Below the pieces are notes generated by a model, which was not told the DNA's origin, made no database searches, and saw only the letters and a list, made by a program, of their open reading frames with translations. From Planctomycetota bacterium (GTDB lineage Bacteria; Planctomycetota; MHYJ01; WSZJ01), in NCBI GenBank assembly GCA_038060895.1, contig JBBTCT010000042.1, positions 1 to 63,902 of the forward strand: a stretch of DNA of 63,902 nucleotides, given 5' to 3'. The position numbers were made by a program, and so were the translations under genes. Positions 1-63,902 of this stretch are shown here, in pieces; positions within the stretch are counted from its first letter, which is position 1; each line of letters begins with the position of its first letter.

Positions 1-216
1 CGCTTGCCCGCTCGCCCGCTTGCTCGCTCGCCCGCTTGCCCGCTCGCCCGCTTGCCCGCTTGCCCGCTCGCCCGCTCGCCCGCTTGCCCGCTTGCCCGCT
101 TGCCCGCTCGCCCGCTCGCCCGCTTGCCCGCTTGCCCGCTTGCCCGCTCGCCCGCTCGCCCGCTTGCCCGCTCGCCCGCTCGCCCGCTCGCCCGCTCGCC
201 CGCTCGCCGGCTCGCC
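1..216. repeat. Tandem 8-mer array (CGCTTGCC/CGCTCGCC), about 27 units, truncated by the window edge
   Basis: Units read directly in register from position 1; the array ends just past the ffh stop codon. Confidence 0.95.
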
Positions 217-218
217 GG

Positions 219-1541
219 CTACCTCTTGAACTTTCCCATCATCTTCGCCATCTTTCCGCCGCTGAACCCCTTCATCATCTTCCTCAGGTCCTTGAACTGC
301 TTCAGCAGGTTGTTGATCTCAGGAAGAGTCCGCCCGCTGCCGCGCGCGATGCGCTTCCGGCGTGAGCCGTCGATGATCTCGGGGTGGCGGCGCTCGTCCA
401 CCGTCATGGACTGGATGATGGCCTTCATACGGCTGAATTCGGACTGCATGTCCTCTTCCTTGTCGCCCATCATCTGCCCCATTCCGGGGATCATGCCGAC
501 GATCTGGGACAGAGGGCCCATCTTCTCCATCTGGCCGATCTGCTCGAGAAAGTCCTGCAGATCGATCTCGTTCTTCTGCATCTTCGTGGCGAAGCGCCGG
601 GCCGTTTCGTGATCGACGTTTTCCTGCGCCTTTTCGACCAGCGAAATGACGTCGCCCATGCCGAGGATGCGCTGGGCCATGCGGTCGGGATAGAACTCGG
701 AAAGGTCCTCGATTTTCTCGCCGACGCCGACGAACTTGATCGGTTTCCCCGTGATGAACTTGATCGAAAGCGCGGCGCCGCCGCGAGTGTCGCCGTCGAG
801 CTTCGTGAGGACGACGCCCGTGAGCGGCAGCTTCTCGTTGAACTGCTTCGCGGAATTCACCGCGTCCTGGCCGGTCATCGAGTCGACGACGAGCAGGATC
901 TGTTGCGGCTTCGTCACGTCCGCGACTTCCTTCACCTCCGCCATCAGCGCTTCGTCGATGTGCAGGCGTCCCGCGGTGTCCAGGATCACCAGGTCGCAGC
1001 CGAGCTTCACCGCTTCTTCGATGCCGCGTTTGCAGATCATCGGCGGCCGGCCGCCGGTTTCGGCGTGGACGGGGACCTGAAGAGCGGCTCCGAGTGTCTT
1101 GAGTTGTTCGATGGCGGCGGGGCGCTGGGTGTCGGCGGCGACAAGAAGCGGCTTGGCGCCCTTCTTGATGAAAAGCCGCGCGAGCTTGGCGCAGGTCGTC
1201 GTCTTTCCCGAGCCCTGGAGGCCGCACATCATGACGACCGTCGGGCCGTTGGAGTTCTTCGGGATGGAGGCGTCGGCCGGGCCCATGAGTTCGACCAGTT
1301 CGTCGTAGATGACCTTGACGATCTGCTGGGACGGCATGACCGACTTGATGACGTCCTCGCCGATTGCTTTCTCGGAGACCTTCCGGAGGAATTCCTTCAC
1401 GACGATGAGGTTCACGTCCGCTTCCAGGAGCGCGACACGGACCTCGCGGAGTCCTTCCTGGATATTGGCCTCGCTGAGCCGTCCTTTGCCCGCGAGGCGG
1501 CGGAAAACGCCCGTCAATTTGTCGGTGAGGCTTTCAAACAT
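219..1541 (-). CDS. ffh: Signal recognition particle protein Ffh
   Basis: MFESLTDKL N-terminus, GLQGSGKTT P-loop, DTAGR, TKLDGD, Met-rich M domain with SRRKRIARGSG. Confidence 0.98.
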   Translation of the reverse strand: MFESLTDKLTGVFRRLAGKGRLSEANIQEGLREVRVALLEADVNLIVVKEFLRKVSEKAIGEDVIKSVMPSQQIVKVIYDELVELMGPADASIPKNSNGPTVVMMCGLQGSGKTTTCAKLARLFIKKGAKPLLVAADTQRPAAIEQLKTLGAALQVPVHAETGGRPPMICKRGIEEAVKLGCDLVILDTAGRLHIDEALMAEVKEVADVTKPQQILLVVDSMTGQDAVNSAKQFNEKLPLTGVVLTKLDGDTRGGAALSIKFITGKPIKFVGVGEKIEDLSEFYPDRMAQRILGMGDVISLVEKAQENVDHETARRFATKMQKNEIDLQDFLEQIGQMEKMGPLSQIVGMIPGMGQMMGDKEEDMQSEFSRMKAIIQSMTVDERRHPEIIDGSRRKRIARGSGRTLPEINNLLKQFKDLRKMMKGFSGGKMAKMMGKFKR

Positions 1542-1646
1542 GGGCGGGCATTGTGCGACAGGCGTTCCGGGCGGGGAAGTGTAATGCGGGCTGGCCTGAC
1601 TCGACCGGAACGCCCGATCGGGTATCAGGCCGGCGTCCGACAGGTC

Positions 1647-2222
1647 CTACCTGACCATGACGACGATGTCAGGCCGCTCGTTCGCCGCGATCCAGAGCTT
1701 GCGGGCGATCGGGCAGTCCTCGAGGTAATCGAAAATCTCCTTGTCGGCCTGGATGCTCGTGCAGGTCAATCCCTCAAATTCGATGTCCACCTGGTTCTGG
1801 TATTTCCGCTCAAGCGCGAGCGCCAGCACGAACATGTCCTGGTCGTTCGCCCTGGTCGTCTGCACCTCGCGGACGATTTCCCGCAGGACTTCCTTCGAAA
1901 CCACGGCCTGGGTCGGCTCGACGGGCGTGACGCTCCGCCGTTCCACGTCCCGGCCGATCGAGATTCCTCCTGCGAACGCCAGTGCCACCGCCGCGGCTCC
2001 GGCCACAACCTGCCAGCGGAAGCCCCGCCTCGCGCCCGTCGGAAACGCTGCTTCCAGGACTCGATCCCGAAGCCCTGACGGCGGCTGCGGCGCGCTCGAG
2101 CGAAGCGCTCGCAGGTGCGCAAACTCGTCCTGGCAATGGGCGCACGACGCCGCGTGCTTCCACGCATCGCCGTCCAGTTGGGTGCCCGATTCGACCTTTT
2201 CCCGCAGCTCGTCACACTTCAT
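1647..2222 (-). CDS. Putative zinc-binding anti-sigma factor with one TM segment
   Basis: HAASCAHC (HxxxCxxC) near the N-terminus, hydrophobic segment, overlaps the end of the ECF sigma gene. Confidence 0.8.
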   Translation of the reverse strand: MKCDELREKVESGTQLDGDAWKHAASCAHCQDEFAHLRALRSSAPQPPSGLRDRVLEAAFPTGARRGFRWQVVAGAAAVALAFAGGISIGRDVERRSVTPVEPTQAVVSKEVLREIVREVQTTRANDQDMFVLALALERKYQNQVDIEFEGLTCTSIQADKEIFDYLEDCPIARKLWIAANERPDIVVMVR

Positions 2223-2739
2223 GGCCAGCCCTCGCAAATTGCTCCTTCAGCAGCTTCCGGCCGCGCGCCACCCGCGACCCCACGGTGCCCGTCTCGCAAC
2301 CCATCACTTCGGATGCTTCCTGGTACGTCAGCCCCATCGCGTCGCACAGCCACACCGCTTCGCGAAATTCGTCGGGAATGCCGCGAAGCGCCGATTCGAC
2401 CATCTCGCGCGCGTCCGTGTCAGGCCCCGAGTGCGCCGGGTGTGAAAGCAGCTCGTCCTCCGCCCCTACTTCCCGCCTCGTCTTCCTTCTGCGCAGCAGG
2501 TCAATTGCCGCGTTTCTGGCGATCGCAAGAAGCCAGGACGTAAAGGGCCGTCCCGAGTCATACCGGCGCCCTGCCAGCAGCCCAACGAACGTCTCCTGCA
2601 CCACGTCCTCCGCCGACGACCTCTCCCGAACGATTCTCAGGGCGTACCCGAAGACCCCCGCGGCGTGGCGGTCGTACAACTCCGTGAAGGCTTCACGGTC
2701 GCCCTTCAACGCTCGCGAAAGCAGGAAGGCGTCTTCCAT
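2212..2739 (-). CDS. ECF-family RNA polymerase sigma factor
   Basis: GDREAFTELYDRH, AEDVVQETF, FTSWLLAIARN, region 4 LTYQEASEVMG..GTVGSRVARGR. Confidence 0.95.
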   Translation of the reverse strand: MEDAFLLSRALKGDREAFTELYDRHAAGVFGYALRIVRERSSAEDVVQETFVGLLAGRRYDSGRPFTSWLLAIARNAAIDLLRRRKTRREVGAEDELLSHPAHSGPDTDAREMVESALRGIPDEFREAVWLCDAMGLTYQEASEVMGCETGTVGSRVARGRKLLKEQFARAGHEV

Positions 2740-2819
2740 CGACCCGCCGAAAAGGGGGAAGCGCCTGCGGTCAGGCAGGCGCGTTCCATCTTACGATTCT
2801 TCGGTCCGGCAACCCGCCT

Positions 2820-3329
2820 CTACTTCGTAGAAGTCTTTTCGAGCTCGGCCAGCCTGACGATCGCGGCTTTGGTCATGATGTTGACGCACTCGGGACAGAG
2901 CTTTCCGGTCAGGAACGTGCACTTGATCTCCGACTCCTTGCCGTTGGCGTCCTTCACGGTGTGCTTCACCGTCTTGCTCATCTCGGCGAAGCGGGCGTTG
3001 ACGCGCTCCTTGACGACGGGGCCGAAGACCTTTTCGTTGAGCTTCGCGCAGTCCTTGCAGTCCTCGGCCTTGCACGAGCCGGCGACGCAGGAGCTGGCGT
3101 CCTTCTTCGACTTCGCCTTGACGTCGGCGGCGACGTTGGCGTGGACGGCGGCGAGACCCTCGCCGCCCTTGTCACAGATTGTGCGGCACTGCCCTTCGCA
3201 AGACCCTGCGAAGGGGCACATGATCTTCTCGAGCGGACACTTGTGTTCCTTCTTCTTGCTGTCGTCCGCGCTCACGAGCACGCCGGCCGCAAGGGCGGCG
3301 GCCATCACGAAGGCCATCGTCAGACGCAT
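2820..3329 (-). CDS. Secreted Cys-rich hypothetical protein
   Basis: Signal-peptide-like N-terminus, SD GGAG, 12 Cys including CKDC and CPEC. Confidence 0.75.
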   Translation of the reverse strand: MRLTMAFVMAAALAAGVLVSADDSKKKEHKCPLEKIMCPFAGSCEGQCRTICDKGGEGLAAVHANVAADVKAKSKKDASSCVAGSCKAEDCKDCAKLNEKVFGPVVKERVNARFAEMSKTVKHTVKDANGKESEIKCTFLTGKLCPECVNIMTKAAIVRLAELEKTSTK

Positions 3330-3434
3330 CGGGGTCTCCTGTCTGGATAGAAGGGTCGGCGGTGTTGCCGGCTCAGGAGACGATACGGGGGGCGGCGGCG
3401 GAAACTTCCCGGGATTACTAAATGTCGGCGATTG

Positions 3435-4706
3435 CTATTTCACTCTCTTGATGCCGGCCCCAAGCCCGTTCAATTTCTCTTCGATCCGCTCGTACCCGCG
3501 ATCGACGTGATGGATTTCATGGACCTCGGTGTCTCCCCAGGCGGCGCAGCCTGCGAGGATGAGCGCGGCGCTGGCGCGGAGGTCACTGGCGCGGACCGGG
3601 GCGCCTACGAGGTGGGGAACGCCGTGCACGACGACGGTGGAGCCTGTTTTGCGCAGCTCGGCGCCCATGCGGAGGAGCTCGGGGACGTGCATGAAGCGGT
3701 CGGGGTAGATCTTCTCCGTGACGACGGAGATGCCGTCGGCGACGCAGAACGCGGCCATGAACTGCGCCTGCAAATCGGTGGCGAAACCCGGGTAAACGAG
3801 GGTGGTCAGGTCCACGGGCTTGAGCGGTGCGTCCGGGTGTTTCGCCCGGATCACGTCCTTGCCGATTTCGAGGATCATTCCCATTTCGCGAAGCGTGTGC
3901 GTCGCCGCGCGCAGGTGGTCCGGACGGCACCCTGTCACCGTGACGTCGCCGCGCGTGATGGCGGCGCCCGCGAGGAACGTCCCCGCCTCAATGCGATCGG
4001 GGATGATCGTGTGCTCGACGCCCTTCAGCGTCTTCACGCCCTGGATCGTCAACCGCGGCGAGCCGATCCCCTCGATCTTCGCGCCCATCCGCACCAGCAT
4101 GTCCGCCAGATCCACGACTTCCGGCTCGCAGGCCGCGCTTTCGATGACGGTCGTTCCGTTCGCGTAGACCGCTGCCGCGAGGACGTTCGTGGTCCCCGTG
4201 ACGCTCGACCCGAATGCGCCGCCCAGGAACACGTCCGTCCCGGTCAGTCCGCCCGGCGGCACCTCTGCGACGAGATACCCGTGGTCCAGCGACATCCGCG
4301 CGCCCAGCGCCGATAGCCCCTTCTCGTGCAGGTCGATCGGCCGCACCCCGATCACGCAGCCGCCCGGCATCGAGACCCGCGCCGTCTTGCGGCGCCCGAT
4401 CAGCGGCCCGAGCACGCAGACGCTCGCGCGCATCTTCGAGACCAGCTCGTACGAGGCCGTCGAGTTCGACTCGTCTTTCACCTCGATCTCGACCGCGCCG
4501 TCCGCGCGCCGTTCGACCCGGCAGCCCAGCTCGCGAAGGATCGCCAGGAGAATTTCGACGTCCGAGAGTCGCGGCACATTCTTGATCACGCTGCTCCCCT
4601 CGGCGAGGAGACACGCCGCCAGGATCGGCAACGCCGCGTTTTTCGATCCGCTCGCGGAAACCCGGCCGTGAAGCCGCTTCCCGCCTTCGATTACGAGTTT
4701 TTCCAC
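3435..4706 (-). CDS. murA: UDP-N-acetylglucosamine 1-carboxyvinyltransferase
   Basis: GSKNAALP, KMRAS, PGGCVIGVRPIDLH (catalytic Cys), PDRIEAGT, SDLRA, DRGYE. Confidence 0.98.
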   Translation of the reverse strand: MEKLVIEGGKRLHGRVSASGSKNAALPILAACLLAEGSSVIKNVPRLSDVEILLAILRELGCRVERRADGAVEIEVKDESNSTASYELVSKMRASVCVLGPLIGRRKTARVSMPGGCVIGVRPIDLHEKGLSALGARMSLDHGYLVAEVPPGGLTGTDVFLGGAFGSSVTGTTNVLAAAVYANGTTVIESAACEPEVVDLADMLVRMGAKIEGIGSPRLTIQGVKTLKGVEHTIIPDRIEAGTFLAGAAITRGDVTVTGCRPDHLRAATHTLREMGMILEIGKDVIRAKHPDAPLKPVDLTTLVYPGFATDLQAQFMAAFCVADGISVVTEKIYPDRFMHVPELLRMGAELRKTGSTVVVHGVPHLVGAPVRASDLRASAALILAGCAAWGDTEVHEIHHVDRGYERIEEKLNGLGAGIKRVK

Positions 4707-5536
4707 CGGTGCGCCACCACGATGCGGTCGAGGCCCTGGAAATCCTTGAGGACGCGGATGCTATCAAAGGCGCGGACCCGGTCCAGCGAATCGGCGAATC
4801 CCTTCGCCTGTGCCGGGGCAAGCTCCACCGCAAGCAACCCCCCGGGCCACAGGAGACGCGCCGCTTCCCCAGGGATCCGGTCCAGCACGTCCAGCCCCTC
4901 CGCCCCCGCCACGAGCGCCCCGCGCGGTTCCCAGTCCCGGACTTCCGCCTGAAGAGTCGCGAATTCGGGCTCTGCTACGTAAGGCGGATTGACGGTGATC
5001 ACGCGGAACGGCTTGAGAAAGGGACGGAAGAGATCCGCCTGCAGGAACTGGACCTCCAGCTTCAATTTTCGGGCGTTCTGGGCCGCCAGCTGAAGCGCTT
5101 CCCGGCTGATGTCGGAAGCGTAGACCGAGAGTTCCTCCCAGCCGTGCTTGACTGCGAGCGCGATGGCGCCGCTTCCGGTGCACACGTCCAGCATGCGGGC
5201 GGGCTGGTCGTTGCGGAAGCGCATGACTTCCTCGACCAGCGCCTCGGATTCTGGGCGGGGGATGAGGGCGCGGCGGTCGATGGCGAGGCGGAGTCCGCAG
5301 AAGGCGACGGAGCCTGTGACGTACTGGAGTGGTTCGCGTTTTTCGCGGCGCGCGACCATCTCGTCGAATTTGCGTTTGCGGTAGGGAGGGAAGTCCTCCG
5401 CGTTTCTCCCGATGAGGTCGAGGGCCGACCACTCGAGGGCCCTGGCGGCCAGGCTCTGGGCGTCCCGGCCGGCGTCAGGAACGCCGGCGGTCTCGAGGCG
5501 CGCGGCGGCTTTATCGATGGCAACCTGGACTTTCAG
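4691..5536 (-). CDS. prmC: Release factor glutamine methyltransferase (probable CTG start)
   Basis: REPLQY, LIPRPESE, LDVCTGSGAI, NPPY. The frame stays open 59 codons upstream of the track's ATG, up to a CTG preceded by GGAG, giving 281 aa. Confidence 0.9.
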   Translation of the reverse strand: MKVQVAIDKAAARLETAGVPDAGRDAQSLAARALEWSALDLIGRNAEDFPPYRKRKFDEMVARREKREPLQYVTGSVAFCGLRLAIDRRALIPRPESEALVEEVMRFRNDQPARMLDVCTGSGAIALAVKHGWEELSVYASDISREALQLAAQNARKLKLEVQFLQADLFRPFLKPFRVITVNPPYVAEPEFATLQAEVRDWEPRGALVAGAEGLDVLDRIPGEAARLLWPGGLLAVELAPAQAKGFADSLDRVRAFDSIRVLKDFQGLDRIVVAHRWKNS

Positions 5537-5554
5537 GGAGCGGCTCCGATGTTT

Positions 5555-6640
5555 TTATTTCGAAGTCGCAAGCGACTTGACCTTCGCCTCGCGGTCCGCG
5601 TCGAGAAGAGCCTGTATCAGCTCTTCAATCGTCCCGTTCGCCATGACGGCGGGGAGATTGTGCACGGAAAAGCCGATCCGGTGGTCCGTGATCCGGCTTT
5701 GCGGGTAGTTGTAGGTCCGGATCTTCTCGCTCCGGTCCCCCGTGCCGATCTGCGACTTCCGCAGGTCGTCGCGCGCCGATTTCTGCGCGTGCGCCTTCAT
5801 TTCGTACAGGCGCGCCCGGAGCAGGCGCATCGCCAGCGCACGATTCTGGTGCTGGGACCGTTCCACCTGGCAGCGGATCTGGATCCCGGACGGCTTGTGC
5901 ACCAGGATGATGCAGCTCGACGTCTTGTTAACGGCCTGCCCGCCGGGGCCGCCCGAGCGCGTGGCCTGGATGTCCAGGTCCGCCTCGTTGATCTGCACGT
6001 CCACTTCTTCTGCTTCCGGCAGCACCGCGACCGTCGCAGTGGACGTGTGGACGCGCCCCTGGGACTCGGTCTCCGGCACGCGCTGCACCCGGTGAGTCCC
6101 GCTTTCGTAGCGAAGATGCTTGAACGCGCCGGTCCCCTCCACGCGGAACGAGATGTGCTTGAGCCCCCCCATCTCCGCGTCCCCCATGTCCAGCACTTCG
6201 ATTTTCCAGCCGCGCTTCTCCGCATACTTCGTGTACATCTTGGTCAGGTCCGCGACAAACAGCGCCGCCTCCTCGCCTCCCGGCCCGGGACGGATCTCGA
6301 CGATCGCATTCCGGTGCGAGTCCTCGTCCTCCGTGAGGAAGTCGTTCTCCAGCTGTTTCATCAGCCCGTTCATCTCGGCGTTCGCTGAGTCCACTTCCTT
6401 CTGCGCCTCCGCGCGCATCTCGGCATCGGGGTCCTTCAGAAGGGACTTGGCGTCCTCGAGGGACTTCTGGAGAGCTTCCAGTCGGCGGGCGCGTCCGTGG
6501 TCGCGGAGGAGGGTGCCGCGCTCCTTCATGAGGGCGGAGTATTTCGCCCCGTTCGAGATGATGGTCGGATCGCTGATGAGGCGTTCGATCTCGTCGAAGC
6601 GGTCGGCGCTGGTCTTCAGGCGTGCGAGGATGGGGTCCAT
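5555..6640 (-). CDS. prfA: Peptide chain release factor 1
   Basis: GGEEAALF, HRVQRVPET (PxT), GGPGGQ, GDRSEKIRTYNYPQ; rpmE-prfA-prmC order. Confidence 0.97.
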   Translation of the reverse strand: MDPILARLKTSADRFDEIERLISDPTIISNGAKYSALMKERGTLLRDHGRARRLEALQKSLEDAKSLLKDPDAEMRAEAQKEVDSANAEMNGLMKQLENDFLTEDEDSHRNAIVEIRPGPGGEEAALFVADLTKMYTKYAEKRGWKIEVLDMGDAEMGGLKHISFRVEGTGAFKHLRYESGTHRVQRVPETESQGRVHTSTATVAVLPEAEEVDVQINEADLDIQATRSGGPGGQAVNKTSSCIILVHKPSGIQIRCQVERSQHQNRALAMRLLRARLYEMKAHAQKSARDDLRKSQIGTGDRSEKIRTYNYPQSRITDHRIGFSVHNLPAVMANGTIEELIQALLDADREAKVKSLATSK

Positions 6641-6800
6641 GAGATTACAACGCTTTCGTGTGGGTGAGGGGAGTCACGAATCCTGGAAAGGACCTGGGCG
6701 TCGAGGCGGGACCTCCGGGATGCCGCGCGCCCCGAAATTCGCCAGTATTCCCTAAGTCCTTGCCGCTTGAGTATTTGTGTCAATCGATCCGAATGGGGCG

Positions 6801-6833
6801 AAAAAAAAGCCGGTCCCCGCACGGGGACCGGCT
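6801..6833 (-). terminator. Intrinsic terminator after rpmE
   Basis: AGCCGGTCCCCG/CGGGGACCGGCT hairpin followed by a T run on the minus strand. Confidence 0.9.
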
Positions 6834-6847
6834 CGTCGATTCTCTCA

Positions 6848-7321
6848 CTACGCCTTCGGGGCTTCGCCTTCCGGGGCCGCAGCCGGCGTCACCGCCGCAG
6901 CGTCCGTCCTCGATGCCTCGGCCACCGCAGCCTGCTCCGCCTCCGCCTGCTTCTTCGCCGCAACCTCCTGCTGCCGCTGAACCCAGGCGTCGCGCTCCAC
7001 CGACTTCTTCTTCCGGTCCTCGTCCTTGCGCTTCCGCTCGTCGTCGATCTTCTTCGCCTGCTCTGCGATCTTCGCCTTGCGGACGTCATCTTCCTGCTTC
7101 TTCTTCGCCGCGACCGCTCCCTCCGTCTTTTCGTACTTCTTCTTGAAGCGATCGACCATGCCCGCCGCGTCGAGCAGCTTCTCCTTGCCCGTGTAGAAGG
7201 GATGGCAGGCGGAGCAGATTTCCACGGCGATGCGTTCCTTCGTCGAACGCGATTTGAACGTGTTTCCGCACCCGCACACGATGGTGCAGTCGACGTACTT
7301 CGGATGGATGTTGGCCTTCAT
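6848..7321 (-). CDS. rpmE: 50S ribosomal protein bL31 (Zn-type) with long C-terminal extension
   Basis: [30 protein letters not shown]; about 85 extra Lys/Glu/Ala-rich residues. Confidence 0.93.
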
Positions 7322-7387
7322 GACTCGTCTCCGGGGGTCTTGTTGGGCCGGGAAGTGTAGTGAGAGGCCGCGAGATTGTCAATCCAC

Positions 7388-7506
7388 CCCCGTACGAGAC
7401 ACGAATCCAGCGTGGCAGGCTGCGTCGGCCTGGTGCCGACTCTTGGGGGGGCCAGATTTGACGGGCCGACTCCGCCCGCCCCGCTGGATTCGTGTCTCGT
7501 ACGGGG
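7388..7506. repeat. 119-bp element with perfect 25-bp terminal inverted repeats (MITE/REP-like)
   Basis: CCCCGTACGAGACACGAATCCAGCG (7388-7412) and its reverse complement (7482-7506). Confidence 0.85.
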
Positions 7507-7514
7507 TAATGACC

Positions 7515-7871
7515 TTAAGCCGCGCCGGTGCCCGGGCTGCGCCCCAGCAGGGCCAGGGCCAGACCTGCGAAGATGAGCAGGAATCCCCCGATGTCCGTCC
7601 ACCGCGGAGTTTCCTTCAGATACCAGAGGGAAAATCCTACGAACACGGCCACCGAAATCGCCTCCTGGATGATCTTGAGCTGCGGCGCCGTGTACATCCC
7701 GTGCCCGATGCGGTTCGCCGGGACCTGAAGCGCGTATTCGGGAAGCGCGATGCACCACGAAACAAGGACGACGAGCCACAGCGCGGCTCCCTTGTACTTC
7801 AAGTGCCCGTACCAGGCGGCCGTCATGAAGAGGTTCGAACCGCACAGCAGCAGGATCGGGATGGCTTTCAT
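7515..7871 (-). CDS. DMT-superfamily small membrane protein (DUF486-like)
   Basis: SNLFMTAAWYGHLK, EYALQVPANRIG, QLKIIQE; four hydrophobic segments. Confidence 0.85.
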   Translation of the reverse strand: MKAIPILLLCGSNLFMTAAWYGHLKYKGAALWLVVLVSWCIALPEYALQVPANRIGHGMYTAPQLKIIQEAISVAVFVGFSLWYLKETPRWTDIGGFLLIFAGLALALLGRSPGTGAA

Positions 7872-8042
7872 CGGACCTCCGGAGGCGGCGCGCGGATTTC
7901 CGGCGCGCGGGACATGGGGAGCAGGATTCTATTCGCCCGCACTTCTTCCCTGCGAATTCTCTTCCCCTCGCCCCGCCCGTCGCGGGTAGTCTTCCCAGCC
8001 GGGTCATTCCATCTCGAAACGCTTCTACGCCACGGAGGCTTC

Positions 8043-9209
8043 ATGGTTACAACGCGCCACATCAAGGCCAGGGCCGGCGACGTCCTCGTGCTTCTCGGGA
8101 CCAGCAAGGGAGCCTTCGCGCTCCGCTCCGACGCTTCCCGGAAGAAATGGGATCTCGGCGGACCCTACTTTCCCGGTCACCAGATCTACGCCCTCGCCTT
8201 CGACAGCCGCGCCGGCCGCAACCGCCTCTGGGCCGGCGCCCAGAGCGGCCACTTCGGCGCCATGCTCTCCTCCTCCGACGATTTCGGCCGCACCTGGACG
8301 AAGCCCGAGAAGCCGAATGTTCGCTTCCCCGAAGGGTCGGGCGGCGCACTGAAGCAGATCTGGCAGATTCATCCCGGGCCGGTGGGGGAGCCGGAAGTGC
8401 TGTACTGCGGCGTCGAGCCGAGCGCCCTGTTCGTATCCCGCGATGCCGGCGAGACCTGGGAGCTGAACCAGGGATTGTGGGACCATCCGCACCGGGCGAA
8501 ATGGGAGCCGGGTGGGGGCGGGCTCTGCCTTCACACGGTCGTTTCCGGCGAGGGCGGGGGACTGAACATTGCGTGCTCCACCGGTGGCCACTACCGAAGC
8601 GACGACGGCGGCCGGTCCTGGAATGCGCGCAACAAGGACATCCACGCTCCCTTCATTCCAGGCAACCCCGCCCCCGAATTCGGGCAGTGAGTGCATAAGG
8701 TCGTGCGGGCGCCGGGTGCGCCTGCCCGCCTCTACCTCCAGCATCACTGGGGGGTGTATCGCAGCGATGACAACGGCGACAACTGGAAGACGATCGAGAA
8801 GGGGCTCCCGACCACCTTCGGCTTTGCGCTTGCGGCGCATCCGCACGACGCCGACACGGCGTACGTCCTGCCGATCGAGTCGGACGGTTTCCGGTGTACG
8901 CCGGAAGGGAAGCTTCGGGTTTATCGAACGACGGACGGTGGGAAGATGTGGAGGCCGCTGACGAAGGGGCTCCCGCAGGCGAATGCGCTGGAGACGGTTC
9001 TGCGCGATGCGATGGACACCGACGCGTGCGCGAAGGCGGGCGTCTATTTCGGCACGAAGAGCGGCAAGGTCTACGCTTCAGCAGACGCCGGGGACAGTTG
9101 GAAGTGCGTCGCCGACGGTCTGCCGACGGTTTACTGCGTGAAGGCGGGGATCGTGGGCGGAAGGGTTGCTGTGAAGAAGGCGGTCGCCAGGAAACGTGGC
9201 AGGAAATAG
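8043..9209 (+). CDS. BNR/Asp-box beta-propeller (sialidase-like) protein with in-frame TGA (8688-8690), putative selenoprotein
   Basis: Two track ORFs join in frame as PEFGQ-TGA-VHKVV. Asp-boxes (SDDFGRTW, SRDAGETW, SDDGGRSW, SDDNGDNW, TTDGGKMW, SADAGDSW) occur on both sides of the TGA. SD GGAGG upstream. Confidence 0.85.
8705..8725 (+). promoter_or_regulatory. Candidate bacterial SECIS hairpin
   Basis: Stem GCGGGCGC/GCGCCTGC (8 bp, one G-U), loop CGGGU with 22 nt between UGA and loop. Confidence 0.6.
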
Positions 9210-9259
9210 GACGAATCGGCCCCCGGGCGCGATCCGGCGCCCGGGGCCGACTCTTCTCC

Positions 9260-9538
9260 ATGATCGTCTTCCTGATTCCCGGCTACCTCCGGCCATTCAC
9301 GGGTCACCGCCGATCCGTCGAAATCCCGGCAGGCCCGTGCACCGTGGGCGAGGCGCTCGACGCCGTTGGCGCGCAATTCCCGGGCGTCCGGGAGCGCGTC
9401 CTGCTGGAGACGGGCGAAGTTCGCCAGCACGTGAACATCTTCGTGGGTGCGGAGAGCATCCGGTACACCGGCGGGCTGGGGACGCCGGTCCCGGACGGCG
9501 CGGAGATCTCGATTCTCCCGGCGGTTTCGGGCGGGTAG
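9260..9538 (+). CDS. MoaD/ThiS-family ubiquitin-like (sulfur-carrier) protein
   Basis: 92 aa, TVGEALD, HVNIFV, ends in ILPAVSGG. Confidence 0.92.
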   Translation: MIVFLIPGYLRPFTGHRRSVEIPAGPCTVGEALDAVGAQFPGVRERVLLETGEVRQHVNIFVGAESIRYTGGLGTPVPDGAEISILPAVSGG

Positions 9539-9558
9539 GGAGCCGGCGACGAAACGGG

Positions 9559-9605
9559 TTGCACCGGCATCGAACTCCGCATATACTTCGTTAGTTGACG
9601 AAGTA
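9559..9605 (+). promoter_or_regulatory. ars operon sigma70 promoter and ArsR operator
   Basis: TTGCAC-17 nt-TATACT overlapped by the palindrome TACTTCGT-N6-ACGAAGTA. Confidence 0.8.
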
Positions 9606-9617
9606 ACGGAGCGACAA

Positions 9618-9983
9618 ATGAAGGCATTCCTCGCCGTCACCAAAGCCCTCTCGGACGAAACCCGCGTCCGCGCCCTTCTGTCTCTTCGAGAAGGCGAGCT
9701 CTGCCTTTGCCAGATCATCGAATTCCTCAAGCTTGCACCGTCCACGGTCTCGAAGCACATGGACCTCCTTCTCAAGGCCGGCCTCGTCGAGCGGCGAAAG
9801 GCAGGGCGCTGGCATTACTTCCGCCTTGCAGGGCGGGGAATCGGCGCGGAATCGCAGCGGACGCTTCGGTGGGTGCTCGATTCCCTGAAAGGCGAGCGCA
9901 GCGTGAAGGACGACGCCCGCGCGCTCTGCTGCGTCCGCAGAAAGGACCTCGAGGAGGTGAGCGCATGCTACCGGGCCGACTGA
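9618..9983 (+). CDS. arsR: ArsR/SmtB-family repressor
   Basis: KALSDETRVR, ELCLCQI, STVSKH, GRWHYFRL. Confidence 0.92.
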   Translation: MKAFLAVTKALSDETRVRALLSLREGELCLCQIIEFLKLAPSTVSKHMDLLLKAGLVERRKAGRWHYFRLAGRGIGAESQRTLRWVLDSLKGERSVKDDARALCCVRRKDLEEVSACYRAD

Positions 9984-10411
9984 AGGTCCTCTTCCTGTGC
10001 ACCGGCAATTCCTGCCGCAGTCAGATGGCGGAAGGGTGGGCGCGCCGGCTCAAGGCGGATTCCATCGAGGCGTACTCGGCGGGGATCAAGGCGAGCGGCC
10101 TCAACGCGGAGGCGGTCCGCGTGATGGCGGAAGCGGGGGTGGACATTTCCGGGCAGAAGTCGAAAACGGCCGAGGCTCTCCGCGACGTGGCGTTCGACTA
10201 CGTCGTGACGGTGTGCGGGAACGCGCACGAGACCTGCCCCGTGTGGCTCGGGAAGAAGGCGAAGGTCGTTCACGCGGGATTCGACGATCCGCCCGCGCTG
10301 GCGCGGCGGGCAAAGAGCGAAGGGGAAGCGCTGGAGATTTACCGGAGGGTCCGAGACGAGATTGCGACATTTGTCCGGAGCCTGCCTGGCGCATTGACGG
10401 AACGCCCGTAA
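9965..10411 (+). CDS. arsC: Thioredoxin-type (LMW-PTP fold) arsenate reductase
   Basis: VLFLCTGNSCRSQMAEG, VTVC..ETCP, FDDP; SD GGAGG. Confidence 0.92.
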   Translation: MLPGRLKVLFLCTGNSCRSQMAEGWARRLKADSIEAYSAGIKASGLNAEAVRVMAEAGVDISGQKSKTAEALRDVAFDYVVTVCGNAHETCPVWLGKKAKVVHAGFDDPPALARRAKSEGEALEIYRRVRDEIATFVRSLPGALTERP

Positions 10412-10427
10412 CAAAAGGAGGCAGATC

Positions 10428-11303
10428 ATGGGTTGCTGCGACGAACCGAAGCCGGACTACAGGAAGGTCGGGAAGGACATTCACGAGCAGGTACGCGACG
10501 GGTACGCGAAGATCGCTTCGACCGGGGTCCTTTCCACCGCGACGACGCCGCACGGCGGCGGGTGCTGCGGCGGCGTCAGCGCCGAGGACCTGGCCACGCA
10601 GATCGGTTACTCGGCAGACGAGATCCGCGCCCTGCCCGAGGGCGCGAACATGGGTTTGTCGTGCGGCAATCCGACCGCGATCGCCAATCTTAAGCCCGGA
10701 CAGGTCGTCCTCGACCTCGGCTCCGGCGGCGGTTTCGACGTCTTCCTTGCGGGCCCCAAGGTCGGCGCGACAGGACGCGTCATCGGCGTCGACATGACGG
10801 CCGAGATGCTGTCGAAGGCGCGGCGCAACGTCGCCGCCTACCGCAACCGGACCGGACTCGACAACGTCGAATTCCGCCTCGGGGAAATCGAGCACCTGCC
10901 GGTCGCCGACGCGAGCGTTGACGTCGTGATCTCCAATTGCGTCATCAACCTCTCGCCCGACAAGCCCGCCGTCTGGCGCGAGATCGCCCGCGTCCTCAGG
11001 CCCGGCGGCCACGTCGCCGCTTCCGATATGGCCCTCCTGCGACCGCTGCCCGCGTCGGTCGTGCAGATGGTCGAAGCGCTGGTTGGCTGCGTCGCGGGCG
11101 CGGTGCCGGTCGAGGAGTACTGGTCCATGATCGAAGCGGCGGGGTTGGCGGACATTTCGCTGCGGCCGAAGCCGGAATACGTCAAGTCGCTCTCCGATGT
11201 CCAGGACCCGCTCTACAAGGAAATCCTGAAAGCCCTCCCCGCGGGAACTTCCGCAGCGGATTTCATCACCAGCATCGACGTGACGGCACACAGGCCGCGC
11301 TGA
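10428..11303 (+). CDS. arsM: Arsenite methyltransferase
   Basis: [42 protein letters not shown]. Confidence 0.93.
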
Positions 11304-12008
11304 ATGTCCTTCACGACCGCGATGCCCGAAAGCCCCGCGACTCCTCTCTCCCGCGCCGCCGCGGCCGAAGGAATCGGCACGGCGTTCCTGCTCGTGGCGA
11401 TCGTCGGGTCGGGCATCATGGGCGAACGGCTATCGGGCGGAAGTGTCGGCCTGGCGCTGCTCGCGAATTCGCTCGCGACCGGCGCAGCCCTGATGGCGCT
11501 CGTGGCCGCCTTCGGGCACGCCTCGGGCGCGCACTTCAACCCCGCGGTCACCCTGGTCGAGGCCTGGCGCGGCGCGCTGAAGTGGCCCGCGGCCGCGGCG
11601 TACGTCTCGGCGCAGTTTGCGGGAGCCATGGCCGGTGTGGCTGCCGCCCACGGAATGTTCGGGGGCGCCGTCTTTCGCGTCTCGCTGACCGCGAGGACGG
11701 GCGCAGGCCAGTGGTTCGCGGAATTTGTCGCCACAGTGGGATTGCTGGGGATCATTCGCGGGGTAAGCGCCTCCAGGTCGCTGCTGGCGCCCGTGGCCAT
11801 CGGCGCCTGGATTGCGGGGGCCCTCTGGTTCACGGCCTCGACGTCGTTCGCGAACCCGGCCGTCACGCTGGCGCGCTGCTGGACGGACACGTTCGCGGGA
11901 ATCCGGCCGCTGGATGCTCCGGCGTTCATCGTCGCTCAACTCGCCGGCGCCGTCGCCTCGGCGTTGCTTTGGCCCAGGGTCTTCGGTGAGAAGCAGGTCG
12001 CGGCCTAG
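11304..12008 (+). CDS. MIP/aquaporin-family channel (probable arsenical efflux)
   Basis: SGAHFNPAVT and SFANPAVT NPA motifs; last gene of the ars operon. Confidence 0.9.
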   Translation: MSFTTAMPESPATPLSRAAAAEGIGTAFLLVAIVGSGIMGERLSGGSVGLALLANSLATGAALMALVAAFGHASGAHFNPAVTLVEAWRGALKWPAAAAYVSAQFAGAMAGVAAAHGMFGGAVFRVSLTARTGAGQWFAEFVATVGLLGIIRGVSASRSLLAPVAIGAWIAGALWFTASTSFANPAVTLARCWTDTFAGIRPLDAPAFIVAQLAGAVASALLWPRVFGEKQVAA

Positions 12009-12355
12009 CGCTTCTTCCAGTCCCCGCCCGCGATCCGCTTCGCTCCCGCCGTCGCTTCCGAGGGCATCAGGTAGGCTTCCACCACCCGCCCGTCCTCGAG
12101 AGGGATTCGCTTCCGCTGGAAAAGCGTCGGGACCTCCTCCAGTTCGTCGAGCCGCGCCAGCGTCGCGCCGTCGATTTCCCAGACCTCGCCCTCCACGGCG
12201 ACCCGGCCCCCCGCGACGAGCGTCGGGTACGGGCCCAGGTCCGCGAGTTCGAACGCGGGAATCGTCCGGCCTTCGCCCGCGAACGTCGCGCCGGCGAGAA
12301 GCGCGTGGTTGCGCTCGCCGCGGAGCAGGGTGCCGTAGACGAACACGAGGGGCAC
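12005..12355 (-). CDS. Gamma-glutamylcyclotransferase (AIG2-like)
   Basis: VFVYGTL, GPYP, VEGEV, LDELE. Confidence 0.9.
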   Translation of the reverse strand: MPLVFVYGTLLRGERNHALLAGATFAGEGRTIPAFELADLGPYPTLVAGGRVAVEGEVWEIDGATLARLDELEEVPTLFQRKRIPLEDGRVVEAYLMPSEATAGAKRIAGGDWKKR

Positions 12356-12357
12356 CG

Positions 12358-12888
12358 CTACTTCTTCACCAGGCCGCCGAGCGTTTCCTCGAACAGCGAC
12401 AGCGCACGGAAATCGGGAAGCACGACCACGACTCGCGCCGGCGCGCCGTCTTCCTTGAGGCGCTTCACGATGGCCCCGAGAAGCGCCTTCGCACACAGAT
12501 CCATCGGGACGCCGAAGACGCCGGTGGACAAGGCGGGAATCGCGATGCTCTGGATACCGTTTTTCGAAGCCAGGTTGAGGGCCGCTTCGGTCGCCGAGGC
12601 GATCTTCTCGTCCTCCTCGCCTTCGCCCATTTTCGGGCCGACGGCGTGAATCACGTACTTGCAGGCCAGCTCACCGGCGCCCGTGATTGCGGCGTTTCCG
12701 ACGGAGCAGCCGCCGATCGCGTCGCATTCCCGCTGGATCATGGGGCCGCCCTTGCGCGCGATCGCGCCGGCGACGCCCGCGCCGAGCTTCAGCAGGTGGT
12801 TGGCGGGGTTCACGATCGCCTCGACGTCGCATTCGGTCAGGTCGCCCTGAGCGAGTTCGAGCTCGGATTCGTAGATGCGCACTTGCAC
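12358..12888 (-). CDS. Macro-domain protein
   Basis: QGDLT, AIVNPAN, GAGVAGAI, VIHAVGP, IPALSTGVFG. Confidence 0.93.
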   Translation of the reverse strand: MQVRIYESELELAQGDLTECDVEAIVNPANHLLKLGAGVAGAIARKGGPMIQRECDAIGGCSVGNAAITGAGELACKYVIHAVGPKMGEGEEDEKIASATEAALNLASKNGIQSIAIPALSTGVFGVPMDLCAKALLGAIVKRLKEDGAPARVVVVLPDFRALSLFEETLGGLVKK

Positions 12889-12891
12889 GGG

Positions 12892-13470
12892 TCAGTGTCC
12901 TTTCGTGAAGCGGGAGATTTCGAGGCCTTTGCCGATGGGGAGGGTGAGGGATTCGACGCCGGGCAGGGCGCGAACGTGGGCGACGTAGTCCTTGAGGTCG
13001 TGAGACAGGATGTTGTCGGCGGCGACGAGGGCGCCGGCGGAGAGCCTGAGCATGCCGAGAAACCGGACATAGTCGTCCTTTTCACAGTCGATGAGGACGA
13101 AGTCGCTTTCACCGCACCGCGGGATGAGCACGGCGGCGTCGCCGAGGAGGAAGTCCACGCGATCGGCGAGGCCGACTTCCTGAATCGTCCGCTTCGCCTC
13201 ATCCTGTCTCTTCGGCTCCAGCTCGATCGACGCGAGGCGTCCCCCGCTCCGGCGCGCGGCTTCGGCAAGCGCGATCGTGGAGAGGCCAGAGGACCCGCCG
13301 ATTTCGAGTATCCGTTTCGCGCCGACTCCCGAGGCCATGGCGCACAGGACCAGCGCGCTGTCGGGTTCCAGGTTGCGGTGGCGCTCTCCCTGGGGAAGTT
13401 TCTTCCCGTCCTGGTCGAGCTTTCGCTTCCAGAGCCGGTCGATCGCCGCCTGCTGCGCGGTGGAAAACAT
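12892..13470 (-). CDS. O-methyltransferase (Methyltransf_3-like)
   Basis: RILEIGGSSGLS, DFVLIDCEK, VAADN. Confidence 0.88.
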   Translation of the reverse strand: MFSTAQQAAIDRLWKRKLDQDGKKLPQGERHRNLEPDSALVLCAMASGVGAKRILEIGGSSGLSTIALAEAARRSGGRLASIELEPKRQDEAKRTIQEVGLADRVDFLLGDAAVLIPRCGESDFVLIDCEKDDYVRFLGMLRLSAGALVAADNILSHDLKDYVAHVRALPGVESLTLPIGKGLEISRFTKGH

Positions 13471-13518
13471 GGGCGCATGATAGGACCCGGGCGGCGCAGG
13501 CCCAAAAGGAAGCGGTCG

Positions 13519-14694
13519 CTACTTCTTGAGGCGGAAGAACACCTCGCAGGCCTCGAGCCACAATCCGACGTCGCCGTCGGCTTTCATGCGGCCGATTTCG
13601 TTCCCGTTCACCGAGAGAACTGCGTCGGCTCCGTCGATGCGGTACGACGCAACCGGGCACGCGATCGCCTTGTCGATTTCCGCGGCCGCCAGCGTCTTCC
13701 AGATTCCCTTGTCCCAGCGCACGATCGCTGCGCGTCCGGCGGAAACCTGCAGGGTGACGTAGTCGTCCTTGGACCTGAAGTTGAACATGAATCCTGCCTT
13801 CAGGCTGCCCAGCTTCAGTTCGATCTCGGCTTCGAGGGAGGCGGGCGCGGTCCGGAACAACGCGCCGCACCCTGTTTTCGACTTGCCCTCGATCGCGTTT
13901 CCCCGCTCCTGCCAGCTCTGCCAGAAGATTCGAAGCGGCTGCTGGTGCGAGGCGAGCCAATCCTTGAAGGACTTGACGAACTCGGGGCCCGTTTTCCCGA
14001 AGGACTTCTCCCACGCTTTCGCCGGGGATTTTCGGGCGTCGAGTTGCGCGGCCAGATTTTTCCAGCGTGCTTCGTGGTTGTTGACCAGGAAGTGCACCAG
14101 CGCCCAGCCGACCGGGCGTTCGCACGCGACCGTCCCTTTCGCGATGCCTTCGAGATCCTCCTTGAGATCTCCGAACTGCTTGAGCGCCTGCGCGGGGTAG
14201 TCCTCGAGCGACGCCGCCGGTATGACCCCCGTCCGGAGTTCCTTCCCGTTCCAGTTGTGCATTCCAAAATACTCGGCCATCCCTTCCGTGTACCACGCGG
14301 CCGGCGGCGCGCTGTTGCCGGCCGCGGTCAGCAGGTGGAACTGGTGCGTCCCCTCGTGCAGGATCAGCTGCCGCGTCCAGTACTCGCTCGGCTGAACGTA
14401 CAGGTACCCCTTCTTCGTCTCCGGCGCATAAAACCCGCCCGCCTCAACCGTCGCTACCTTGTCCCGCTTCAGCGCCTCCTGGAAGCCCTCGAAGGTCGAG
14501 TAGACCTCGATGCGCAGGCGCTCTCTGGGCGCGCGGCCAAAGTACTTCGACAGGTGGGCGTGAAGCGCCTCCAGCATCGCGCCGGCGTCCTGCGCGTCGA
14601 TCGATTCCGCGTAGAGGTCATAGTGCGCGGTCTTGAGCTCGGCGCCCGGTGGAGGACATGCCAGGAAGGTCAGGGCGATCAGGGGCAGGATCAT
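13519..14694 (-). CDS. Secreted HExxH metallopeptidase-like protein (DUF1570/peptidase MA-like), paralog 1
   Basis: AGGFY, ILHEGTHQF, WYTEGMAEYF; signal-like N-terminus. Confidence 0.8.
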   Translation of the reverse strand: MILPLIALTFLACPPPGAELKTAHYDLYAESIDAQDAGAMLEALHAHLSKYFGRAPRERLRIEVYSTFEGFQEALKRDKVATVEAGGFYAPETKKGYLYVQPSEYWTRQLILHEGTHQFHLLTAAGNSAPPAAWYTEGMAEYFGMHNWNGKELRTGVIPAASLEDYPAQALKQFGDLKEDLEGIAKGTVACERPVGWALVHFLVNNHEARWKNLAAQLDARKSPAKAWEKSFGKTGPEFVKSFKDWLASHQQPLRIFWQSWQERGNAIEGKSKTGCGALFRTAPASLEAEIELKLGSLKAGFMFNFRSKDDYVTLQVSAGRAAIVRWDKGIWKTLAAAEIDKAIACPVASYRIDGADAVLSVNGNEIGRMKADGDVGLWLEACEVFFRLKK

Positions 14695-14720
14695 GATGAA
14701 GTTGTATCCGATGGACCCGC

Positions 14721-15914
14721 TCAGCGCTTCACACGGAAACGCGCGCAGCAGCCTTCGACGTTCAGGCCGACGTCTCCGTCGAGAGCGGCCCGGTAGATTT
14801 CCTGCCCGTTCGCCGACAGAACCGCTTCGTCGCCTTCGTGTCGAAATGACACTAATGGCTTCTCGAGCACTGAAATTTCCGCCGAGGCGAGCCGTTTCCA
14901 CTCCCCGTTCTCGCGCTTCACGACGCGGGCGGTGGCGCCGAGGACCTGGAAGAGGCAGTAGGTGTCGTTGCCGCGGTGGTTGAAGGCGATCCCGGCCTTG
15001 AGGTCGCCGGAAACAAGTTCGATTTCGCAGTCGAATGATGCCGGCGCTTCCTTGAAGAATGCCGCCGACACGACCGCGCCTTTTCCCTCAAGGAGTTCGC
15101 CGCGTTCCTGCCAAGCGATCCAGGCGACGCGCATTGGCTGCTGGTGGGCGTCGATCCATCCGCGGAGTTCGCGGCCGAGATCCGGGCCGGCTTCGCCGCA
15201 GGCATTGGCCCAGGCGGTGGACGGGAGTTCTCCGTCATCGAGCCGGCCGGAGAGCGCGCTCCACCAGGCGGGGCGCGCGTTGACGAGGTAGTGGACCAGC
15301 GCCCACGCGAGCGGGCGGTCGCAGCGCGACAGCCCCAGCGCGACGGCCGCGGCGTCGTCGTCAAGCTCGGCGAGTTGCCCTGAAGCCTTTGCGGGGTAAT
15401 CCTCGAGCGACAGGGCCGGGACGACGCCGGTCCGAAGGGTTGTCCCGTCCCAGTTGTGCATTCCGAAGTACTCGGCGAGTCCCTCCGTGTACCACTCGGC
15501 GGCTGGACCGGTGTTTCCGGTCGCGGAGAGGAAGTGAAACTGGTGAGTCGCCTCGTGGATGAGAAGTTGCCGCGTGAAATACTCGCTCGGCTGCACGAAC
15601 AGGTAGGCCTTCTTCGTCCCCGGCGCGTAGTAGCCGCCGGCATCCACCTGCCACTGGTTGTCCCGGCCGAGAGCCGCCTTCATCGCGGCCTTCGTTGCAA
15701 AGATCTCGACGCGCAGGCGGCCGCCGGGCGACGAGCCGAAATAGGCGGCGAGCTGGTCCCAGAGCGCGTCGAGAACGGCGGCCGATTCTGCCGCTCCGGG
15801 CGATTCGGAGTAGACGTCGTAGTGCGCGGACTTCACCTCGACGCCAGGCGCGACCTGCGCCATTGCGGGCAGGGCGGCGAGCGCCAACGCCGCGGCCGGG
15901 AGGCATCGGAGCAT
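14721..15914 (-). CDS. Secreted HExxH metallopeptidase-like protein, paralog 2
   Basis: AGGYY, LIHEATHQF, WYTEGLAEYF; collinear with the neighbouring gene. Confidence 0.8.
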   Translation of the reverse strand: MLRCLPAAALALAALPAMAQVAPGVEVKSAHYDVYSESPGAAESAAVLDALWDQLAAYFGSSPGGRLRVEIFATKAAMKAALGRDNQWQVDAGGYYAPGTKKAYLFVQPSEYFTRQLLIHEATHQFHFLSATGNTGPAAEWYTEGLAEYFGMHNWDGTTLRTGVVPALSLEDYPAKASGQLAELDDDAAAVALGLSRCDRPLAWALVHYLVNARPAWWSALSGRLDDGELPSTAWANACGEAGPDLGRELRGWIDAHQQPMRVAWIAWQERGELLEGKGAVVSAAFFKEAPASFDCEIELVSGDLKAGIAFNHRGNDTYCLFQVLGATARVVKRENGEWKRLASAEISVLEKPLVSFRHEGDEAVLSANGQEIYRAALDGDVGLNVEGCCARFRVKR

Positions 15915-17002
15915 CAGGCGAGCGCTTCGCCTAGCAGCCGGTGGAACTGGTGCACTCCGGCTTCCCAGCGGGGCGAGTATCGGCCGCGCGAGTAGAAACG
16001 CGAGCGGACGCCGCGCTGGACCGCTTCAACGATCGCCTCATCCTCGCGTTCGACGCGGTCGAGCCCGGCGCCGGCGCCGGTATTCAGGCGCGCGCGATCC
16101 CAGACCCACGTCGAGTAGGAAACGCGCGTGCGATCTGGGGCGAGCGGGACGACGACGTTGGCGGAAAGTCCCCACGGGTAGAAATTCAGCATGGTGTTGG
16201 GGAAGAGCCACCAGTAGTAGGCCGCGACGGAACGGCCGTGGTCGGGGGAGGCGGCGGGGAGGCGGAAGGCGTCGCCGGGGGAAGCGGCGATGCCGAGCTG
16301 GAGGTTGCCCCAGCGGAAGAGCTCGGTGGCGTAGTCGTCGGGGTTGAGGACGGCGTTGAGGGACGCGTGCACGAAGGGGACGTGGAAGCCCTCGAGGTAG
16401 TTCTCGACGTAGAGCGCCCAGTTGGCGGCGACGAGGTAATCGCGGGAGAGCGCGGGGTCGTGCACGAACTGGTCGAGCGGGAGCCAGGAGAGGCGCTTGA
16501 GCATCGGTCCCGCCCATTCCTCAAATGAGCAGGCCGGGGAAGCCGATGCAAATAAAAACTGCGACCAGGCGCCGCAGGGAACGCGCGGCAGGTCGTCCGC
16601 GGCGGAAGGGAAGTCCTTCGCGCCTTCGAATCCGGGCGTCGAAAGGAATTTGCCGTCGAGCGAAAACTTGCGCCCGTGGTAGCGACACTTCATCTGCGCG
16701 CCGTGCATATCCCCTTCACAAAGCAGGTTGCCGCGGTGCGTGCAGACGTTGGACAGGAGCTGAACGTGGTCTCCGGTGTCGCGCGTGAGGAGCAACGGCT
16801 CATCGAGGCAACCCTGGAGGAGCGTGACCGGCGATGCCGTCCCCGGCGTCTTGACCCGGTCGGAGTCGCCGATGAACTGCCACGACCGAGGAAAGACCTT
16901 CTCTCGTGCCGCGTCAAACCACCGGGAATCGCGGTAGAAATCCGCGTGCATCGTCTTCGCGCAGGAAATGTCGCCGGAGGAAGGGAAAGGCGTCTCGCTC
17001 AT
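15914..17002 (-). CDS. Rieske oxygenase alpha subunit (choline monooxygenase-like)
   Basis: NVCTHRG...CRYHG Rieske motif; ENYLEGFHVPFVH mononuclear Fe site. Confidence 0.9.
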   Translation of the reverse strand: MSETPFPSSGDISCAKTMHADFYRDSRWFDAAREKVFPRSWQFIGDSDRVKTPGTASPVTLLQGCLDEPLLLTRDTGDHVQLLSNVCTHRGNLLCEGDMHGAQMKCRYHGRKFSLDGKFLSTPGFEGAKDFPSAADDLPRVPCGAWSQFLFASASPACSFEEWAGPMLKRLSWLPLDQFVHDPALSRDYLVAANWALYVENYLEGFHVPFVHASLNAVLNPDDYATELFRWGNLQLGIAASPGDAFRLPAASPDHGRSVAAYYWWLFPNTMLNFYPWGLSANVVVPLAPDRTRVSYSTWVWDRARLNTGAGAGLDRVEREDEAIVEAVQRGVRSRFYSRGRYSPRWEAGVHQFHRLLGEALA

Positions 17003-17076
17003 GCGCAGGAGTCTAGGGGATTCGCGAGGGGCGCGGCTGCAGAATCGTCGCCGGGGTCTGGTCTAATGGGAGGGAG

Positions 17077-18261
17077 ATGAACGCTTCGCCCCCTCTGACG
17101 ATCCTCCATGTGGACATGGACGCCTTCTACGCGGCGGTCGAGGTGCTCGATCATCCGGAACTGCGCGGGAAGCCCGTGATCGTGGGCGGGCCGTCGAAAT
17201 CAAGGGGAGTGGTGTCGAGCGCGACGTACGAAGCGCGGAAGTTCGGCGTACGGTCGGCGATGCCTTCGTCCCAGGCGGCAAGGCTGTGCCCGCAGGGGGT
17301 GTTCATGCCGGTGCGGATGGAGCGGTACTCGGAAATCTCGCTCGAAGTCATGCGGATCTTCCGGTCGTTCACACCGCTGGTCGAGCCCCTGTCGCTGGAC
17401 GAGGCCTTCCTTGACGTAGCGGGGGCGGAGAGGCTGTTCGGGGACGGTCCGGCGATCGGGAGGAAGATCAAGGAGCGCATTCGCGCGGACCTCGGGCTCG
17501 TCGCGTCGGTCGGAGTTTCCTACGTGAAGTACCTGGCGAAGCTCGCGAGCGACCTCGAAAAGCCGGACGGTTTCGTGATCATCCGTCCGGAAGACGTGGA
17601 TCGCCGCCTCCCGCCTCTTCCGATCACCCGCCTCTGGGGCGTCGGGCCGAAGACGGCGACGCGGCTGGAGGCCCTGGGCCTGCGAACGATCGGCCACGTC
17701 CGCGCGGCGGGGGAGGAGCGCCTCGCGCGCGAGCTGGGCGACTTCGGCGTCCACATCTCGCGACTTTCCCGCGGCGAGGACGACCGGCGCGTCGAGCCGG
17801 CATGGGACGCGCGGTCGATCGGCGCGGAGCGCACGTTCGAGCGAGACCTCTCCGCGATCCCGGCAATGGAACGCGAGCTCCTCGAAATCGCCGAGGAGGT
17901 CGGTTCCCGCCTCCGCGCCGACGCCGTCGCCGCCCGGACCGTCCAGATCAAGGTGCGCTTCCACGACTTCCGCACCATCACCCGCTCGAAGACCCTGGAG
18001 CGCCCGACGGACATCACGCGCGAAATCTTCGACGTCGCCCGCGGGTTGATGAAGGAGAAGGCGGGAGTGAAGGGCGCCCGTGTGCGGCTCCTCGGGATCC
18101 AGGGACAGAACCTCGCACCGGCCGGGGCGGGGCAGGGGACGCTCTTCGGCGAACGGGAACGCGCGAAGGAGCGGAGGCTCGACAAGGTAATTGACGCGCT
18201 GCGTCAAAAGATGGGTGACGACGCCGTCGTCCGGGCCCGCACGCGCGAGAACCCATCATGA
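17077..18261 (+). CDS. dinB: DNA polymerase IV
   Basis: HVDMDAFYAAVE, YEARKFGVRSAM, SLDEAFLD, AKLASDLEKPDG. Confidence 0.96.
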   Translation: MNASPPLTILHVDMDAFYAAVEVLDHPELRGKPVIVGGPSKSRGVVSSATYEARKFGVRSAMPSSQAARLCPQGVFMPVRMERYSEISLEVMRIFRSFTPLVEPLSLDEAFLDVAGAERLFGDGPAIGRKIKERIRADLGLVASVGVSYVKYLAKLASDLEKPDGFVIIRPEDVDRRLPPLPITRLWGVGPKTATRLEALGLRTIGHVRAAGEERLARELGDFGVHISRLSRGEDDRRVEPAWDARSIGAERTFERDLSAIPAMERELLEIAEEVGSRLRADAVAARTVQIKVRFHDFRTITRSKTLERPTDITREIFDVARGLMKEKAGVKGARVRLLGIQGQNLAPAGAGQGTLFGERERAKERRLDKVIDALRQKMGDDAVVRARTRENPS

Positions 18262-19115
18262 TCTCCCGTGACTGGAAGAAATGGTACGCCGACGAACGCC
18301 GCGCCCTGGGCGCGGCCGGACTGTCCGCGCTTCTGAAAAGCGCGCCGGACGTCGAACTTCCCCGGAAGGGCGCCCTGGTTTTTCCGCACGCAAAACTGCA
18401 GGCCTGCGGCGCCCAGGTCGCCGCGGTCGCAAAGGCCGTCCTCCAATCCGGCGCCACGGAGGTCGTCGCCCTCGGCGTCCTTCACGGCGGGAGGGCCGCC
18501 GACGCCGATCTCGTGAAGGCCGCCAAAGCCGGAGACCCGGCGGCCCGCGCCCGGATGCGTCGGGTGCACGGCCCAGGCGCCCCCGGGGACGAAGGATTCT
18601 GGGCGGAGGAATTCTCGCTCGACAACTTCAAGGCGCTTCTCGATTTCGCCGCCGAACGCACAGGCCGCAGCGCGCCGCGCGTCATCGAACGCTACCCGTT
18701 CCTCGCCGGCACCAGCCCGGGCAGCCTCCAGGGCCTCGACGACCTGCGGCCGCTTCTCGAAGCCGGCGCCGCCCTCGTCGTCACCACCGACCCCGCGCAT
18801 CACGGACACGGTTACGGCACGCCGCCGCAGCAGATCCTGGACGACAGGGTTGCTGCGACGCGGACCACCGTCCTTGAAGCGGTTTCGCGCGTGTTCGACA
18901 AGCTGGCGCGCCGCGAATACCTCGATTTTCTTCGCGAGTGCGACGAACAGCGGAGCGACTTCCGCGACACGGGTCCGGCGATGGCGGCGCTTCTCGAGGG
19001 CCCGATCCTCTCGCGGATCGTGGAGCTTTGCCTGGTGGACTACTCGGATGTCCTCTCGTCGCCTCGCCCGACGTGGGTCGCCGCGGCGCTGGGCGTCTTC
19101 GAGGGCGGTGCTTAG
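18258..19115 (+). CDS. Hypothetical protein, possibly MEMO/LigB-like fold
   Basis: VFPHA, GVLH, TTDPAHHG resemble MEMO-type His motifs; ATGA overlap with dinB. Confidence 0.6.
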   Translation: MISRDWKKWYADERRALGAAGLSALLKSAPDVELPRKGALVFPHAKLQACGAQVAAVAKAVLQSGATEVVALGVLHGGRAADADLVKAAKAGDPAARARMRRVHGPGAPGDEGFWAEEFSLDNFKALLDFAAERTGRSAPRVIERYPFLAGTSPGSLQGLDDLRPLLEAGAALVVTTDPAHHGHGYGTPPQQILDDRVAATRTTVLEAVSRVFDKLARREYLDFLRECDEQRSDFRDTGPAMAALLEGPILSRIVELCLVDYSDVLSSPRPTWVAAALGVFEGGA

Positions 19116-19175
19116 CCGGGAACCTTTCGCCGCGGCGGGCGTCACAAGGGCAGCCCCCTGGTCCCGGAGGATTGC

Positions 19176-19838
19176 ATGCGCCCGTTTGCCTTCGCGTTCG
19201 CCCTTCTCGCCGCGCTTCCCGCCGCCGCCATCGAAACTTCGCCGACCCCCTGGTGGGTGCTCCGCACCGTCCCGCTCCATGCCGAAAAGGAAGGCCCGGC
19301 CGTCGTGTTCCGCTCGGCCCGGGAAGCGGATTCAGTGATGCGCTGGATCGAGCGCGACAAGATGACGAGAGCCGCAGTGGTGGACAGGGTTGATTTCGAG
19401 AAGTGGATGCTGGTGCTTGTCCGCTGCGAGGGGAATTGCGGTGCGAAGTGGGATGTCAAGGGCGCTTCCTGGGATTGCAAGGCGCCGACCCTTTTAGTCG
19501 TTCGCGAAATGAACCCGGATGGCAACGAAATGGCCGCGATCTCCTCGCTGCTCGTCCTGGTCCCGCGGACGGAGAAGGACGTGGTGGTGACCTGGAGTGA
19601 CGGCGATGTCGCGAAGATGCAGAAGGACCGCGATTGCGGCTGCAAGGGCGGTGCTCCGCCCGTCCGGACCGCCGGCGACAAGGACGCGATGGTCCTGTGC
19701 GGCCTGTGCAAGAAGGTGTCCGTCTGCGGCGGCCCGACGTGGTGCGACGAGTGCGCGAACGCGCGCCAGGCCTGCGCCACCTGCCACGGTCGTATTGCCG
19801 GAGACCCCGAGTTCAAGAAGGCAGAGGAGAAAAAATGA
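19176..19838 (+). CDS. Secreted hypothetical protein with C-terminal Cys-rich region
   Basis: Signal peptide; CGC, CGLC, CDEC, CATCH; SD GGAGG. Confidence 0.7.
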   Translation: MRPFAFAFALLAALPAAAIETSPTPWWVLRTVPLHAEKEGPAVVFRSAREADSVMRWIERDKMTRAAVVDRVDFEKWMLVLVRCEGNCGAKWDVKGASWDCKAPTLLVVREMNPDGNEMAAISSLLVLVPRTEKDVVVTWSDGDVAKMQKDRDCGCKGGAPPVRTAGDKDAMVLCGLCKKVSVCGGPTWCDECANARQACATCHGRIAGDPEFKKAEEKK

Positions 19839-20908
19839 AGCGCTTCAATCAGTCGATGATCGTCGCCGTCTTCGCGTTGCTGGTCGCCGCGCGCCCCGCC
19901 CTGGCCGAGCAGCCCGCCGAAGATCCGGCGGCCACGCCGATCGCGAAGGGGCTCGTAGCGCTGGGCAAGCTGCAGGCGGCGGACGGGCACTGGGGGGACA
20001 AGTTCCACGTCGCGGTGACGTCGATCTCGGCGCTGGCGATTCTGGCGGCCGAGGAGAAGCCGTTCGACAACGAGCGCCTGTGGAAGGCGTACGACTGGCT
20101 CCTGACCCAGCAGACGGACGGCGACTTCAAGGCCGAGGGGCACACGTGGCTGCACAGCCAGGGGTTCGCGACGCTGTTCTTCGCGGAGCTGTACGGCAAG
20201 TGCCTGTTCGAGAAGGAACCGCCGAAGAAAATCGACATGGAGAAGTTGAAGACGATGGTGACGCAGGCGGCGGACCTGATCGCGCGCGCGCAGAGCACCG
20301 AGGGTGGGTGGTATTACCAGAAGGACCCGGGCGGCCAGCACGAGGGTTCGACGACGGTCTGCGCCGTGCAGGCGCTTCGGGCCGCGAAGGACTTCGGGAT
20401 CAAGGTGCCGAAGCAGGTGCTCGACAAGGGGTTCGCGTACCTGAAGGAGACGCAACTCGCCGACGGCGGGTTCGAGTACCAGAAGGGGATGGGGAGCTCG
20501 ATGGTTGCGGGGACGAGCGGCGCGCTGGCGACGCTGGTGCTCATGCAGCGGCTCGACGAGAAGGTCCTGATCAACGCCATGGGGTTCCTCGGGAACCAGA
20601 AGGTCGAGGGGCTCGCGAAGGACCGTTTTCCCGACTATGCGCTCTTCTACGCCATGATGGCCATGCAGGTCATCGACGAGGAATACGGCGAGCACAAGCC
20701 GGAGGCGAAGGCCTGGATCCCGCTGATCCGCGATTTCGTGGTGAAGTCGCAGGGCGAGGACGGCATCTGGAAGAACATCGGTTGGATGGGAAGCGAAGAG
20801 TCGAGCGCGGCGTACGCGACGGGGTATTACGTCCTGACGCTGTCGGTGCCGAAAGGAAAGCTGAGCATTTTTCATCGGGATCCGCCGGAGCTGCCGGAAG
20901 GCAAGTAG
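19835..20908 (+). CDS. Secreted prenyltransferase/squalene-oxidase-repeat protein
   Basis: QAADGHW, QQTDGDF, QSTEGGWYY, QLADGGF, QGEDGIW repeats; ATGA overlap. Confidence 0.85.
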   Translation: MKRFNQSMIVAVFALLVAARPALAEQPAEDPAATPIAKGLVALGKLQAADGHWGDKFHVAVTSISALAILAAEEKPFDNERLWKAYDWLLTQQTDGDFKAEGHTWLHSQGFATLFFAELYGKCLFEKEPPKKIDMEKLKTMVTQAADLIARAQSTEGGWYYQKDPGGQHEGSTTVCAVQALRAAKDFGIKVPKQVLDKGFAYLKETQLADGGFEYQKGMGSSMVAGTSGALATLVLMQRLDEKVLINAMGFLGNQKVEGLAKDRFPDYALFYAMMAMQVIDEEYGEHKPEAKAWIPLIRDFVVKSQGEDGIWKNIGWMGSEESSAAYATGYYVLTLSVPKGKLSIFHRDPPELPEGK

Positions 20909-20937
20909 TGAGTAGTTGGTAGTGGGTAGTGGGTAGG
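20906..20937 (+). repeat. Heptamer (TAGTGGG) tandem repeat starting at a stop codon
   Basis: TAG at 20906, 20913, 20920, 20927 and 20934. Confidence 0.85.
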
Positions 20938-20975
20938 GACGGTGAGTTGGGTTGAAGGCGTGTAGAATCCGCGCC

Positions 20976-21419
20976 TTGAAGACGACTCCGCTGACGACGG
21001 CCGACCGTGAACTGGTGCGCGCTGCCCGCGGCGCGCTGCGTGCCGACATGAACCCGCGCCGCCACGGCGTCGGATGCGCGATCCGCGGCGAGTCCGGCCG
21101 CATTTACGTCGGCGTCAACGTCGAAGCCTGCGGCTATGGGCCCTGCGCCGAACCGATCGCCCTTGGCTCCGCCATCGCCGCCGGCGAACGACGCTTTGAG
21201 ACCGCCGTCGCCGTCGTCCCGCGCGGCAAGGGAGCCGAAGTCCTCTCCCCCTGCGGCAATTGCCGGCAACTCTTCCTCGATTACGCGCCCGATGCCTGGA
21301 TCATCGTGCGGGACGGAAAGCGCGAGTTCAAGGCGCGGGCGAAAGATCTCCTGCCGGCAGCCTACAGAAGTGGATTTGCGGTGAGGGAAGGGAAACGCGC
21401 AGGGCGAAACGGGAGGTAG
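20976..21419 (+). CDS. Cytidine deaminase family protein
   Basis: GVNVE, PCAE, LSPCGNCRQ; TTG start 7 nt after TAGAAT. Confidence 0.85.
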   Translation: MKTTPLTTADRELVRAARGALRADMNPRRHGVGCAIRGESGRIYVGVNVEACGYGPCAEPIALGSAIAAGERRFETAVAVVPRGKGAEVLSPCGNCRQLFLDYAPDAWIIVRDGKREFKARAKDLLPAAYRSGFAVREGKRAGRNGR

Positions 21420-21426
21420 GGACAGC

Positions 21427-22041
21427 ATGGCAGACCCCGCCGCGGAGTTCATCGCGCAACTCGACCGTGCGCCGGCCGACCAGCGCCCCCCGAACTGGAC
21501 GCACGTGAAGGCCCTGATGGCGCGCCGTGCGCCGGCGCTCGGAGAAGCGGCGCCTGACTTTGAGCTCGCGACGCCGGAAGGGAAAACGCGAATCCGCCGC
21601 TCCGGGTTCCAGGCCGGCCGACCGCTCGTGCTGAACTTCGGCAGCTTCACCTGACCGCCCTTCCGCCGCCATGCCGACACCATGGAGCGGCTCTACCGGG
21701 AGTGGAGCGATCGGGTCGGGTTCCTGATGGTGTACATCCGGGAGGCGCGTCCTTCGGACGAATGGCAGATGCCGTCGAACGTCGAGCAGAGCGTGGTGTT
21801 CGAGCAGCCGCGCACGGAAGCGGCGCGCGCGGAGGCGGCGGGAGCGTGCTGCTCGCGGCTGAAGGTCTCGATGCCGTGCGTCGTGGACTCGCTCGACAAC
21901 GCGGTGGACGCGGCGTACGCGGCGTGGCCGGAGCGGCTGTTCGTCGTGGACGGAAAGGGGAGAATCGCGTTTGTCACGGAGCAGGGGCCGTGGGGATACC
22001 AGCCCGAGTTGCTGGAGCAATGGCTGAAGGCGCATGTCTGA
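21427..22041 (+). CDS. Iodothyronine deiodinase-like (thioredoxin-fold) protein with in-frame TGA (21652-21654), putative selenoprotein
   Basis: APDF..RPLVLNFGSFT-TGA-PPFR..FLMVYIREARPSDEW..VDSLDN..YAAWPERLFVV. Confidence 0.9.
21663..21690 (+). promoter_or_regulatory. Candidate SECIS hairpin
   Basis: CCGC..CCATG-(CCGACAC)-CATGG.GCGG; 19 nt between UGA and loop. Confidence 0.5.
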
Positions 22042-25009
22042 TCGCGACGACCTCATCGGCCGACTCGCAGTCCGTCTCCGGCTGATCGCCCCGGAGCGCT
22101 GGCAGCGCGCGCTCGAATCCTGGCGCGCGGGGCCGCCGTCGGAGCTCGGCACTTTCCTTGTCGCGCGCGGCGACCTGACCGAACGTGCGGCCTCGGCGCT
22201 TCGCGCGCTCGCATCCGAAGTCCCCGAGCACGAGTCTTCCGTGCCGCACACGGTCGTCTCTCCCTCCGCCGGCACGCGACTCCTCCCCGGGCCGCTTCCC
22301 CCGGACTCCGGGAAATTCGCGATCGGCGAAGAGCTCGGCCGCGGCGGGATCGGGCGCGTCGTGGAGGCCAGGGACGCCGACTTCGGCCGGCCGGTCGCGC
22401 TGAAGCTCCTGCTCGAGACCGCGGACGCAAATGCGCTGGAGCGTTTTCGCCGCGAAGCGCGCCTGACGGGGTACCTGGAGCATCCCAACATCGTTCCGGT
22501 GCATGAGATGGGGGTGCTTCCGGGGACGACGCAGTGGTACTACAGCATGAAGCGGATCGCGGGGCGGGACATGTCGCGCGTCATCCGGCAGGCGCGCGCC
22601 GCTTCGGCGGACCCCGCGGCGACGAAATCGCTCCGGTGGTCGCAGCGGCGGCTCGTCGAGGCGTTCCGTGACGCGTGCCGGGCGGTGGCGTATGCGCACT
22701 CGAAAGGCGTGATCCATCGCGACATCAAGCCAGCGAACATCATGCTGGGGGAGTTCGGGGAAGTGCTGGTCGTGGACTGGGGTCTGGCGCGGGAACTGGG
22801 AGAGCGCGAGCCGATCACGGGTGTTTTCTCTTCGGACGGCAAGGCGCCGAATCCCATTTTCCGTGAGACCTCCTCACCCGACGTCACGACCGCCGGCGAG
22901 ATCATCGGGACTCCGGCGTACATGTCGCCCGAACAGGCCCTGGGGAAGCACCTCGAGGTCGGCGCGCGCAGCGATGTCTGGTCCCTGGGCGCCACCCTCT
23001 ACGAAATCCTCACCGGCCGGCCGCCCTTCCAGGCTCCCACGGCGCGCGAGCTGGCGCGAAAAATCGTGAAGGAGTCACCGGCGCCGCCTCGTTCCGTTGA
23101 CGCCGCGATTCCGCCTGACCTCGAAGCGATCTGTCTTAAGGCCCTCGCTCGCGAACCCTCCGCCCGCTACGGCGACGCCGGCGAAATGGCCGGCGATGTC
23201 GAGGAGTGGCTCGATGGCGCGCGCGAGCAGGAAAGGCGCGATGCGATCGCCGCCGACCTGCTCGTCCGGGCCCGTGACGCTGCGGCGAATTTCTTCCGGC
23301 TGCGAAACGAAGCGGCCACCGCGAGGAAAGAGGAAGAGCGGAAGCGCCTCGGAACGGAGATGTGGGCGCCGCTCGAAGAACTGCGTCTCGTGTGGGACCT
23401 CGACGACCGCGCCTCGGCGCTGGAGCGGGGAAGCGCTGAAGCGTTCGCGGAGGCGGAGCAGACGCTTGCGTCGGCGCTTTCGAACGCGCCCGACAACACC
23501 GAGGCGCGCCAGCTTCGGGCGAAGCTGCACTGGGAGCGCTTCCTCGAGGCGGAAGCGGACAAGAATTCGGCCGCGATGGTGCTTCACCGCCGGATGGTGG
23601 AGTCGCACCACGACCGGTCGCTCGCTGCGGAATTGCGCGGGGAGGGCGAAGTTTCCATCGGCACGCGCGCTTACCGCTGTCGCTGTCTCCTGGACGGGCG
23701 CGAAGTGGCCGCCAGCGAGCTGGCCGTTCGCGGGCTCCATCCGTGGTCGGGGCGCGACCTGCACGGGCCGCGGCCGGCGCCGTGGCCGGGCGGCGAATCC
23801 GTGGGACGGATGCGACTGCGGGTTCACGCGGCGTCGTGCGAGCCGGAGCCCCTCGAAGGCGCGGGTGTCTGGGCGTTCCGTTTCGTCCCGATCGACCGCG
23901 TCCTGATTCCCGTGACGCCCGGGGGTGCGCCGCGGATGGGCGACGCGGTTCCCGCTGCCGCGCTGGACGCGCTCTTTCCAAATCCGGTCTGGCGCCCTCG
24001 CGGTCCCGGGCTCTACCTGGGCCGCACGCCGATCAGCGACTGTCGCCTCCCGATGGGTTCGTGGCTCCTCGTCATCGCCGCCGAGGGCCGGGCTCCGGCG
24101 CGCGTCCCGCTCTTCGTCGGCCGGCAGGAATGCGTTCGCGCCGACGTCACTCTCTTCGAGCCTGCGGAAATCCCGGAAGGATTCGTCCAGATCGCAGGCG
24201 GCCCCTTCGTCATGCAGGGCGACACCCACAACTGGGTCGGCGGCGCCGCAACCCGACGCGACGTCGACGACGTCTTCGTCGCCCGCTTCCCGGTCACCTG
24301 CCGCGATTGGGCCGGCTACGTCAACGCGGCCGGCGAAGACCCGCCCCGCCTCCCACGCCACATCAGCACTTCAAGGCCCTACTGGCCCGCGCTTCCCGGC
24401 GGCCGCACCTGCGTTCCCACCGACGAATGGCGCGCCGCCCACCCGGCCGATCTTGCCGCCCTCCAGCGAATGGAAAATGACCCCGGCGCCTGGCAGGAAG
24501 ATTGGCCTGTCCTCGCCGTCTCCTGGACCGACGGCCAGGCTTACGCCCGCTTCCGCGCCGCCCGCGAAGGCCGCCTCTTTTACCTCCCACACGAGGACGA
24601 ATGGGAAAAGGCCGCGCGCGGCGTGGATCGCCGGCCGTTCCCGTGGGGCGAGACGTTTGAAGCGCTCTTCGCCAATGTCCAGGGCTCCTTCAGCGGCCTG
24701 CAGCGACCGACGCCAGTAGATTCCTTCCCGTTCGACGAATCCCCGTACGGCGTCCGGGGCCTCGGCGGCAATGCGGCCGACCGATGCCTGAGCGAGCCCG
24801 GCCAGGACCGCTGGCCGGATTGGCGCGTCATCAAGGGAGGGAGTTGGCAGAAGGTCGCGATGTACGCGCGGTCCAGCTACCGCGCCGGCGCGCCGGTCGA
24901 GACGACCAACCTCGGAAACGGACACCGGCTCGCGTGCGCCGTGCGGCTTTCGAAGCCGGAAGCGACCGTCGAGGATTTCCGCGGGCAGCTGGTGGTGAGT
25001 CAGCATTGA
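22034..25009 (+). CDS. Hanks-type Ser/Thr kinase with C-terminal FGE-sulfatase domain
   Basis: LGRGGIG, VALK, HRDIKPAN, DWG, GTPAYMSPEQ; PV..VSW, EWEKAARG, PYGVRGLGGN, KGGSW. Confidence 0.93.
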   Translation: MSDRDDLIGRLAVRLRLIAPERWQRALESWRAGPPSELGTFLVARGDLTERAASALRALASEVPEHESSVPHTVVSPSAGTRLLPGPLPPDSGKFAIGEELGRGGIGRVVEARDADFGRPVALKLLLETADANALERFRREARLTGYLEHPNIVPVHEMGVLPGTTQWYYSMKRIAGRDMSRVIRQARAASADPAATKSLRWSQRRLVEAFRDACRAVAYAHSKGVIHRDIKPANIMLGEFGEVLVVDWGLARELGEREPITGVFSSDGKAPNPIFRETSSPDVTTAGEIIGTPAYMSPEQALGKHLEVGARSDVWSLGATLYEILTGRPPFQAPTARELARKIVKESPAPPRSVDAAIPPDLEAICLKALAREPSARYGDAGEMAGDVEEWLDGAREQERRDAIAADLLVRARDAAANFFRLRNEAATARKEEERKRLGTEMWAPLEELRLVWDLDDRASALERGSAEAFAEAEQTLASALSNAPDNTEARQLRAKLHWERFLEAEADKNSAAMVLHRRMVESHHDRSLAAELRGEGEVSIGTRAYRCRCLLDGREVAASELAVRGLHPWSGRDLHGPRPAPWPGGESVGRMRLRVHAASCEPEPLEGAGVWAFRFVPIDRVLIPVTPGGAPRMGDAVPAAALDALFPNPVWRPRGPGLYLGRTPISDCRLPMGSWLLVIAAEGRAPARVPLFVGRQECVRADVTLFEPAEIPEGFVQIAGGPFVMQGDTHNWVGGAATRRDVDDVFVARFPVTCRDWAGYVNAAGEDPPRLPRHISTSRPYWPALPGGRTCVPTDEWRAAHPADLAALQRMENDPGAWQEDWPVLAVSWTDGQAYARFRAAREGRLFYLPHEDEWEKAARGVDRRPFPWGETFEALFANVQGSFSGLQRPTPVDSFPFDESPYGVRGLGGNAADRCLSEPGQDRWPDWRVIKGGSWQKVAMYARSSYRAGAPVETTNLGNGHRLACAVRLSKPEATVEDFRGQLVVSQH

Positions 25010-25148
25010 ATCCGGCAGTGGCGTCCGAAGGACGCAACCGGTGGATTGAAGCGAGTCGAACCAGTGGTCACGCGATAAACCCGCCTCCCGTCTCTCATTG
25101 CTGCTACGCTCGATCCTCCGGACCGGGGGCCATTCGAGAATTGATGCC

Positions 25149-25532
25149 ATGAATTTTTCAAATGCGATCGTCGATGCGAAGAAGCAGCAGTCGGCCGGCA
25201 ACATGCGCTACACGCAGTTCGCCGCCCTTCTCTGGCAGGCCGGCGTCGAGTCCTACACCGTGAACGTCGCAACTCACGCGACGACCTACGCCGGGCGCAA
25301 GGGCGAGAGCCACAACGAGGCCGGTGGAACTCCGCGCACCGTGGCCGCAGCGTACGACTCCAACATCCTCGACGCCGCCGTCCGCGCGAGCCGGAGAGGC
25401 GAACTGGACGACGCCGCCTTCATGGACAAGGTGGCCGCTTCCGGAATCGCGACGGTAGAAGCGCGCATCGGCGACAAGGTGATCATCTACGCGGGACACG
25501 GCAGCTCGTACGCCGAAGCGATCACCCGGTAG
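25149..25532 (+). CDS. Hypothetical protein (DUF1398-like)
   Basis: Internally duplicated F..L..AGV.SY.V pattern; 127 aa. Confidence 0.6.
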   Translation: MNFSNAIVDAKKQQSAGNMRYTQFAALLWQAGVESYTVNVATHATTYAGRKGESHNEAGGTPRTVAAAYDSNILDAAVRASRRGELDDAAFMDKVAASGIATVEARIGDKVIIYAGHGSSYAEAITR

Positions 25533-25541
25533 GCGACTCGC

Positions 25542-26498
25542 CTAACCTTCGTCGGAAGCGACCCCCGCCGTCGCGGCGATGTCCTCCTGCTTGACGTTGT
25601 CCACCTTGAAGCGGTCCGCGCGCTTCTGGATGTCGTCGAGAGCGTCGTCGAAAGGAGGCATGACCTTCATGAACCGCAGCGGGTTGATGCGCGCGACCAC
25701 GAAGGCGCGCAGGTAGGGGCTCTTGAAGCCCTTGGCCTGAAGCGCCTTGACGACTTCCGTGACGCGCGCGTCGAGTTTCTCGATTTTCGCCGCGCGTTTT
25801 TCGCGCATCGGGAGCGCCTTCTTGAGCGGCACTTCGAACCATCCGTCAACCCGCCGGAGAATGGAGTTGTACGCGCCGCCGCTGAAGCGGCCGTTCTTCT
25901 CGTAGCAGATCCCCAGCGTCGCGAACGCGGGCTCTTCGAATTCGAAGTCGTGAGCGCTTTCGTCGCCCTCCATGCTGTCGGCCATCGCGCGGTACATGCG
26001 GATGACCTCGAGGGACTTCTCGCGCAGGTTGTGCGCCTTTTCGACGTTGAGCGCGAGGATCTTGTACTGGATCTCCGGGTCGGGGAGGACGAGCGCGATG
26101 ATCGTCTTCGCGCCGAGGCGCGTCATCGCCTCGAGCCGGTGCCTGCCGTTCGGGGTCCAGAAGACGTCGCCGGCCGGGACCGTGACGATCGGGTCGAAGT
26201 ACCGCGCGATCTTGCCGATCGTGGCCGTGAGCCGCTTCGCGTGCGCGTCGGACAGGTCGCGCTGGAACGGCGTCGGGGCGACCTTGTCGATGGGAAGAGC
26301 CGCCAGGACGACGTGCGTGCTGCCAAGAGGTTCCCGGTAGCCCGCGAGGACGGCGCCGCCGGCGGCCGTGATCTTTTCCGCAAGGGAAGCGTCCGCCGCG
26401 ACCACGCATTCCGCGGGCGTAAGGCCCTTCGACTTTGCTTCTGCGCGTCCCTTTTTCTTCCGCGGCTTCCGAGGAATTGAGGCCTTTTTCACAGGCAT
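25542..26498 (-). CDS. ParB/Srx N-terminal-domain protein
   Basis: IDKVAPTPFQRD, DPIV, PNGRHRLEA, LNVEK; SD upstream of MPVKK. Confidence 0.8.
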   Translation of the reverse strand: MPVKKASIPRKPRKKKGRAEAKSKGLTPAECVVAADASLAEKITAAGGAVLAGYREPLGSTHVVLAALPIDKVAPTPFQRDLSDAHAKRLTATIGKIARYFDPIVTVPAGDVFWTPNGRHRLEAMTRLGAKTIIALVLPDPEIQYKILALNVEKAHNLREKSLEVIRMYRAMADSMEGDESAHDFEFEEPAFATLGICYEKNGRFSGGAYNSILRRVDGWFEVPLKKALPMREKRAAKIEKLDARVTEVVKALQAKGFKSPYLRAFVVARINPLRFMKVMPPFDDALDDIQKRADRFKVDNVKQEDIAATAGVASDEG

Positions 26499-26511
26499 TG
26501 GAACCCTTCCC

Positions 26512-26847
26512 TCACATGAGGAGCGTTGCAGTCCGGGCGAGTATCGCCGACATGTCGCTGGCAGGCATCCGCTCGATGAAACGGGCCTCACGAGACTTCC
26601 AGTCCAGAGAGTGAACATGGTCTGCCAGGACGACTCCGGAACTCTTGAGTCCCTCCGGCAGCCGCACTTCGAATGGATAGCCTTTGATCCTGGAGGTGAC
26701 GGGGCAAACGAGGGCGAGTCCAATCTTTCCGTTGTAGTCCTGTTGCGAAAGCACAACCGCAGGTCGGTGACCAGCCTGCTCATGTCCTTCGGCCGGATCG
26801 AATCGGAGCCACACGATGTCTCCTCGATCCGGAATGTAGCGACTCAT
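26512..26847 (-). CDS. mazF: MazF/PemK endoribonuclease toxin
   Basis: PDRGDIVW, GHEQAGHRPAVVLS, LVCPVTS, SLDWKSR. Confidence 0.93.
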   Translation of the reverse strand: MSRYIPDRGDIVWLRFDPAEGHEQAGHRPAVVLSQQDYNGKIGLALVCPVTSRIKGYPFEVRLPEGLKSSGVVLADHVHSLDWKSREARFIERMPASDMSAILARTATLLM

Positions 26848-27089
26848 CAGATGATTTCCTTGCCGCGCCGGGGTCCGGCAAAAGTCTCTCCATGGATGTT
26901 CTTTTTCGTCACTTTCGAGAGGAGCTCGCGAAGCGTGAATCTCTCCTGTCCGATGGCGGAAATGACCAGCCTGCCGCCAATGACCTTCAGTTCAACCGGA
27001 CTTCCGGAATGTAGCTTGGCATCCTCCGCCAGGCCCTTCGGAATCCGCAGCCCCAGGCTGTTGCCCCACTTCTGGACTTTGCCCTGCAT
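26847..27089 (-). CDS. mazE: MazE/AbrB-family antitoxin
   Basis: KVQKWGNSLGLRIPK, TLRELL, GKEII; TGATG overlap with the toxin gene. Confidence 0.92.
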   Translation of the reverse strand: MQGKVQKWGNSLGLRIPKGLAEDAKLHSGSPVELKVIGGRLVISAIGQERFTLRELLSKVTKKNIHGETFAGPRRGKEII

Positions 27090-27352
27090 GGCGATCTCCC
27101 TCCGTTCGACTGACCAACACTTGTTTCGAGTAACGCGAAGAAACTCAGGGATTTCCCCGACGATGCGGTGATTGTGCCTTGGGCCACCTAAGCAAGTCGA
27201 AGGGGCCTGTGGATACATTGAGTATACATCTCCGGCCGTCACGGCGCTGCGGCGTTCTTTGCTGGCATGACCGTCCTCCCTTGATCGGCGCAATTGTACT
27301 CGGGTTCCGGTTCACTGCCTTGAGTCGAACGAAGTAGGCTGGGGCTCATCTC

Positions 27353-27814
27353 ATGAGCTCAACCGCCGAGGATTTCCTGGCTTTGCAGCCGCCGTTGAAG
27401 CGCAAGGTGCACCTTGCGCTCTGTGAACTTGCGCTGGACAGGTGGACGCACTTTTTGGCCGAGGTCCGCGTGCTGACCTACGTCGAGAGCGTCTGCGGCA
27501 CAGTTCAGCAGGTGGACTTCAAGCTGCCTTCTGACGCGCTGGAGGCTGCGAAAAGCGGGCGGGATGATTCTGGCGTCGGGCAGCGATATGAAGAGCCAAT
27601 CGCCGCGATGCAGGATGACGACCTGGAATTCCCGCCGGATGTGGAGTTCGCCTACTACGCCATTTACAACCTGTTCCAGAAGTACGCCGCAGGAGACGTC
27701 GTCGATGACTGGATCATTGTGAACCAGGCACTCTCGGCCGGGCCCGATCGGGGCAAGTGCACCGAAATCCTCGACGCGGCCATTAGCTTCGCGAGGCGAG
27801 CGCCTCCTATCTGA
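27353..27814 (+). CDS. Hypothetical protein
   Basis: 153-aa ORF with protein-like composition between mazE and gcvP. Confidence 0.6.
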
Positions 27815-30707
27815 CCTTGCTCTTCTCCTTCGATTTCTCCTTCGGCTTTTCTTCCGTCTTTCCCGCCGCCGCGTATTCCTCCGGCGATCCGCAGGCACAG
27901 ACGAGGTTCCGGTCGCCGAACAACCCGTCGACGCGGCGCACGGTTGGCCAGTACTTGAACTCCTTCGAAGCGGCCGTCGGAAACGCGGCCTTTTCACGCG
28001 AGTACTTGTGAGTCCACTCGGTGGCGGTGACGCAGGCGGCGGTGTGCGGCGCGTTGTGCAGGACGTTGTCCTCGGCGTCGTACTTGCCCGACTCGACTTC
28101 CTTCGCTTCGGCGTTGATCAGCAGCATCGCTTCGATGTAGCGGTCGAGCTCGGCCTTCGGCTCGGACTCCGTCGGCTCGACCATCAAGGTGCCGGCGACA
28201 GGGAAGGAGAGCGTGGGCGCATGGAAGCCGTAATCCATCAGCCGCTTCGCGATGTCCTCGCCGCTGACGTGGGCGGTCTTGAGAAGCGGCCGCGGGTCGA
28301 GGATGCACTCATGGGCGACGAAGCCATGAGTTCCCTGGAAGAGCGTCTTGTACGCCTTCGAGAGGCGCTTCGCGACGTAGTTGGCTGCGAGGATCGCGAC
28401 CTTGGTGGCGAGGGTGAGGCCGTCGCCGCCCATCATGGCGATGTAGGCCCATGAGATCGTGAGAATCGAAGCGCTTCCCCAGGGCGCGGCGCTGATCGGG
28501 CCGATGGCCTTCTCGCCGCCGCATTTCACGACGGGATGCCCCGGGAGGAACGGCGCGAGGTGTTTCCTCACGCAGATCGGGCCCATGCCGGGGCCGCCGC
28601 CGCCGTGCGGGATGCAGAACGTCTTGTGCAGGTTGATGTGGCAGACGTCGGCGCCGATGAGCGCGGGCTGCGTGAGGCCGACCTGCGCGTTCATGTTGGC
28701 GCCGTCCATGTAGACCTGCCCGCCGTGGTCGTGGACGCACCGCGCGATCTCGCTGATGTCCTCTTCGAACACGCCGTGCGTCGATGGGTACGTCGCCATC
28801 AAGCACGAAAGGTCCGCCTTGTGCTCTTCGCACTTCGCCAGCAGATCCTTCACGTCGATGTTGCCTGCCTCGTCGCACTCGACAACGACGACCTTGAGGC
28901 CGGCCATGACGGCGGAAGCGGGATTCGTACCGTGAGCCGAATGCGGGATGAGGCAGACGTTGCGGTGCCCCTGCTTGATCGAGGCCTGGTACGCGCGGAT
29001 GACCAGCAGTCCCGCGTATTCGCCCTGCGAACCGGCGTTGGGTTGAAGGGATGTCGCGTCGAAGCCCGTGATCGCGGCAAGCCAGTTTTCGAGGTCGCGG
29101 AAAAGCCGCTGGTAGCCCTTCGCCTGCTCGACCGGCGCGAACGGGTGCAGCCTTCCGAAACCCGCCATCGTCACGGGGACCATCTCGGACGTCGCGTTCA
29201 ATTTCATCGTGCACGAGCCGAGCGGGATCATCCCGGCGTTGAGCGTGTAGTCGCGCGCTTCCAGCTTGTGCAGGTAGCGCAGCATGTCGTGCTCGGAGTG
29301 GTAGAGATTGAAAACGGGATGTGTCAGGAAGGCGGAGGTCCGCACAAACGGTTTTGCGAGGGTCCCTTCGGAGGCCTTGAGCCCTGGCTTCGCGCCAAAT
29401 ACCTCAAGCAAGTCGGCGATGTCCTTGTCCCCCGCGGTTTCGTCGAGAGCGACGCAGAGGGTCTGGGAGTCGAAGCGGCGCAGGTTGATTTTCTTCGCGG
29501 CGGCGCGCTTCACGATCTCTTCGGTCTTCGCGCCGGATTTCACCGCGAACGTGTCGAACACTGGCGCGCTGCCCACGTCGAGCCCCGCGCGCTGCAATCC
29601 CTCTCGCAACGTGGCCGTCATGGAGAGGACCCGGCGCGCGATCCGCTTCAGCCCCTCGGGCCCGTGATACACGGCGTACCCCGCGGCGCAGACGGCGAGG
29701 AGCACCTGTGCCGTGCAGATGTTCGACGTGGCCTTCTCGCGGCGGATGTGCTGCTCGCGCGTGGCGAGCGCCATGCGGAGCGCGGTGTTGCCGTCCTTGT
29801 CCCTGGACACGCCGATGAGGCGGCCGGGCATCGAGCGGACGAACGCTTCCTTCGTCGCCATGAACGCGGCGTGCGGGCCGCCGTAGCCCATGGGGACGCC
29901 GAAGCGCTGCGAGTTGCCGACGGCGATGTCGGCGCCGAATTCGGCGGGGGGCGTGAGGAGAGTGAGGGCGAGAAGATCGGTCGCGACCGTCACGAAGGCC
30001 TCGACCTTGTGGGCGGCGTCGCAAGTGGCGCGGTAGTCTTGGATCGACCCGTCGGTCGCCGGGTACTGCACCAGCGCGCCGAAGACGTCGCCGGCGAACG
30101 AAAATTTCCGGTGATCGCCGACCACGACCTTGATCCCCAGTGCCGCGCCGCGCGACTTCACGATCTCGATCGTCTGCGGATGGCACAGCTCGCTCACGAG
30201 GTACGTCATCCGCTCGTCGTTGCGCCCGATCCGGTGCGACATCGTCATCGCTTCCGCCGCTGCCGTCCCTTCGTCGAGCAGTGAAGCGTTCGAAATCTCC
30301 ATCCCCGTCAGATCTTTCACGAGCGTCTGGTAGTTGAGCAGCATCTCCAGCCGCCCCTGGGAGATTTCAGCCTGGTAGGGGGTGTACGCCGTGTACCAGC
30401 CCGGGTTCTCGATGATGTTGCGCAGCACGACGCCCGGCGTGACGCAGTCGTGGTACCCCATCCCGATGTATGACCGCCAGACTTCGTTCTCGCCGGCCAT
30501 CGAAGCGAGGTCCGCGAGCGCTTCGCGTTCCGAGCGCGCCGCAGGCAGGTTGAGCGGTTTCTTCAGCCGGATCGAGGGGGGGACGACCTTGTCGATGAGG
30601 TCATCCAGCGACTTCGCACCGCACGCGGCGGCCATGTCCACGATGTCCTTCGGGGTTGGGCCGATGTGGCGCCGGGCGAAGTCGTCAGTCTGCGGGAAAA
30701 GCGGCAT
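27807..30707 (-). CDS. gcvP: Glycine dehydrogenase (decarboxylating), single-chain P protein
   Basis: [54 protein letters not shown]. Confidence 0.98.
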
Positions 30708-30828
30708 GGGGAATTCAGCTCCGAGTGTGACGGGGAGTGGCGGAACCGGGGCGCGACGAAGGGGCGGACGAAGGATGCGGGGCGCTCACGGTTCGGTTTC
30801 CACGAAGGACCTGGGAAATGAAGCGGTC

Positions 30829-30856
30829 ATTCTAGGGGGAAGACGGAGAGGGTCAA
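30829..30856 (-). promoter_or_regulatory. Sigma70-type promoter of gcvP
   Basis: TTGACC-16 nt-TAGAAT on the minus strand. Confidence 0.65.
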
Positions 30857-31001
30857 TCAATGCCGAGCTTGCCCGCCGCAGGAGACTCGATGCACTTTTT
30901 CAGTTCCCGGGTGCTACTTATGGAATAATGGCGCCCGCTCGCGTCGTTGCAGGTCCAAAGGCGTAGCCTATTCACAGGGCATTACTTCATAGGAGGGGCC
31001 A

Positions 31002-31799
31002 ATGCGTGCATTCTGTCTGGCGCTCTGCGTCGTTGCATTCGCGCTCAGCGCGGTCGCGGACGGCAAGAAGGGCGGCAAGGCACCGCCTGCGGGGTATGCC
31101 TGGGAAGCGAACTATGATCAGGCGAAGCTGAAAGCCGCGGCGGAAGGAAAGCTGCTCTACATCGAGTTCTGGAAGGAAGGCTGACCGCCTTGCGCCAAGA
31201 TGGATACGGTTACGTATCCCTCGGACATGGTGAAGAAGTTCCTGGAGCCCCTCGTGGTGATGTACGTCAACCCGACCGCGGGCAAGGAAAACCAGAAGCT
31301 GGGCGCGCAGTTCAACGTCGATTCCTATCCGCGCATGGTTGTCGTGACGCCGAAGGGCGAGACCCTGATCGAGATCAAGGGCGGCCTGACGAGCCCGGAG
31401 GATTTCGTCGGCGGCCTCGTCAACGACTGGTGGAACAATTACGTCAACGCTCAGAACGCCAAGCCGCAGGACGTTCCGGTCATCGCGAAGAACATCTGGC
31501 TGCTGATGACGTGGTTCCCGCACTCCGATGCGGCGTCGAAGGCTGCCGAGACGAAAAAGCAGTTCGACAGCAACGAGGAATTCAAGGCGACCTGGGAACC
31601 GCTTCAGAAGGCGCATGAGCGCGAGATGCTCGATGCGAAGGCGGACGCGCAGCTGAAGCTGGGCAAGAAGAAGGAAGCGATCGAAACCTGGAAGGCTCTT
31701 CTCACAGGTTACGAAGGTTCGAAGGAAGCCGAGAACGCGGCGAAGATGCTGAAGAAACTGGGAGTGAAGCTGGACCCGCCGCCCGCGGAAAAGAAGTAG
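31002..31799 (+). CDS. Exported thioredoxin-family protein with UxxC motif (in-frame TGA 31182-31184) and helical C-terminus, putative selenoprotein
   Basis: Signal peptide, YIEFWKEG-TGA-PPCAKM, cis-Pro motif FNVDSYP; strong SD AGGAGG before 31002. Confidence 0.9.
31202..31219 (+). promoter_or_regulatory. Candidate SECIS hairpin
   Basis: Perfect GGATACG-GTTA-CGTATCC; G-first loop with 24 nt between UGA and loop. Confidence 0.7.
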
Positions 31800-31815
31800 T
31801 CGGCCTGAACAACGG

Positions 31816-31845
31816 CCCCGGCGGTCCAACCGCCGGGGTTTTTTT
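31816..31845 (+). terminator. Intrinsic terminator after the thioredoxin gene
   Basis: CCCCGGCGG-TCCAA-CCGCCGGGG followed by T7. Confidence 0.92.
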
Positions 31846-31892
31846 GTCGGTTCAGGTTCCGGTTGGCGCAAGGTTGGCGATACGATTCCGGC

Positions 31893-33257
31893 ATGAAATG
31901 CGTCCTGGGAATCCTGCTCCTGCTGGCGGCGCCCGCGTTCGCACAAACGGACGAACCCGCGCGGCCGAAATCGCCCGACGTGGAATGGGTGAAGGGCCTT
32001 CCTTCGATCGTCGAGCTCAAGGCGGCCGACGTCCTGCTGAAGCTCGTGCCAGCGCAGCCGCTTCCCATGGGCGCCGAAGGGCGGTTCCTGTTCGGGCTGA
32101 CGCCGGGGTTCGACGTGAAAGCCGGAGGCGGCGGCCTGATGCTCCAGCCGCGTGCCTGGGATGACTCGCATCCTGACCCGATCCTGGCGAAGGCCGGTCG
32201 CAGAAAGTTCGCGTTCGTCTATGGCGGTGGAGGCGCGATCGATGTGCCGGTGGAGTATTCGGCGGGCGGGAAGCCGAACTACCGAATTCCCGCCCTGCTC
32301 GAGGTCGTAGCGGGCGACGTCACGCTCTGCTTCATCGACGCCAACGGCAACGGCTGGTTCGACGACCTGGACGTGGACAAGGTTGCCGTCGGCCCTTCAA
32401 GCGATCCCGCGAAGCTTTCTTTCGAAAAATTCACGGGAGAGATTTCTGCGGGCGGGAAGCGCTGGCTGGTCTCCGCAAATCCGCGCGCCGCGGGGTTGTG
32501 GCCGCTCTCGGCAGGCGTGTCGAAGGACTACGTGCGCCACGTTTCGGAAGTCAACGCCGTGCGGCGCTTCGGCGGGATCGAGCCGGTCGGATTCGCCGAA
32601 GAGCTGATCGCGCTCTGCGAAGCGCACTCGAAGTATTGCGCGAAGAACGGGCTCACTCACTACGAGGACAAAAACAGCGCGCTCTTCACGCCCGGCGGCG
32701 AGTACGCCGGCCGCCACTCGAACGTCGGAGGCGCGGCGGATGCGAAGTCCTTCGCGCGCGAGCTGCTGTGCACGCTCTGGCACAGAAACTTCTACTACGA
32801 CGGAAACCTCACGCGCATCTCGGTCGGACTTGCCGACGGCTATGCCAGCAGCGACGTCCGCTCGTACGGAGACTGGGATCGCACTCCGGCGCTCGCGCCG
32901 TTCCGCGGTGCGCTCGACGTGCCGCTCGGAAGCGAAAACGAGAGTCCGGACCCGTACCCCGACCAGCATCTTCCGGGGCCGTTTGTGAGCGTTCTCTTCC
33001 CGAAGGACACCAAGGCGGTCCTGAAAGTCGGGACGATTGCGCCCCGCGGCGGCCAGCCGCTGAAGTGCGACTGGACCGATCCTGCGAATCCGCCGGCGAA
33101 AGCGAAGAGTCGCTTCCCCGACAACGACGGCTGCATCGTCCTGATTCCGCATCTGGCGCTGAAACCGGACACGATTCACGACGTGAAGATCACGGCCACG
33201 ATTTCCGGGAAGGATGAAGTCTTCAGCTGGTCCTTTCGAACAAAGGGTGTGAAATGA
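31893..33257 (+). CDS. Secreted protein with CAP/SCP-like domain
   Basis: Signal peptide; VNAVR, AHSKY..LTHYE, WHR. Confidence 0.65.
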   Translation: MKCVLGILLLLAAPAFAQTDEPARPKSPDVEWVKGLPSIVELKAADVLLKLVPAQPLPMGAEGRFLFGLTPGFDVKAGGGGLMLQPRAWDDSHPDPILAKAGRRKFAFVYGGGGAIDVPVEYSAGGKPNYRIPALLEVVAGDVTLCFIDANGNGWFDDLDVDKVAVGPSSDPAKLSFEKFTGEISAGGKRWLVSANPRAAGLWPLSAGVSKDYVRHVSEVNAVRRFGGIEPVGFAEELIALCEAHSKYCAKNGLTHYEDKNSALFTPGGEYAGRHSNVGGAADAKSFARELLCTLWHRNFYYDGNLTRISVGLADGYASSDVRSYGDWDRTPALAPFRGALDVPLGSENESPDPYPDQHLPGPFVSVLFPKDTKAVLKVGTIAPRGGQPLKCDWTDPANPPAKAKSRFPDNDGCIVLIPHLALKPDTIHDVKITATISGKDEVFSWSFRTKGVK

Positions 33258-33667
33258 GCGAGCGCAAACCCATCCAGCAGGGCTGGAACTCGTGGATTGA
33301 CGAGCAGGTCGCGAAGGCGCAGCGCGAGGGCGCCTTCGACAATCTGCCGGGGACGGGGAAGCCGCTGAAAGATCTCGACCGGCCCTACGAAGAAGACTGG
33401 TGGCTGCGGGAGTTCCTTGAACGAGAGCAATTGTCGGTGACGCCTGAGCCGATCGACCTCCGTGCGCGCATTTCGCAGCTGCGCGACGAGGCCGCGACGC
33501 TGACCGATGAGCGTGAAGTGCGCCGGCGCTTCGTCGCGATGAATGTCCTGATTTCGCGGCTGAACTCGATCCCCCAGCCCGACGCCATGGCGCCCGTTGC
33601 GCCGGCGGACGTGGAGGAAGAACTGAGGACATTCCGGCGGCGGCGAGCGGCGGCAAGGCAGGACTGA
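33254..33667 (+). CDS. DUF1992-family protein
   Basis: WIDEQV..AQREGAFDNLPGTGKPL. Confidence 0.85.
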   Translation: MSERKPIQQGWNSWIDEQVAKAQREGAFDNLPGTGKPLKDLDRPYEEDWWLREFLEREQLSVTPEPIDLRARISQLRDEAATLTDEREVRRRFVAMNVLISRLNSIPQPDAMAPVAPADVEEELRTFRRRRAAARQD

Positions 33668-33711
33668 GCTGATTCGTCGAACCGTTGCGTGTCTCTCGCG
33701 TTCCCACCGGC

Positions 33712-34971
33712 ATGAAACGGCGTCTCGGATTCCTGGGAACGGCGGCGCTTCTGGGAGCGATCGGGGCCGGGTCGATTCGCGGCCTCCGCTGGCAAGAAGG
33801 CGTTCCGGATCCCGGTGGCAGCGCATCCCGTGGCGAACCGAACCCGGAACTCAAAGCGTGCACCGCGGCTGGCGATGGCGAGATTGACGCAACCGGCCCC
33901 AGAGGACGGGTTGGCGGACGGAAGAACCTGGTCGCAAAGAGATCCCCAGTCACCGAATCGCGACTCTCACCGGCCCACGCCGCGCTTCATTGGCTCGGGT
34001 CCCGCCAGAACGTCGATGGATCCTGGGGATCGGGGTACGAGGAAGTGAGCGGAGAAATGTGGACCACAGCGGGAGCCACTTCGCTGTCAGTGCTGGCGTT
34101 TTTCTCGATGGGCTGGACCTCGGCCTCGCGGGATCGGTGGAAAGAGTCAGCGCCGGGAGAGGTTGTGGGCAAAGCAGAGGGTTGGCTTCGGGGGTACCTG
34201 CCGGGAACGGATCGAGAGGAAGCGCTGGTTGCTCTGGCGCTGTGCGAGTCGGCGGGGTATTCCGAGGCAGAAGAGGCGAAGGAGGCGGCGCGAAGGGCGA
34301 TGGGCCGGTTGCTGGCCCGGCAAAGGGAAGACGGGTCCTGGGATGATCCGCACGACACGGTCTGGGCCGCGATCGCGCTGAAGTCGGCGCAGGTCTCGGG
34401 GCTGGAGCTTCCCGAAGGAAGCTCGGACAGGGTCGCGAACTGGCTGGGGCAGCGTCTGAAGAGCGGCGGCGGCGACGCTGAGGCGTTCGCTTCGCTGCTG
34501 TGGCGTCACTCGCCGCACGATCCGGCGCTACGGCGCATCGTGTATGACTCGGCCCGGAACCTCCCCGATGTCTCGAAGCCCGACTTCGTGCGGTGTTACT
34601 TCGGATCCCTGGCGGCCTTCCAGTACGACGCCGGCGGATTCCGGAGCGGCCCCGATCGGCATTGGGTCAACGGGCTCCGTCGCGCGCTGGCGATGACGGC
34701 GGAAGTCGGCGGTGGATGGAGCGGCGACATCGCGACGACCGGAGCCGTGGTCCGCAACGCGCTCGGCTCGATGTCGCTCATGCGGTTTACTCGAAGTTCC
34801 AGTTCGATTGACGGGCCGCCCGTTGAACTGCCGCCGCTCGAGGACGAAGCAGTCGCTGAAGTCGGGACCGGTATGGGAGACGACGCACCGCTCGACGGCG
34901 TGCAAGACTCCGGCTCGGACCTCCTCATGGGCGACTCGGCGCCGGTCCAGGAGGCGTCGGAGACTGAGTGA
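33712..34971 (+). CDS. Prenyltransferase-repeat-like protein (divergent)
   Basis: WLGSRQNVDGSW, RQREDGSW, ALKSA; similar to the next gene. Confidence 0.7.
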   Translation: MKRRLGFLGTAALLGAIGAGSIRGLRWQEGVPDPGGSASRGEPNPELKACTAAGDGEIDATGPRGRVGGRKNLVAKRSPVTESRLSPAHAALHWLGSRQNVDGSWGSGYEEVSGEMWTTAGATSLSVLAFFSMGWTSASRDRWKESAPGEVVGKAEGWLRGYLPGTDREEALVALALCESAGYSEAEEAKEAARRAMGRLLARQREDGSWDDPHDTVWAAIALKSAQVSGLELPEGSSDRVANWLGQRLKSGGGDAEAFASLLWRHSPHDPALRRIVYDSARNLPDVSKPDFVRCYFGSLAAFQYDAGGFRSGPDRHWVNGLRRALAMTAEVGGGWSGDIATTGAVVRNALGSMSLMRFTRSSSSIDGPPVELPPLEDEAVAEVGTGMGDDAPLDGVQDSGSDLLMGDSAPVQEASETE

Positions 34972-35016
34972 GCGGGATTCACTGAACCCGGCGGTTCGAA
35001 ATCCGTTGATGGAAGC

Positions 35017-36093
35017 ATGCGCCGCTTCGCCCTCCTCGCCATCTTCGTGTCACTGGCCGGTCTTCTGGTCTGGAGATGGCGTGCGGCACAGGTCGCCGGT
35101 GAAAGGACTGAGGCGCCGGCTGCCGAGATTCCGAAGCCGGAGGCCGCGAAGCCAGACACCGAGCCAACGCCTCCGGCCGTTGCGGAAGCTCCGGCGCCGC
35201 CGCGAAAAATGCCGGATGGCGACTCGCCCCGGCAGTCCGCGAAGCTCGCCGGCCCGATTGCGTGGCTTCTTTGCTCGCAAAATGCCGACGGTTCGTGGGG
35301 CGGCGCAGACGAACTGTTTGAGGGCGCCACCTACAGCAAGCACGCGGCCACCTGCCTCGCGCTTCTGGCGCTTCTCGGCGAAGGCTTCACGCACCTGGAC
35401 AAGGAACAGTACGAGCAAGGTTGCGTCGGCGAGGCCATGAAGCAGGCGTATCTCTGGCTGGCGGCGAAAGGGCCCGAAACCCCCTTCGATGTCGCCCTCG
35501 CGTCGCTCGCATGGGGTGAAGCCTACGGAATGACAAATAGCCAGATCTTCAAGGAGCAGGCGGACAGCGGCCTCAAGGCCCTTCTCGATTTTCAGTCCGA
35601 GGACGGCTCGTGGGGAGGCGACGCGCGGACAAGTTCGTGGGCCGCGATGGCGCTGAAGTCCGCCGGGATCTCCGGTCTTTCTGTCCCGGAAACCGCGGCC
35701 TCAGGCGCGTCCGCCTGGTTTGCGGCGCGACTCGCGACAGACCCGAAACCCGAGGACGCCGTCGCGTGGCTCTTCATGACCAAGGCTGCCGGCGATTCGT
35801 CGGCGGACACCGCCAAGGCCCTGCTCGGCGCCCGTCCGCCCAGCTGGACCCAGCAGGATTTCGGCTACTGGTACCACGGCTCCCTCGCCATGTTTCAGCT
35901 CGACGGGCCGGGCGGACCTCTCTTCACCAAATGGGGGGAAGGCCTGAAGGCCACGCTGGGCGAGTTCCAGGAAGAGAACGGCGCGTGGACGGGAAGCAGC
36001 CGCGGGACCGCGGCCGTCGTGAAGAACTCCATGGGGCAGATGACGATGGAAATCTGGTACCGATACGCGAAAGTCATGGACCGGAAGAAGTAG
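35017..36093 (+). CDS. Membrane-anchored prenyltransferase-repeat protein
   Basis: SQNADGSW, QSEDGSW, YWYHGSLAMFQ, QEENGAW, EIWYRY. Confidence 0.8.
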   Translation: MRRFALLAIFVSLAGLLVWRWRAAQVAGERTEAPAAEIPKPEAAKPDTEPTPPAVAEAPAPPRKMPDGDSPRQSAKLAGPIAWLLCSQNADGSWGGADELFEGATYSKHAATCLALLALLGEGFTHLDKEQYEQGCVGEAMKQAYLWLAAKGPETPFDVALASLAWGEAYGMTNSQIFKEQADSGLKALLDFQSEDGSWGGDARTSSWAAMALKSAGISGLSVPETAASGASAWFAARLATDPKPEDAVAWLFMTKAAGDSSADTAKALLGARPPSWTQQDFGYWYHGSLAMFQLDGPGGPLFTKWGEGLKATLGEFQEENGAWTGSSRGTAAVVKNSMGQMTMEIWYRYAKVMDRKK

Positions 36094-36174
36094 GTCGTCC
36101 GGTGATAGTGGAAATTTCCGCTCGCCCGAGTTTCACTTCCGGCCACCCTCTCTCCACGGGCAACATTCTCCACC

Positions 36175-39100
36175 GTGACCGGCATTCAGCGCAGGCTGCT
36201 AGCTCTCGCCCTCGGCGTCCGCCGCGGCTTCCTGCCGCACGCGCAGGCGACTTCGGCCATGGAACTGCTGACGGTTCCTTCGCCCGCGGCTTCGACGGTC
36301 TTTCGCGGACCCCAGGGAGAGTTGCTGAAGCCTGAGCTCGTGCCCGGCGCCAGCGACCTGGTCGCGCCGCTCTCGACGCTCCTTCCCAGCGTCTGGGAGC
36401 GCCTCACGCCCGTCGAACGAAATTTGTTCGAGGGCGAATTCGACGATCTCGAACGCGACGCACCGCGCGCGATTCTCCTGATGGAAAAATCTGGACTGAA
36501 GTCGTCGATCTGGAAGCCGCTCTGGGGGATTTCGGCGCCGCCCAGGCCTGCCTCCACCGTCGCGATCATGGCCAGCGCTTCAGCCTCCGTCGGGCGCAAG
36601 ACCGAAGTGCCGCCGCCGATCGTGGTGAAGGGAAACCTGCCGTCGGAGGGAGAGGGCGCGGGGAAGGACTCGCGATATGAGCTGAAGCGCGAGCTGGCGC
36701 GCGGCGGGATGGGGCGCGTCTTCATTGCGATCGACAAGACGATCGGCCGCGAGGTTGCGATCAAGGAAATGCTGACGCCGGTGACGCGCGCCGTGCGCTC
36801 GACGACCGCCCCCGGCACTTCGGTGCACGGCGAGCTCGAGCGGTTCCTGCGGGAAGCCCGTGTCACGGGCCAGCTGGAGCATCCGAACATCGTGCCGGTC
36901 TACGAGATCGCCGAGAAGGAAGACGGATCGGTTTTCTACTCGATGAAGCTGGTACGCGGCCAGTCGATGGCGGACCGCCTGCGCGACATCCAGCGCCGGC
37001 TCGAGCTGTCGGCGGGGGAGAAGCTGGCCGAGCGGCTGAAGATGCTCGACGCGTTCGTCGACTCGTGCAACGCGATTGCGTACGCCCACAGCCGCGGCGT
37101 GATCAACCGCGACCTCAAGCCGTCCAACATCATGCTCGGCGACTTCGGCGAGACCCTCGTTCTCGACTGGGGCCTGGCGCGCGTGCTGGGGCAGGACGAC
37201 AAGGCGCGCAAGGACCTCATCAACGCGACGGCGATGATGTCGAAGAGCCCCGAAGCGCCGTCGAAGCCCGACTCGACGAAACTCACGATCGACGGCTCCG
37301 TGCTCGGCACGCCGAGCTACATGCCCCCCGAGCAGGCGCGAGGCGAGCTCGACGACATCGACGAGCGAAGCGACGTCTACTCCCTCGGCGCTATCCTCTA
37401 CGAACTCGTCACGGGGATTGCCCCGTTCGAAGGTCCGTCTGCAGAGATGGTCCTCCGTTCCGTCATTCACCTCGAGCCCGTCTGGCCCACGGCGCTCGAC
37501 AAGCACGCCCCGCGCGAGCTGGAGGCCGTGATCCAGCACGCGATGGCGAAAAACAAGTCCCAGCGCCTGGACTCCGCGAAGCGGCTCGCTGAAGAAGTGC
37601 AGGCCTTCCGGGACGGCCGAAGCGTCAGCCTCTACCAGTACACGGCGTTCGAGCAAGTCGCCCGTTTCATCCGGCGCAATCGAGCGCTCACCGTTCTGTT
37701 CGCGGGCCTGGTCGTCGCCATGGTTGCCGGGACGATCGCGTCGCTGACCTACGCCCGAATTGCGCGCGACCAGAGTGCCGAGGCTCGTGCCGCGGAGTCC
37801 GACTCGCGAAAGGCGGAGTCGGCGGCCAAGAAAGCGAGGGACGCGGCGGAAGCGGCCGCGCTGCGCGCCGAAGGACTCCGGCTCGCGGCGATCGCCAAGC
37901 CGCTCGCGGCGCAGAACTCCGGCGCCGCCCTGCTTCTCTCCATCGAAGCGGCGAAGTGTGCTCCCGGCCAGGCTTCCAACGAGGCGCTGTTCGCCGCCCT
38001 GTTCCGCCTCAACGAACGTCGCAAGCTCATCGGGCACGAACTCGGCCTGACTCACGGCCGCTTCAGCCCCGACGGGCGCCTGGTGGCCACCGGCGGTCAG
38101 GACTGGACGGTTCACGTGTGGGACGCCATCAAGGGGCTTGACCTGAAGCGCTTCGACGACGCCCGCTCCGGCGTGATCCAGGTCGAATGGAGCGTGGATG
38201 GAAAGCGGCTGGCGGCACGGGAGCTGAACGGACCGGTGCGCGTGTACGAGATGGAGCGCGGGTTGATCGCGGTTCTCGAGGGGCACGAGGGGCGCGTTCA
38301 CGGCATGGCGTGGTGGCCGGGCGGCCCGACGAAGCTGGCCACCTGGGGCGCGGACGGCACGGTGCGCGTGTGGGTGACCGCGACGGGGGAGAGCGTCACG
38401 CTGTGTCCGACGGGCAAGCCGATTTCGTTCGCCGGGTTCAGCCCGGACGGGAAGCGGATTGCGACCATCACGGACGACGGCGAATTGCGGACGTGGGAGC
38501 TTGCGACGTCGCAGGAGAGGCCGCGGCTGGAGCCGGCGGCCAAGCGCACGCTCCACGCGCAGTGGAGTCCCGACAGCAGGCGGCTTCTGGCCGCGGAAGC
38601 CGAGGCCGGCGCGCGGGTGTGGGATGTGGAAACCAGCACGCCCGTTGCTTCTGCACCCGGGGCCGACGGGCGCCCCGCCGTCGAGGTCGCGTACTCGCCG
38701 GATGGCAAGCGCGTCGCGATCCGCGCGGACGACGGGCGGGTCCAGTCCTGGGACGCCGAGCTCAAGTCTCCGGACGGCGAATTCAAGGCCTGGTCTCTCC
38801 GGCCCGAGCACATCACGCCCGATTGGAAACAGGCGCTTCGCCTGGCCGACCTGGTCGTGGAGGTCCGGGACACGAAGACCGACGCGATCGTGTCGCGGCT
38901 GGGCGCCCACGAATACCACATCGACGACGCGGCGTTCAGCGCGGACCACACGGCCATCGTCACGTGCTCTGCCGACCGCATGGGATACCTGTGGAGCGTT
39001 CTTCCCGGGCAGCAGTTCCCCCGCGTCCCGGTCGCGCCTCCCGGGACCACGATGTGGTACCCCGACATGAAGTACGTCGCGGCCGCCGGTGAAAATGGAG

Positions 39101-40326
39101 TCCTCCGGCTCGTGGAAGCGGCGACCGGGACCGTGCTTCGAGACCTGGAATTTGACCCGCGCGAATACTCGACGCTTTCGATTTCGCCGAACCTGAAACT
39201 CATCTTTGCGCTGTCGAAGGGAAGCGACCGGATCGTGTTTCTCGACGCCACGACGGGGAAGCGGGCCGGGGAAGTCCGTGCCGGCGCCCCCGTTCACGGC
39301 GCCTTCTGGAGCGTGACCGGTGGAGCCGTGGCTGCGCTGCTTCCGGACCAACGAGTGCGCGTCTGGCACTGCCCGTCGCTGGACGAAGTAGGCGCCTTCA
39401 CCCGGAACGCCCACGACCAGGTCATCCGGCAGTCCGTCACCGATGACGGCCGGTGGTTCGCTACCTCGAATTCGGGCGACGGCGACCTCACGCTCTACGA
39501 CGTCGCCCGCGGCGCCGAAACCCGTCGCTTCAAAGGCCACACCGGGATGGTCCTGGGAGTCAGCTTTCTCCCCGACAACCGCCGGCTCGTCTCGAGCGCC
39601 GCCGATGCCTCGGTCCGCCTCTGGTCTGTCGACCGGGACAAGCCGATCGGGCAGTACCGCTGTCCGGCGATCGAAGAGACCTGGCCCGTGGTGAGCCCCG
39701 ACGGGCGATTCTTTGCGATCTTCGCCGGCGGTTCTCCTCGAATCGTGAAGATCGGCGAGGGCCAGATGTTCGACTACGCGGTTTTCCCGACCGACCTGGG
39801 CCTCAGGAGCGTCACTTTTCAGCCGGACGGAGCGTCGTTCCGAATCGGAGATCCCTGGGGCGAGCGATTTGTTCCCCTCGATCCCCTCGCCGCAGCCCTG
39901 GCCATCAAGCCCCGCGAGCTGGACCCGGCCGAGCGCACCCGCTGGGAAGTCGGCTCGCTGGCGGAAAGGGAAGCCTACCTCGCCGCCTTCACGGCGCAGC
40001 ACCCTTCCATGTACCGGCTTTACGTGCAGGGTCAGGCCGCGATTCGCGACGGCGAGGCGCAGAAGGCCCTCGCGTTGTTCCGGCGCTCGGCAGCGCGGCT
40101 TCCGAATTACCCGCTGCCCTGGATCGGCGTGGCGGAAGGCTGCGCCGCGATCCTCGCCGACCTCGCGCCTTCCGACCCGGCCAGGGGTGCGCTTCTCGAC
40201 GAGGCGTTCGACGCACTCGCGAAGGTCGTTGACCTGGGCGAACCGGTGGCGGACGTCCGCCGCATGAAATCGCTCGAGCCTCTCATGGCCGACCCGCGAT
40301 TTGAAAAGACCGTGAAGAACCGTTAG
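36175..40326 (+). CDS. Ser/Thr kinase with TM segment, WD40 repeats and TPR-like tail
   Basis: LARGGMG, VAIK, NRDLKPSN, DWG, GTPSYMPPEQ; many GH..FSPDG..WD repeats. Confidence 0.93.
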   Translation: MTGIQRRLLALALGVRRGFLPHAQATSAMELLTVPSPAASTVFRGPQGELLKPELVPGASDLVAPLSTLLPSVWERLTPVERNLFEGEFDDLERDAPRAILLMEKSGLKSSIWKPLWGISAPPRPASTVAIMASASASVGRKTEVPPPIVVKGNLPSEGEGAGKDSRYELKRELARGGMGRVFIAIDKTIGREVAIKEMLTPVTRAVRSTTAPGTSVHGELERFLREARVTGQLEHPNIVPVYEIAEKEDGSVFYSMKLVRGQSMADRLRDIQRRLELSAGEKLAERLKMLDAFVDSCNAIAYAHSRGVINRDLKPSNIMLGDFGETLVLDWGLARVLGQDDKARKDLINATAMMSKSPEAPSKPDSTKLTIDGSVLGTPSYMPPEQARGELDDIDERSDVYSLGAILYELVTGIAPFEGPSAEMVLRSVIHLEPVWPTALDKHAPRELEAVIQHAMAKNKSQRLDSAKRLAEEVQAFRDGRSVSLYQYTAFEQVARFIRRNRALTVLFAGLVVAMVAGTIASLTYARIARDQSAEARAAESDSRKAESAAKKARDAAEAAALRAEGLRLAAIAKPLAAQNSGAALLLSIEAAKCAPGQASNEALFAALFRLNERRKLIGHELGLTHGRFSPDGRLVATGGQDWTVHVWDAIKGLDLKRFDDARSGVIQVEWSVDGKRLAARELNGPVRVYEMERGLIAVLEGHEGRVHGMAWWPGGPTKLATWGADGTVRVWVTATGESVTLCPTGKPISFAGFSPDGKRIATITDDGELRTWELATSQERPRLEPAAKRTLHAQWSPDSRRLLAAEAEAGARVWDVETSTPVASAPGADGRPAVEVAYSPDGKRVAIRADDGRVQSWDAELKSPDGEFKAWSLRPEHITPDWKQALRLADLVVEVRDTKTDAIVSRLGAHEYHIDDAAFSADHTAIVTCSADRMGYLWSVLPGQQFPRVPVAPPGTTMWYPDMKYVAAAGENGVLRLVEAATGTVLRDLEFDPREYSTLSISPNLKLIFALSKGSDRIVFLDATTGKRAGEVRAGAPVHGAFWSVTGGAVAALLPDQRVRVWHCPSLDEVGAFTRNAHDQVIRQSVTDDGRWFATSNSGDGDLTLYDVARGAETRRFKGHTGMVLGVSFLPDNRRLVSSAADASVRLWSVDRDKPIGQYRCPAIEETWPVVSPDGRFFAIFAGGSPRIVKIGEGQMFDYAVFPTDLGLRSVTFQPDGASFRIGDPWGERFVPLDPLAAALAIKPRELDPAERTRWEVGSLAEREAYLAAFTAQHPSMYRLYVQGQAAIRDGEAQKALALFRRSAARLPNYPLPWIGVAEGCAAILADLAPSDPARGALLDEAFDALAKVVDLGEPVADVRRMKSLEPLMADPRFEKTVKNR

Positions 40327-40408
40327 CCCGCGCGGCGCCGGATACACAGCAAGTCTTTTTTTCGGCCCGGACCCACCTTAGAATCTCCCCAGTCTCGGGG
40401 AGGAATTC

Positions 40409-41485
40409 ATGATCTGTTCGTGTCCTGTCTGCAACCGGCGCATCGCCGCGTCCCTGCCGCTCTTCGGGACCGTGCAGAAGTGCCTCGGTTGTGGCGCGAA
40501 GATCCGGATTCCTGGAGAAGACGGCGGATTGGCGGAACTGGTCGAGAAGTGGCTGGAAGGAGAGCGAAGGCCTGAAGAAGAAGTGAAGCCGCCGCCTCCC
40601 GACGCGGGGCCGTCCGCCTGGTCACCGATGGTCGCTGCGACCGGCGCCGGGCCGGTCATGGCGCTACCGAATGTCCCGACTTCTGCCGTCACGTCCCCGC
40701 CTCCGGTGCCCGCGGAGTATCGTCGGCCTTCCCCGGTCGATCCGCTTCCGCCCGCGGCACCGGCGAGGACCGCGCCCCCGGAGCCGTCCAAGGCTCAGGC
40801 GCCACGGCCGCCGGTGACGACCATTTCGTCGACGACGGCGGAACTGCCGGCTCGAAACGAAACCGAGGCTATCACGCGTCCGGTCCTGGGCCTGCATCCG
40901 CTGAAGCGGAACCTGGCGGCGCTGGCCGGGGGGGTGGTTCTGGTGGGGGTCGTGATTTCGATTGTCCTGGTTCGGACCGCCCTTTCGAAGCGCTCCGGGC
41001 CCGACCCGGCCCAGGCGGCCGCGCTGAAATTCAATGACGCGCTCGCGCAGGCCGATTCCGGCGCCCACGGCTCGTGTGCAGCGTTTGTACGGTCCGTGGA
41101 GCGCTGGCTCGACGGGCAGGCGCTCGAGCCGGCGGCTATCCGGAAGTCATTGGAGAGCGCGATCCGGGACGCCGAAGAATATTCGGCGAAGGTTGGCGCG
41201 ATGCAGGCGCCCGATTCCGTCGAGGCTCGCACGTTCCACCGAAAGGCGCTCGACCTCGCAGAAACTTACAAGGATCTCACGGGCGTGGCGTTCGCGGAAG
41301 TCGTCCGGCGCGTCGGCGAAGGCGGCAGCCCCGGCCCCGCCGACTTCGATCGAGTCGAACTTCTGATTGCGAAAGGAGACTCGAAAATTCAGGCGGGGCA
41401 ACGCGCGCTGATGGAGGCGCAGAAAGCCTTTGCGAGGAGGTATGCGATCCTCCTGGCGCCTGAGAATCAGGGGAATCCCCGGTGA
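40409..41485 (+). CDS. Zn-ribbon / Pro-rich / single-TM protein, paralog 1
   Basis: CPVC..CLGC, Pro-rich linker, TM, C-terminal AQKAFA. Confidence 0.75.
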   Translation: MICSCPVCNRRIAASLPLFGTVQKCLGCGAKIRIPGEDGGLAELVEKWLEGERRPEEEVKPPPPDAGPSAWSPMVAATGAGPVMALPNVPTSAVTSPPPVPAEYRRPSPVDPLPPAAPARTAPPEPSKAQAPRPPVTTISSTTAELPARNETEAITRPVLGLHPLKRNLAALAGGVVLVGVVISIVLVRTALSKRSGPDPAQAAALKFNDALAQADSGAHGSCAAFVRSVERWLDGQALEPAAIRKSLESAIRDAEEYSAKVGAMQAPDSVEARTFHRKALDLAETYKDLTGVAFAEVVRRVGEGGSPGPADFDRVELLIAKGDSKIQAGQRALMEAQKAFARRYAILLAPENQGNPR

Positions 41486-42582
41486 TCGCTTCCTGCCCAT
41501 TCTGCCAGAGGCGGCTTGCTATCTCCGAGCGACTCCTCGGCACGGTCAGTACCTGTCGCGGATGCGGCGGGAAGATCCTGCTTCCGGGGATTGAAGGAGG
41601 AGAAGCGAAGCCGGTCCAGATGCCGCCGCTTCCGAAGACGCCGGCGGCCCCGGGTGCGGCCGCGGCCGCTTCTCCGTCATCGACCGCGCTCGAGTTGCCG
41701 GATCCTGCGACTCCTGCGCCGGGGGTCCCGGCGGCCGCAAGCGCGCCGCCGGCCGGGCCCGAGCCGGACAACCTCTCGTCGAGGGCGCTCGCCGTTCCGC
41801 CGCCGCCGCCCGCGGTTCCGGACGAGCAGACGCCGTCACCGGCTTCCGGGATCAACGTGGGCGCAGCGCCCCCCTGGCGCCCGCTTCACCACGACGCCCT
41901 CGCGCCCCCGCTGCCGGGATCGACCCGCAAGGGCGTCCGCCCGACGCCATTTGTCGCAGCGGCGCCTGCAGGCTCCGCATTCCTTCCCTCGCCCGCCGCC
42001 CCCGGTGCGCCCGCCTCTGCGCGCTTTCCGGCCTGGGCGCTCAAGGGAGTCGTCTTCGCGGTCGTAGGCGTCATCGGTCTTCTCGTCGCCCGGCACTACA
42101 TCTCCGTCGCCGCCTCCGATGCACTGCGGAAGGACACCGTGGTTTTCAACGACGCAATTGTCCGGATGGACGCGGAACTGGTGCAGGAAGCAAAGGGATT
42201 CGGGAGAGTCCTGGCCTCCTGCGTCGAGGGAAAGGCGTCGATCGACGACCTGGGACCCCGGCTTGCCAATCTGCAGCGGATCATAGGGAAAGCCGAGTCC
42301 GACCATCGCACCCTGAAGCAACCAGCGGGGGGACGCGATCTCATGGAAGCCTCGCGGGCGCTTCTCGCCGTCGAGCGGCGAATCTGGTTCGACGACGTCC
42401 CGAAACTCATCAATGCGCTTCAGATGGCCGACCCGGCATCGCGCGAAAAGCTCCTCGCCGACGCCGTGGAGAGCCTGTCGAGGGCGGAAGCGGAGGCGAT
42501 GGCGAAGAGGGAAGCGGTGAAGGCGGCGCAGAAAGCGTTTGCCGAGAAGAACGGTTTTGATCTGAAACCGGGCGGATCGTGA
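41482..42582 (+). CDS. Zn-ribbon / Pro-rich / single-TM protein, paralog 2
   Basis: CPFC..CRGC, Pro-rich linker, TM, FND, AQKAFA; GTGA overlap. Confidence 0.75.
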   Translation: MIASCPFCQRRLAISERLLGTVSTCRGCGGKILLPGIEGGEAKPVQMPPLPKTPAAPGAAAAASPSSTALELPDPATPAPGVPAAASAPPAGPEPDNLSSRALAVPPPPPAVPDEQTPSPASGINVGAAPPWRPLHHDALAPPLPGSTRKGVRPTPFVAAAPAGSAFLPSPAAPGAPASARFPAWALKGVVFAVVGVIGLLVARHYISVAASDALRKDTVVFNDAIVRMDAELVQEAKGFGRVLASCVEGKASIDDLGPRLANLQRIIGKAESDHRTLKQPAGGRDLMEASRALLAVERRIWFDDVPKLINALQMADPASREKLLADAVESLSRAEAEAMAKREAVKAAQKAFAEKNGFDLKPGGS

Positions 42583-42612
42583 ACTTGCGGCTGTCCCGGA
42601 ACAGCTCTGTTT

Positions 42613-43929
42613 TTATTTCGCCGTCGGCCTCCCCTTGTACTTCTCGTACAACCGCGTGTGCCGGCTCTCGAGCGATCGCTCGATCCCGCCGATCCACATC
42701 CGCTTGACGTTGGAGCGGATGTCGAGGATGTCGCCGTCCACGGCGATCAGGCTCGCTTCCTTTCCCTTCTCGATCGAGCCCAGCCGGTCCGCGATTCCGA
42801 GCATCTTCGCAGGAGTCAGCGTGATCGCTTTCAACGCTTCTTCCCGCGGCAACCCGAACGCCGCGGCCTGGGCCGCGTGGTAAGGGAGGTTGCGTGCGCC
42901 CCAGGTTCCCCATGAGCCGGCGCCGACGGAAAAGGCGACCGGAACGCCGGCGTCGAAGAGCCTTTTGGGGGCCGTGAAGTGCACGTCGTAGGATTCGGTA
43001 TCGCGCGCGGGCTGGTCGAACACGTTTTCGAAGATCACCGGGATCTTCGCCTTCGCGAGCTCGGCCGCGCACCGGTCGGCGTCGCGCGCGCCGGCGAGCA
43101 CCACGTTTTTCAGCCCCTGCCGTTCGACCCACTCGATCGCCGCGCGGATCTGCCGCTCTTCGTTCGCATGGATGAAAATCGCGATCTCGCCCTTCAGCGC
43201 CGGTCGCATCGCTTCCCACGCCGGCACGATCCGGCCGTCCGGGATGCCGCCGGAAGCGCGTCCCTTGTCGTAGGCTTTCGCTTCTTCGAAAAAATCGTCG
43301 AGTTCCTTCAACCGCGCGCGGCGTTCCTCAGCCTGTTTCTCCGGACCCTTTTCCTCGTCCGGATTGTCAGGGGCGCGCCGCCGCCGCCGGCGGCGTCCTG
43401 AGTCAAGATTGAGGTCCATGCCGGGCCAGTTCACGTGAAGCGCTGCGGGGCCGCGAACGGTCATGTCTTCCCAGGTCCACCCGTCGAGGGCGATCACGCC
43501 GGAGCGTCCCGCGATCGTGCCGCCCGTCGGGAGCGTCAGGGCGTGCGTGATGCCGTTGGCCCGAGCGACCGGAATCAGTTCGGAATCGGGATTCACGGCG
43601 ATCCACGCATCGACATCGGGCGTCCATCCCCCGACTTCGGCATCGTCATTCGTGGCCCGGACAGCGCCGATCTCGGTCAGCCCGAGCGACGAGGTCGCGG
43701 CGATGAGTCCCGGGTAGAGGTGAAGCCCCTTCAGATCGACAACCGTCGCCCCGCCCGCATCGACCGAAACTCCGACCGCGACGATCTTCCCGTCCCGTAC
43801 CAGGACATCGCCGGTAGCCAGCGTCTCGCCCGACACCGTATGTACGGTGGCGCCCCTGAGGACCAGGTCCTCAGCTCTCGAGACACCCGCCAGGAGTATG
43901 AGCACCGACAGGATCACCGCAGTTTTCAT
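42613..43929 (-). CDS. Secreted amidohydrolase-family protein (first HxH lost)
   Basis: GATVHT, LYPGLIA, GITHA, ITLTPAKMLG..GSIEKGK. Confidence 0.85.
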   Translation of the reverse strand: MKTAVILSVLILLAGVSRAEDLVLRGATVHTVSGETLATGDVLVRDGKIVAVGVSVDAGGATVVDLKGLHLYPGLIAATSSLGLTEIGAVRATNDDAEVGGWTPDVDAWIAVNPDSELIPVARANGITHALTLPTGGTIAGRSGVIALDGWTWEDMTVRGPAALHVNWPGMDLNLDSGRRRRRRRAPDNPDEEKGPEKQAEERRARLKELDDFFEEAKAYDKGRASGGIPDGRIVPAWEAMRPALKGEIAIFIHANEERQIRAAIEWVERQGLKNVVLAGARDADRCAAELAKAKIPVIFENVFDQPARDTESYDVHFTAPKRLFDAGVPVAFSVGAGSWGTWGARNLPYHAAQAAAFGLPREEALKAITLTPAKMLGIADRLGSIEKGKEASLIAVDGDILDIRSNVKRMWIGGIERSLESRHTRLYEKYKGRPTAK

Positions 43930-43955
43930 GGTCGCCACCCAAAGGGGATCTCTTT

Positions 43956-43984
43956 CCTACCCACTACCCACTACCTACTACCTA
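43956..43984 (-). repeat. Second copy of the TAGTGGG heptamer repeat, after a stop codon
   Basis: The 20-mer GGTAGTGGGTAGTGGGTAGG is identical to 20918-20937. Confidence 0.85.
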
Positions 43985-46876
43985 CTTTCTTTCCGCCCCC
44001 TCGCAATGCACTTCCCAGCCGTAGTCGTGCTGGTGCTCGAGGCACTCTTCAAAGAACCGGTCGTCGCCGCCCTTGCCGCCACGTCCTCCGCCTCCGCCGG
44101 ACGAAGCGAGCTTCTTCGCCTTGTCGCGCAGCTCGCTCCATTCCTTGCGCCTCGCCTCGGAGCGCTCCAGCGCCTTCGCACGCTCGAAGTACCGCTTCCC
44201 CTCGATCCACGTCTGCTGGCAGACCGTCCGCGTGTCGAGAGGCGAGTGCGACCAGATCGCGAAGTCGGCATGCTTGCCCGCTTCCAGCGATCCAATCCAC
44301 TTGTCCACGCGCAGCTGGATCGCCGGATTCAGCGTCACGAACTTCAGCGCTTCGACCTCGTCAACGGCTCCGTATTTCGTGGCCTTCGCCGCTTCGAGAT
44401 ACATGCGCCGGGCGAGCTCCGCGCTGTCCGAGTTGAAGGAAACGCACACGCCGCGCTGGTGCATCAGCGCGCCGGCGTGCGGGATCGCGTCGTAGACCTC
44501 GAACTTGTACGCCCACCAGTCGCTGAAGCATGACCCGCCGGCGCCGTGCTTCGCGATCTCGTCGGCGACCTTGTACCCCTCGAGAACGTGCTGAAACGTG
44601 CCGATCTTGATGCCGAAGCGATCCATTTCGCGGACGAGCATGAGGATCTCGTCGCCCCGGTAGGAGTGGCAGTGGATGACGCGCGTCCCCGTCAGCAGTT
44701 CACCCAGCGTCTGCAGCTCCAGGTCGCGCCTCACCGGCGCCGGATCCCGCCCTTCGGCCTTCCCCTTGTCGAACGCCGCAAGGGCTTCGAGGTATTGCTT
44801 CGCGGCCGTGAAGCGGTTTTCGTAGAAGGTTTTGACTCCCATGCGCGTCTGGGGGAAGCGCGTGACGAATTTCTCGCCCCAGTTGGACTGTTTCACGTTT
44901 TCGCCGAGGGCGAATTTGATCCCGGGGATCGCCTCCTTGAAGCGCAGGCCGTCCGGCGATTCGCCGTCCCGGAGCTTGATGACGCAGTTCTGTCCCCCCA
45001 TCGGGTTGGCGGAGCCATGGAGGAGGTTCGAGCAGGTGAGGCCGCCGGCGAGTTCCTGCGCGAGGTTGTCGGTCTCCGAGTTGACGACGTCCTGGATCCG
45101 GACCATCGCGGAAGACGGAATGGTGCCCTCGTTCACGTCGCCCACGATCGCGCAGTGGGAGTGGCAGTCGATGAGCCCCGGCGTGACGTGCAGCCCCTTG
45201 CCGTCTATCACCGTCGCGCCGGCAGGCGGAACGATGTCCTTCGCGATCGCGACGATTTTCCCGTTCTCGCACTGCAGGTCCGCGCCCTCGATCCGCCCGA
45301 GCGGCCCGCAGGTCCAGATTGTCGCGCCCTTCACAACCACGACGGCGGGCGTTGCGTCCGGCCCGCGCTCCTCGAGCGGGGCGCGCGCCACGCGTTTGGC
45401 CGCGAGATCGCGCTGTTCCTGCTTCTTCTTCTCCGCTTCGGCCTCTTTCTTCTTTTCCTCCTCGGTCTTCGCCTTGCCGTCCTTCGGCTCTTCCCTGGGC
45501 TTCTCCCCGGGCTTGACCGGGTAAACGCGCCCATCCACCCAGACCGAGACGATCTTCGCTTCCGGGTCGAAATACGAACCTGCCACCACGGTCAGGTTGG
45601 CGAGCTTTCCGTTTTCGATCGTCCCTGCGCGTTCCTCGATCCCGCACAGTTTCGACGGCACGACCGTGAGCGCCGCGAGCGCCTCCTCCTCGGTCAGGCC
45701 GCGGTCAATGGCAAGCCTCAGGTTCTTCCGGAAGCTCCCCTTGTCGGGCAGCCCGTCGCACGTCAGCGCGATCTGGACCTTCCGCTTCACCAGGACCGCC
45801 GGATTCTCCGCGGCCCAGTCCCACGCCCGCAGCTGGTCGAGCGAAACCTGGACCCAGTCCGATTCCTCAGGAAGCGTCGGCGCCTCCGGGAAGTTCACGG
45901 GAACGATCATCGGCGCTCCCGCCGCTTCGGCGAGGTCGGGGCGGCGCCACTCCTGCCCGCTGGCGCGAATGAGGAACTTCAGGCCCAGTTCCTTCGCAAG
46001 GCGCGCTTCGAAGTCGGTCACCAGGGCGGAGTCGGATTCGAAAGCGACGAAGCGGTCGCTGACGAGGAAGGGGACGAGAGCGTCGAGGGCGGGGTTTTCG
46101 GCGGGGCGTTGGCGGCCGGCGGGGTTGCGTGTGAAGTGTTCCTTGTCGCGGGCGTGCCAGTCGGCGTCCAGGAAAGCCTGGCGGATGGCGGCGATGGCGG
46201 CCATGTGCGAGGAGGGGTACGCGTCCAGTTCCTCGGGGACGCCGGTCATGGCGCTGACGAGTGCGGCGACGGACCATACTTCGGGCTTCAGCACCAGGGT
46301 GTTCGGATCTCCGTCACCGAGGACGAGGAGCGCGCTTTTTCCGCGCAGAATGCCTTTCGACGGGACGACGTTCAGCGCGGTAAACCCGATCTCACGCCAT
46401 CCCTCGACAACCTTCGGGTCCGGCGACAGGCCGTCCACGACGCGATTCTCCGGCGTCATTTTTGCGAGCGCGGACGACGGCCCCGGCGTTCCCGGGTCGC
46501 GCTGCGTTCCCGGCGAGCCGGCGAACCCGCTGTCGGCGGCCATCGGCCCGCCCTGGGGGCGCTGCGGCGCCAGCCCGCCGTCCTCGAGTTTCGCCCAGGC
46601 GTCGATCAGCCCCGCGTAAATCGTCCAGCCCTTCGCATCCCAGACCCGGGCATCGGCCGGCGGCTTGACGTCCGCGCCCACGGCCTCGATCCGGCCGTCG
46701 CGGATCACCACGGTCCCGGGGTCGATCACCTTTCCCGGGGCGACGACAACCTTGCCACCCACCAGTGCGTGGCAACCCGGCGGGTCAGGGCGGTGCCCCG
46801 GGGGGCGGATTTCCTGGGATTCGGCGGGAAGCGCGATCAGCGCGAGCGCGAAAACGATCGAGGCAATGCGAACCAT
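43982..46876 (-). CDS. Secreted two-domain amidohydrolase
   Basis: Second domain has PGLIDCHSH, KFALGEN, HCHSY, FQH, NSD; first domain is degenerate. Confidence 0.9.
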   Translation of the reverse strand: MVRIASIVFALALIALPAESQEIRPPGHRPDPPGCHALVGGKVVVAPGKVIDPGTVVIRDGRIEAVGADVKPPADARVWDAKGWTIYAGLIDAWAKLEDGGLAPQRPQGGPMAADSGFAGSPGTQRDPGTPGPSSALAKMTPENRVVDGLSPDPKVVEGWREIGFTALNVVPSKGILRGKSALLVLGDGDPNTLVLKPEVWSVAALVSAMTGVPEELDAYPSSHMAAIAAIRQAFLDADWHARDKEHFTRNPAGRQRPAENPALDALVPFLVSDRFVAFESDSALVTDFEARLAKELGLKFLIRASGQEWRRPDLAEAAGAPMIVPVNFPEAPTLPEESDWVQVSLDQLRAWDWAAENPAVLVKRKVQIALTCDGLPDKGSFRKNLRLAIDRGLTEEEALAALTVVPSKLCGIEERAGTIENGKLANLTVVAGSYFDPEAKIVSVWVDGRVYPVKPGEKPREEPKDGKAKTEEEKKKEAEAEKKKQEQRDLAAKRVARAPLEERGPDATPAVVVVKGATIWTCGPLGRIEGADLQCENGKIVAIAKDIVPPAGATVIDGKGLHVTPGLIDCHSHCAIVGDVNEGTIPSSAMVRIQDVVNSETDNLAQELAGGLTCSNLLHGSANPMGGQNCVIKLRDGESPDGLRFKEAIPGIKFALGENVKQSNWGEKFVTRFPQTRMGVKTFYENRFTAAKQYLEALAAFDKGKAEGRDPAPVRRDLELQTLGELLTGTRVIHCHSYRGDEILMLVREMDRFGIKIGTFQHVLEGYKVADEIAKHGAGGSCFSDWWAYKFEVYDAIPHAGALMHQRGVCVSFNSDSAELARRMYLEAAKATKYGAVDEVEALKFVTLNPAIQLRVDKWIGSLEAGKHADFAIWSHSPLDTRTVCQQTWIEGKRYFERAKALERSEARRKEWSELRDKAKKLASSGGGGGRGGKGGDDRFFEECLEHQHDYGWEVHCEGAERK

Positions 46877-46962
46877 CGTGGCGGCTCCTGAAGGGACCGC
46901 GAAGCGTACGACTCAGCCTGAAGTGCAGGTAGCGAAAACAAGTCCTGGGATACGATGGCGAT

Positions 46963-47745
46963 ATGCGATTACCCCTCTATCAGGTCGATGCGTTCGCTTC
47001 ACGAGTCTTCGCCGGCAACCCGGCCGCGGTCGTCCTGACCGAGCGTTCGCTCGACGACGCGACGATGCAATCCGTCGCCGCCGAGAACAACCTCTCGGAG
47101 ACCGCGTTTCTCCGATGGACTCACGACGGCTGGGAGATCCGCTGGTTCACGCCCGCCTGCGAAATCGATCTCTGCGGACACGCGACGCTTGCCGCTGCCT
47201 GGGTCGTCTTCAACCACCTGAATACGGAACTCACGGCGGTCGAGTTCGGCTCGAAGAGCGGCGCCCTTCGAGTTTCAAAACTCGCCGACGGCGCGCTGGA
47301 GCTCGACTTTCCCGCCCGTCCCCCCGCGACCTGCCCGCCGCACCCCGAACTGGCAGCGGGACTGGGCGGAACTCCGCGCGAGTTCTTCAGGGCGCGCGAC
47401 TACATGGCGGTCTACGCAACGGAAACGGAAATCCGCGCGCTTCGCCCCGACTTCCCCCGTCTCGGCCGCATCGACGCCACCGGCATCATCGCGACGGCGC
47501 CAGGCGACTCTTGCGATTTTGTCTCACGCTTCTTTGCCCCCGCTTCCGGCATTGACGAGGACCCCGTGACCGGCTCCTCCCACTGCACGCTGATCCCCTG
47601 GTGGTCGGCGCGCCTGGGCAAGAGGAAGCTCCGGGCTCTTCAGGTCTCGAAGCGTGGCGGCGAGCTGACGTGTGAACTCCGCGGCGACCGGGTCGGGATC
47701 GCGGGGAAGTGCGCGCCATTTCTCGAAGGGTCGATCACCCTTTAG
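46963..47745 (+). CDS. PhzF-family isomerase
   Basis: QVDAF, GNPAAV, NLSETAF, EIDLCGHATLA, EDPVTGS. Confidence 0.93.
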   Translation: MRLPLYQVDAFASRVFAGNPAAVVLTERSLDDATMQSVAAENNLSETAFLRWTHDGWEIRWFTPACEIDLCGHATLAAAWVVFNHLNTELTAVEFGSKSGALRVSKLADGALELDFPARPPATCPPHPELAAGLGGTPREFFRARDYMAVYATETEIRALRPDFPRLGRIDATGIIATAPGDSCDFVSRFFAPASGIDEDPVTGSSHCTLIPWWSARLGKRKLRALQVSKRGGELTCELRGDRVGIAGKCAPFLEGSITL

Positions 47746-48394
47746 CCGCTTCGGCGTCGGGCTTTCCGGATGGCGGCGGATTGAAAATCCATCGCAGTGC
47801 GAAATGCCCGGGGGCGTACATGATGGCCACCGTTGCCATCCACGTCAGGAACATGTGAAGCGGGATCGAGTTGCGGACCCTGTGATGCCAGATCGGGTCT
47901 TCGAACGCGAAGTTGACGTTTTTCGTCGTGAAGTGCGGAGCGACGACGATTGTCATCGTCATCACGACCAGGGCGATGAGGGACTGGAAGGCGAGCGCGC
48001 GGCGGTCGTAACCGGTTTTGCGCAGCGACAGGAGCAGGAAAGGCACCCAGAACACGTGAAAGAGGGATAGCAGGCGGACGAAGAGCGAGTAGTCGGACAT
48101 CCACATATAGGCCGTGAGCTCGCCCGCGCCGATCAGGAAGTGTCCCGTGACCACCCTGGCCCCGGCGTCGAGACACCAGAGCACGTGAATGACAAAACAG
48201 GCCAGCAACTGGCTTGAGAGCAGCAGGGAATTCCGCGTCCACCAGCCCAGCACGGTCAGGAACAGAGCGATGTCACAGAGCTGCATGAAATTCGGCCCGC
48301 CCCACACCACCCAGTAGCAGGGCACGAGCACCGCAAGAAACACGAGGCCGAACCACTTCAGGATCGGGAAGTCGACTCTCGGGTCGGCGGGCAT
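47735..48394 (-). CDS. Integral membrane protein
   Basis: About 6 hydrophobic segments; LCDI, SLFH, NVN. Confidence 0.75.
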   Translation of the reverse strand: MPADPRVDFPILKWFGLVFLAVLVPCYWVVWGGPNFMQLCDIALFLTVLGWWTRNSLLLSSQLLACFVIHVLWCLDAGARVVTGHFLIGAGELTAYMWMSDYSLFVRLLSLFHVFWVPFLLLSLRKTGYDRRALAFQSLIALVVMTMTIVVAPHFTTKNVNFAFEDPIWHHRVRNSIPLHMFLTWMATVAIMYAPGHFALRWIFNPPPSGKPDAEAAKG

Positions 48395-48419
48395 GGAGGA
48401 ATCATACCGCGGTGGTCCG

Positions 48420-49274
48420 CTACTTCTTCTCGACGGCGCTCTCCTCGGCTCCTGCCCCGCACTCCGCCGGCGCCACTTCCTCGTCCTTCTGCAGCCGGCC
48501 TTTCACGCGCTCCCGGAGCAGCTTCTGGTACTCGGCCGACAGCCCCAGCTTCCCGATCTCCTTCTCGAACAGCGATGCCTTGCCGTCCCCAGCGAGGTAT
48601 CCATTGAGGCGCGCGGCCGCCGTGGAATTCTCGAGATCGCGTTCGCTGCTGTAGTAGCGCTTCAACTCGTTCATGAACGCCTTGTTCGCGCGAAGCGTGT
48701 ACTTCTGGTGGTAGTCCTCGGCCCAGGTGAACTGGGTGAGAGGGACGATGGCAGTCGCCACGGCGACCTTTTCCTTCTCGAGCTTCTCCTTCGACGACTG
48801 CGCGAGACGCTTCTGGTCATCGTTCATCGTGAACACGGCGCTGCGGTACTGGACAGACCAGGACTTCGACGAAGGGTCGTGGGACTTCCAGAAGATCTCG
48901 AGGAGTTTTTCGTAGGAAATCACGGTCGGATCGAAATCGACCTGGAAGGACTCGGTGTGATCGCCGAGGTCGTGGTAGGTCGGATTTCTGGAAGTGCCGC
49001 CGGCGTATCCGACGCGGGTGCGGATGACACCAGGGAGCGCCCCGAACTGGGCGTCCGGGCCCCAGAATCAGCCGAGCGCGAACGTGGCGGTCTCGAATTT
49101 TGCGGGGGCGGCGGCGTCGATCGGGGGGAGGGCGGGCACGGGTTTTTCCTCTCTGGGGGCCGGATCGCTCCCGGAAGGGCGCACTGGAGCGGGATCGGGC
49201 TCGCCGCGGGCGCGGAGGCCCAGGGCGAGAGCCAGGACGATCGAAAACCGGGCGATTCGAAGTGTGTTCTGCAT
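48420..49274 (-). CDS. msrA: Exported methionine sulfoxide reductase A with in-frame TGA (49070-49068), putative selenoprotein
   Basis: ATFALG-TGA-FWGPD..RTRVGYAGG..GDHTE..QYRS..AEDYHQKY; the TGA sits at the catalytic Cys of GCFWG. Confidence 0.93.
49034..49056 (-). promoter_or_regulatory. Candidate SECIS hairpin
   Basis: GGACGCCC-AGTTCG-GGGCG(C)TCC; 19 nt between UGA and loop. Confidence 0.6.
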
Positions 49275-49394
49275 CGGGTTCTCCTGCTGATCCTACGCTG
49301 TCGGACGCCTGCCGGATGCACAAGTTCACAGAAACTCCGAACCATTTCCGGCCGGTCGGCGTCCATAATGTGCGACAGCCCCTGAGGTGACCCC

Positions 49395-50405
49395 ATGCAT
49401 CGATGGATACGACTTCCGATTTTCGCGCTGCTCTCGCTTGCGGCGCTGGCCGGCCCTCCTTCCGCCGAGGATCTCGCCTCCGCCGTCGCGGACCTGGCCA
49501 GCGAGGTGCCCGCGGTTCGCGCGGAAGCAAAGGCGACCATCCTCAAGTGGGGCGAGGCCGATCCGGAAGGGCTGCAGAAGACGCTTCCGGCAACGTCGGA
49601 AGACGCGGAAGCTCGCGCGCTTCTGAACGAACTTCACGAATCTCTGCGGGAGAAAATCTCGATTCTCCACCGCAAGGAGCGGGTCCTGGAGGCGGCTGGA
49701 GAGGATGAAGCCCTTCGGACGGCGACGGAGGGCCTGCTGGCCAGCCTCGCCGACCCCGCCTTCCTTGAGCCGGCCGCCGACAGCCCGGTCCGACTGCCGG
49801 AAACCGACGGCGTTCTGACGCCCTACGTTATGGCCGCCTATGAAAGCGGCAAGCCGGGAGTCGCGCGGGTGATGGAAGCGCTTCTCGGCGACGGCTCGCT
49901 CGCGGTGCGCCGGATCGCCGCGCGGATCCTGTACTACCACGGGAGCGCGGCGAACGAGAAGGCGTTGATCGCGGCGATGAAGGACAAGGATCCGTACATT
50001 CGCGGGTGCGGGGCGCTGACGCTGTCCCACTACGGCGTGAAGTCCGCCGTCCCCGCCATCAAGGAATTGCAGAAGGACGCAGACCCGCAAGTGCAGCAGC
50101 ACGCGGTGATGGCGCTCGAGGAGCTCGGCGCGGCGATCGAGCCTGAAGAGCTGCGAAGGATGCTGAAGTCGGGTAACGCGGGCGTTCGCCGCAGGGCCGT
50201 GGAGATGCTGCTCGCGCACAATGACCCCGCCGTTCTCGAAGATCTCGCGCCGCTTCTGGACGACGCCGAACTCGGCATCCGCCACCTGGTCATGGACGGC
50301 ATGGCTCGTCTGGGCGGATTCCGGTGGGATGCCGAAGAAGCGCGGCAGAAGGCGGCGAAAGAGTGGTGGGAGGCGCGTAAGAAGGAGAAGCCGGATTCAA
50401 AGTGA
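49395..50405 (+). CDS. Secreted HEAT-repeat protein
   Basis: Repeated L.D....VR..A motifs; ends AKEWWEA. Confidence 0.85.
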   Translation: MHRWIRLPIFALLSLAALAGPPSAEDLASAVADLASEVPAVRAEAKATILKWGEADPEGLQKTLPATSEDAEARALLNELHESLREKISILHRKERVLEAAGEDEALRTATEGLLASLADPAFLEPAADSPVRLPETDGVLTPYVMAAYESGKPGVARVMEALLGDGSLAVRRIAARILYYHGSAANEKALIAAMKDKDPYIRGCGALTLSHYGVKSAVPAIKELQKDADPQVQQHAVMALEELGAAIEPEELRRMLKSGNAGVRRRAVEMLLAHNDPAVLEDLAPLLDDAELGIRHLVMDGMARLGGFRWDAEEARQKAAKEWWEARKKEKPDSK

Positions 50406-50418
50406 ATCGCAAACTCCT

Positions 50419-50504
50419 ACTTCAAGGGACAGCTCTCAACTTCAATCTTGAAATTGGCCTCTTGAAGTTCTCCGTTTGCTTGAGAGTTGTGAATTGAAGT
50501 TGTC
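50419..50504. repeat. AT-rich CAACTTCAA/TTGAAGTTG palindromic repeat cluster between convergent genes
   Basis: ACTTCAAG/CTTGAAGT and CAACTTCAAT/ATTGAAGTTG inverted pairs. Confidence 0.7.
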
Positions 50505-50523
50505 GGTTCCACCAGCAGCGTGG

Positions 50524-51735
50524 TCACTTCCGCTGCCGCACCTGTCGGTAAGGCTGCTCCAGCATCAGGATCGCCAGCGCCGTCGTGAACACCCGCCCTC
50601 CGACGTCGATCTCATACGTCCCTTCGTTGTTCCACGACCCCTTCGCGCACCCATCTTTGTCGCTTTTGCGCTGGTGCGCGAGCAGCTCTCGTTTCACCGC
50701 GCCGAAATAGCTCGTCCAGTGCGACCCGCCGGCGTGGAAGGTCGCGATCGTGCCGTAGTACCAGCGGTACAGGTCGAGGTTTCCGACCTGGAATTTCTCT
50801 TTGTATCCCGGGATCGTCTGCCATTCGATCTTCCAGACGGGGAGGTCGTTCCCGACGCATGCGAGATGGAGTTTGTGGCGATCGCTCCCCGTGCTGACCG
50901 CGAGCAATTCGCGGATCGCCGCCCCGCTGTGCCCGTTCGCCTTCGTCGGCGTGTAACCGTACTGTCGGCCGTTCTTCAGGTACGCCAGCTTTCCGCCTTT
51001 CGCCTCCTCCAGCGAAAGCAGGAACGCGTCCGTCTTTGTTGCGACATCCGCCGGTAGCTCGAAGCCCGCGTCGCGCGCCGCCACCAGCGCCTGGACGCAG
51101 AAAGCCGTGTAGGGCGTGTCCGACCCGCCGCGAAAGTTCCCCGCGTACGCCCAGCAGCCGTCCTCCATCCTCATGTCCAGGAGGCGCTTCGCAATCCGGT
51201 GCGCCGAATCCTTCCAGCGCCCTTTCCGCTCCAGCGCCTCCGCGGTCGAAAGCGCTTCGCACGCCACCGCCAGGCCCCACGCCGAATGCGGCGACTCGAG
51301 CTTCTTCAGCGAGTCGAAGACGAGTTTTTCCTGCTCCGTCCCCTCCTCGTTCGGCAGCACGCCGTGCCCGAGAAACGCCAGCGTGCAGAATCCCGTCTGT
51401 GCGTCGTTGTAGGAATGCGGCACCTTCTCGCCATGATGCCCGCCGCCAATTCCCTCGCACTTCTTCCCGCCCTCGGCGCAGTTCGTGTTGTAGGTGTCCG
51501 CCTTCCACCCGCCCCCCGCCTCCGCGTGGCGCGCCAGCCACGCCAGCCCCAGCTCCACCGCCGCCTCCGTTTCCTTCGTCCCCCCATACTTCTTCAGCGC
51601 CGCTTCCTTGTCCTTGGCTTCCGTGATGGGGCCGATGAGTTTCGGCTTGGGAAGCGACTCCGCAGCGTCCTCCGCGGCGAGGCGTGAAGCGGCGAAGAAG
51701 AGTGCGAGGGTCAGCAAGCGAACGGCGGGGCGCAT
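50524..51735 (-). CDS. Secreted prenyltransferase-repeat protein
   Basis: GGTKETEAAVELGLAWLARH, DGCWAY, YRWYYGT, GSW, GGRVFTTALA. Confidence 0.85.
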   Translation of the reverse strand: MRPAVRLLTLALFFAASRLAAEDAAESLPKPKLIGPITEAKDKEAALKKYGGTKETEAAVELGLAWLARHAEAGGGWKADTYNTNCAEGGKKCEGIGGGHHGEKVPHSYNDAQTGFCTLAFLGHGVLPNEEGTEQEKLVFDSLKKLESPHSAWGLAVACEALSTAEALERKGRWKDSAHRIAKRLLDMRMEDGCWAYAGNFRGGSDTPYTAFCVQALVAARDAGFELPADVATKTDAFLLSLEEAKGGKLAYLKNGRQYGYTPTKANGHSGAAIRELLAVSTGSDRHKLHLACVGNDLPVWKIEWQTIPGYKEKFQVGNLDLYRWYYGTIATFHAGGSHWTSYFGAVKRELLAHQRKSDKDGCAKGSWNNEGTYEIDVGGRVFTTALAILMLEQPYRQVRQRK

Positions 51736-51870
51736 CGACCGGCTCCGGAATGGAGGAAACCTCTGCACAAGAGCGTAGCACCGTGCGCGGCGGCGTATCA
51801 AGGCGGGGACAAAGTCACTACGCCGTTGCCTGTCGGAGTCTTCCCGCTGTGGCAGAATGGAGGCGCTTCC

Positions 51871-52623
51871 ATGAGCACATCACCTCCGCCAGAACCGCTC
51901 GCTGCGGCCCCGTCCGCGGCCCCGAAGAAGGCAAGAACCTGCCTCCTCCAGCTCCTGTTCATCGCCGGAGTCATCACGATCGGAGTCAAGTGCTCGACCG
52001 CTGCCCGCGACCGGGAGCGCCGCTTCCTGGCCGAAGTTCGGGCCGAGCACGGCGGCCGGATCGCGTGGATTGCGGAGGACAAGGAAGAGGTCCGTTGGGT
52101 CGAGCTGGCGGAGTCCTCGAGCAGCAGCGCCGTGAAACGTCACGTTCCCGGAGGCAAGCCTGTTCGCGTCGCCTGGTCTTCGTCGGGCGAGAAGCTCTTC
52201 GTGGTCGTCCAGACCGGCACTCTCGACCACATCCACCGGATCGACGTCGTCGATCGTGCCACCGGCGTGGCGCGAACGATCCTGGATCTCGGGACGCAGA
52301 ATCTCGAAGAGAACAATCTCGACGTCGATGAGTTCTGGGTCGCGCCGTTCGGCGACGCGGAGGCCGAGGTCGACCGGGTCTACTTCCAGCTGGAGGAAGG
52401 AGTCTGGTACAGCGTGGAAGCGAACCGGCCGCGGGTGCGGCCCGAGGCAGGCGCTCCCGCGCGGCAGTGGGACCAGTCGGCCTGTCCGGACGGCAGGCAC
52501 AAGGTGAAACGAAAGAGCGACGACGACGACTCGTGGCTCGAGATCACGGACGGAGACCGGCACGTGAAATTCACGACGGACGACGTTCGCGGCCAGGGGG
52601 CCTGGTGGTGCCCGCCCAAATGA
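51871..52623 (+). CDS. Membrane-anchored hypothetical protein (TolB-like beta repeats)
   Basis: N-terminal TM; RIAW, AWSSSG, CPDG motifs; SD GGAGG. Confidence 0.65.
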   Translation: MSTSPPPEPLAAAPSAAPKKARTCLLQLLFIAGVITIGVKCSTAARDRERRFLAEVRAEHGGRIAWIAEDKEEVRWVELAESSSSSAVKRHVPGGKPVRVAWSSSGEKLFVVVQTGTLDHIHRIDVVDRATGVARTILDLGTQNLEENNLDVDEFWVAPFGDAEAEVDRVYFQLEEGVWYSVEANRPRVRPEAGAPARQWDQSACPDGRHKVKRKSDDDDSWLEITDGDRHVKFTTDDVRGQGAWWCPPK

Positions 52624-52682
52624 GCGCCGTCCGGCTCGCTCGCGTAAGATCTTCCGCATCTCGCCCTCGTCGGAGTCATTCC

Positions 52683-53639
52683 ATGCGTCTTCTTGCCAAC
52701 CTCGCCGTTTTCGTCTCCTTGACTCTCCACGGTGCCGCCGAGGACGCGGCGCCGGTCGCCCGAGATTTTTCGCTGCCTTCGGCGCGCGACAACCGGCTCC
52801 TTCGTCTCTCCGACCATCCGGGAAAGGTCGTCCTCATCCACTGGTGGCGCTCGTCCTGCTCCTTCTGCCGCAAGGGCGACCCGAAGCTCGTCGCGCTCGA
52901 GAAGGAACTCCGCGACAAGGGGCTCGTCGTCTTCGGCATCTCGGACGACACCGCCGACACGGTTGCGGCCATCCCCGATTACCTGAAGAATCTCGAGATC
53001 ACCTGGCCCGTCGCACTCAACGACCAGGGCGAATTCATTCGCGATGTCTTGCCGAAGGGAAAGGGCGAAACGCCGGGCAACTACCTCGTGTCCCGGACCG
53101 GGGAACTGACCTGGCTCGGGCTCGACCGCACTCCCGAGGACTGGCAGAAACTCGTCGAGGCCGTCAAGCGCGCCCTTGCCGAACCCGCCCCCGCAGCCGC
53201 CGCCATCGTGCCGCGTGTCCCGGAAGCTGCACCCGCACTCTCCCTTCCGACCCTCGACGGAAAAACTCTTACGCTCAAGGACTTTGCCGGCAAGCCCCTC
53301 GTCATCAACTTCTTCAATGCCGACAGCTCCGACTGGGCCGGCGCGGTCATCGCGACCCTCCACAAGGACTATTCGGAGAAGGGCCTGCAGGTCGTCGGCA
53401 TCAACCTCTTCGACAGCGACGACGACGCCCGCAAGTGCGCCGAAAAGCACGGTGCGAAATACCCGATCCTGCGCGGCGACGAGGCCACCCAGACTGCCTG
53501 GATCGGCGAAGCGAAAGGCTGGGCTACGTTCTTCGTGGACGCCGAGGGACGGATCGTCAAGAAGATCACGAATTCGATCGAGAACGGCCTGGAAGCCGTC
53601 GTCTTCCGCCGGTACGCAGAGATCCTGCTGGCGAAATAG
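52683..53639 (+). CDS. Secreted tandem TlpA/AhpC-TSA redoxin protein
   Basis: Domain 1 has WWRSSCSFC (CxxC); domain 2 has FFNADSSDW (no Cys). Confidence 0.85.
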   Translation: MRLLANLAVFVSLTLHGAAEDAAPVARDFSLPSARDNRLLRLSDHPGKVVLIHWWRSSCSFCRKGDPKLVALEKELRDKGLVVFGISDDTADTVAAIPDYLKNLEITWPVALNDQGEFIRDVLPKGKGETPGNYLVSRTGELTWLGLDRTPEDWQKLVEAVKRALAEPAPAAAAIVPRVPEAAPALSLPTLDGKTLTLKDFAGKPLVINFFNADSSDWAGAVIATLHKDYSEKGLQVVGINLFDSDDDARKCAEKHGAKYPILRGDEATQTAWIGEAKGWATFFVDAEGRIVKKITNSIENGLEAVVFRRYAEILLAK

Positions 53640-53825
53640 ACTTCAGCCCCCGCACTTCACCGGCCGGTCCGGCTTCTCACCAATGTAAGTCCCGACTGCG
53701 CCGCTGACCGAAGATGCGAGCCCGTCCAACTCGCCTCTAAACACCGCCTTGGCCCCGTCGGGCGCCGATGATTTCGTGAAATCGATCCAGCGGTGCTTGA
53801 TGGCGTGGAAGCCGGGCATTCCGCG

Positions 53826-54146
53826 CTACAGCTTCTTCTTCACGATCGCCGCCAGCGCTTCCACGTACCCCCGGAATGCCGCTCGCCCCTTCTTTGTCAC
53901 CACCGCTTCCGTCCGCGGCCGGCGGTCCACGAAACTCTTCGAGACCTCGACGTACCCCGCCTGCTCCAGCGCCTTGAGGTGCACCGAAAGATTCCCGTCG
54001 GTCATGCCGAGGTGGTCCTTCATCTCGACGAACGACATCGATCCCGCCGGGACGAGAAGCGACATCATTCCGAGCCGCGCGCGCTCGTGGATGACGGGGT
54101 CGAGCTTATCGATCTTCAACGGGGTCGAAGTGGACGTGGTCGTCAT
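53826..54146 (-). CDS. Winged-helix transcriptional regulator
   Basis: LDPVIHERARLGMM, SF.E.K..L.MTDGNLSVHL..LE.AGY, RPRT. Confidence 0.9.
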   Translation of the reverse strand: MTTTSTSTPLKIDKLDPVIHERARLGMMSLLVPAGSMSFVEMKDHLGMTDGNLSVHLKALEQAGYVEVSKSFVDRRPRTEAVVTKKGRAAFRGYVEALAAIVKKKL

Positions 54147-54765
54147 CGGGTTTCCGGGACTGGAGCAGGAGGAGGGTGCCGAGAAGGGCGTGGAGGCCGC
54201 CGAAGGAAGCGGCCATCATGGCGTTGGGGTGGTGTTTAAGTCCCGTGAAGAGTGACAGTGCGCCGGCGACGAGGAAGAGGAGGCCGGAGACGGTGGCGGG
54301 GAAGCCGGCGAACCAGCCGAGGGAGCAGACGCCCGTTCCGTAGCAGAGCATCCAGGTTGCGGGAAGGACGGCGTAGGGGACGACGGGGGTGAGAAAGGTG
54401 CCGACGAAGAGAGAAGGGGCGATCGACAGGAGGGCGGCCCAGGTCTGGCGCGAGAGCGGGCGTTCGCCGCGGCGGGCGGCGCCGGCCGCCGTGGCGGTAA
54501 CGAAGCCGATGAAGCAGGCGACTGCGAGGGTCGTCCAGTAGGGGACCGCGGAGACCATGTACGGCGTGGACCGGAACGGCGCCGCCGGGTCCGGGACCAT
54601 GTCAGCGCGGAAGGCGAGCCCGCGTTTTTCGCACCACCACGCCGTCAGCACGGCGCACCCCGCCGCGGCGAAACACGCGCCCGCGGACAGCCCGGGCCAC
54701 CGCTCGCCGCGCTGCATCAGCGAGCGGATCATCTCCAGCCGGGCATCGGCTTCGCGGGCTCTCAC
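54106..54765 (-). CDS. Integral membrane protein
   Basis: IRSLM, WMLCYG, FGGLH; GTGA overlap with the upstream gene. Confidence 0.75.
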   Translation of the reverse strand: MRAREADARLEMIRSLMQRGERWPGLSAGACFAAAGCAVLTAWWCEKRGLAFRADMVPDPAAPFRSTPYMVSAVPYWTTLAVACFIGFVTATAAGAARRGERPLSRQTWAALLSIAPSLFVGTFLTPVVPYAVLPATWMLCYGTGVCSLGWFAGFPATVSGLLFLVAGALSLFTGLKHHPNAMMAASFGGLHALLGTLLLLQSRKPDDDHVHFDPVEDR

Positions 54766-55502
54766 TGCTTTGATTCTACGCCGTCGATTCCCGGCCTGAG
54801 CGCTTCGATGCACAGCGACCGGGTCCCGGTCACGAACGGGCCTTCGCTGAGGAAGGGCCTGAAGTTCCACGCCATCTGGGTGCCGACCGTGCTGACGAGG
54901 AGGAGCCAGAGGGTGAGGAAGGTGCGAGGGACCGAAGTGCCGCCGGTGGCGGTCTGGAGCAGGTCGCGGATGGCGGCGAGAAGGCGTTCGGCGTAGAGGA
55001 GGGCAATGGCGAAGACGGCGAAGTGCAGGACGATGAGGAAGCCTTCGGTGCCTGCGGAGACGGTGAAGAACCAGGCGATGGGGGCGAAGGCGGCGAGGAT
55101 GGTGGCGACGGCGGCGGTCATGAGGAAAACGAGGGAAACGGTCTGGCGGAAGTTCAGCGTCGAGCCGAGGATTGAGTTGAAGACGTAGAAGGTGGGGATG
55201 CAGAGCATCGCGGTGCCCAGGACGACGATGGGGAGCTTGAGTCCGGCATAGAGGATCTGGATCCCGGGCTCGTACATGCCGAGCACCGCGCCGTAGCCGG
55301 CTGTGAACAGGAGCGTGGCGAGGAAGAGCGAGCAGAAGTAGTCACCCAGGTTGCGCTCCCGGGCGATGTCGCTTCCGATGGTTGCCCTGAAGCGGAGGAG
55401 GGCGCCGACGACGGTGAGGCGGGAGAGAAGCCCGCCGCGCAGGACGTCGGAATCGAACGTCTGCGGGGCGGGGGCGGCGAACGGTGTGGCGATTTCGGCC
55501 AT
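54762..55502 (-). CDS. Integral membrane protein, paralog A
   Basis: YGAVLG, ILYAGLKLP, APIAWF, VGTQMAWNFRPF. Confidence 0.8.
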   Translation of the reverse strand: MAEIATPFAAPAPQTFDSDVLRGGLLSRLTVVGALLRFRATIGSDIARERNLGDYFCSLFLATLLFTAGYGAVLGMYEPGIQILYAGLKLPIVVLGTAMLCIPTFYVFNSILGSTLNFRQTVSLVFLMTAAVATILAAFAPIAWFFTVSAGTEGFLIVLHFAVFAIALLYAERLLAAIRDLLQTATGGTSVPRTFLTLWLLLVSTVGTQMAWNFRPFLSEGPFVTGTRSLCIEALRPGIDGVESKQ

Positions 55503-55532
55503 GGCGCGTTCCTTGACTGGGCGACGGTCGGG

Positions 55533-56174
55533 CTACGAGAGGAGGCTTCGGAGCACTCCGAAGATCGACTCGTAGAAATTCCCGTGGAGGTTTTCGTGGA
55601 GGGGGAGGAAGCGGTCGGCTTTGAACGTGTAGCTGACCCAGGGCTTGAGGAGCCACGCCATCTGGGCGCCGGTGAACTGGTAGATGACGACCCAGGCCAC
55701 GGTGAGCCCCGGCGACGCGATGCGGGCGTGCAGCCGGGCGACGCCGGCGAGGCCGCCGATCGCGACCGAGGCGGTGAGGACGAGGATCAGGAAGGTGTAC
55801 GAGGCCTGGTCCGGGCGGCGGCAGGAGAGCGACACGAAGGCGACGACCGGGGCGAGGCCGCCCAGCGCGGCGGCCGTGAGCGCGACGGCTTCGCTGGCCG
55901 CCTTGAGTGTCTCGCCCGCGGGGAGGCGGGAAGCGGCTAGGACGTGGAGGGCGGCGAAGGAAATCCCCAGGGTGGAAAGGAAGTACAGCGGCATTTTGAC
56001 GGCGGCGTAGAGGATCTGCATGCCGCCCGTGTAGGAGCCAACCGCGGCGCCAAAAGCTGCCGCGCAGCCGGCAGCGAGCAGGAGAAGCGCGGGGGCCGGG
56101 AGGGCCGCGGCGCGCCCCCGGAGGAGGGCGAAGAGGGCGGCGTGAGGGTCCTTGATGGCGACTTCACTTTGCAT
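55533..56174 (-). CDS. Integral membrane protein, paralog B
   Basis: FGAAVG, ILYAAVKMP, APVVAF, TGAQMAWLLKPW. Confidence 0.8.
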   Translation of the reverse strand: MQSEVAIKDPHAALFALLRGRAAALPAPALLLLAAGCAAAFGAAVGSYTGGMQILYAAVKMPLYFLSTLGISFAALHVLAASRLPAGETLKAASEAVALTAAALGGLAPVVAFVSLSCRRPDQASYTFLILVLTASVAIGGLAGVARLHARIASPGLTVAWVVIYQFTGAQMAWLLKPWVSYTFKADRFLPLHENLHGNFYESIFGVLRSLLS

Positions 56175-56210
56175 CACAAAGTACTTTATGACATTTCTGG
56201 AAGGAGTCAA
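56166..56210 (-). promoter_or_regulatory. Promoter and palindromic operator of the membrane-protein/regulator operon
   Basis: TTGACT-16 nt-TAAAGT; ACTTTG-N5-CAAAGT spans the start codon. Confidence 0.75.
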
Positions 56211-56356
56211 GGGCGCTTCCGGGAATTTCTTCGACCCGCGTGCCTGCCGGTCTTGAATCCAGGACCGGATTGAGATGCCGCGCATGGCCCTGAGTCACGA
56301 CGGATTCGTCATTGCTGCTGTCGAAGGTGCTTTCGCGCGGATGTAGGATGTCGTCC

Positions 56357-57928
56357 GTGAAACGACCTCATCCCGCTCGCCAAGCGCCCGGCCTCCCCAG
56401 CCTTGCCCTGGCGCTCTTCATGGCCATCGGGGCAGCCTCCGAGGAGCCGGCCGCGGCCCGGAAGATCGAGCCTGAGTCGCCACTGAACCGAAACAAAAAA
56501 CTGGTCTTCGTGTGCTTCAAGGACCAGCTCTTCGCAGACAGGTCCGGATACCCGGCTTTTTGCGCGAAGCACGAAGCGACGCCGCGCGCCGAAGTTCGAA
56601 AACTGGCCGTCGGTGAGTTGAAGAAGAAAGCTGCCGATTCGATGGCGGCGTGGCTCAAGAATCCCGTGGCAGGCCTCGAGGTCAAGCGCCCCTGCTGGCT
56701 GGTGAACGGGTTCATCGGCGAGGCCGCGGAAGCGGCGGCGCTGGAAGAGGCTGCGAAGCGTGCCGACGTGCTCTTCGTGTACCGGGTCGGCGGCGGGGAC
56801 GGAATGGGCGCCGCGCCGGGGGCCGTCCCGGCGGAGGTGTACGGCGAACTGAACGAGGACGGGACGCTCAAGGTCGTCCCCGAGCCGCCCTTCACGGCGA
56901 AAGGGCAGAAAGTCGGCAAGAGCCTGGACCTCATCCAGGCGCCCGCGGCGTGGCAGGCGGGCGTGTCGGGGCAGGGCGTGGTCGTGGCGGTGTTCGACTC
57001 CGGCGTCTTCCCGGCCAGCGGGGATCTCCGGGAGGCGATGTGGGTAAACGCGGCCGAGATCGTGGGGAACGGCAAGGACGACGACGGCAACGGGTTGGTG
57101 GACGACGTCTTCGGCGCCAACATGCCGGCCGCCAACGGCGACATCGTCGCGCGGGACATGCCGGCGATGTCCGCCAAGCTCGGCGCGAAGACGTCGCACG
57201 GTCACATGTGCGCCGGGATGATCGCGGGCCGCGGCAAAAACGGGATCCTGACGGGCGTCGCGCCGCGGGCGCGCATCATGCCGGTTATCGGGTCTACGGA
57301 CCTGTGGTGCGAAGCGCTCGAATACGTGCTCGATCACGGTGGTGACGTGGTCAGCATGAGCTTCATGGGTCCCCAGACCGAGGAGTACCGCGGGCTCTGG
57401 AGGCGCATGGCCGAGCACGCGACCGCCGCCGGCCTCCTCCTCTGCGGCGGCGCGGGGAATAACGGCCAATCGAAAAACCCGGTCCAGATCTTCATTCCCA
57501 AGGACATCCCCTGCGTCTTGGCCGGCGCCGGCGTCGATCTCGACCGGGCCCGCGCGCCCTTCAGCAGCAAAGGCCCCGTCTCCTGGGACAAAGTCCCGTT
57601 CTACGAGGACTATCCGCTGAAGGGCGGCGGCTTTCTCAGAAAACCGGACGTCTGCGCCTGCGCGACCGGCTTCGAAGGAATCCTCTTCGAGGGCGCCGCG
57701 AAATCAGGCGCCCAAGGCAATTCCTTCTCCGGTCCCCAGATCGCCGGCTGCGCGGCGCTTCTCCTGGAAGCGAATCCCGAGATCAAGCCCTGGCAGATCC
57801 AGCGGGTCATTAATGAAACCGCGGTGGACCTTGGCCCCAGGGGCTGGGACCCGGAATTCGGCTGGGGCCTGATGAACTGCCGTGCCGCCGTGGAAGCGGC
57901 GCGGAAACTTAAGGGTGCGGGCAAGTAG
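56357..57928 (+). CDS. Secreted S8 (subtilisin-like) serine peptidase
   Basis: VAVFDSG, NGKDDDGNG, SHGHMCAG, GAGNNG, GNSFSGP, GWG. Confidence 0.9.
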   Translation: MKRPHPARQAPGLPSLALALFMAIGAASEEPAAARKIEPESPLNRNKKLVFVCFKDQLFADRSGYPAFCAKHEATPRAEVRKLAVGELKKKAADSMAAWLKNPVAGLEVKRPCWLVNGFIGEAAEAAALEEAAKRADVLFVYRVGGGDGMGAAPGAVPAEVYGELNEDGTLKVVPEPPFTAKGQKVGKSLDLIQAPAAWQAGVSGQGVVVAVFDSGVFPASGDLREAMWVNAAEIVGNGKDDDGNGLVDDVFGANMPAANGDIVARDMPAMSAKLGAKTSHGHMCAGMIAGRGKNGILTGVAPRARIMPVIGSTDLWCEALEYVLDHGGDVVSMSFMGPQTEEYRGLWRRMAEHATAAGLLLCGGAGNNGQSKNPVQIFIPKDIPCVLAGAGVDLDRARAPFSSKGPVSWDKVPFYEDYPLKGGGFLRKPDVCACATGFEGILFEGAAKSGAQGNSFSGPQIAGCAALLLEANPEIKPWQIQRVINETAVDLGPRGWDPEFGWGLMNCRAAVEAARKLKGAGK

Positions 57929-58206
57929 GCTGGCGGAGGCTGCGGAGGCTGCGGAGGCTGGCGGAGGCTGAGTGACTCGGGGGGCGGGAGATCGTGGAGC
58001 GTCAGGGTTGATTGTGGAGGTTCGCTTTTCCGGGAGGTGCCTCGTGCCTCGTGTCTCGTGCCTGGTGTCTCGCGTGAAAAGTCGCACAAGGCACTAGGCA
58101 CAAGGCACTAGGCACGCCTTCATGACCTCCTGAACCGGCTAAACGTTCCATTATTGATTGAGGTCAACAATTCAATTGCAGGAGGTCGTTAGCCTCCGCC
58201 AGCCTC
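57929..58206. repeat. Nested short-tandem-repeat intergenic region
   Basis: GCGGAGGCT x4 with an inverted copy at 58191-58205; GTGYCTS x5 (58037-58071) inverted to GCACWAG x4 (58084-58115). Confidence 0.8.
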
Positions 58207-59886
58207 TCACTTCCTCGGACTCGGCCCGTTCGCGACTTCGTCCAGGAACACGAGGCACACCAATGTGATCAGCTTCATCTTGGCCACGTTCGCCTTGTCC
58301 GGCGTGTCCTTCGCCGTGTGGTAGTCGCCGTGGTTGCCGCCGAAGAAGAAGACGCCAGGGACCCCCTTCTCCATCAGGGACCACTGGTCGCTTCGCTGGA
58401 TGTACTGGTCCATCCCGTCGGTGTCCATCGTGAGCGCGTAGCGCTGGCTGATGGTCTTGAGGACCTCGTCGATGCGCGCGTTCCGGCCGATGCCGCCGAC
58501 GAAGATGCTCGACGGCTTGTTGCGGCTGATCATGTCCATGTTGAGGATCGCGACGATCTTGTCCATGGGGACGGTCGGGTTGTTGGCGAAGGCCTTGGAG
58601 CCGAGCAGGCCGGCTTCTTCGCCGTCGAAGTTGATGAGCAAGAGGCTGCGTTTGGTCTTGAGGGGTTGAAGAGCGAACGCCAGTTCCATCAGGCCTGAAG
58701 TGCCGCTTCCGTTGTCGTCGGAGCCGGGGTGGATCTTGCCGGGGCCGTCGAGGGCGTCCTGGGCGGTGCCCATGCCGATGTGGTCGTAGTGGGCGGAGAG
58801 GATGACGTATTCGTTCTTGAGCTCGGGGTCCTCGCCTTCCTTCATGGCGATGATGTTTTTCTGGCCGCCGAGGACGGGAGGGTGGACGGAGAGGCGCATC
58901 TCGCCGGGGCAGTTGAGGGCGATGCTGCTGGGTTTTCCGGTCTCGTCGATCTTCTTCTGGAAGCCCGTGAATTCCTTGCGGCCACACGCCGCCGCGAGCA
59001 GGGCGACGGATTCGTCGGAGAGATAGGCGACGGGAAGGCCGGCCTTTTCGCCGTCGGGCGGCCACGCGAGCTCGTCGTCCTTCGGCGGGCCGGTCTCGCC
59101 GGGGTGGTTGGCCGTGTCGCGCATCACAAGCAGCCCGGCTGCGCCGTGCTCATTCGCGATGCGCGCCTTCGTCGCGATATCGGAGTACTTCGTCGGCTTG
59201 GCGCCATCGAAAGGGCTCGCGTCGTTCGTTTCCTGCGGCTCGTGGTCGAAGACCAGGACGATCTTGCCTTCGACCTTGAGGCCGGCGTAGTCGTCGTACT
59301 TCAGGTCCTTCGCGGTGATCCCGAACCCCGCGAACACAATGTCGCCGGTCACGAGGCCCGCCTCCGCGCACTTCGCGGGCCAGAAGCCCTCCTGGTACCC
59401 GAACGTCGCGAGCTTCTTGTCCTTTCCGACCTTCACGTGGCAGGCGTCCTTGAGCGTCCCCGTCTTCCCGATGGTGCCCCACGGGTAGAAGTACCCCTGC
59501 GTGCCCTTGGGGACCATCCCGCACTTCTCGTAGTGCGCGACGATGTACTGCGCCGCGGCGTCCGCGCCGGGTGAATCGGTGTCGCGCCCTCCGCGCGCCG
59601 GGTCCGCGAGCCAGAAGACGTGCTCGCGAAGCGTTTTTTCATCGACGCGCTTGATGGCCGCGATGAGGTCGGGGCGGCGGCGGGGGTCTTCGGGTTCGGA
59701 AGAGACGCGGCCGAGGAAGAGAACGGCGGCCAGGCAAAGGTAAGTGAGTTTTTTCGCAGTCGCGACTCGCGAGTTTGTCGGCGCCCTTCGACTCGCCCTT
59801 CGGGCTCGCTCAGGGTAAGCCGTGCGGAAAGGGCGCACGGTTTCCGAACGCGATTCATCCGCACGGCTTGAAAGCGATCGGGACAT
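58207..59886 (-). CDS. M28-family metallopeptidase with PA domain
   Basis: VFAGFGI..YDDY, SAHYDHIG, GSDDNGSG, GEEAGLLGS, NMDMI, SDQ, DYH..DT. Confidence 0.9.
   Translation of the reverse strand: MSRSLSSRADESRSETVRPFRTAYPERARRASRRAPTNSRVATAKKLTYLCLAAVLFLGRVSSEPEDPRRRPDLIAAIKRVDEKTLREHVFWLADPARGGRDTDSPGADAAAQYIVAHYEKCGMVPKGTQGYFYPWGTIGKTGTLKDACHVKVGKDKKLATFGYQEGFWPAKCAEAGLVTGDIVFAGFGITAKDLKYDDYAGLKVEGKIVLVFDHEPQETNDASPFDGAKPTKYSDIATKARIANEHGAAGLLVMRDTANHPGETGPPKDDELAWPPDGEKAGLPVAYLSDESVALLAAACGRKEFTGFQKKIDETGKPSSIALNCPGEMRLSVHPPVLGGQKNIIAMKEGEDPELKNEYVILSAHYDHIGMGTAQDALDGPGKIHPGSDDNGSGTSGLMELAFALQPLKTKRSLLLINFDGEEAGLLGSKAFANNPTVPMDKIVAILNMDMISRNKPSSIFVGGIGRNARIDEVLKTISQRYALTMDTDGMDQYIQRSDQWSLMEKGVPGVFFFGGNHGDYHTAKDTPDKANVAKMKLITLVCLVFLDEVANGPSPRK
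59784..59815. repeat. REP-like palindromic element CCCTTCGAC..GCTCAGGG
   Basis: CCCTTCGACTCGCCCTTCGGGCTCGCTCAGGG with an inner GCCC-TTC-GGGC hairpin. Confidence 0.55.
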
Positions 59887-60045
59887 CGCGGGCTCCGGCG
59901 TTGGAGGTGATGGAAGGATAGCTTGAGCATGGGGGTGGGGCGAGGAGGAATGATGGGGAATCATGCGCGGCATTGTGTGGGATTCCACCGGGGGAAACAG
60001 GCCCGGGAGTCCCGGGGCGGCGCGGGATTCGCGTACCATCCGCCG

Positions 60046-61923
60046 ATGGCCGAACCCAAGTCGGGGAGCCCTGATCTCAAGAAGCCCCTTTTCACCAAGG
60101 AGTCCTGGATCGCCATCGGGGCGGTCGTGGGGATCGCGGTCCACCTGGCTCTGCGATTCGGGTTCGATCGTCCGGAGGACGTGACGCGCTGGCCGCTCTT
60201 TGTGGTGTGCGCGATATCGGCCCCGCTGGTCATCGAACTCCTCTTCAAGATGTTCAAGGGCGACTTCGGGTCCGACCTGCTGGCGGGCATCTCGATCGTG
60301 GCCTCGGTTTTCCTCCACGAGCACCTCGCCGGCGCGTTCGTCGTCCTCATGCTCTCGGGCGGCGCGGCGCTCGAGCGGTACGCCGTTGCGCGGGCGTCGT
60401 CGGTGCTGCGGGCTCTGGCGGGGCGAATGCCGTCCGTGGCGCACAAGCGGACGGACGGAAAAGTTGCGGACGTGCCGGCGGAGAGCATCGAGCCCGGCGA
60501 CGTCGTCGTGATTCACCCGCACGAGGCCTGCCCCGTGGACGGCGTCGTCCTTGAAGGGCGCAGCACGATGGACGAGTCCTACCTCACGGGCGAGCCCTTC
60601 CTGATCCGCAAGGCGCCGGGCGCGGAGACGCTGTCGGGCGCCGTGAACGGGGAAGCGTCGCTCGCGGTCCGCGCGGTCCGGAAGGCGGTGGACTCGCGGT
60701 TCGCGCGGATCACGCGCGTCATGCGCGAGACGGAGCAGCGCCGGCCGAAGCTGCGCCGGCTCGGCGACAAGCTCGGCGCCGTCTACACCCCCGTCGCCCT
60801 CGTCATCGCCGCCGCCGCCGCAATCCTCTCCCACGACCCGTCGCGCTTCCTCGCCGTGCTCGTCGTCGCCACGCCATGCCCGCTCCTCATCGCGATTCCT
60901 GTCGCGATCCTCGGCGGCATTTCGCTCGCCGCGCGGCGCGGCATCGTCGTGCGCGACCCGGCGGTCATGGAACGGGTCGATTCCGTGAAGACGCTGATCT
61001 TCGACAAGACCGGGACGCTGACGTACGGCGCTCCGAAACTGACGGAACAGGTCGTCGCGCCCGGAATCGACGGGGGAGAAGTCCTCAAGGGCGTCGCTGC
61101 CCTCGAACGCGCTTCACGCCACCCGCTGGCTTCGGCGATCCTCGACGCGGCGAGGGAAGCGGGGATCGTGGTGCCCGACGCGGACGAAATCTCCGAGAAG
61201 CCGGGGGAGGGGCTGCGCGGCCGCATCGCGGACCACGAATTCCAGGTCACCGGCCGCGGGCCGTTGACGAAAGCGGACCCCGCAGCGGCGGCGCAGATTC
61301 CGCCCGCCACGCACGGGCTCGAGTGCGTCGTGATGATGGATGGTCGGTTCGCCGCGCTGTACCGCTTCCATGACGCGCCCCGGGATGACTCGAAGCCGTT
61401 TGTGAGGCACCTGGGGAAGCGCCACGGGGTGACGCGGACGCTGCTGGTGTCGGGGGACCGTGAGGAGGAAGTTGCGTGGCTCGCGAAGCAGGTCGGGATC
61501 ACCGAGGTGTACGCGGGAAAGTCGCCGGAGGAGAAAGTCGCGATCGTGAAGGCGGAGACGGCGAAGGCTCCGACGATGTTCCTGGGTGACGGGATCAACG
61601 ACGCGCCGGCGCTGCTGGCTGCGACGGTCGGCGTGGCCTTCGGGCAGCGGAGCGACGTGACGGCGGAAGCGGCCGGCGCGGTGATCATGGACGCGTCGCT
61701 GGCGAAGGTGGACGAGTTCCTGCACCTGTGCGGGCGGATGAGGCGGATTGCGCTGCAGAGCGCGGTGGGGGGGATGCTGCTTTCGGTCGGCGGGATGGGG
61801 TTTGCGGCGTTCGGGATGCTGACGCCGGTGGCGGGGGCGATTGCGCAGGAGATCATTGATCTGCTGGCGGTGCTCAATGCGCTGAGGGCGGCGGCGAAGC
61901 CGAAGGAACTCACGGATTTCTAG
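60046..61923 (+). CDS. Heavy-metal P1B-type ATPase (PCP motif, P1B-5-like)
   Basis: DES.LTGEP, VATPCPL, FDKTGTLT, SRHPLA, GDGINDAPAL, QEIID. Confidence 0.93.
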   Translation: MAEPKSGSPDLKKPLFTKESWIAIGAVVGIAVHLALRFGFDRPEDVTRWPLFVVCAISAPLVIELLFKMFKGDFGSDLLAGISIVASVFLHEHLAGAFVVLMLSGGAALERYAVARASSVLRALAGRMPSVAHKRTDGKVADVPAESIEPGDVVVIHPHEACPVDGVVLEGRSTMDESYLTGEPFLIRKAPGAETLSGAVNGEASLAVRAVRKAVDSRFARITRVMRETEQRRPKLRRLGDKLGAVYTPVALVIAAAAAILSHDPSRFLAVLVVATPCPLLIAIPVAILGGISLAARRGIVVRDPAVMERVDSVKTLIFDKTGTLTYGAPKLTEQVVAPGIDGGEVLKGVAALERASRHPLASAILDAAREAGIVVPDADEISEKPGEGLRGRIADHEFQVTGRGPLTKADPAAAAQIPPATHGLECVVMMDGRFAALYRFHDAPRDDSKPFVRHLGKRHGVTRTLLVSGDREEEVAWLAKQVGITEVYAGKSPEEKVAIVKAETAKAPTMFLGDGINDAPALLAATVGVAFGQRSDVTAEAAGAVIMDASLAKVDEFLHLCGRMRRIALQSAVGGMLLSVGGMGFAAFGMLTPVAGAIAQEIIDLLAVLNALRAAAKPKELTDF

Positions 61924-61934
61924 CCGGGGGGTCT

Positions 61935-62057
61935 TATCCGCGGCCCTTTCCGCGAAATCCGGCCGTTATCCGCGAATTCCTTTCTTCTTTTTTTCCTGAA
62001 AAGGACAACAAAGGAATTCGCGGATAAAGGAGGATTTCGCGGAAACAGCCGCGGATA
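61935..62057. repeat. 123-bp three-block imperfect palindrome
   Basis: TATCCGCGGC / TTTCCGCGAAATCC / TTATCCGCGAATTCCTTT each mirrored on the right arm. Confidence 0.85.
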
Positions 62058-62091
62058 CGACCCACGCCCCTCCTGTTACCATCCTCTCCCC

Positions 62092-63807
62092 ATGAAAAAA
62101 CTCACCCCGCTCTTCCTGCTCCTCGCCCTCCCCGCCTCCGCCGAACCCTCCGTCAAAGTCAAAGACGGCTACGCTTCCGGCGTCTTCTACGGCTGGTCCG
62201 TTGTCAGCGACATGTGGGGGAACGCGCGCAAAGCCGTCTGGACCCTGCGCTCGGACGGCGTGCTCATGTGGGGCTCGCCGGACGGCCCGCACGAAGAATT
62301 CGACGGCCGCGCGCTCACCGCCGCCGAGAAGGAGAACGGCACGGCGACCTACGTGATCGAGGGCGCCGAATTCAGATTCAAGTACCGCGACGGCACCGAC
62401 GGCAAAGGCAAGATCACCTACGCCGAGGACGGCGGCATCAAGCTCATCGAGGCCGCCGCGCTTCGCTTCAATCCCGTCATGCCCCTCAAATTCGCGCTCG
62501 CCGGGAATTTCGAATGCACCACGACGGTCAACAACGCCGCCTACGGAATTTCGACGACCGCCTGGAAGAGCTTCTCCTTTTACCCCAACGGCACTTTCGT
62601 CATGGAATCCGGCGCTGGGTCAACGTGCACGCAGATCGAGACGTTCGATTCGATCGAGCGCGAGGTCACGAAGGTTTACGGGGGCGAGGCCAAGAACCGG
62701 ATGGGGCGGTTCGAGGTCAAGGGCACCGGGCTCACGCTCAAGTTCGTCGATGGCCACACGGAGAACCGCTACATCGGCCAGATGTGGGACGTGGACAAAG
62801 ACGGCAGGGTGTTCCTCCTGATCGGCCGGAACCAGTTCGACGGGACTGTCGGAAAGTTCCCGGGGCAGCCCGCCGCGCCCGTCAAGGTCGCTCCTCCGGA
62901 AATCCAGACGTGCAAGGCGGACCAGTTCGAAGTGCGCCTGCCCGCCGGCTGGACCGATTCGAAGCAGGAACTGAAGGGGCTCGAGGTCCACACGCTCGTT
63001 CCGGGGGACGCCTCCGCCGGTCTCGCGATCCTCGCGATCGGAATGGACGTGGACTCCGCCACGAGCGTGAAGGCGGACGGCGCGGAGAAGCAACTCCGGG
63101 ACGCGGTCGCGACCTTCGTGGGCCAGAAGCTGGATCCGGCGGGGGAGATCGACGAATTCGAGATCGACGGGGCACCCGCGGTGCGGATTCCGAGCACGTT
63201 CGTCCGCGACGGCACCAAGCTGCGCGCCGACGCCCTGTACGCCGTCAGGAGCGGCCGCGCTCTCTTCCTCGTCGCCCTGGGAACGATGGAAGGCGCGGCG
63301 AAGTTCGCGCCCGACCTCGGGGCCATCCTCACGGCCGCGCGGTTCGCGGTCGACGAGACGAAGGACGCTTCCACGGACGACTTCAAGGTGAAGGTGCCGA
63401 AATCCTGGAAGGCAACGCCGGGGAAGGACGTCGGCTCGACGACGCTCGCGCTCGCGCCGAAGGGCGTGGATTCCGCGGAGTTCTTCGCGGCCATTGTCGC
63501 GCAGGCCACGGAGTTCAAGTCCGCGCGCGAAAAGAAGGCGTTGACCTGGCTGCGGAAGCAGGTGACCGATGCGGTCCCCGGCGTTGAAAAGCACGGGGTG
63601 GTTGAGAAACTCAACGTTGACGGCGAGCCTGCCGTCGGCCTGACGTATGCCGGGACGAAAGAGGACGGGACCGTGGCCGTGATGCACCTTTACGCAGTGA
63701 TCAAGAATGGGAAGGTCGTGCTGTTGTTCATGGGAGGAAAGCAGGCGAGCGTCGAGAAGTACTCGGGGGCAGCGCGGCGCGCGTTCGAGTCGCTCAGGGT
63801 CGAGTAG
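62092..63807 (+). CDS. Secreted multidomain hypothetical protein (two PsbP/DcrB-like C-terminal repeats)
   Basis: Signal peptide; repeated F.V..P..W ... DG.PAV ... YAV motifs. Confidence 0.75.
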   Translation: MKKLTPLFLLLALPASAEPSVKVKDGYASGVFYGWSVVSDMWGNARKAVWTLRSDGVLMWGSPDGPHEEFDGRALTAAEKENGTATYVIEGAEFRFKYRDGTDGKGKITYAEDGGIKLIEAAALRFNPVMPLKFALAGNFECTTTVNNAAYGISTTAWKSFSFYPNGTFVMESGAGSTCTQIETFDSIEREVTKVYGGEAKNRMGRFEVKGTGLTLKFVDGHTENRYIGQMWDVDKDGRVFLLIGRNQFDGTVGKFPGQPAAPVKVAPPEIQTCKADQFEVRLPAGWTDSKQELKGLEVHTLVPGDASAGLAILAIGMDVDSATSVKADGAEKQLRDAVATFVGQKLDPAGEIDEFEIDGAPAVRIPSTFVRDGTKLRADALYAVRSGRALFLVALGTMEGAAKFAPDLGAILTAARFAVDETKDASTDDFKVKVPKSWKATPGKDVGSTTLALAPKGVDSAEFFAAIVAQATEFKSAREKKALTWLRKQVTDAVPGVEKHGVVEKLNVDGEPAVGLTYAGTKEDGTVAVMHLYAVIKNGKVVLLFMGGKQASVEKYSGAARRAFESLRVE

Positions 63808-63827
63808 GCGCCCACTTCGCGGAAACT

Positions 63828-63857
63828 GACAACTTCAACTTTCAAGTTTCAACTTCC
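63828..63857 (+). repeat. Second copy of the GACAACTTCAA repeat family
   Basis: The 11-mer is the reverse complement of 50494-50504 and is followed by similar TCAA units. Confidence 0.6.
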
Positions 63858-63902
63858 ATGAGAAGGCCCTCCCGATCAAGGGCGAATTAGAGAGTGCGTG
63901 GA

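Follow-up and report, generated by a model that had tools for sequence, protein, structure and literature searches.

The window, which is the whole 63,902-nt stretch of DNA analysed here, comes from a groundwater planctomycete and encodes an Asp-box β-propeller that is almost certainly a genuine selenoprotein, in which UGA at codon 216 is read as selenocysteine (Sec) by the organism's own SelA, SelB, SelD and tRNA-Sec, replacing a Cys that is invariant in close homologues. With its neighbour, the gene of a ThiS/MoaD-like protein that ends in GG, the propeller gene very probably makes up a dedicated two-gene module, and the pairing is kept across phyla and across changes of gene order. Together they appear to represent a family of selenoproteins that current catalogues do not include, and an uncharacterised pathway of two proteins. 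The features of the module are listed in Table 1.

Table 1. Features of the propeller and its GG partner in the window
Feature	Position	Strand	Remarks
Propeller gene	8043..9209	+	388 residues; Asp-box (BNR) seven-bladed β-propeller; one TGA read as selenocysteine
Cys162-Leu-His164 codons (LCLH, sister CxH motif)	8526..8534	+	Equivalent place in the preceding blade
TGA codon 216	8688..8690	+	Context PEFGQ-U-VHK; aligned Cys and recurrence in the phylum
His218-Lys219 codons	8694..8699	+	Directly after Sec216-Val217
SECIS-like stem-loop	8705..8725	+	8-bp stem, loop CGGGU; 14 nt from TGA to stem
Intergenic stem-loop between propeller and GG genes	9216..9250	+	-37.5 kcal/mol; no T-run
Partner gene	9260..9538	+	92-residue ThiS/MoaD-type ubiquitin-like protein ending in GG

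The propeller frame runs from ATG at 8043 to TAG at 9207-9209 over 388 codons, and the TGA at 8688-8690 is its sole in-frame stop. Translation of the frame thus agrees with an earlier note on this DNA, which had described a 388-codon frame broken only by this TGA and flanked on both sides by Asp-box blades. The start Met1 is nearly invariant in the alignment of homologues. Six Asp-boxes, spaced by 49-55 residues, were located, three of them upstream of the TGA (ending at W85, W139 and W193) and three downstream (W248, W303 and W353). The protein matches the Pfam models BNR (45 bits, cut-off 27), BNR_2 (36.6 bits, cut-off 31.4) and Sortilin-Vps10, and its repeated Asp-boxes and full-length homology to a solved seven-bladed member assign it to the family of PDB 3b7f. 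This family is large: the propeller has at least 7829 homologues, and when sequences are clustered at 50% identity, 2326 representatives match at E <= 1e-30. An NCBIfam profile search found no dedicated model for it.

Members of the family are named sialidase (exo-alpha-sialidase) or photosystem-assembly factor in databases. The sialidase names and the title of PDB 3b7f would fit a glycoside hydrolase (an exo-alpha-sialidase, or a glycosyl hydrolase with BNR repeats) in which the Cys or Sec is incidental. Stretches of 100-200 residues also match GH74 xyloglucanases (E 1e-9 to 1e-12), and the BNR_2 score points the same way, BNR_2 being a repeat-type model. However, all these matches span the Asp-box blades only, the family-specific glycosylhydrolase model NF045728 gives 61.2 against a cut-off of 175, and the gene is paired with a sulfur-carrier gene rather than with sugar genes. 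The part of a 2009 survey that deals with 3b7f places it under the family 'Not known' (PMC2716378). The propeller carries no signal peptide, which together with the kinase fusions described below places the Asp-box domain in the cytoplasm, and we infer that the family is cytoplasmic. Considering this location and the confinement of the glycosidase matches to the blades, the propeller is likely not a glycosidase, and a glycoside hydrolase function appears extremely improbable.

Comparison with homologues supported the decoding of the TGA as Sec. The residue aligned to the TGA is Cys in 120/120 close homologues (59-81% identity), as the earlier note had predicted. In the same phylum, a TGA at the same codon was found in 20 of the 64 loci examined, from 16 genomes and 10 families; position 216 is Cys in 29 of these loci, Sec in 20 and Asp in 15. 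By sampling, the Sec forms account for 5 of the best 30 loci of the phylum, for 15 of 20 further loci that were picked because a TGA had been flagged, and for none of 14 more flagged loci. The predicted recurrence of the TGA in other Sec-using genomes was also found, since selA scores above its cut-off in 15/15 other genomes with the Sec form. The genome of the window itself contains selA, selB, selD and tRNA-Sec, all above curated cut-offs, confirming the Sec machinery that the prediction called for, and its selD itself carries a TGA. A tree of the family, computed with the quick version of the search, places at least four Cys/Sec changes on well-supported branches. Outside the phylum, the 20 loci fetched (19 from Acidobacteriota and one from Candidatus Eisenbacteria) all have Cys, with the TGA being an ordinary stop; the scan covered 301 Acidobacteriota genomes, 109 of them with a member, and 19 TGA-flagged matches were fetched while about 15 flagged ones were left out. 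Gene callers split the Sec forms in two, so that Sec-form genes are mis-annotated wherever they are present.

The possibility that the gene is broken or an artefact, in which the TGA arose by nonsense mutation or sequencing error or is a real stop dividing the propeller into two products, is close to refuted. A GTG (8691) lies directly 3' of the window's TGA, so a restart codon is formally present; however, the corresponding codon is GTT, GTC or GTA, none of them a start, in 5 of the 20 Sec forms. The recurrence of the same-codon TGA across loci and genomes argues against chance breakage, and the break would fall within the most conserved motif. Contigs of two other sequencing runs show no differing letter across the TGA (run X2, covering 8043-9247, and run X3, from another study, covering 8541-8743), indicating that it is not an assembly slip; the letters of the TGA were thereby upheld by independent sequence data. 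Between loci L020 and L021, the codon differences downstream of the TGA are 55 synonymous-only against 19 amino-acid-changing, and those upstream are 77 against 32. Judged from these codon counts, the propeller half 3' of the TGA is under purifying selection. A contig from an RNA library (metatranscriptome) covers 9246-9528 only and does not show transcription of the propeller.

The 8-bp hairpin with loop CGGGU reported after the TGA exists. Its stem pairs 8705-8712 with 8718-8725 (8 pairs, including one G-U), the loop occupies 8713-8717, and the distance from TGA to loop is 22 nt. Its energy lies within chance for a stretch of 79% G+C (z -0.6, and z -1.1 for a 79-nt fold), and this non-significance of the hairpin alone is the other point that could be held in favour of a broken gene. 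The window's own hairpin is common only to the same-genus locus L021, and it matched no Rfam family, the scan of 8600-9300 yielding nothing beyond a microRNA hit at chance level (E 0.99). In the sister Sec clade, a related hairpin contains a 6-bp helix that is paired in 102/102 cells (17 Sec forms) with two compensatory pairs, while 24-54% of cells are paired in slid controls. The mean fold energy 3' of the site codon is -15.0 kcal/mol in the 20 Sec forms versus -9.8 kcal/mol in 27 Cys forms, a comparison among related sequences whose p-value is overstated. A further stem-loop separates the two genes of the module (z -5.2, with 0/200 shuffles folding as well), and terminator prediction called no terminator at 9216..9250.

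The site around residue 216 is highly conserved. The sister motif LCLH, which the earlier note had proposed to form a CxH/UxH pair with the Sec motif, is present at the same offset from its Asp-box: Cys162 corresponds to W139+23 and Sec216 to W193+23, with the two residues 54 positions apart on repeated blades. Among 80 diverse members, Cys162 is found in 72, His148 in 75, and His164, His218 and His235 in all 80, while position 219 is Lys in 59 and Arg in 15. In a large sister subfamily, to which the solved 3b7f belongs, residue 216 is Asp and residue 162 is Lys or Gly. All three Asp-type loci in the neighbourhood profile survey have a GG neighbour, and 12 more Asp-type loci were found in the phylum. 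Since the Asp-type subfamily keeps its GG neighbour, the partnership between propeller and GG protein does not need a chalcogen.

These residues would also suit a metal site. In such a site, residue 216 (Sec, Cys or Asp) would join His164, His218 and His235, and perhaps His148, in binding a metal or metal-sulfur centre at the propeller axis, with Sec tuning the metal, as in other selenoproteins that bind metals, and the GG protein delivering sulfide or docking. The invariant histidines fit this arrangement when taken together with the Cys/Sec/Asp switching at 216, and the retention of the GG partner by the Asp-type proteins is consistent with it. Exchange between Cys and Asp is commonly seen at ligand positions but not usually at redox nucleophiles. 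In addition, the 2026 catalogue of prokaryotic selenoproteins contains several metal-binding members, with a U-H motif in formate dehydrogenase (PMC13188914). Nevertheless, no metal-binding family in Pfam or NCBIfam was matched. Redox pairs of a thiol and a selenol would show the same features just as typically, namely a second Cys at the pseudo-symmetric position and recurrent exchange of Cys and Sec. On balance, we regard a metal site as somewhat unlikely.

The next gene, described earlier as encoding a 92-residue protein ending in GG, does so, with the C-terminus VSGG. This partner matches the Pfam family ThiS at 42.3 bits (cut-off 22.5, E 1.1e-10). It is not MoaD proper (TIGR01682, 13.5 against a cut-off of 66.15), and on the SAMP1 model it reaches 58.4 bits, below the cut-off of 60. 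Its best solved relatives are CysO (3dwg_C, 1.8e-15) and 4n6e_B. The expectation that the family neighbours MoaD/ThiS-like GG genes held true on a broad scale: in the phylum, phmmer detected a GG protein next to the propeller at 24 of 30 loci and the profile search at 46 of 50, and 71 of 80 loci from other phyla have one as well. At 7 of the 9 other-phyla loci with no GG gene, the contig breaks off at the propeller gene or shortly beyond it. Within the phylum, no GG gene was found within 1.5-2 kb at L043, L044, L046 and L047, which belong to one Cys subclade. The GG gene lies upstream of the propeller in one Cys clade and downstream in others, and the module occurs in Planctomycetota, Acidobacteriota, Gemmatimonadota, Verrucomicrobiota, Myxococcota and candidate phyla.

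Five ThiS-family genes are present in the genome of the window. Two are each paired with a Sec propeller, one adjoins MoaE (contig C36) and one adjoins a JAB gene. A third propeller paralogue of this genome (contig C22) has no GG gene within 1.5-2 kb. The genome also encodes three ThiF-family proteins, the family of E1-like activators, and none of their genes lies near the propeller module. The best of them is a fusion of rhodanese and ThiF with an in-frame TGA at codon 309 of 409.

The partner could in principle be the substrate of a Cys/Sec-His thiol protease or isopeptidase that trims residues after the GG or removes the modifier, or the cargo of an E2-like thio- or seleno-ester carrier. 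Several partner genes do run past the GG (L021, L022, L130, L135, L136, L138, L141, L142 and several other-phyla loci) with no JAB gene nearby, and the SAMP1 score comes close to its cut-off. However, most partners, including that of the window, end exactly at the GG, so that trimming is not needed. The propeller shows no similarity to known peptidase or E2 families in Pfam and NCBIfam, and the Asp-type subfamily has no nucleophile at 216. An enzyme of this kind is therefore highly improbable.

When all ORFs within 6 kb of the propeller were clustered for 80 loci, no further gene family was present in more than 9 of them, and no conserved E1, JAB or acceptor gene was found. Besides the propeller and the GG protein, only the antisense shadow ORFs of these two are conserved. 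Four minor clusters were identified by Pfam as a radical-SAM protein, a MacB/FtsX permease, an amidohydrolase and a YCII-domain protein; each occurs at only 5 to 9 of the 80 loci and looks incidental.

A feature that the earlier note had not foreseen is an N-terminal Ser/Thr kinase fused to the propeller in 29 of the 80 other-phyla loci, with Pkinase matches at E 1e-52 to 1e-54 in 4/4 fused homologues checked. The linker between kinase and propeller is short and hydrophilic, with no membrane segment, and the GG gene still follows the fused genes. All three observations are consistent with a cytoplasmic sensor of redox state or of reactive sulfur or selenium, or with a platform that binds the ubiquitin-like protein; oxidation at 162/216 or the charged carrier would then switch the output, which would be the fused kinase in many phyla and another partner in the stand-alone forms. 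Against this, the kinase domain is absent from the window's protein and from all 20 Sec forms, and the many invariant polar residues resemble an enzyme pocket. Sec is moreover costly and otherwise found mostly in catalytic sites. A sensor or platform thus seems improbable.

For the function of the Sec protein, we tentatively favour a selenol/thiol relay, which we consider a reasonable possibility. The motifs Sec216-x-His218 and Cys162-x-His164 would take matching positions on two adjacent blades, each where the innermost strand begins, at the propeller's axial pocket, where Sec216 and Cys162 may form a selenol/thiol pair. Activation of the carrier would fall to an E1-like enzyme whose gene lies elsewhere in the genome, the best candidate being the rhodanese-ThiF fusion. 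The pair would then act on the C-terminal GG tail of the partner in its activated state, as an adenylate or thiocarboxylate, and sulfur (or selenium) might be taken up or passed on through a selenenyl-sulfide or acyl-chalcogenide intermediate that Cys162 resolves, before being handed finally to some acceptor. That residues 162 and 216 lie close together, and that the tail would sit in the pocket, we infer from the repeat register only.

Several of the observations above weigh against the relay. The Asp-type subfamily keeps the GG neighbour with no chalcogen at 216, the invariant His164, His218 and His235 suit a metal site equally well, the kinase fusions suit a sensor better than a transferase, and the neighbourhood contains no conserved gene for an E1, a JAB protein or an acceptor. 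A broader pathway may also be envisaged, in which the tail of a ubiquitin-like carrier enters the axial pocket, the chalcogen is moved on to an acceptor by the Sec/Cys pair, perhaps aided by a metal bound to His, and the same pocket is wired to a Ser/Thr kinase in other phyla. Such an unrecognised thio- or seleno-carboxylate pathway is rather unlikely. If true, this would be the first case of a selenoenzyme built as a propeller, and prokaryotic ubiquitin-like carriers would gain a new class of user enzyme.

The finding would extend the list of prokaryotic selenoproteins by a family whose fold is not represented in the 2026 catalogue. Because selenocysteine marks residues that do chemistry, it also points to the working residue of a family with no known function. 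With Sec, Cys and Asp all occurring naturally at the key site, and with the kinase fusions, ready-made experimental probes are available. The earlier suspicion that the family is not catalogued as a selenoprotein was upheld against the 2026 review: no BNR, sialidase or propeller family appears among the 119 prokaryotic selenoprotein families of its Table 1, and the words propeller, sialidase, MoaD, glycosyl and Asp-box have 0 occurrences in its text (PMC13188914). A literature search for the propeller family as a selenoprotein or as a MoaD partner found none, and supplementary selenoproteome lists may hold the family.

Among known proteins, the closest is PDB 3b7f (YP_299179.1 of Ralstonia eutropha, titled 'Glycosyl hydrolase, BNR repeat'), a structural-genomics entry whose function is not known. 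The two proteins are homologous from end to end (residues 8-370 in the profile match, E 3.6e-98; phmmer 8.6e-71), and His is kept at 164 and 218. The part of the 2009 survey that covers 3b7f describes it as a seven-bladed Asp-box propeller with one uninterrupted stretch of Asp-boxes (PMC2716378). It differs from the window's protein in belonging to the Asp-type subfamily, with Asp in place of Sec216 and Lys in place of Cys162. Sialidases, GH74 xyloglucanases, Ycf48/HCF136 and the Vps10 domain of sortilin share the Asp-box β-propeller architecture; however, only the repeated blades match, below family-specific cut-offs, and those proteins are secreted, lumenal or membrane-linked, whereas the propeller of the window is probably cytoplasmic.

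As in catalogued selenoproteins, UGA recoding is accompanied by a candidate SECIS stem-loop downstream, by Cys homologues in most organisms and by a second Cys nearby. Among the catalogued prokaryotic families, thioredoxin-like folds bearing UxxC or CxxU motifs are in the majority (PMC13188914), whereas the two chalcogens here lie far apart in sequence on repeated blades. A MoeB/ThiF-type E1-like selenoprotein is catalogued under PF00899 (PMC13188914). It resembles the present case in that a selenoprotein handles a ThiS/MoaD-type C-terminus, and the genome of the window has its own TGA-bearing rhodanese-ThiF gene; the propeller differs from it in having an unrelated fold and in serving a different step. 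In the rhodanese-ThiF protein, the Sec presumably sits at the Cys that attacks the carrier, as in MoeB and ThiF.

The module is most readily compared with the sulfur-carrier systems CysO-CysM, BexX-CysO, MoaD-MoaE and SAMP1. All have a small β-grasp carrier ending in GG, and the sulfur-carrier systems likewise combine a dedicated carrier beside its user enzyme with an E1-like activator elsewhere in the genome. The module is distinct from MoaD-MoaE, since the canonical pair and the JAB-linked carrier exist separately in the same genome. To our knowledge, the partner folds of such carriers comprise PLP enzymes, MoaE, ThiG-like proteins and PP-loop ATPases, with no Asp-box propeller among them, whereas the user enzyme in the window is an Asp-box propeller.

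Analysis of the propeller gene indicated that its 388-codon frame has one internal stop, the TGA at codon 216, as the earlier note had claimed, and that Asp-box motifs lie on both sides of it, three ending at W85, W139 and W193 (5' of the TGA) and three at W248, W303 and W353 (3' of it). Seven lines of evidence lead us to predict with confidence that this TGA is read as selenocysteine. A search of 5.8 billion proteins returned at least 7829 relatives, and the top 120, at 59-81% identity, all align a Cys with codon 216, within a nearly invariant P-E-F-G-Q-C-V-H-K motif, so that the TGA does match an invariant Cys, as anticipated. A family member is present in 170 of 401 genomes of the same phylum. 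We aligned 64 phylum loci, comprising the 30 best, 20 picked for a flagged TGA and 14 further flagged ones, in which the TGA falls exactly at codon 216 in 5, 15 and 0 cases, respectively; residue 216 is Sec in 20, Cys in 29 and Asp in 15, the 20 of 64 not being a frequency, since two of the three sets were selected for a flagged TGA. The Sec forms are spread over 16 genomes and 10 families and include two same-genus orthologues of the window gene (86% and 70% identity). The recurrence among Sec users that the earlier note proposed is thus observed, with selA passing its cut-off in all 15 of the other genomes that carry a Sec form, and the machinery on which its claim depended is present in the window's genome, where selA, selB, selD and tRNA-Sec all exceed curated cut-offs. 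The selD gene there has an in-frame TGA of its own, and the selenophosphate synthetase would therefore itself be a selenoprotein, a known case.

Sequence error was checked in contigs from two other sequencing runs, one of another study, which cover the TGA without a letter difference. Comparison of the window gene with its nearest orthologue revealed 55 synonymous-only versus 19 amino-acid-changing codon differences downstream of the TGA and 77 versus 32 upstream; six other pairs are similar, the half after the TGA evolving like the half before it, and a broken gene is barely credible. The codon immediately 3' of the TGA is GTG in the window and in 15 Sec forms in all, and GTT, GTC or GTA in 5; a restart codon is not conserved. 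In a quick maximum-likelihood tree built from 60 family members, Sec forms occupy at least three places, and at least four Cys/Sec changes are needed on well-supported branches.

The hairpin described after the TGA exists, but its folding energy is ordinary for a G+C-rich stretch (z -1.1 and z -0.6 in two computations), and no Rfam family matches the region. Comparison of Sec forms revealed a helix, CCCGGC-GGN-GCCGGG, starting 20 nt past the UGA and common to 17 of them, namely the sister clade and one same-genus orthologue of the window gene. Pairing at its six positions is complete (102 of 102 cells), with compensatory double changes at two pairs (C-G to U-A and C-G to A-U), whereas a shift of the partner by 1-3 columns reduced pairing to 24-54%. 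The stretch past codon 216 folds at a mean of -15.0 kcal/mol in 20 Sec forms against -9.8 in 27 Cys forms, a comparison that the test overstates because the sequences are related. The hairpin of the window and its nearest orthologue differs from this helix, its loop being one codon closer to the UGA, and there the protein reads RAPGAP as opposed to (Q/R)HP(S/A)RP in most Cys homologues, a departure expected if the RNA constrains the codons. Taken alone, a SECIS in the window would be plausible.

The propeller protein matches BNR, Sortilin-Vps10 and BNR_2 of Pfam, and a glycosidase is a highly improbable reading of it. Its nearest solved structure is 3b7f (E 3.6e-98), an Asp-box propeller with seven blades and without an assigned function (PMC2716378). 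Cys162-Leu-His164 and Sec216-Val-His218 lie 23 and 25 residues past the Trp of two successive Asp-boxes, and a hydrophobic strand follows each; this register and the following strand place C162-x-H164 and U216-x-H218 at equivalent repeat positions on adjacent blades. In a propeller of the usual build, both motifs would open the innermost strand, close to the axis. Among 80 diverse members, W154, H164, H218, H235 and R321 are invariant, H148 is found in 75 and C162 in 72; residue 216 varies among C (57 members), U (20) and D (3). Most Asp-type proteins, 3b7f included, read D-P-H-C, with a Cys three residues further on.

The adjoining gene encodes, as claimed, a 92-residue ThiS-family protein ending in GG. 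It scores 42.3 bits against Pfam ThiS (cut-off 22.5) and 58.4 against NCBIfam SAMP1, just under the cut-off of 60, and falls below the NCBIfam cut-off of MoaD proper. Its closest solved structures are CysO of M. tuberculosis and the carrier in entry 4n6e. The GG protein is a fixed neighbour of the propeller, which bears out the MoaD-like neighbourhood named in the earlier note: it adjoins the propeller in 24 of 30 phylum loci by phmmer and 46 of 50 by profile, including all three Asp-type genes of the latter set, and immediately precedes it in one Cys clade but immediately follows it in the Sec clades and in the clade of the window gene. In 71 of a wider set of 80 loci (Acidobacteriota, Gemmatimonadota, Candidatus Eisenbacteria, Verrucomicrobiota, Myxococcota, Planctomycetota and others) the GG gene comes after the propeller gene, and in seven of the other nine the contig ends at or soon past the propeller gene. 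Within 6 kb, every further gene family is limited to 9 or fewer of these loci. The window's genome has five ThiS-family genes, one beside MoaE, one beside a JAB-type gene, one alone and two each after a Sec-type propeller gene; the carrier is dedicated to the propeller.

Several further features of this two-gene unit were observed. The G+C-rich intergenic stem-loop (14 pairs, -37.5 kcal/mol, z -5.2, matched by 0 of 200 shuffles) is followed by no T-run and was not called by the terminator scan; a role as a signal for processing, stability or attenuation is possible. A metatranscriptomic contig (run X8) covers most of the GG gene without a letter difference and none of the propeller gene, only a hint of transcription, as DNA is possible in such libraries. 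The partner genes of L021 (a same-genus locus), L022, L130, L135, L136, L138, L141 and L142, among them both of genome G229, extend 3 to 157 codons past GG to the next stop; read from stop-to-stop ORFs, these may be either real tails requiring trimming or read-through artefacts. In seven loci from Pyrinomonadaceae, Blastocatellia and Chloracidobacterium MAGs (L062, L066, L067, L069, L072, L074 and L075), a gene for a ~240-residue protein containing a YCII-related domain lies between propeller and GG gene.

The window's genome holds three propeller paralogues. Of the 80 loci, 29 encode a propeller with a Ser/Thr protein kinase fused to its N-terminus; the linker is short and hydrophilic and has no membrane segment, which points to a cytoplasmic propeller. 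These fusions of ~700 residues (L079, L083, L084, L086 and 25 others) come from Acidobacteriota and from single Gemmataceae, Verrucomicrobiia and Vicinamibacterales MAGs; they too are followed by the GG gene, and the kinase parts are closely related (E 1e-94 to 1e-181) except a partial one, L129. Three ThiF-family genes were found in the window's genome, the best a rhodanese-ThiF fusion of 409 codons whose in-frame TGA suggests that the E1-like activator of ubiquitin-like carriers is also a selenoprotein; MoeB is a catalogued selenoprotein family (PMC13188914). A two-domain rhodanese gene lies just upstream of it and a thioredoxin-like gene downstream on the opposite strand.

Tentatively, U216 and C162 could pair as selenol and thiol at the axial pocket, act on the dedicated carrier's activated GG tail and relay sulfur or selenium onward. 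Such a relay is favoured by the recurrent exchange of Cys and Sec, by a second Cys at a pseudo-symmetric site, by the CysO-like carrier and by the Sec-bearing E1-like enzyme in the same genome; the retention of the carrier by the Asp-type subfamily tells against it. So do the three to four invariant His residues, which would fit a metal site at residue 216, an unlikely reading though one to be taken seriously, and the kinase fusions, which would fit a sensor, a rather improbable role. A Ubl protease or E2-like role is more doubtful still.

Locations of the features (G000, the window's genome; C1, C2 and C22, its contigs)
Feature	Location	Strand	Remarks
Ribosomal protein L31 gene, presumably (named from the ORF list)	window 6848-7321	-	apparent Lys/Glu/Ala-rich C-terminal extension, ~85 residues
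Propeller gene	window 8043-9209	+	ATG 8043, TAG 9207-9209; TGA 8688-8690, PEFGQ-U-VHK
Hairpin	window 8705-8712/8718-8725		loop CGGGU at 8713-8717
Intergenic stem-loop	window 9216-9250		between propeller stop and GG start
X8 contig	window 9246-9528		
GG gene	window 9260-9538	+	C-terminal VSGG
Four-gene cluster	window 9618-12008	+	directly after the module
selD	G000:C2:48628-49548	-	locus L010; SCAG-U-ASKLG
Second propeller paralogue	G000:C1:187608-188726		locus L130 (187321-188726); Sec form from a different clade, GT-U-VHKLI; has its own GG gene immediately downstream
Third propeller paralogue	G000:C22:154871-155971		locus L161; Cys form by residue 216; no GG gene within 2 kb
Rhodanese-ThiF (MoeB-like) gene	G000:C22:311324-312028	+	1108-2337 of locus L150, + strand there; one in-frame TGA, codon 309, APG-U-NEAGVLG

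The host is an uncultured planctomycete: the best named relatives of the window's release factor 1 (76-86% identity) belong to Planctomycetia, Planctomycetes and Candidatus Brocadiae MAGs, and the sequencing runs in which this DNA occurs bear groundwater or aquifer metagenome labels. Upstream of the propeller gene lies a divergent DUF486 gene. The four-gene cluster encodes an ArsR-type regulator, a low-molecular-weight phosphatase of the arsenate-reductase type, a SAM methyltransferase, which we take to be ArsM-like from its Cys-rich N-terminus, and a MIP channel; within 6 kb around the 80 loci no conserved association of this cluster with the module emerged.

None of the 119 prokaryotic selenoprotein families or subfamilies in Table 1 of a May 2026 review (PMC13188914) has a BNR, sialidase or propeller fold, in line with the earlier note, to which this was not known as a selenoprotein family. 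No model of NCBIfam release 20 fits the propeller protein, and nothing on it was found in the literature, the supplementary lists of the underlying surveys being outside this scope. Compared with known systems, decoding relies on standard machinery and the carrier is of a familiar kind; novelty would lie in the selenoprotein family, in its fold and in the use of a ThiS/MoaD-type carrier by a propeller.

Follow-up and report, generated by a model that had tools for sequence, protein, structure and literature searches.

Bacterial selenoprotein genes decoded by SelB and a SECIS element have their prototype in Escherichia coli fdhF. Among genomes rich in such genes, the available parts of the reports give at least 57 selenoproteins for the delta-1 symbiont of Olavius algarvensis, a 13.5-Mb bin (PMC1976440), at least 46 for the isolate Desulfosediminicola flagellatus (PMC12013277) and 39 for Syntrophobacter fumaroxidans (PMC9312934, PMC5029168). 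Deltaproteobacteria, Clostridia and Synergistetes are the rich phyla named in the available part of PMC5029168, which counts 78.3% of rich organisms as anaerobes. The accessible text of the GOS marine survey lists Deiodinase-like, MsrA, Trx-like 2, Prx-like, AhpD-like, UshA-like, MoeB and FdhA families (PMC2398784).

The DNA described here is a 63.9-kb window (the whole stretch analysed) of a metagenome bin of 5.42 Mb in 47 contigs, 86.5% complete with 1.5% contamination. Its recoded genes resemble other bacterial SelB/SECIS genes in the UGA at a Cys position, in the hairpins that, taken as a class, lie shortly downstream within the coding region and often have a G/U loop, and in the presence of tRNA-Sec, SelA, SelB and SelD; they differ in the number of genes in the genome (about 62) and the kinds of proteins, and not in mechanism. 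As in the published selenoprotein-rich bacteria, so far as the accessible text describes them, there are dozens of Sec genes, mainly for thiol oxidoreductases and thioredoxin-fold proteins. Those published cases are Deltaproteobacteria, whereas here the host belongs to the planctomycetes and has three COX1 genes. The highest numbers found in the available print, 57 for the symbiont bin and 46 for the isolate, compare with 62 here, and the density of Sec genes is about 11 per Mb against about 4 per Mb in the delta-1 bin, the present count having been made with a pipeline other than those behind the published numbers.

We read the four TGAs as Sec codons in unrelated, intact genes, a sample of about 62 that are recoded by the standard SelB/SECIS route (probability about 0.92). 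Some 15-30 nt past the UGA, an mRNA hairpin, the bacterial SECIS, would recruit SelB with Sec-tRNA(Sec), and selenocysteine would be placed where homologues carry a redox-active cysteine. Elsewhere in the genome TGA acts as an ordinary stop. From the sequence we infer both the incorporation of selenium at the four UGAs and the binding of SelB to the SECIS-like hairpins. Most of the roughly 62 Sec genes would then code for exported oxidoreductases with a thioredoxin fold, and their host would be a planctomycete that respires oxygen.

Four recoded genes in the window

In-frame TGAs had been noted at 8688 (+), 21652 (+), 31182 (+) and 49070 (-). All are present, each within one long ORF when TGA is read as U, and at every site a single Pfam domain runs across U. 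The features are as follows.

8043..9209, + strand: selenoprotein gene, seven-bladed BNR/Sortilin-Vps10-type beta-propeller (388 aa, U216, PEFGQUVHKV)
8688..8690, + strand: Sec codon (TGA) of the propeller gene, a Sec/Cys/Asp column in homologues
8698..8731, + strand: SECIS-like hairpin of the propeller gene (core stem 8705-8712/8718-8725, loop CGGGU 8713-8717)
21427..22041, + strand: selenoprotein gene, deiodinase-like thioredoxin-fold protein (204 aa, U76, FGSFTUPPF; ordinary TGA stop at 22039)
21652..21654, + strand: Sec codon (TGA) of the deiodinase-like gene (domain across U; paralogue with an aligned TGA)
21665..21691, + strand: weak, interrupted hairpin after the deiodinase-like Sec codon (loop 21674-21680)
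31002..31799, + strand: selenoprotein gene, exported thioredoxin-like protein of Thioredoxin_7/DsbD-gamma type (265 aa, U61 in UPPC, WKEGUPPCAK)
31182..31184, + strand: Sec codon (TGA), first position of the UxxC redox motif (motif; paralogues)
31202..31219, + strand: SECIS-like hairpin GGAUACG-GUUA-CGUAUCC of the thioredoxin-like gene (loop 31209-31212)
48420..49274, - strand: selenoprotein gene, methionine-S-sulfoxide reductase MsrA (284 aa, U69 in GUFWG, FALGUFWGPD; signal-like N-terminus, C-terminal helical domain)
49068..49070, - strand: Sec codon (TGA) of the MsrA gene (PMSR domain across U)
49025..49064, - strand: SECIS-like hairpin of the MsrA gene (loop AGUUCG 49043-49048 in one fold, GCCCA in another)

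The four genes are unrelated and do not form one operon. Three of them, the deiodinase-like, Trx-like UxxC and MsrA genes, fall into known selenoprotein families, and the GOS families named in the available text take in these three together with many others of the genome (PMC2398784). All four have homologues with Cys or Sec in the TGA column, seen in a column-level alignment for the propeller and in counts of paralogues or matches for the others.

The MsrA protein matches PMSR (PF01625) with 145.6 bits against a cut-off of 23.7, over residues 62-199 and thus across U69, and TIGR00401 with 127.7 bits (cut-off 108.1); the helical domain of selenoprotein MsrA, PF20939, is matched marginally (24.0 bits, cut-off 23.7). 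U69 would stand in for the catalytic Cys of GCFWG. Every full-length match of the Sec type, 19 in all (E <= 2.2e-47, window gene included), carries TGA, and a second MsrA, of the Cys type, has no in-frame TGA. For the thioredoxin-like protein, Thioredoxin_7 (PF13899) is matched with 36.4 bits (cut-off 27) over residues 33-117 across U61, with matches to the NCBIfam models for DsbD, DsbH and TsoB all far under their cut-offs. By eye, its N-terminus is a hydrophobic, signal-like stretch. The gene is one of 37 clustered paralogues in which TGA aligns to TGA, and many Thioredoxin_7 matches with TGA were found in 24 relatives.

The deiodinase-like protein contains T4_deiodinase (PF00837; 123.9 bits, cut-off 27; 36-207 across U82 in P0002 numbering). 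The related model NF038285 (deiodinase_rel) reached 198.4 bits against a cut-off of 250, matched only in its C-terminal half (174-340 of 347). A paralogue at C9:169903 has TGA in the matching column, and in 31 related genomes every one of the 25 matches carries one in-frame TGA.

The propeller scores 60 bits with Sortilin-Vps10 and 36.6 bits with BNR_2 (residues 159-311, across U216). In an alignment of 27 homologues the U column holds Sec in 9 sequences, Cys in 14 and Asp in 4, next to a His218 that never varies; at this site TGA stands in the public record L166 and TGC in L167, L168 and L169. The AlphaFold model (pLDDT 91, pTM 0.90) has PDB 3b7f as its nearest solved fold, which is likewise a single propeller of seven blades (TM 0.86/0.91, 37% identity, phmmer E = 8.6e-71). 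This structural-genomics entry, Reut_B4987, is labelled 'putative glycosyl hydrolase with BNR repeats', a putative function only, and its subgroup (GHDPHC) differs in having Asp at the Sec position of the window propeller and Cys three residues further on. Assignment to the F510_1955 family of glycosylhydrolases (NF045728) was rejected at 61.2 bits against a cut-off of 175, as was a GH74-type BNR hydrolase, GH74 structures matching at TMq 0.29-0.60 only; we do not class the propeller as a glycoside hydrolase. It is apparently a selenoprotein family so far undescribed: 'BNR' has 0 occurrences in the main text of PMC2398784, and none of the '(seleno)protein' models of NCBIfam matches the propeller, the FG-GAP/UnbV_ASPIC or the A2M-like families of this genome.

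Selenocysteine machinery and relatives

The search of the assembly that the original prediction had proposed returned selA, selB, selD and tRNA-Sec, all over their curated cut-offs. The tRNA-Sec scored 71.7 bits and has the anticodon tca; profile searches gave 541 bits for selA and 344 bits for selB, and selD, with 364 bits, has an in-frame U of its own in CAGUASK. The gene selB was above cut-off in 43 of the 61 genomes searched, the present one included. Recoded genes and machinery are common to relatives across the class, and the in-frame TGAs are kept as TGA in relatives of the genus, the order and the class. The host had been called Planctomycetota-like from the letters alone, in agreement with the closest public records, 'MAG: Planctomycetota bacterium' (87% identity) and 'uncultured Planctomycetia bacterium' (81%).

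Hairpins downstream of the UGA codons

A hairpin with its loop 19-24 nt downstream had been described at each TGA. Counted from the U of UGA, loops start at 26, 23, 28 and 19/23, close to the distances described; a hairpin follows all four sites, that at 21652 being weak. SECIS-like hairpins were seen at 8688, 31182 and 49070, and the interrupted one at 21652, with -3.3 kcal/mol and below the strict perfect-stem criterion, is the least convincing SECIS among the four. Taken by themselves the four hairpins do not carry the evidential weight first given to them: in a genome of 66% G+C none beats shuffled sequence, with non-significant z values of -0.56, -0.27, -1.93 and -0.19 for 8688, 21652, 31182 and 49070, respectively.

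Taken as a class, the hairpins exceed chance expectation by a wide margin. Because the genes are unrelated and the hairpins differ in register, a descriptor was tested against TGC controls, and no covariance model was built from the four. A strict SECIS-like hairpin follows 42 of the 62 accepted sites and 412 of 3000 in-frame TGC controls; with GU in the loop, the numbers are 29/62 and 81/3000 (Fisher p = 4e-27). The 48-nt minimum free energy is -17.3 kcal/mol for the TGA sites, compared with -14.2 kcal/mol for in-frame TGC codons matched in G+C (Mann-Whitney p = 3e-8). The hairpin at 31182 recurs in paralogues with altered, still-pairing bases. The propeller hairpin has a perfect 8-bp stem (-14.5 kcal/mol), and among the homologues listed all 8 with TGA have a hairpin of -10.3 to -14.5 kcal/mol, whereas of the 13 Cys forms a single one reaches -10. 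Proline codons CCG form the hairpin in the TGA forms; CCC breaks it in the TGC forms.

These data bear on the alternative that survives best, a context-dependent read-through at some or all sites by near-cognate Cys or Trp insertion without selenium, for example through Cys-tRNA(Sec) when selenium is scarce. The 20 of 62 accepted sites that fail the strict hairpin rule would fit such a process, as would the high selenium demand of about 60 genes. Against it stand the complete and conserved machinery, hairpins that go with TGA forms and not with TGC forms, and protein families known to use Sec, and we regard it as improbable.

Genome-wide scan for in-frame stops

Scan candidates were stops with in-frame coding sequence on both sides. 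A codon-only coding model missed two of the four window sites, and a dicodon model with a best-frame filter was therefore used. It gave 300 TGA, 278 TAG and 105 TAA candidates before the filter and 150, 142 and 69 after it. Ordinary stops, taken after 100 strongly coding codons, number 1606 TGA, 1423 TAG and 662 TAA (n = 3691), and over the whole genome the raw in-frame counts show TGA no more frequent relative to TAG and TAA than among these. The raw measure was dropped because same-frame neighbouring genes swamp the signal, and in the absence of a raw excess the genome-wide number of selenoproteins depends on secondary criteria.

By such criteria TGA stands apart from TAG and TAA. A Cys within 4 residues of the stop was found for 47/150 TGA, 3/142 TAG and 2/69 TAA candidates, and a paralogue with a stop aligned to the stop for 56/150, 4/142 and 2/69. 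A Pfam domain runs across 44 of the 150 TGA candidates, made up of 35 of a group of 53, 3 of 3 window genes and 6 of the 94 without a paralogue match. The rarity of TAA and TAG breaks, on which the original prediction was made to depend, is borne out, selenoprotein-type breaks at these codons being essentially absent (0 of 60 sampled span a domain). The large selenoproteome it foresaw comes, by a conservative count, to 62 selenoprotein genes spread over 21 contigs, 37 of them for thioredoxin-fold proteins. With 4 sites against 0.73 expected from the genome-wide 62, the window holds a mild local excess (Poisson P ~0.007).

The possibility that the four TGAs are true stops, between two same-frame neighbour genes or between a gene and a restart, has to be taken from the same scan, in which same-frame neighbours are the commonest source of in-frame TGA candidates. 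By an eye tally, Pfam domain ends of this kind account for about 35 of the 94 candidates that have no paralogue match, and the window itself has examples at 11301 (+) and 12894 (-). One domain crosses each of the four TGAs, however, and homologues of full length carry either Cys or TGA at the corresponding column, which makes true stops very unlikely. We give as little credence to nonsense mutations in decaying genes or to errors of sequencing or assembly. The assembly is a metagenome bin, and a GNAT gene (C33:80647) whose in-frame TGA has no hairpin could qualify; yet the domain-spanning breaks are TGA only, the TGAs fall at Cys columns, and relatives at every rank compared retain them. An altered code in which TGA is sense everywhere (Trp, Gly or Cys) would match the Cys-expected positions, much as a TGA=Cys code would, but is hardly credible given that TGA ends 1606 of 3691 ORFs, that many TGAs lie at the final position of a Pfam profile and that the genome has a complete Sec system; codes 4 and 25, excluded earlier, stay excluded, TGA being the ordinary stop used most often.

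A possible selenoprotein-rich clade

Beyond Sec recoding at the four sites, we lean slightly towards a wider joint reading, in which the genome may represent an unrecognised, selenoprotein-rich planctomycete clade with some 60-70 Sec genes in each 5-Mb genome, a number that matches or exceeds the printed bacterial maximum and was reached as exported proteins of the thioredoxin fold multiplied in cells that respire oxygen and not in anaerobes. Its undescribed families would be the BNR propeller, a seven-copy FG-GAP/UnbV_ASPIC/redoxin/TPR family and a large alpha-2-macroglobulin-like family with Sec as the thioester cysteine of G-C-x-E-Q, whose warhead would, if this is true, be a selenoester. 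A literature search for Sec in macroglobulin thioesters found none, and supplementary tables may list families that we call undescribed; NCBIfam models were likewise not found for the A2M, FG-GAP, 'LACTUNNG' and 'U..A..LR' windows.

Few bacteria described so far would depend on selenium as heavily as this one. The presence of about 62 Sec genes in a planctomycete that has cytochrome oxidase genes would loosen the link between large selenoproteomes and anaerobes, and raise the question of selenium supply. In annotation, every such gene is split or shortened by gene callers, leaving about 1 in 90 genes of the clade mis-annotated and a layer of extracytoplasmic redox chemistry invisible. Testable cases of selenium outside classical redox motifs are offered by the propeller and the FG-GAP family, and most of all by the thioester site of the macroglobulins, while the many SECIS elements of a single genome can be used to train and test predictors of bacterial SECIS elements.

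Other sites in the genome

One paralogue pair, C24:136916 and C5:111422, was false, as Pfam alone revealed, and was removed, the NTP_transferase domain beginning after the stop. The counted site C34:53473 is possibly a truncated duplicate. A scan for Sec codons lying no more than 25 codons from the end of a gene added nothing secure (5/290 TGA, 0/227 TAG and 1/122 TAA after both filters); the hairpin of 'GAGUCPEE*' at C7:97370 may be a terminator behind a true stop. The stop-codon scan yielded no selenoprotein genes of the HdrA/FrhD or glycine-reductase types. The FdhA of the genome has its in-frame U in NRTUHAPS, followed by a hairpin with the loop GGUCU.

The four window genes and their in-frame TGA codons

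Reading TGA as selenocysteine (Sec, U) at 8688 (+), 21652 (+), 31182 (+) and 49070 (−) fused the flanking frames into one ORF at all four coordinates upon translation.

Window ORFs with TGA read as Sec
8043-9209 (+): BNR propeller, 388 aa, U216
21427-22041 (+): deiodinase-like protein, 204 aa, U76; terminates at an ordinary TGA
31002-31799 (+): thioredoxin-like UxxC protein, 265 aa, U61
48420-49274 (−): MsrA, 284 aa, U69

In Pfam searches, a single domain match enclosed U in each of the four proteins, namely BNR_2/Sortilin-Vps10 around U216 of the propeller, T4_deiodinase (123.9 bits), Thioredoxin_7 (36.4 bits) and PMSR (145.6 bits). MsrA also matched the 'selenoprotein MsrA helical domain' (24.0 bits, cut-off 23.7), and its identity is backed by NCBIfam TIGR00401 (127.7, cut-off 108.1). 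The deiodinase-like protein came near the NCBIfam 'deiodinase family protein' but stayed under its cut-off (198.4 versus 250). The observation behind the original prediction, four in-frame TGAs inside single genes, is confirmed, each TGA lying within one ORF and one Pfam domain.

Conservation in related genomes

The deiodinase-like gene had one TGA in every one of its 25 matches, the genome under study included, and all 19 full-length matches to the Sec-type MsrA carried a TGA; most genomes also have a second MsrA, of Cys type, that lacks it (own copy C1:58467-58928, given as contig and coordinates). Thioredoxin_7 matches with one TGA were frequent among genus, order and class relatives.

The propeller was searched for in 61 genomes, 60 related ones and the genome under study; many full-length matches contained a TGA, some of them two, and other matches had no TGA. 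The column of U216 (27 aligned sequences) was occupied by U in 9, Cys in 14 and Asp in 4, the latter representing a divergent 'GHDPHC' subgroup, and His218 was invariant. The 8 TGA forms listed all showed a hairpin between −10.3 and −14.5 kcal/mol, its loop at 26-30; among Cys forms the hairpin reached −10 in 1 of 13. In the 'VG[ST]UVHKLLLHPA' subgroup, TGA forms carry the stem CCG GCG G[CU]G CCG GG, which CCC codons abolish in the TGC forms. The predicted TGA-linked stem is the clearest structural evidence of the analysis. The predicted propeller model (pLDDT 91, pTM 0.90) superimposed on PDB 3b7f with TM 0.86/0.91; this structural-genomics entry, annotated as a 'putative glycosyl hydrolase', has Asp at the Sec position of the window propeller. 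The nearest public records for the gene were 'MAG: Planctomycetota bacterium isolate X3_MetaBAT.40' (87%) and 'uncultured Planctomycetia bacterium' (81%).

Genome-wide comparison of TGA with TAG and TAA

In-frame breaks at TAA or TAG as frequent as those at TGA would count against Sec recoding. Candidates were defined as in-frame stops flanked on each side by 25 or more coding codons in the best-scoring of six frames, using a dicodon model trained on 1342 long ORFs of the genome. The raw list of 150 TGA, 142 TAG and 69 TAA candidates showed no TGA excess, since ordinary stop use in this genome runs 1606, 1423 and 662, respectively; most raw candidates are neighbouring genes sharing one frame. 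Four independent properties set TGA apart from TAG and TAA: Cys proximity, paralogue alignment, a spanning domain and RNA structure. Cys was found at most 4 residues from the stop in 47/150 TGA, 3/142 TAG and 2/69 TAA candidates, and a stop-to-stop alignment with a paralogous candidate (8 or more aligned residues on either side) in 56/150, 4/142 and 2/69. A Pfam domain crossed the stop in 44/150 TGA candidates (35/53, the window genes 3/3, and 6/94) versus 0/60 in a random TAG/TAA sample.

RNA structure was scored by a strict rule (perfect stem of 5 bp or more, dG no higher than −7, loop of 3-8 nt beginning 17-34 nt from U). Such hairpins followed 42/62 accepted TGA sites (a set that contained two sites later dropped as false and not yet the UshA-like site), 18/88 remaining TGA candidates, 16/211 TAG/TAA candidates and 412/3000 in-frame TGC controls. 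With GU required in the loop, the accepted sites gave 29/62 versus 81/3000 for TGC (Fisher p = 4e-27). Of the window hairpins, the one following 21652 is weak. The 48 nt after accepted TGAs folded with a mean of −17.3 kcal/mol versus −14.2 for 1500 in-frame TGC at matched G+C (0.677 versus 0.674; Mann-Whitney p = 3e-8). TAG and TAA candidates thus fell below TGA in the Cys, paralogue, domain and hairpin tests, and the objection fails.

In the UxxC Thioredoxin_7 group (window 31182-31219; C1:199134, C1:25984, C2:62170, C12:200035, C5:109563, C15:88708) the stem of the SECIS, the mRNA hairpin 3' of UGA, is formed by the codons of the conserved 'MD-x-x-T-Y-P', with the pairs GGAUACG/CGUAUCC, GGAUGCG/CGUAUCC, GGACAGCG/CGCUGUCC and GGACGGGA/UCCUGUCC. 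The paired changes seen by inspection suggest that RNA stem and protein motif constrain each other.

A GNAT acetyltransferase domain at C33:80647 (+) (locus L146; residues 49-138 of the tested stretch) crosses an in-frame TGA at residue 63, with neither a nearby Cys nor a hairpin. This gene could be a pseudogene, have a misplaced start or hold an odd Sec site.

Number of selenoprotein genes

By a conservative count, our own tally rather than that of a curated pipeline, the genome has 62 predicted selenoprotein genes, which supports the large selenoproteome expected from the window. The count comprises 54 paralogue-supported genes, six single genes with a Pfam or NCBIfam model across U (FdhA, DUF1223, a YciW-related/CMD protein, MoeB/ThiF, MsrA and the UshA-like 'PCGU'), selD, and a small membrane protein 'CGSU' with hairpin loop GUU. 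All sites except selD, 61 in number, are spread over 21 contigs. The paralogue test was passed by 56 sites, from which the pair C24:136916 and C5:111422, shown false by Pfam search, was subtracted.

Paralogue-supported genes (54)
Thioredoxin-fold: 37 (hand tally: 21 Thioredoxin_7/DsbH-like, 7 AhpC-TSA/Redoxin, 1 thioredoxin proper, 8 without Pfam match)
'APDYUTHFWRQV' family: 7
BNR propellers: 2
Deiodinase-like: 2
Alpha-2-macroglobulin-like: 2
FG-GAP 'GUC': 2
AhpD-like: 2

Two redoxin genes 8 kb apart, C34:53473 and C34:61347 (+) (locus L149), are identical over their N-terminal halves, with the 'ATWUGGC' site inside the shared part; the former, counted among the 62, has only ~120 codons and may be a truncated duplicate. 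Five uncounted sites had a GU-loop hairpin as sole support (C1:411303, C1:437453, C7:7543, C27:40654 and C15:158170). The last, with an 8-bp hairpin and GUC loop, may be a second Sec in 'FAFGUPIPRS', 122 codons after 'SPNUQAAK' of an already counted peroxiredoxin-like gene (C15:157801 (+), L093). The scan is blind to Sec codons near gene ends and missed selD; a short-flank scan of the genome yielded no secure extra sites there. A second BNR protein type (C1:116835 (−), L023) has a TGA in 'KIPDUPMDAP' and a BNR_2 match upstream only. It was left out of the count, having neither paralogue nor strict hairpin.

Sec machinery and proposed role

The assembly (5,418,064 bases, 47 contigs, 86.5% complete, 1.5% contaminated; the window is its contig C42) contains tRNA-Sec (Rfam 71.7 bits; ARAGORN anticodon tca), selA (541 bits), selB (344 bits, both parts present) and selD (364 bits), the latter itself a selenoprotein gene with 'CAGUASK'. 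The Sec machinery for which the original prediction proposed a search is therefore in place, and refutation by its absence fails. SelB was above cut-off in 43 of the 61 genomes (own included) and in 17 of the 22 high-quality ones.

SelD makes selenophosphate, SelA turns Ser-tRNA(Sec) into Sec-tRNA(Sec), and SelB delivers the latter to a UGA followed by a SECIS hairpin. Standard bacterial recoding would operate in this way at the TGA sites; SelB binding of the hairpins and selenium incorporation are what we infer from sequence. Of the 37 thioredoxin-fold proteins, at least 24 showed, by eye in their translations, a signal- or lipoprotein-like hydrophobic N-terminus, and the window thioredoxin-like protein and MsrA have a stretch of the same kind. 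Most Sec products thus look exported and would likely act outside the cytoplasm, in thiol/selenol-disulfide exchange and in the repair of oxidised methionine. Three COX1 genes (492.7, 442.3 and 142.2 bits) indicate oxygen respiration in this organism.

Comparison with published systems

The genes, codons, Cys/Sec columns and TGA-linked hairpins are direct observations, and their interpretation as genuine selenoprotein genes is supported. The mechanism is the ordinary Sec system, and therefore this is a new case of an already-known kind of system. Selenoproteins in a table of the GOS survey include deiodinase-like, MsrA, Trx-like, Prx-like, AhpD-like, UshA-like, MoeB and FdhA; the term 'BNR' is absent from the main text of that survey (PMC2398784). 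The highest published numbers are at least 57 selenoproteins for the 13.5-Mb delta-1 symbiont bin (PMC1976440), at least 46 for Desulfosediminicola flagellatus (PMC12013277) and 39 for Syntrophobacter fumaroxidans (PMC9312934, PMC5029168). The phyla published as selenoprotein-rich are Deltaproteobacteria, Clostridia and Synergistetes, and anaerobes make up 78.3% of selenoprotein-rich organisms; the main text of the same paper has no occurrence of 'Planctomycetes' (PMC5029168). Literature searches, supplements aside, found no further published accounts. The case stands out by its scale, its phylum and its oxygen-respiring background, and by several families without match to any searchable selenoprotein model.

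Other families and minor observations

Two alpha-2-macroglobulin-like ORFs, at C12:5475 (+) (L076/L202) and C21:65299 (−) (L109), have ~1,590 and ~1,940 codons and carry a TGA in place of the thioester cysteine codon, in 'LPHGUFEQS' and 'LPYGUFEQT', where Pfam TED_complement encloses U. The 61 genomes gave 54 matches, counting the genome's own two genes; one TGA was present in 36 and none in 18, and the TGA lay within G-U-x-E-Q in 10 retrieved loci; their hairpins are weak under the strict rule. A literature search found no published work on Sec at the macroglobulin thioester site.

Among the seven 'APDYUTHFWRQV' paralogues (C36:20001, 38552, 44030, 47398 and 50835; C24:200004; C30:16101) a hairpin loop, AGGUC, recurs 20 nt from U, and the family matched no NCBIfam model. 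A full-length member of 1207 codons contains, in order, FG-GAP_3 repeats, the Sec site, UnbV_ASPIC, AhpC-TSA/Redoxin with CxxC, and TPR repeats. In the MoeB/ThiF adenylyltransferase at C22:311855 (+) (L117), U in 'FAPGUNEAGVLG' is enclosed by PF00899 (125.9 bits) and NF006444 (318.7 bits).

Finally, window 9600-12010 (+) holds by eye an arsenic-type gene run with an ArsR-like regulator, a low-molecular-weight phosphatase/ArsC-like protein, a SAM methyltransferase and an aquaporin-like channel. The methyltransferase frame ends normally with the TGA of 11301 (+), and an ATG follows.
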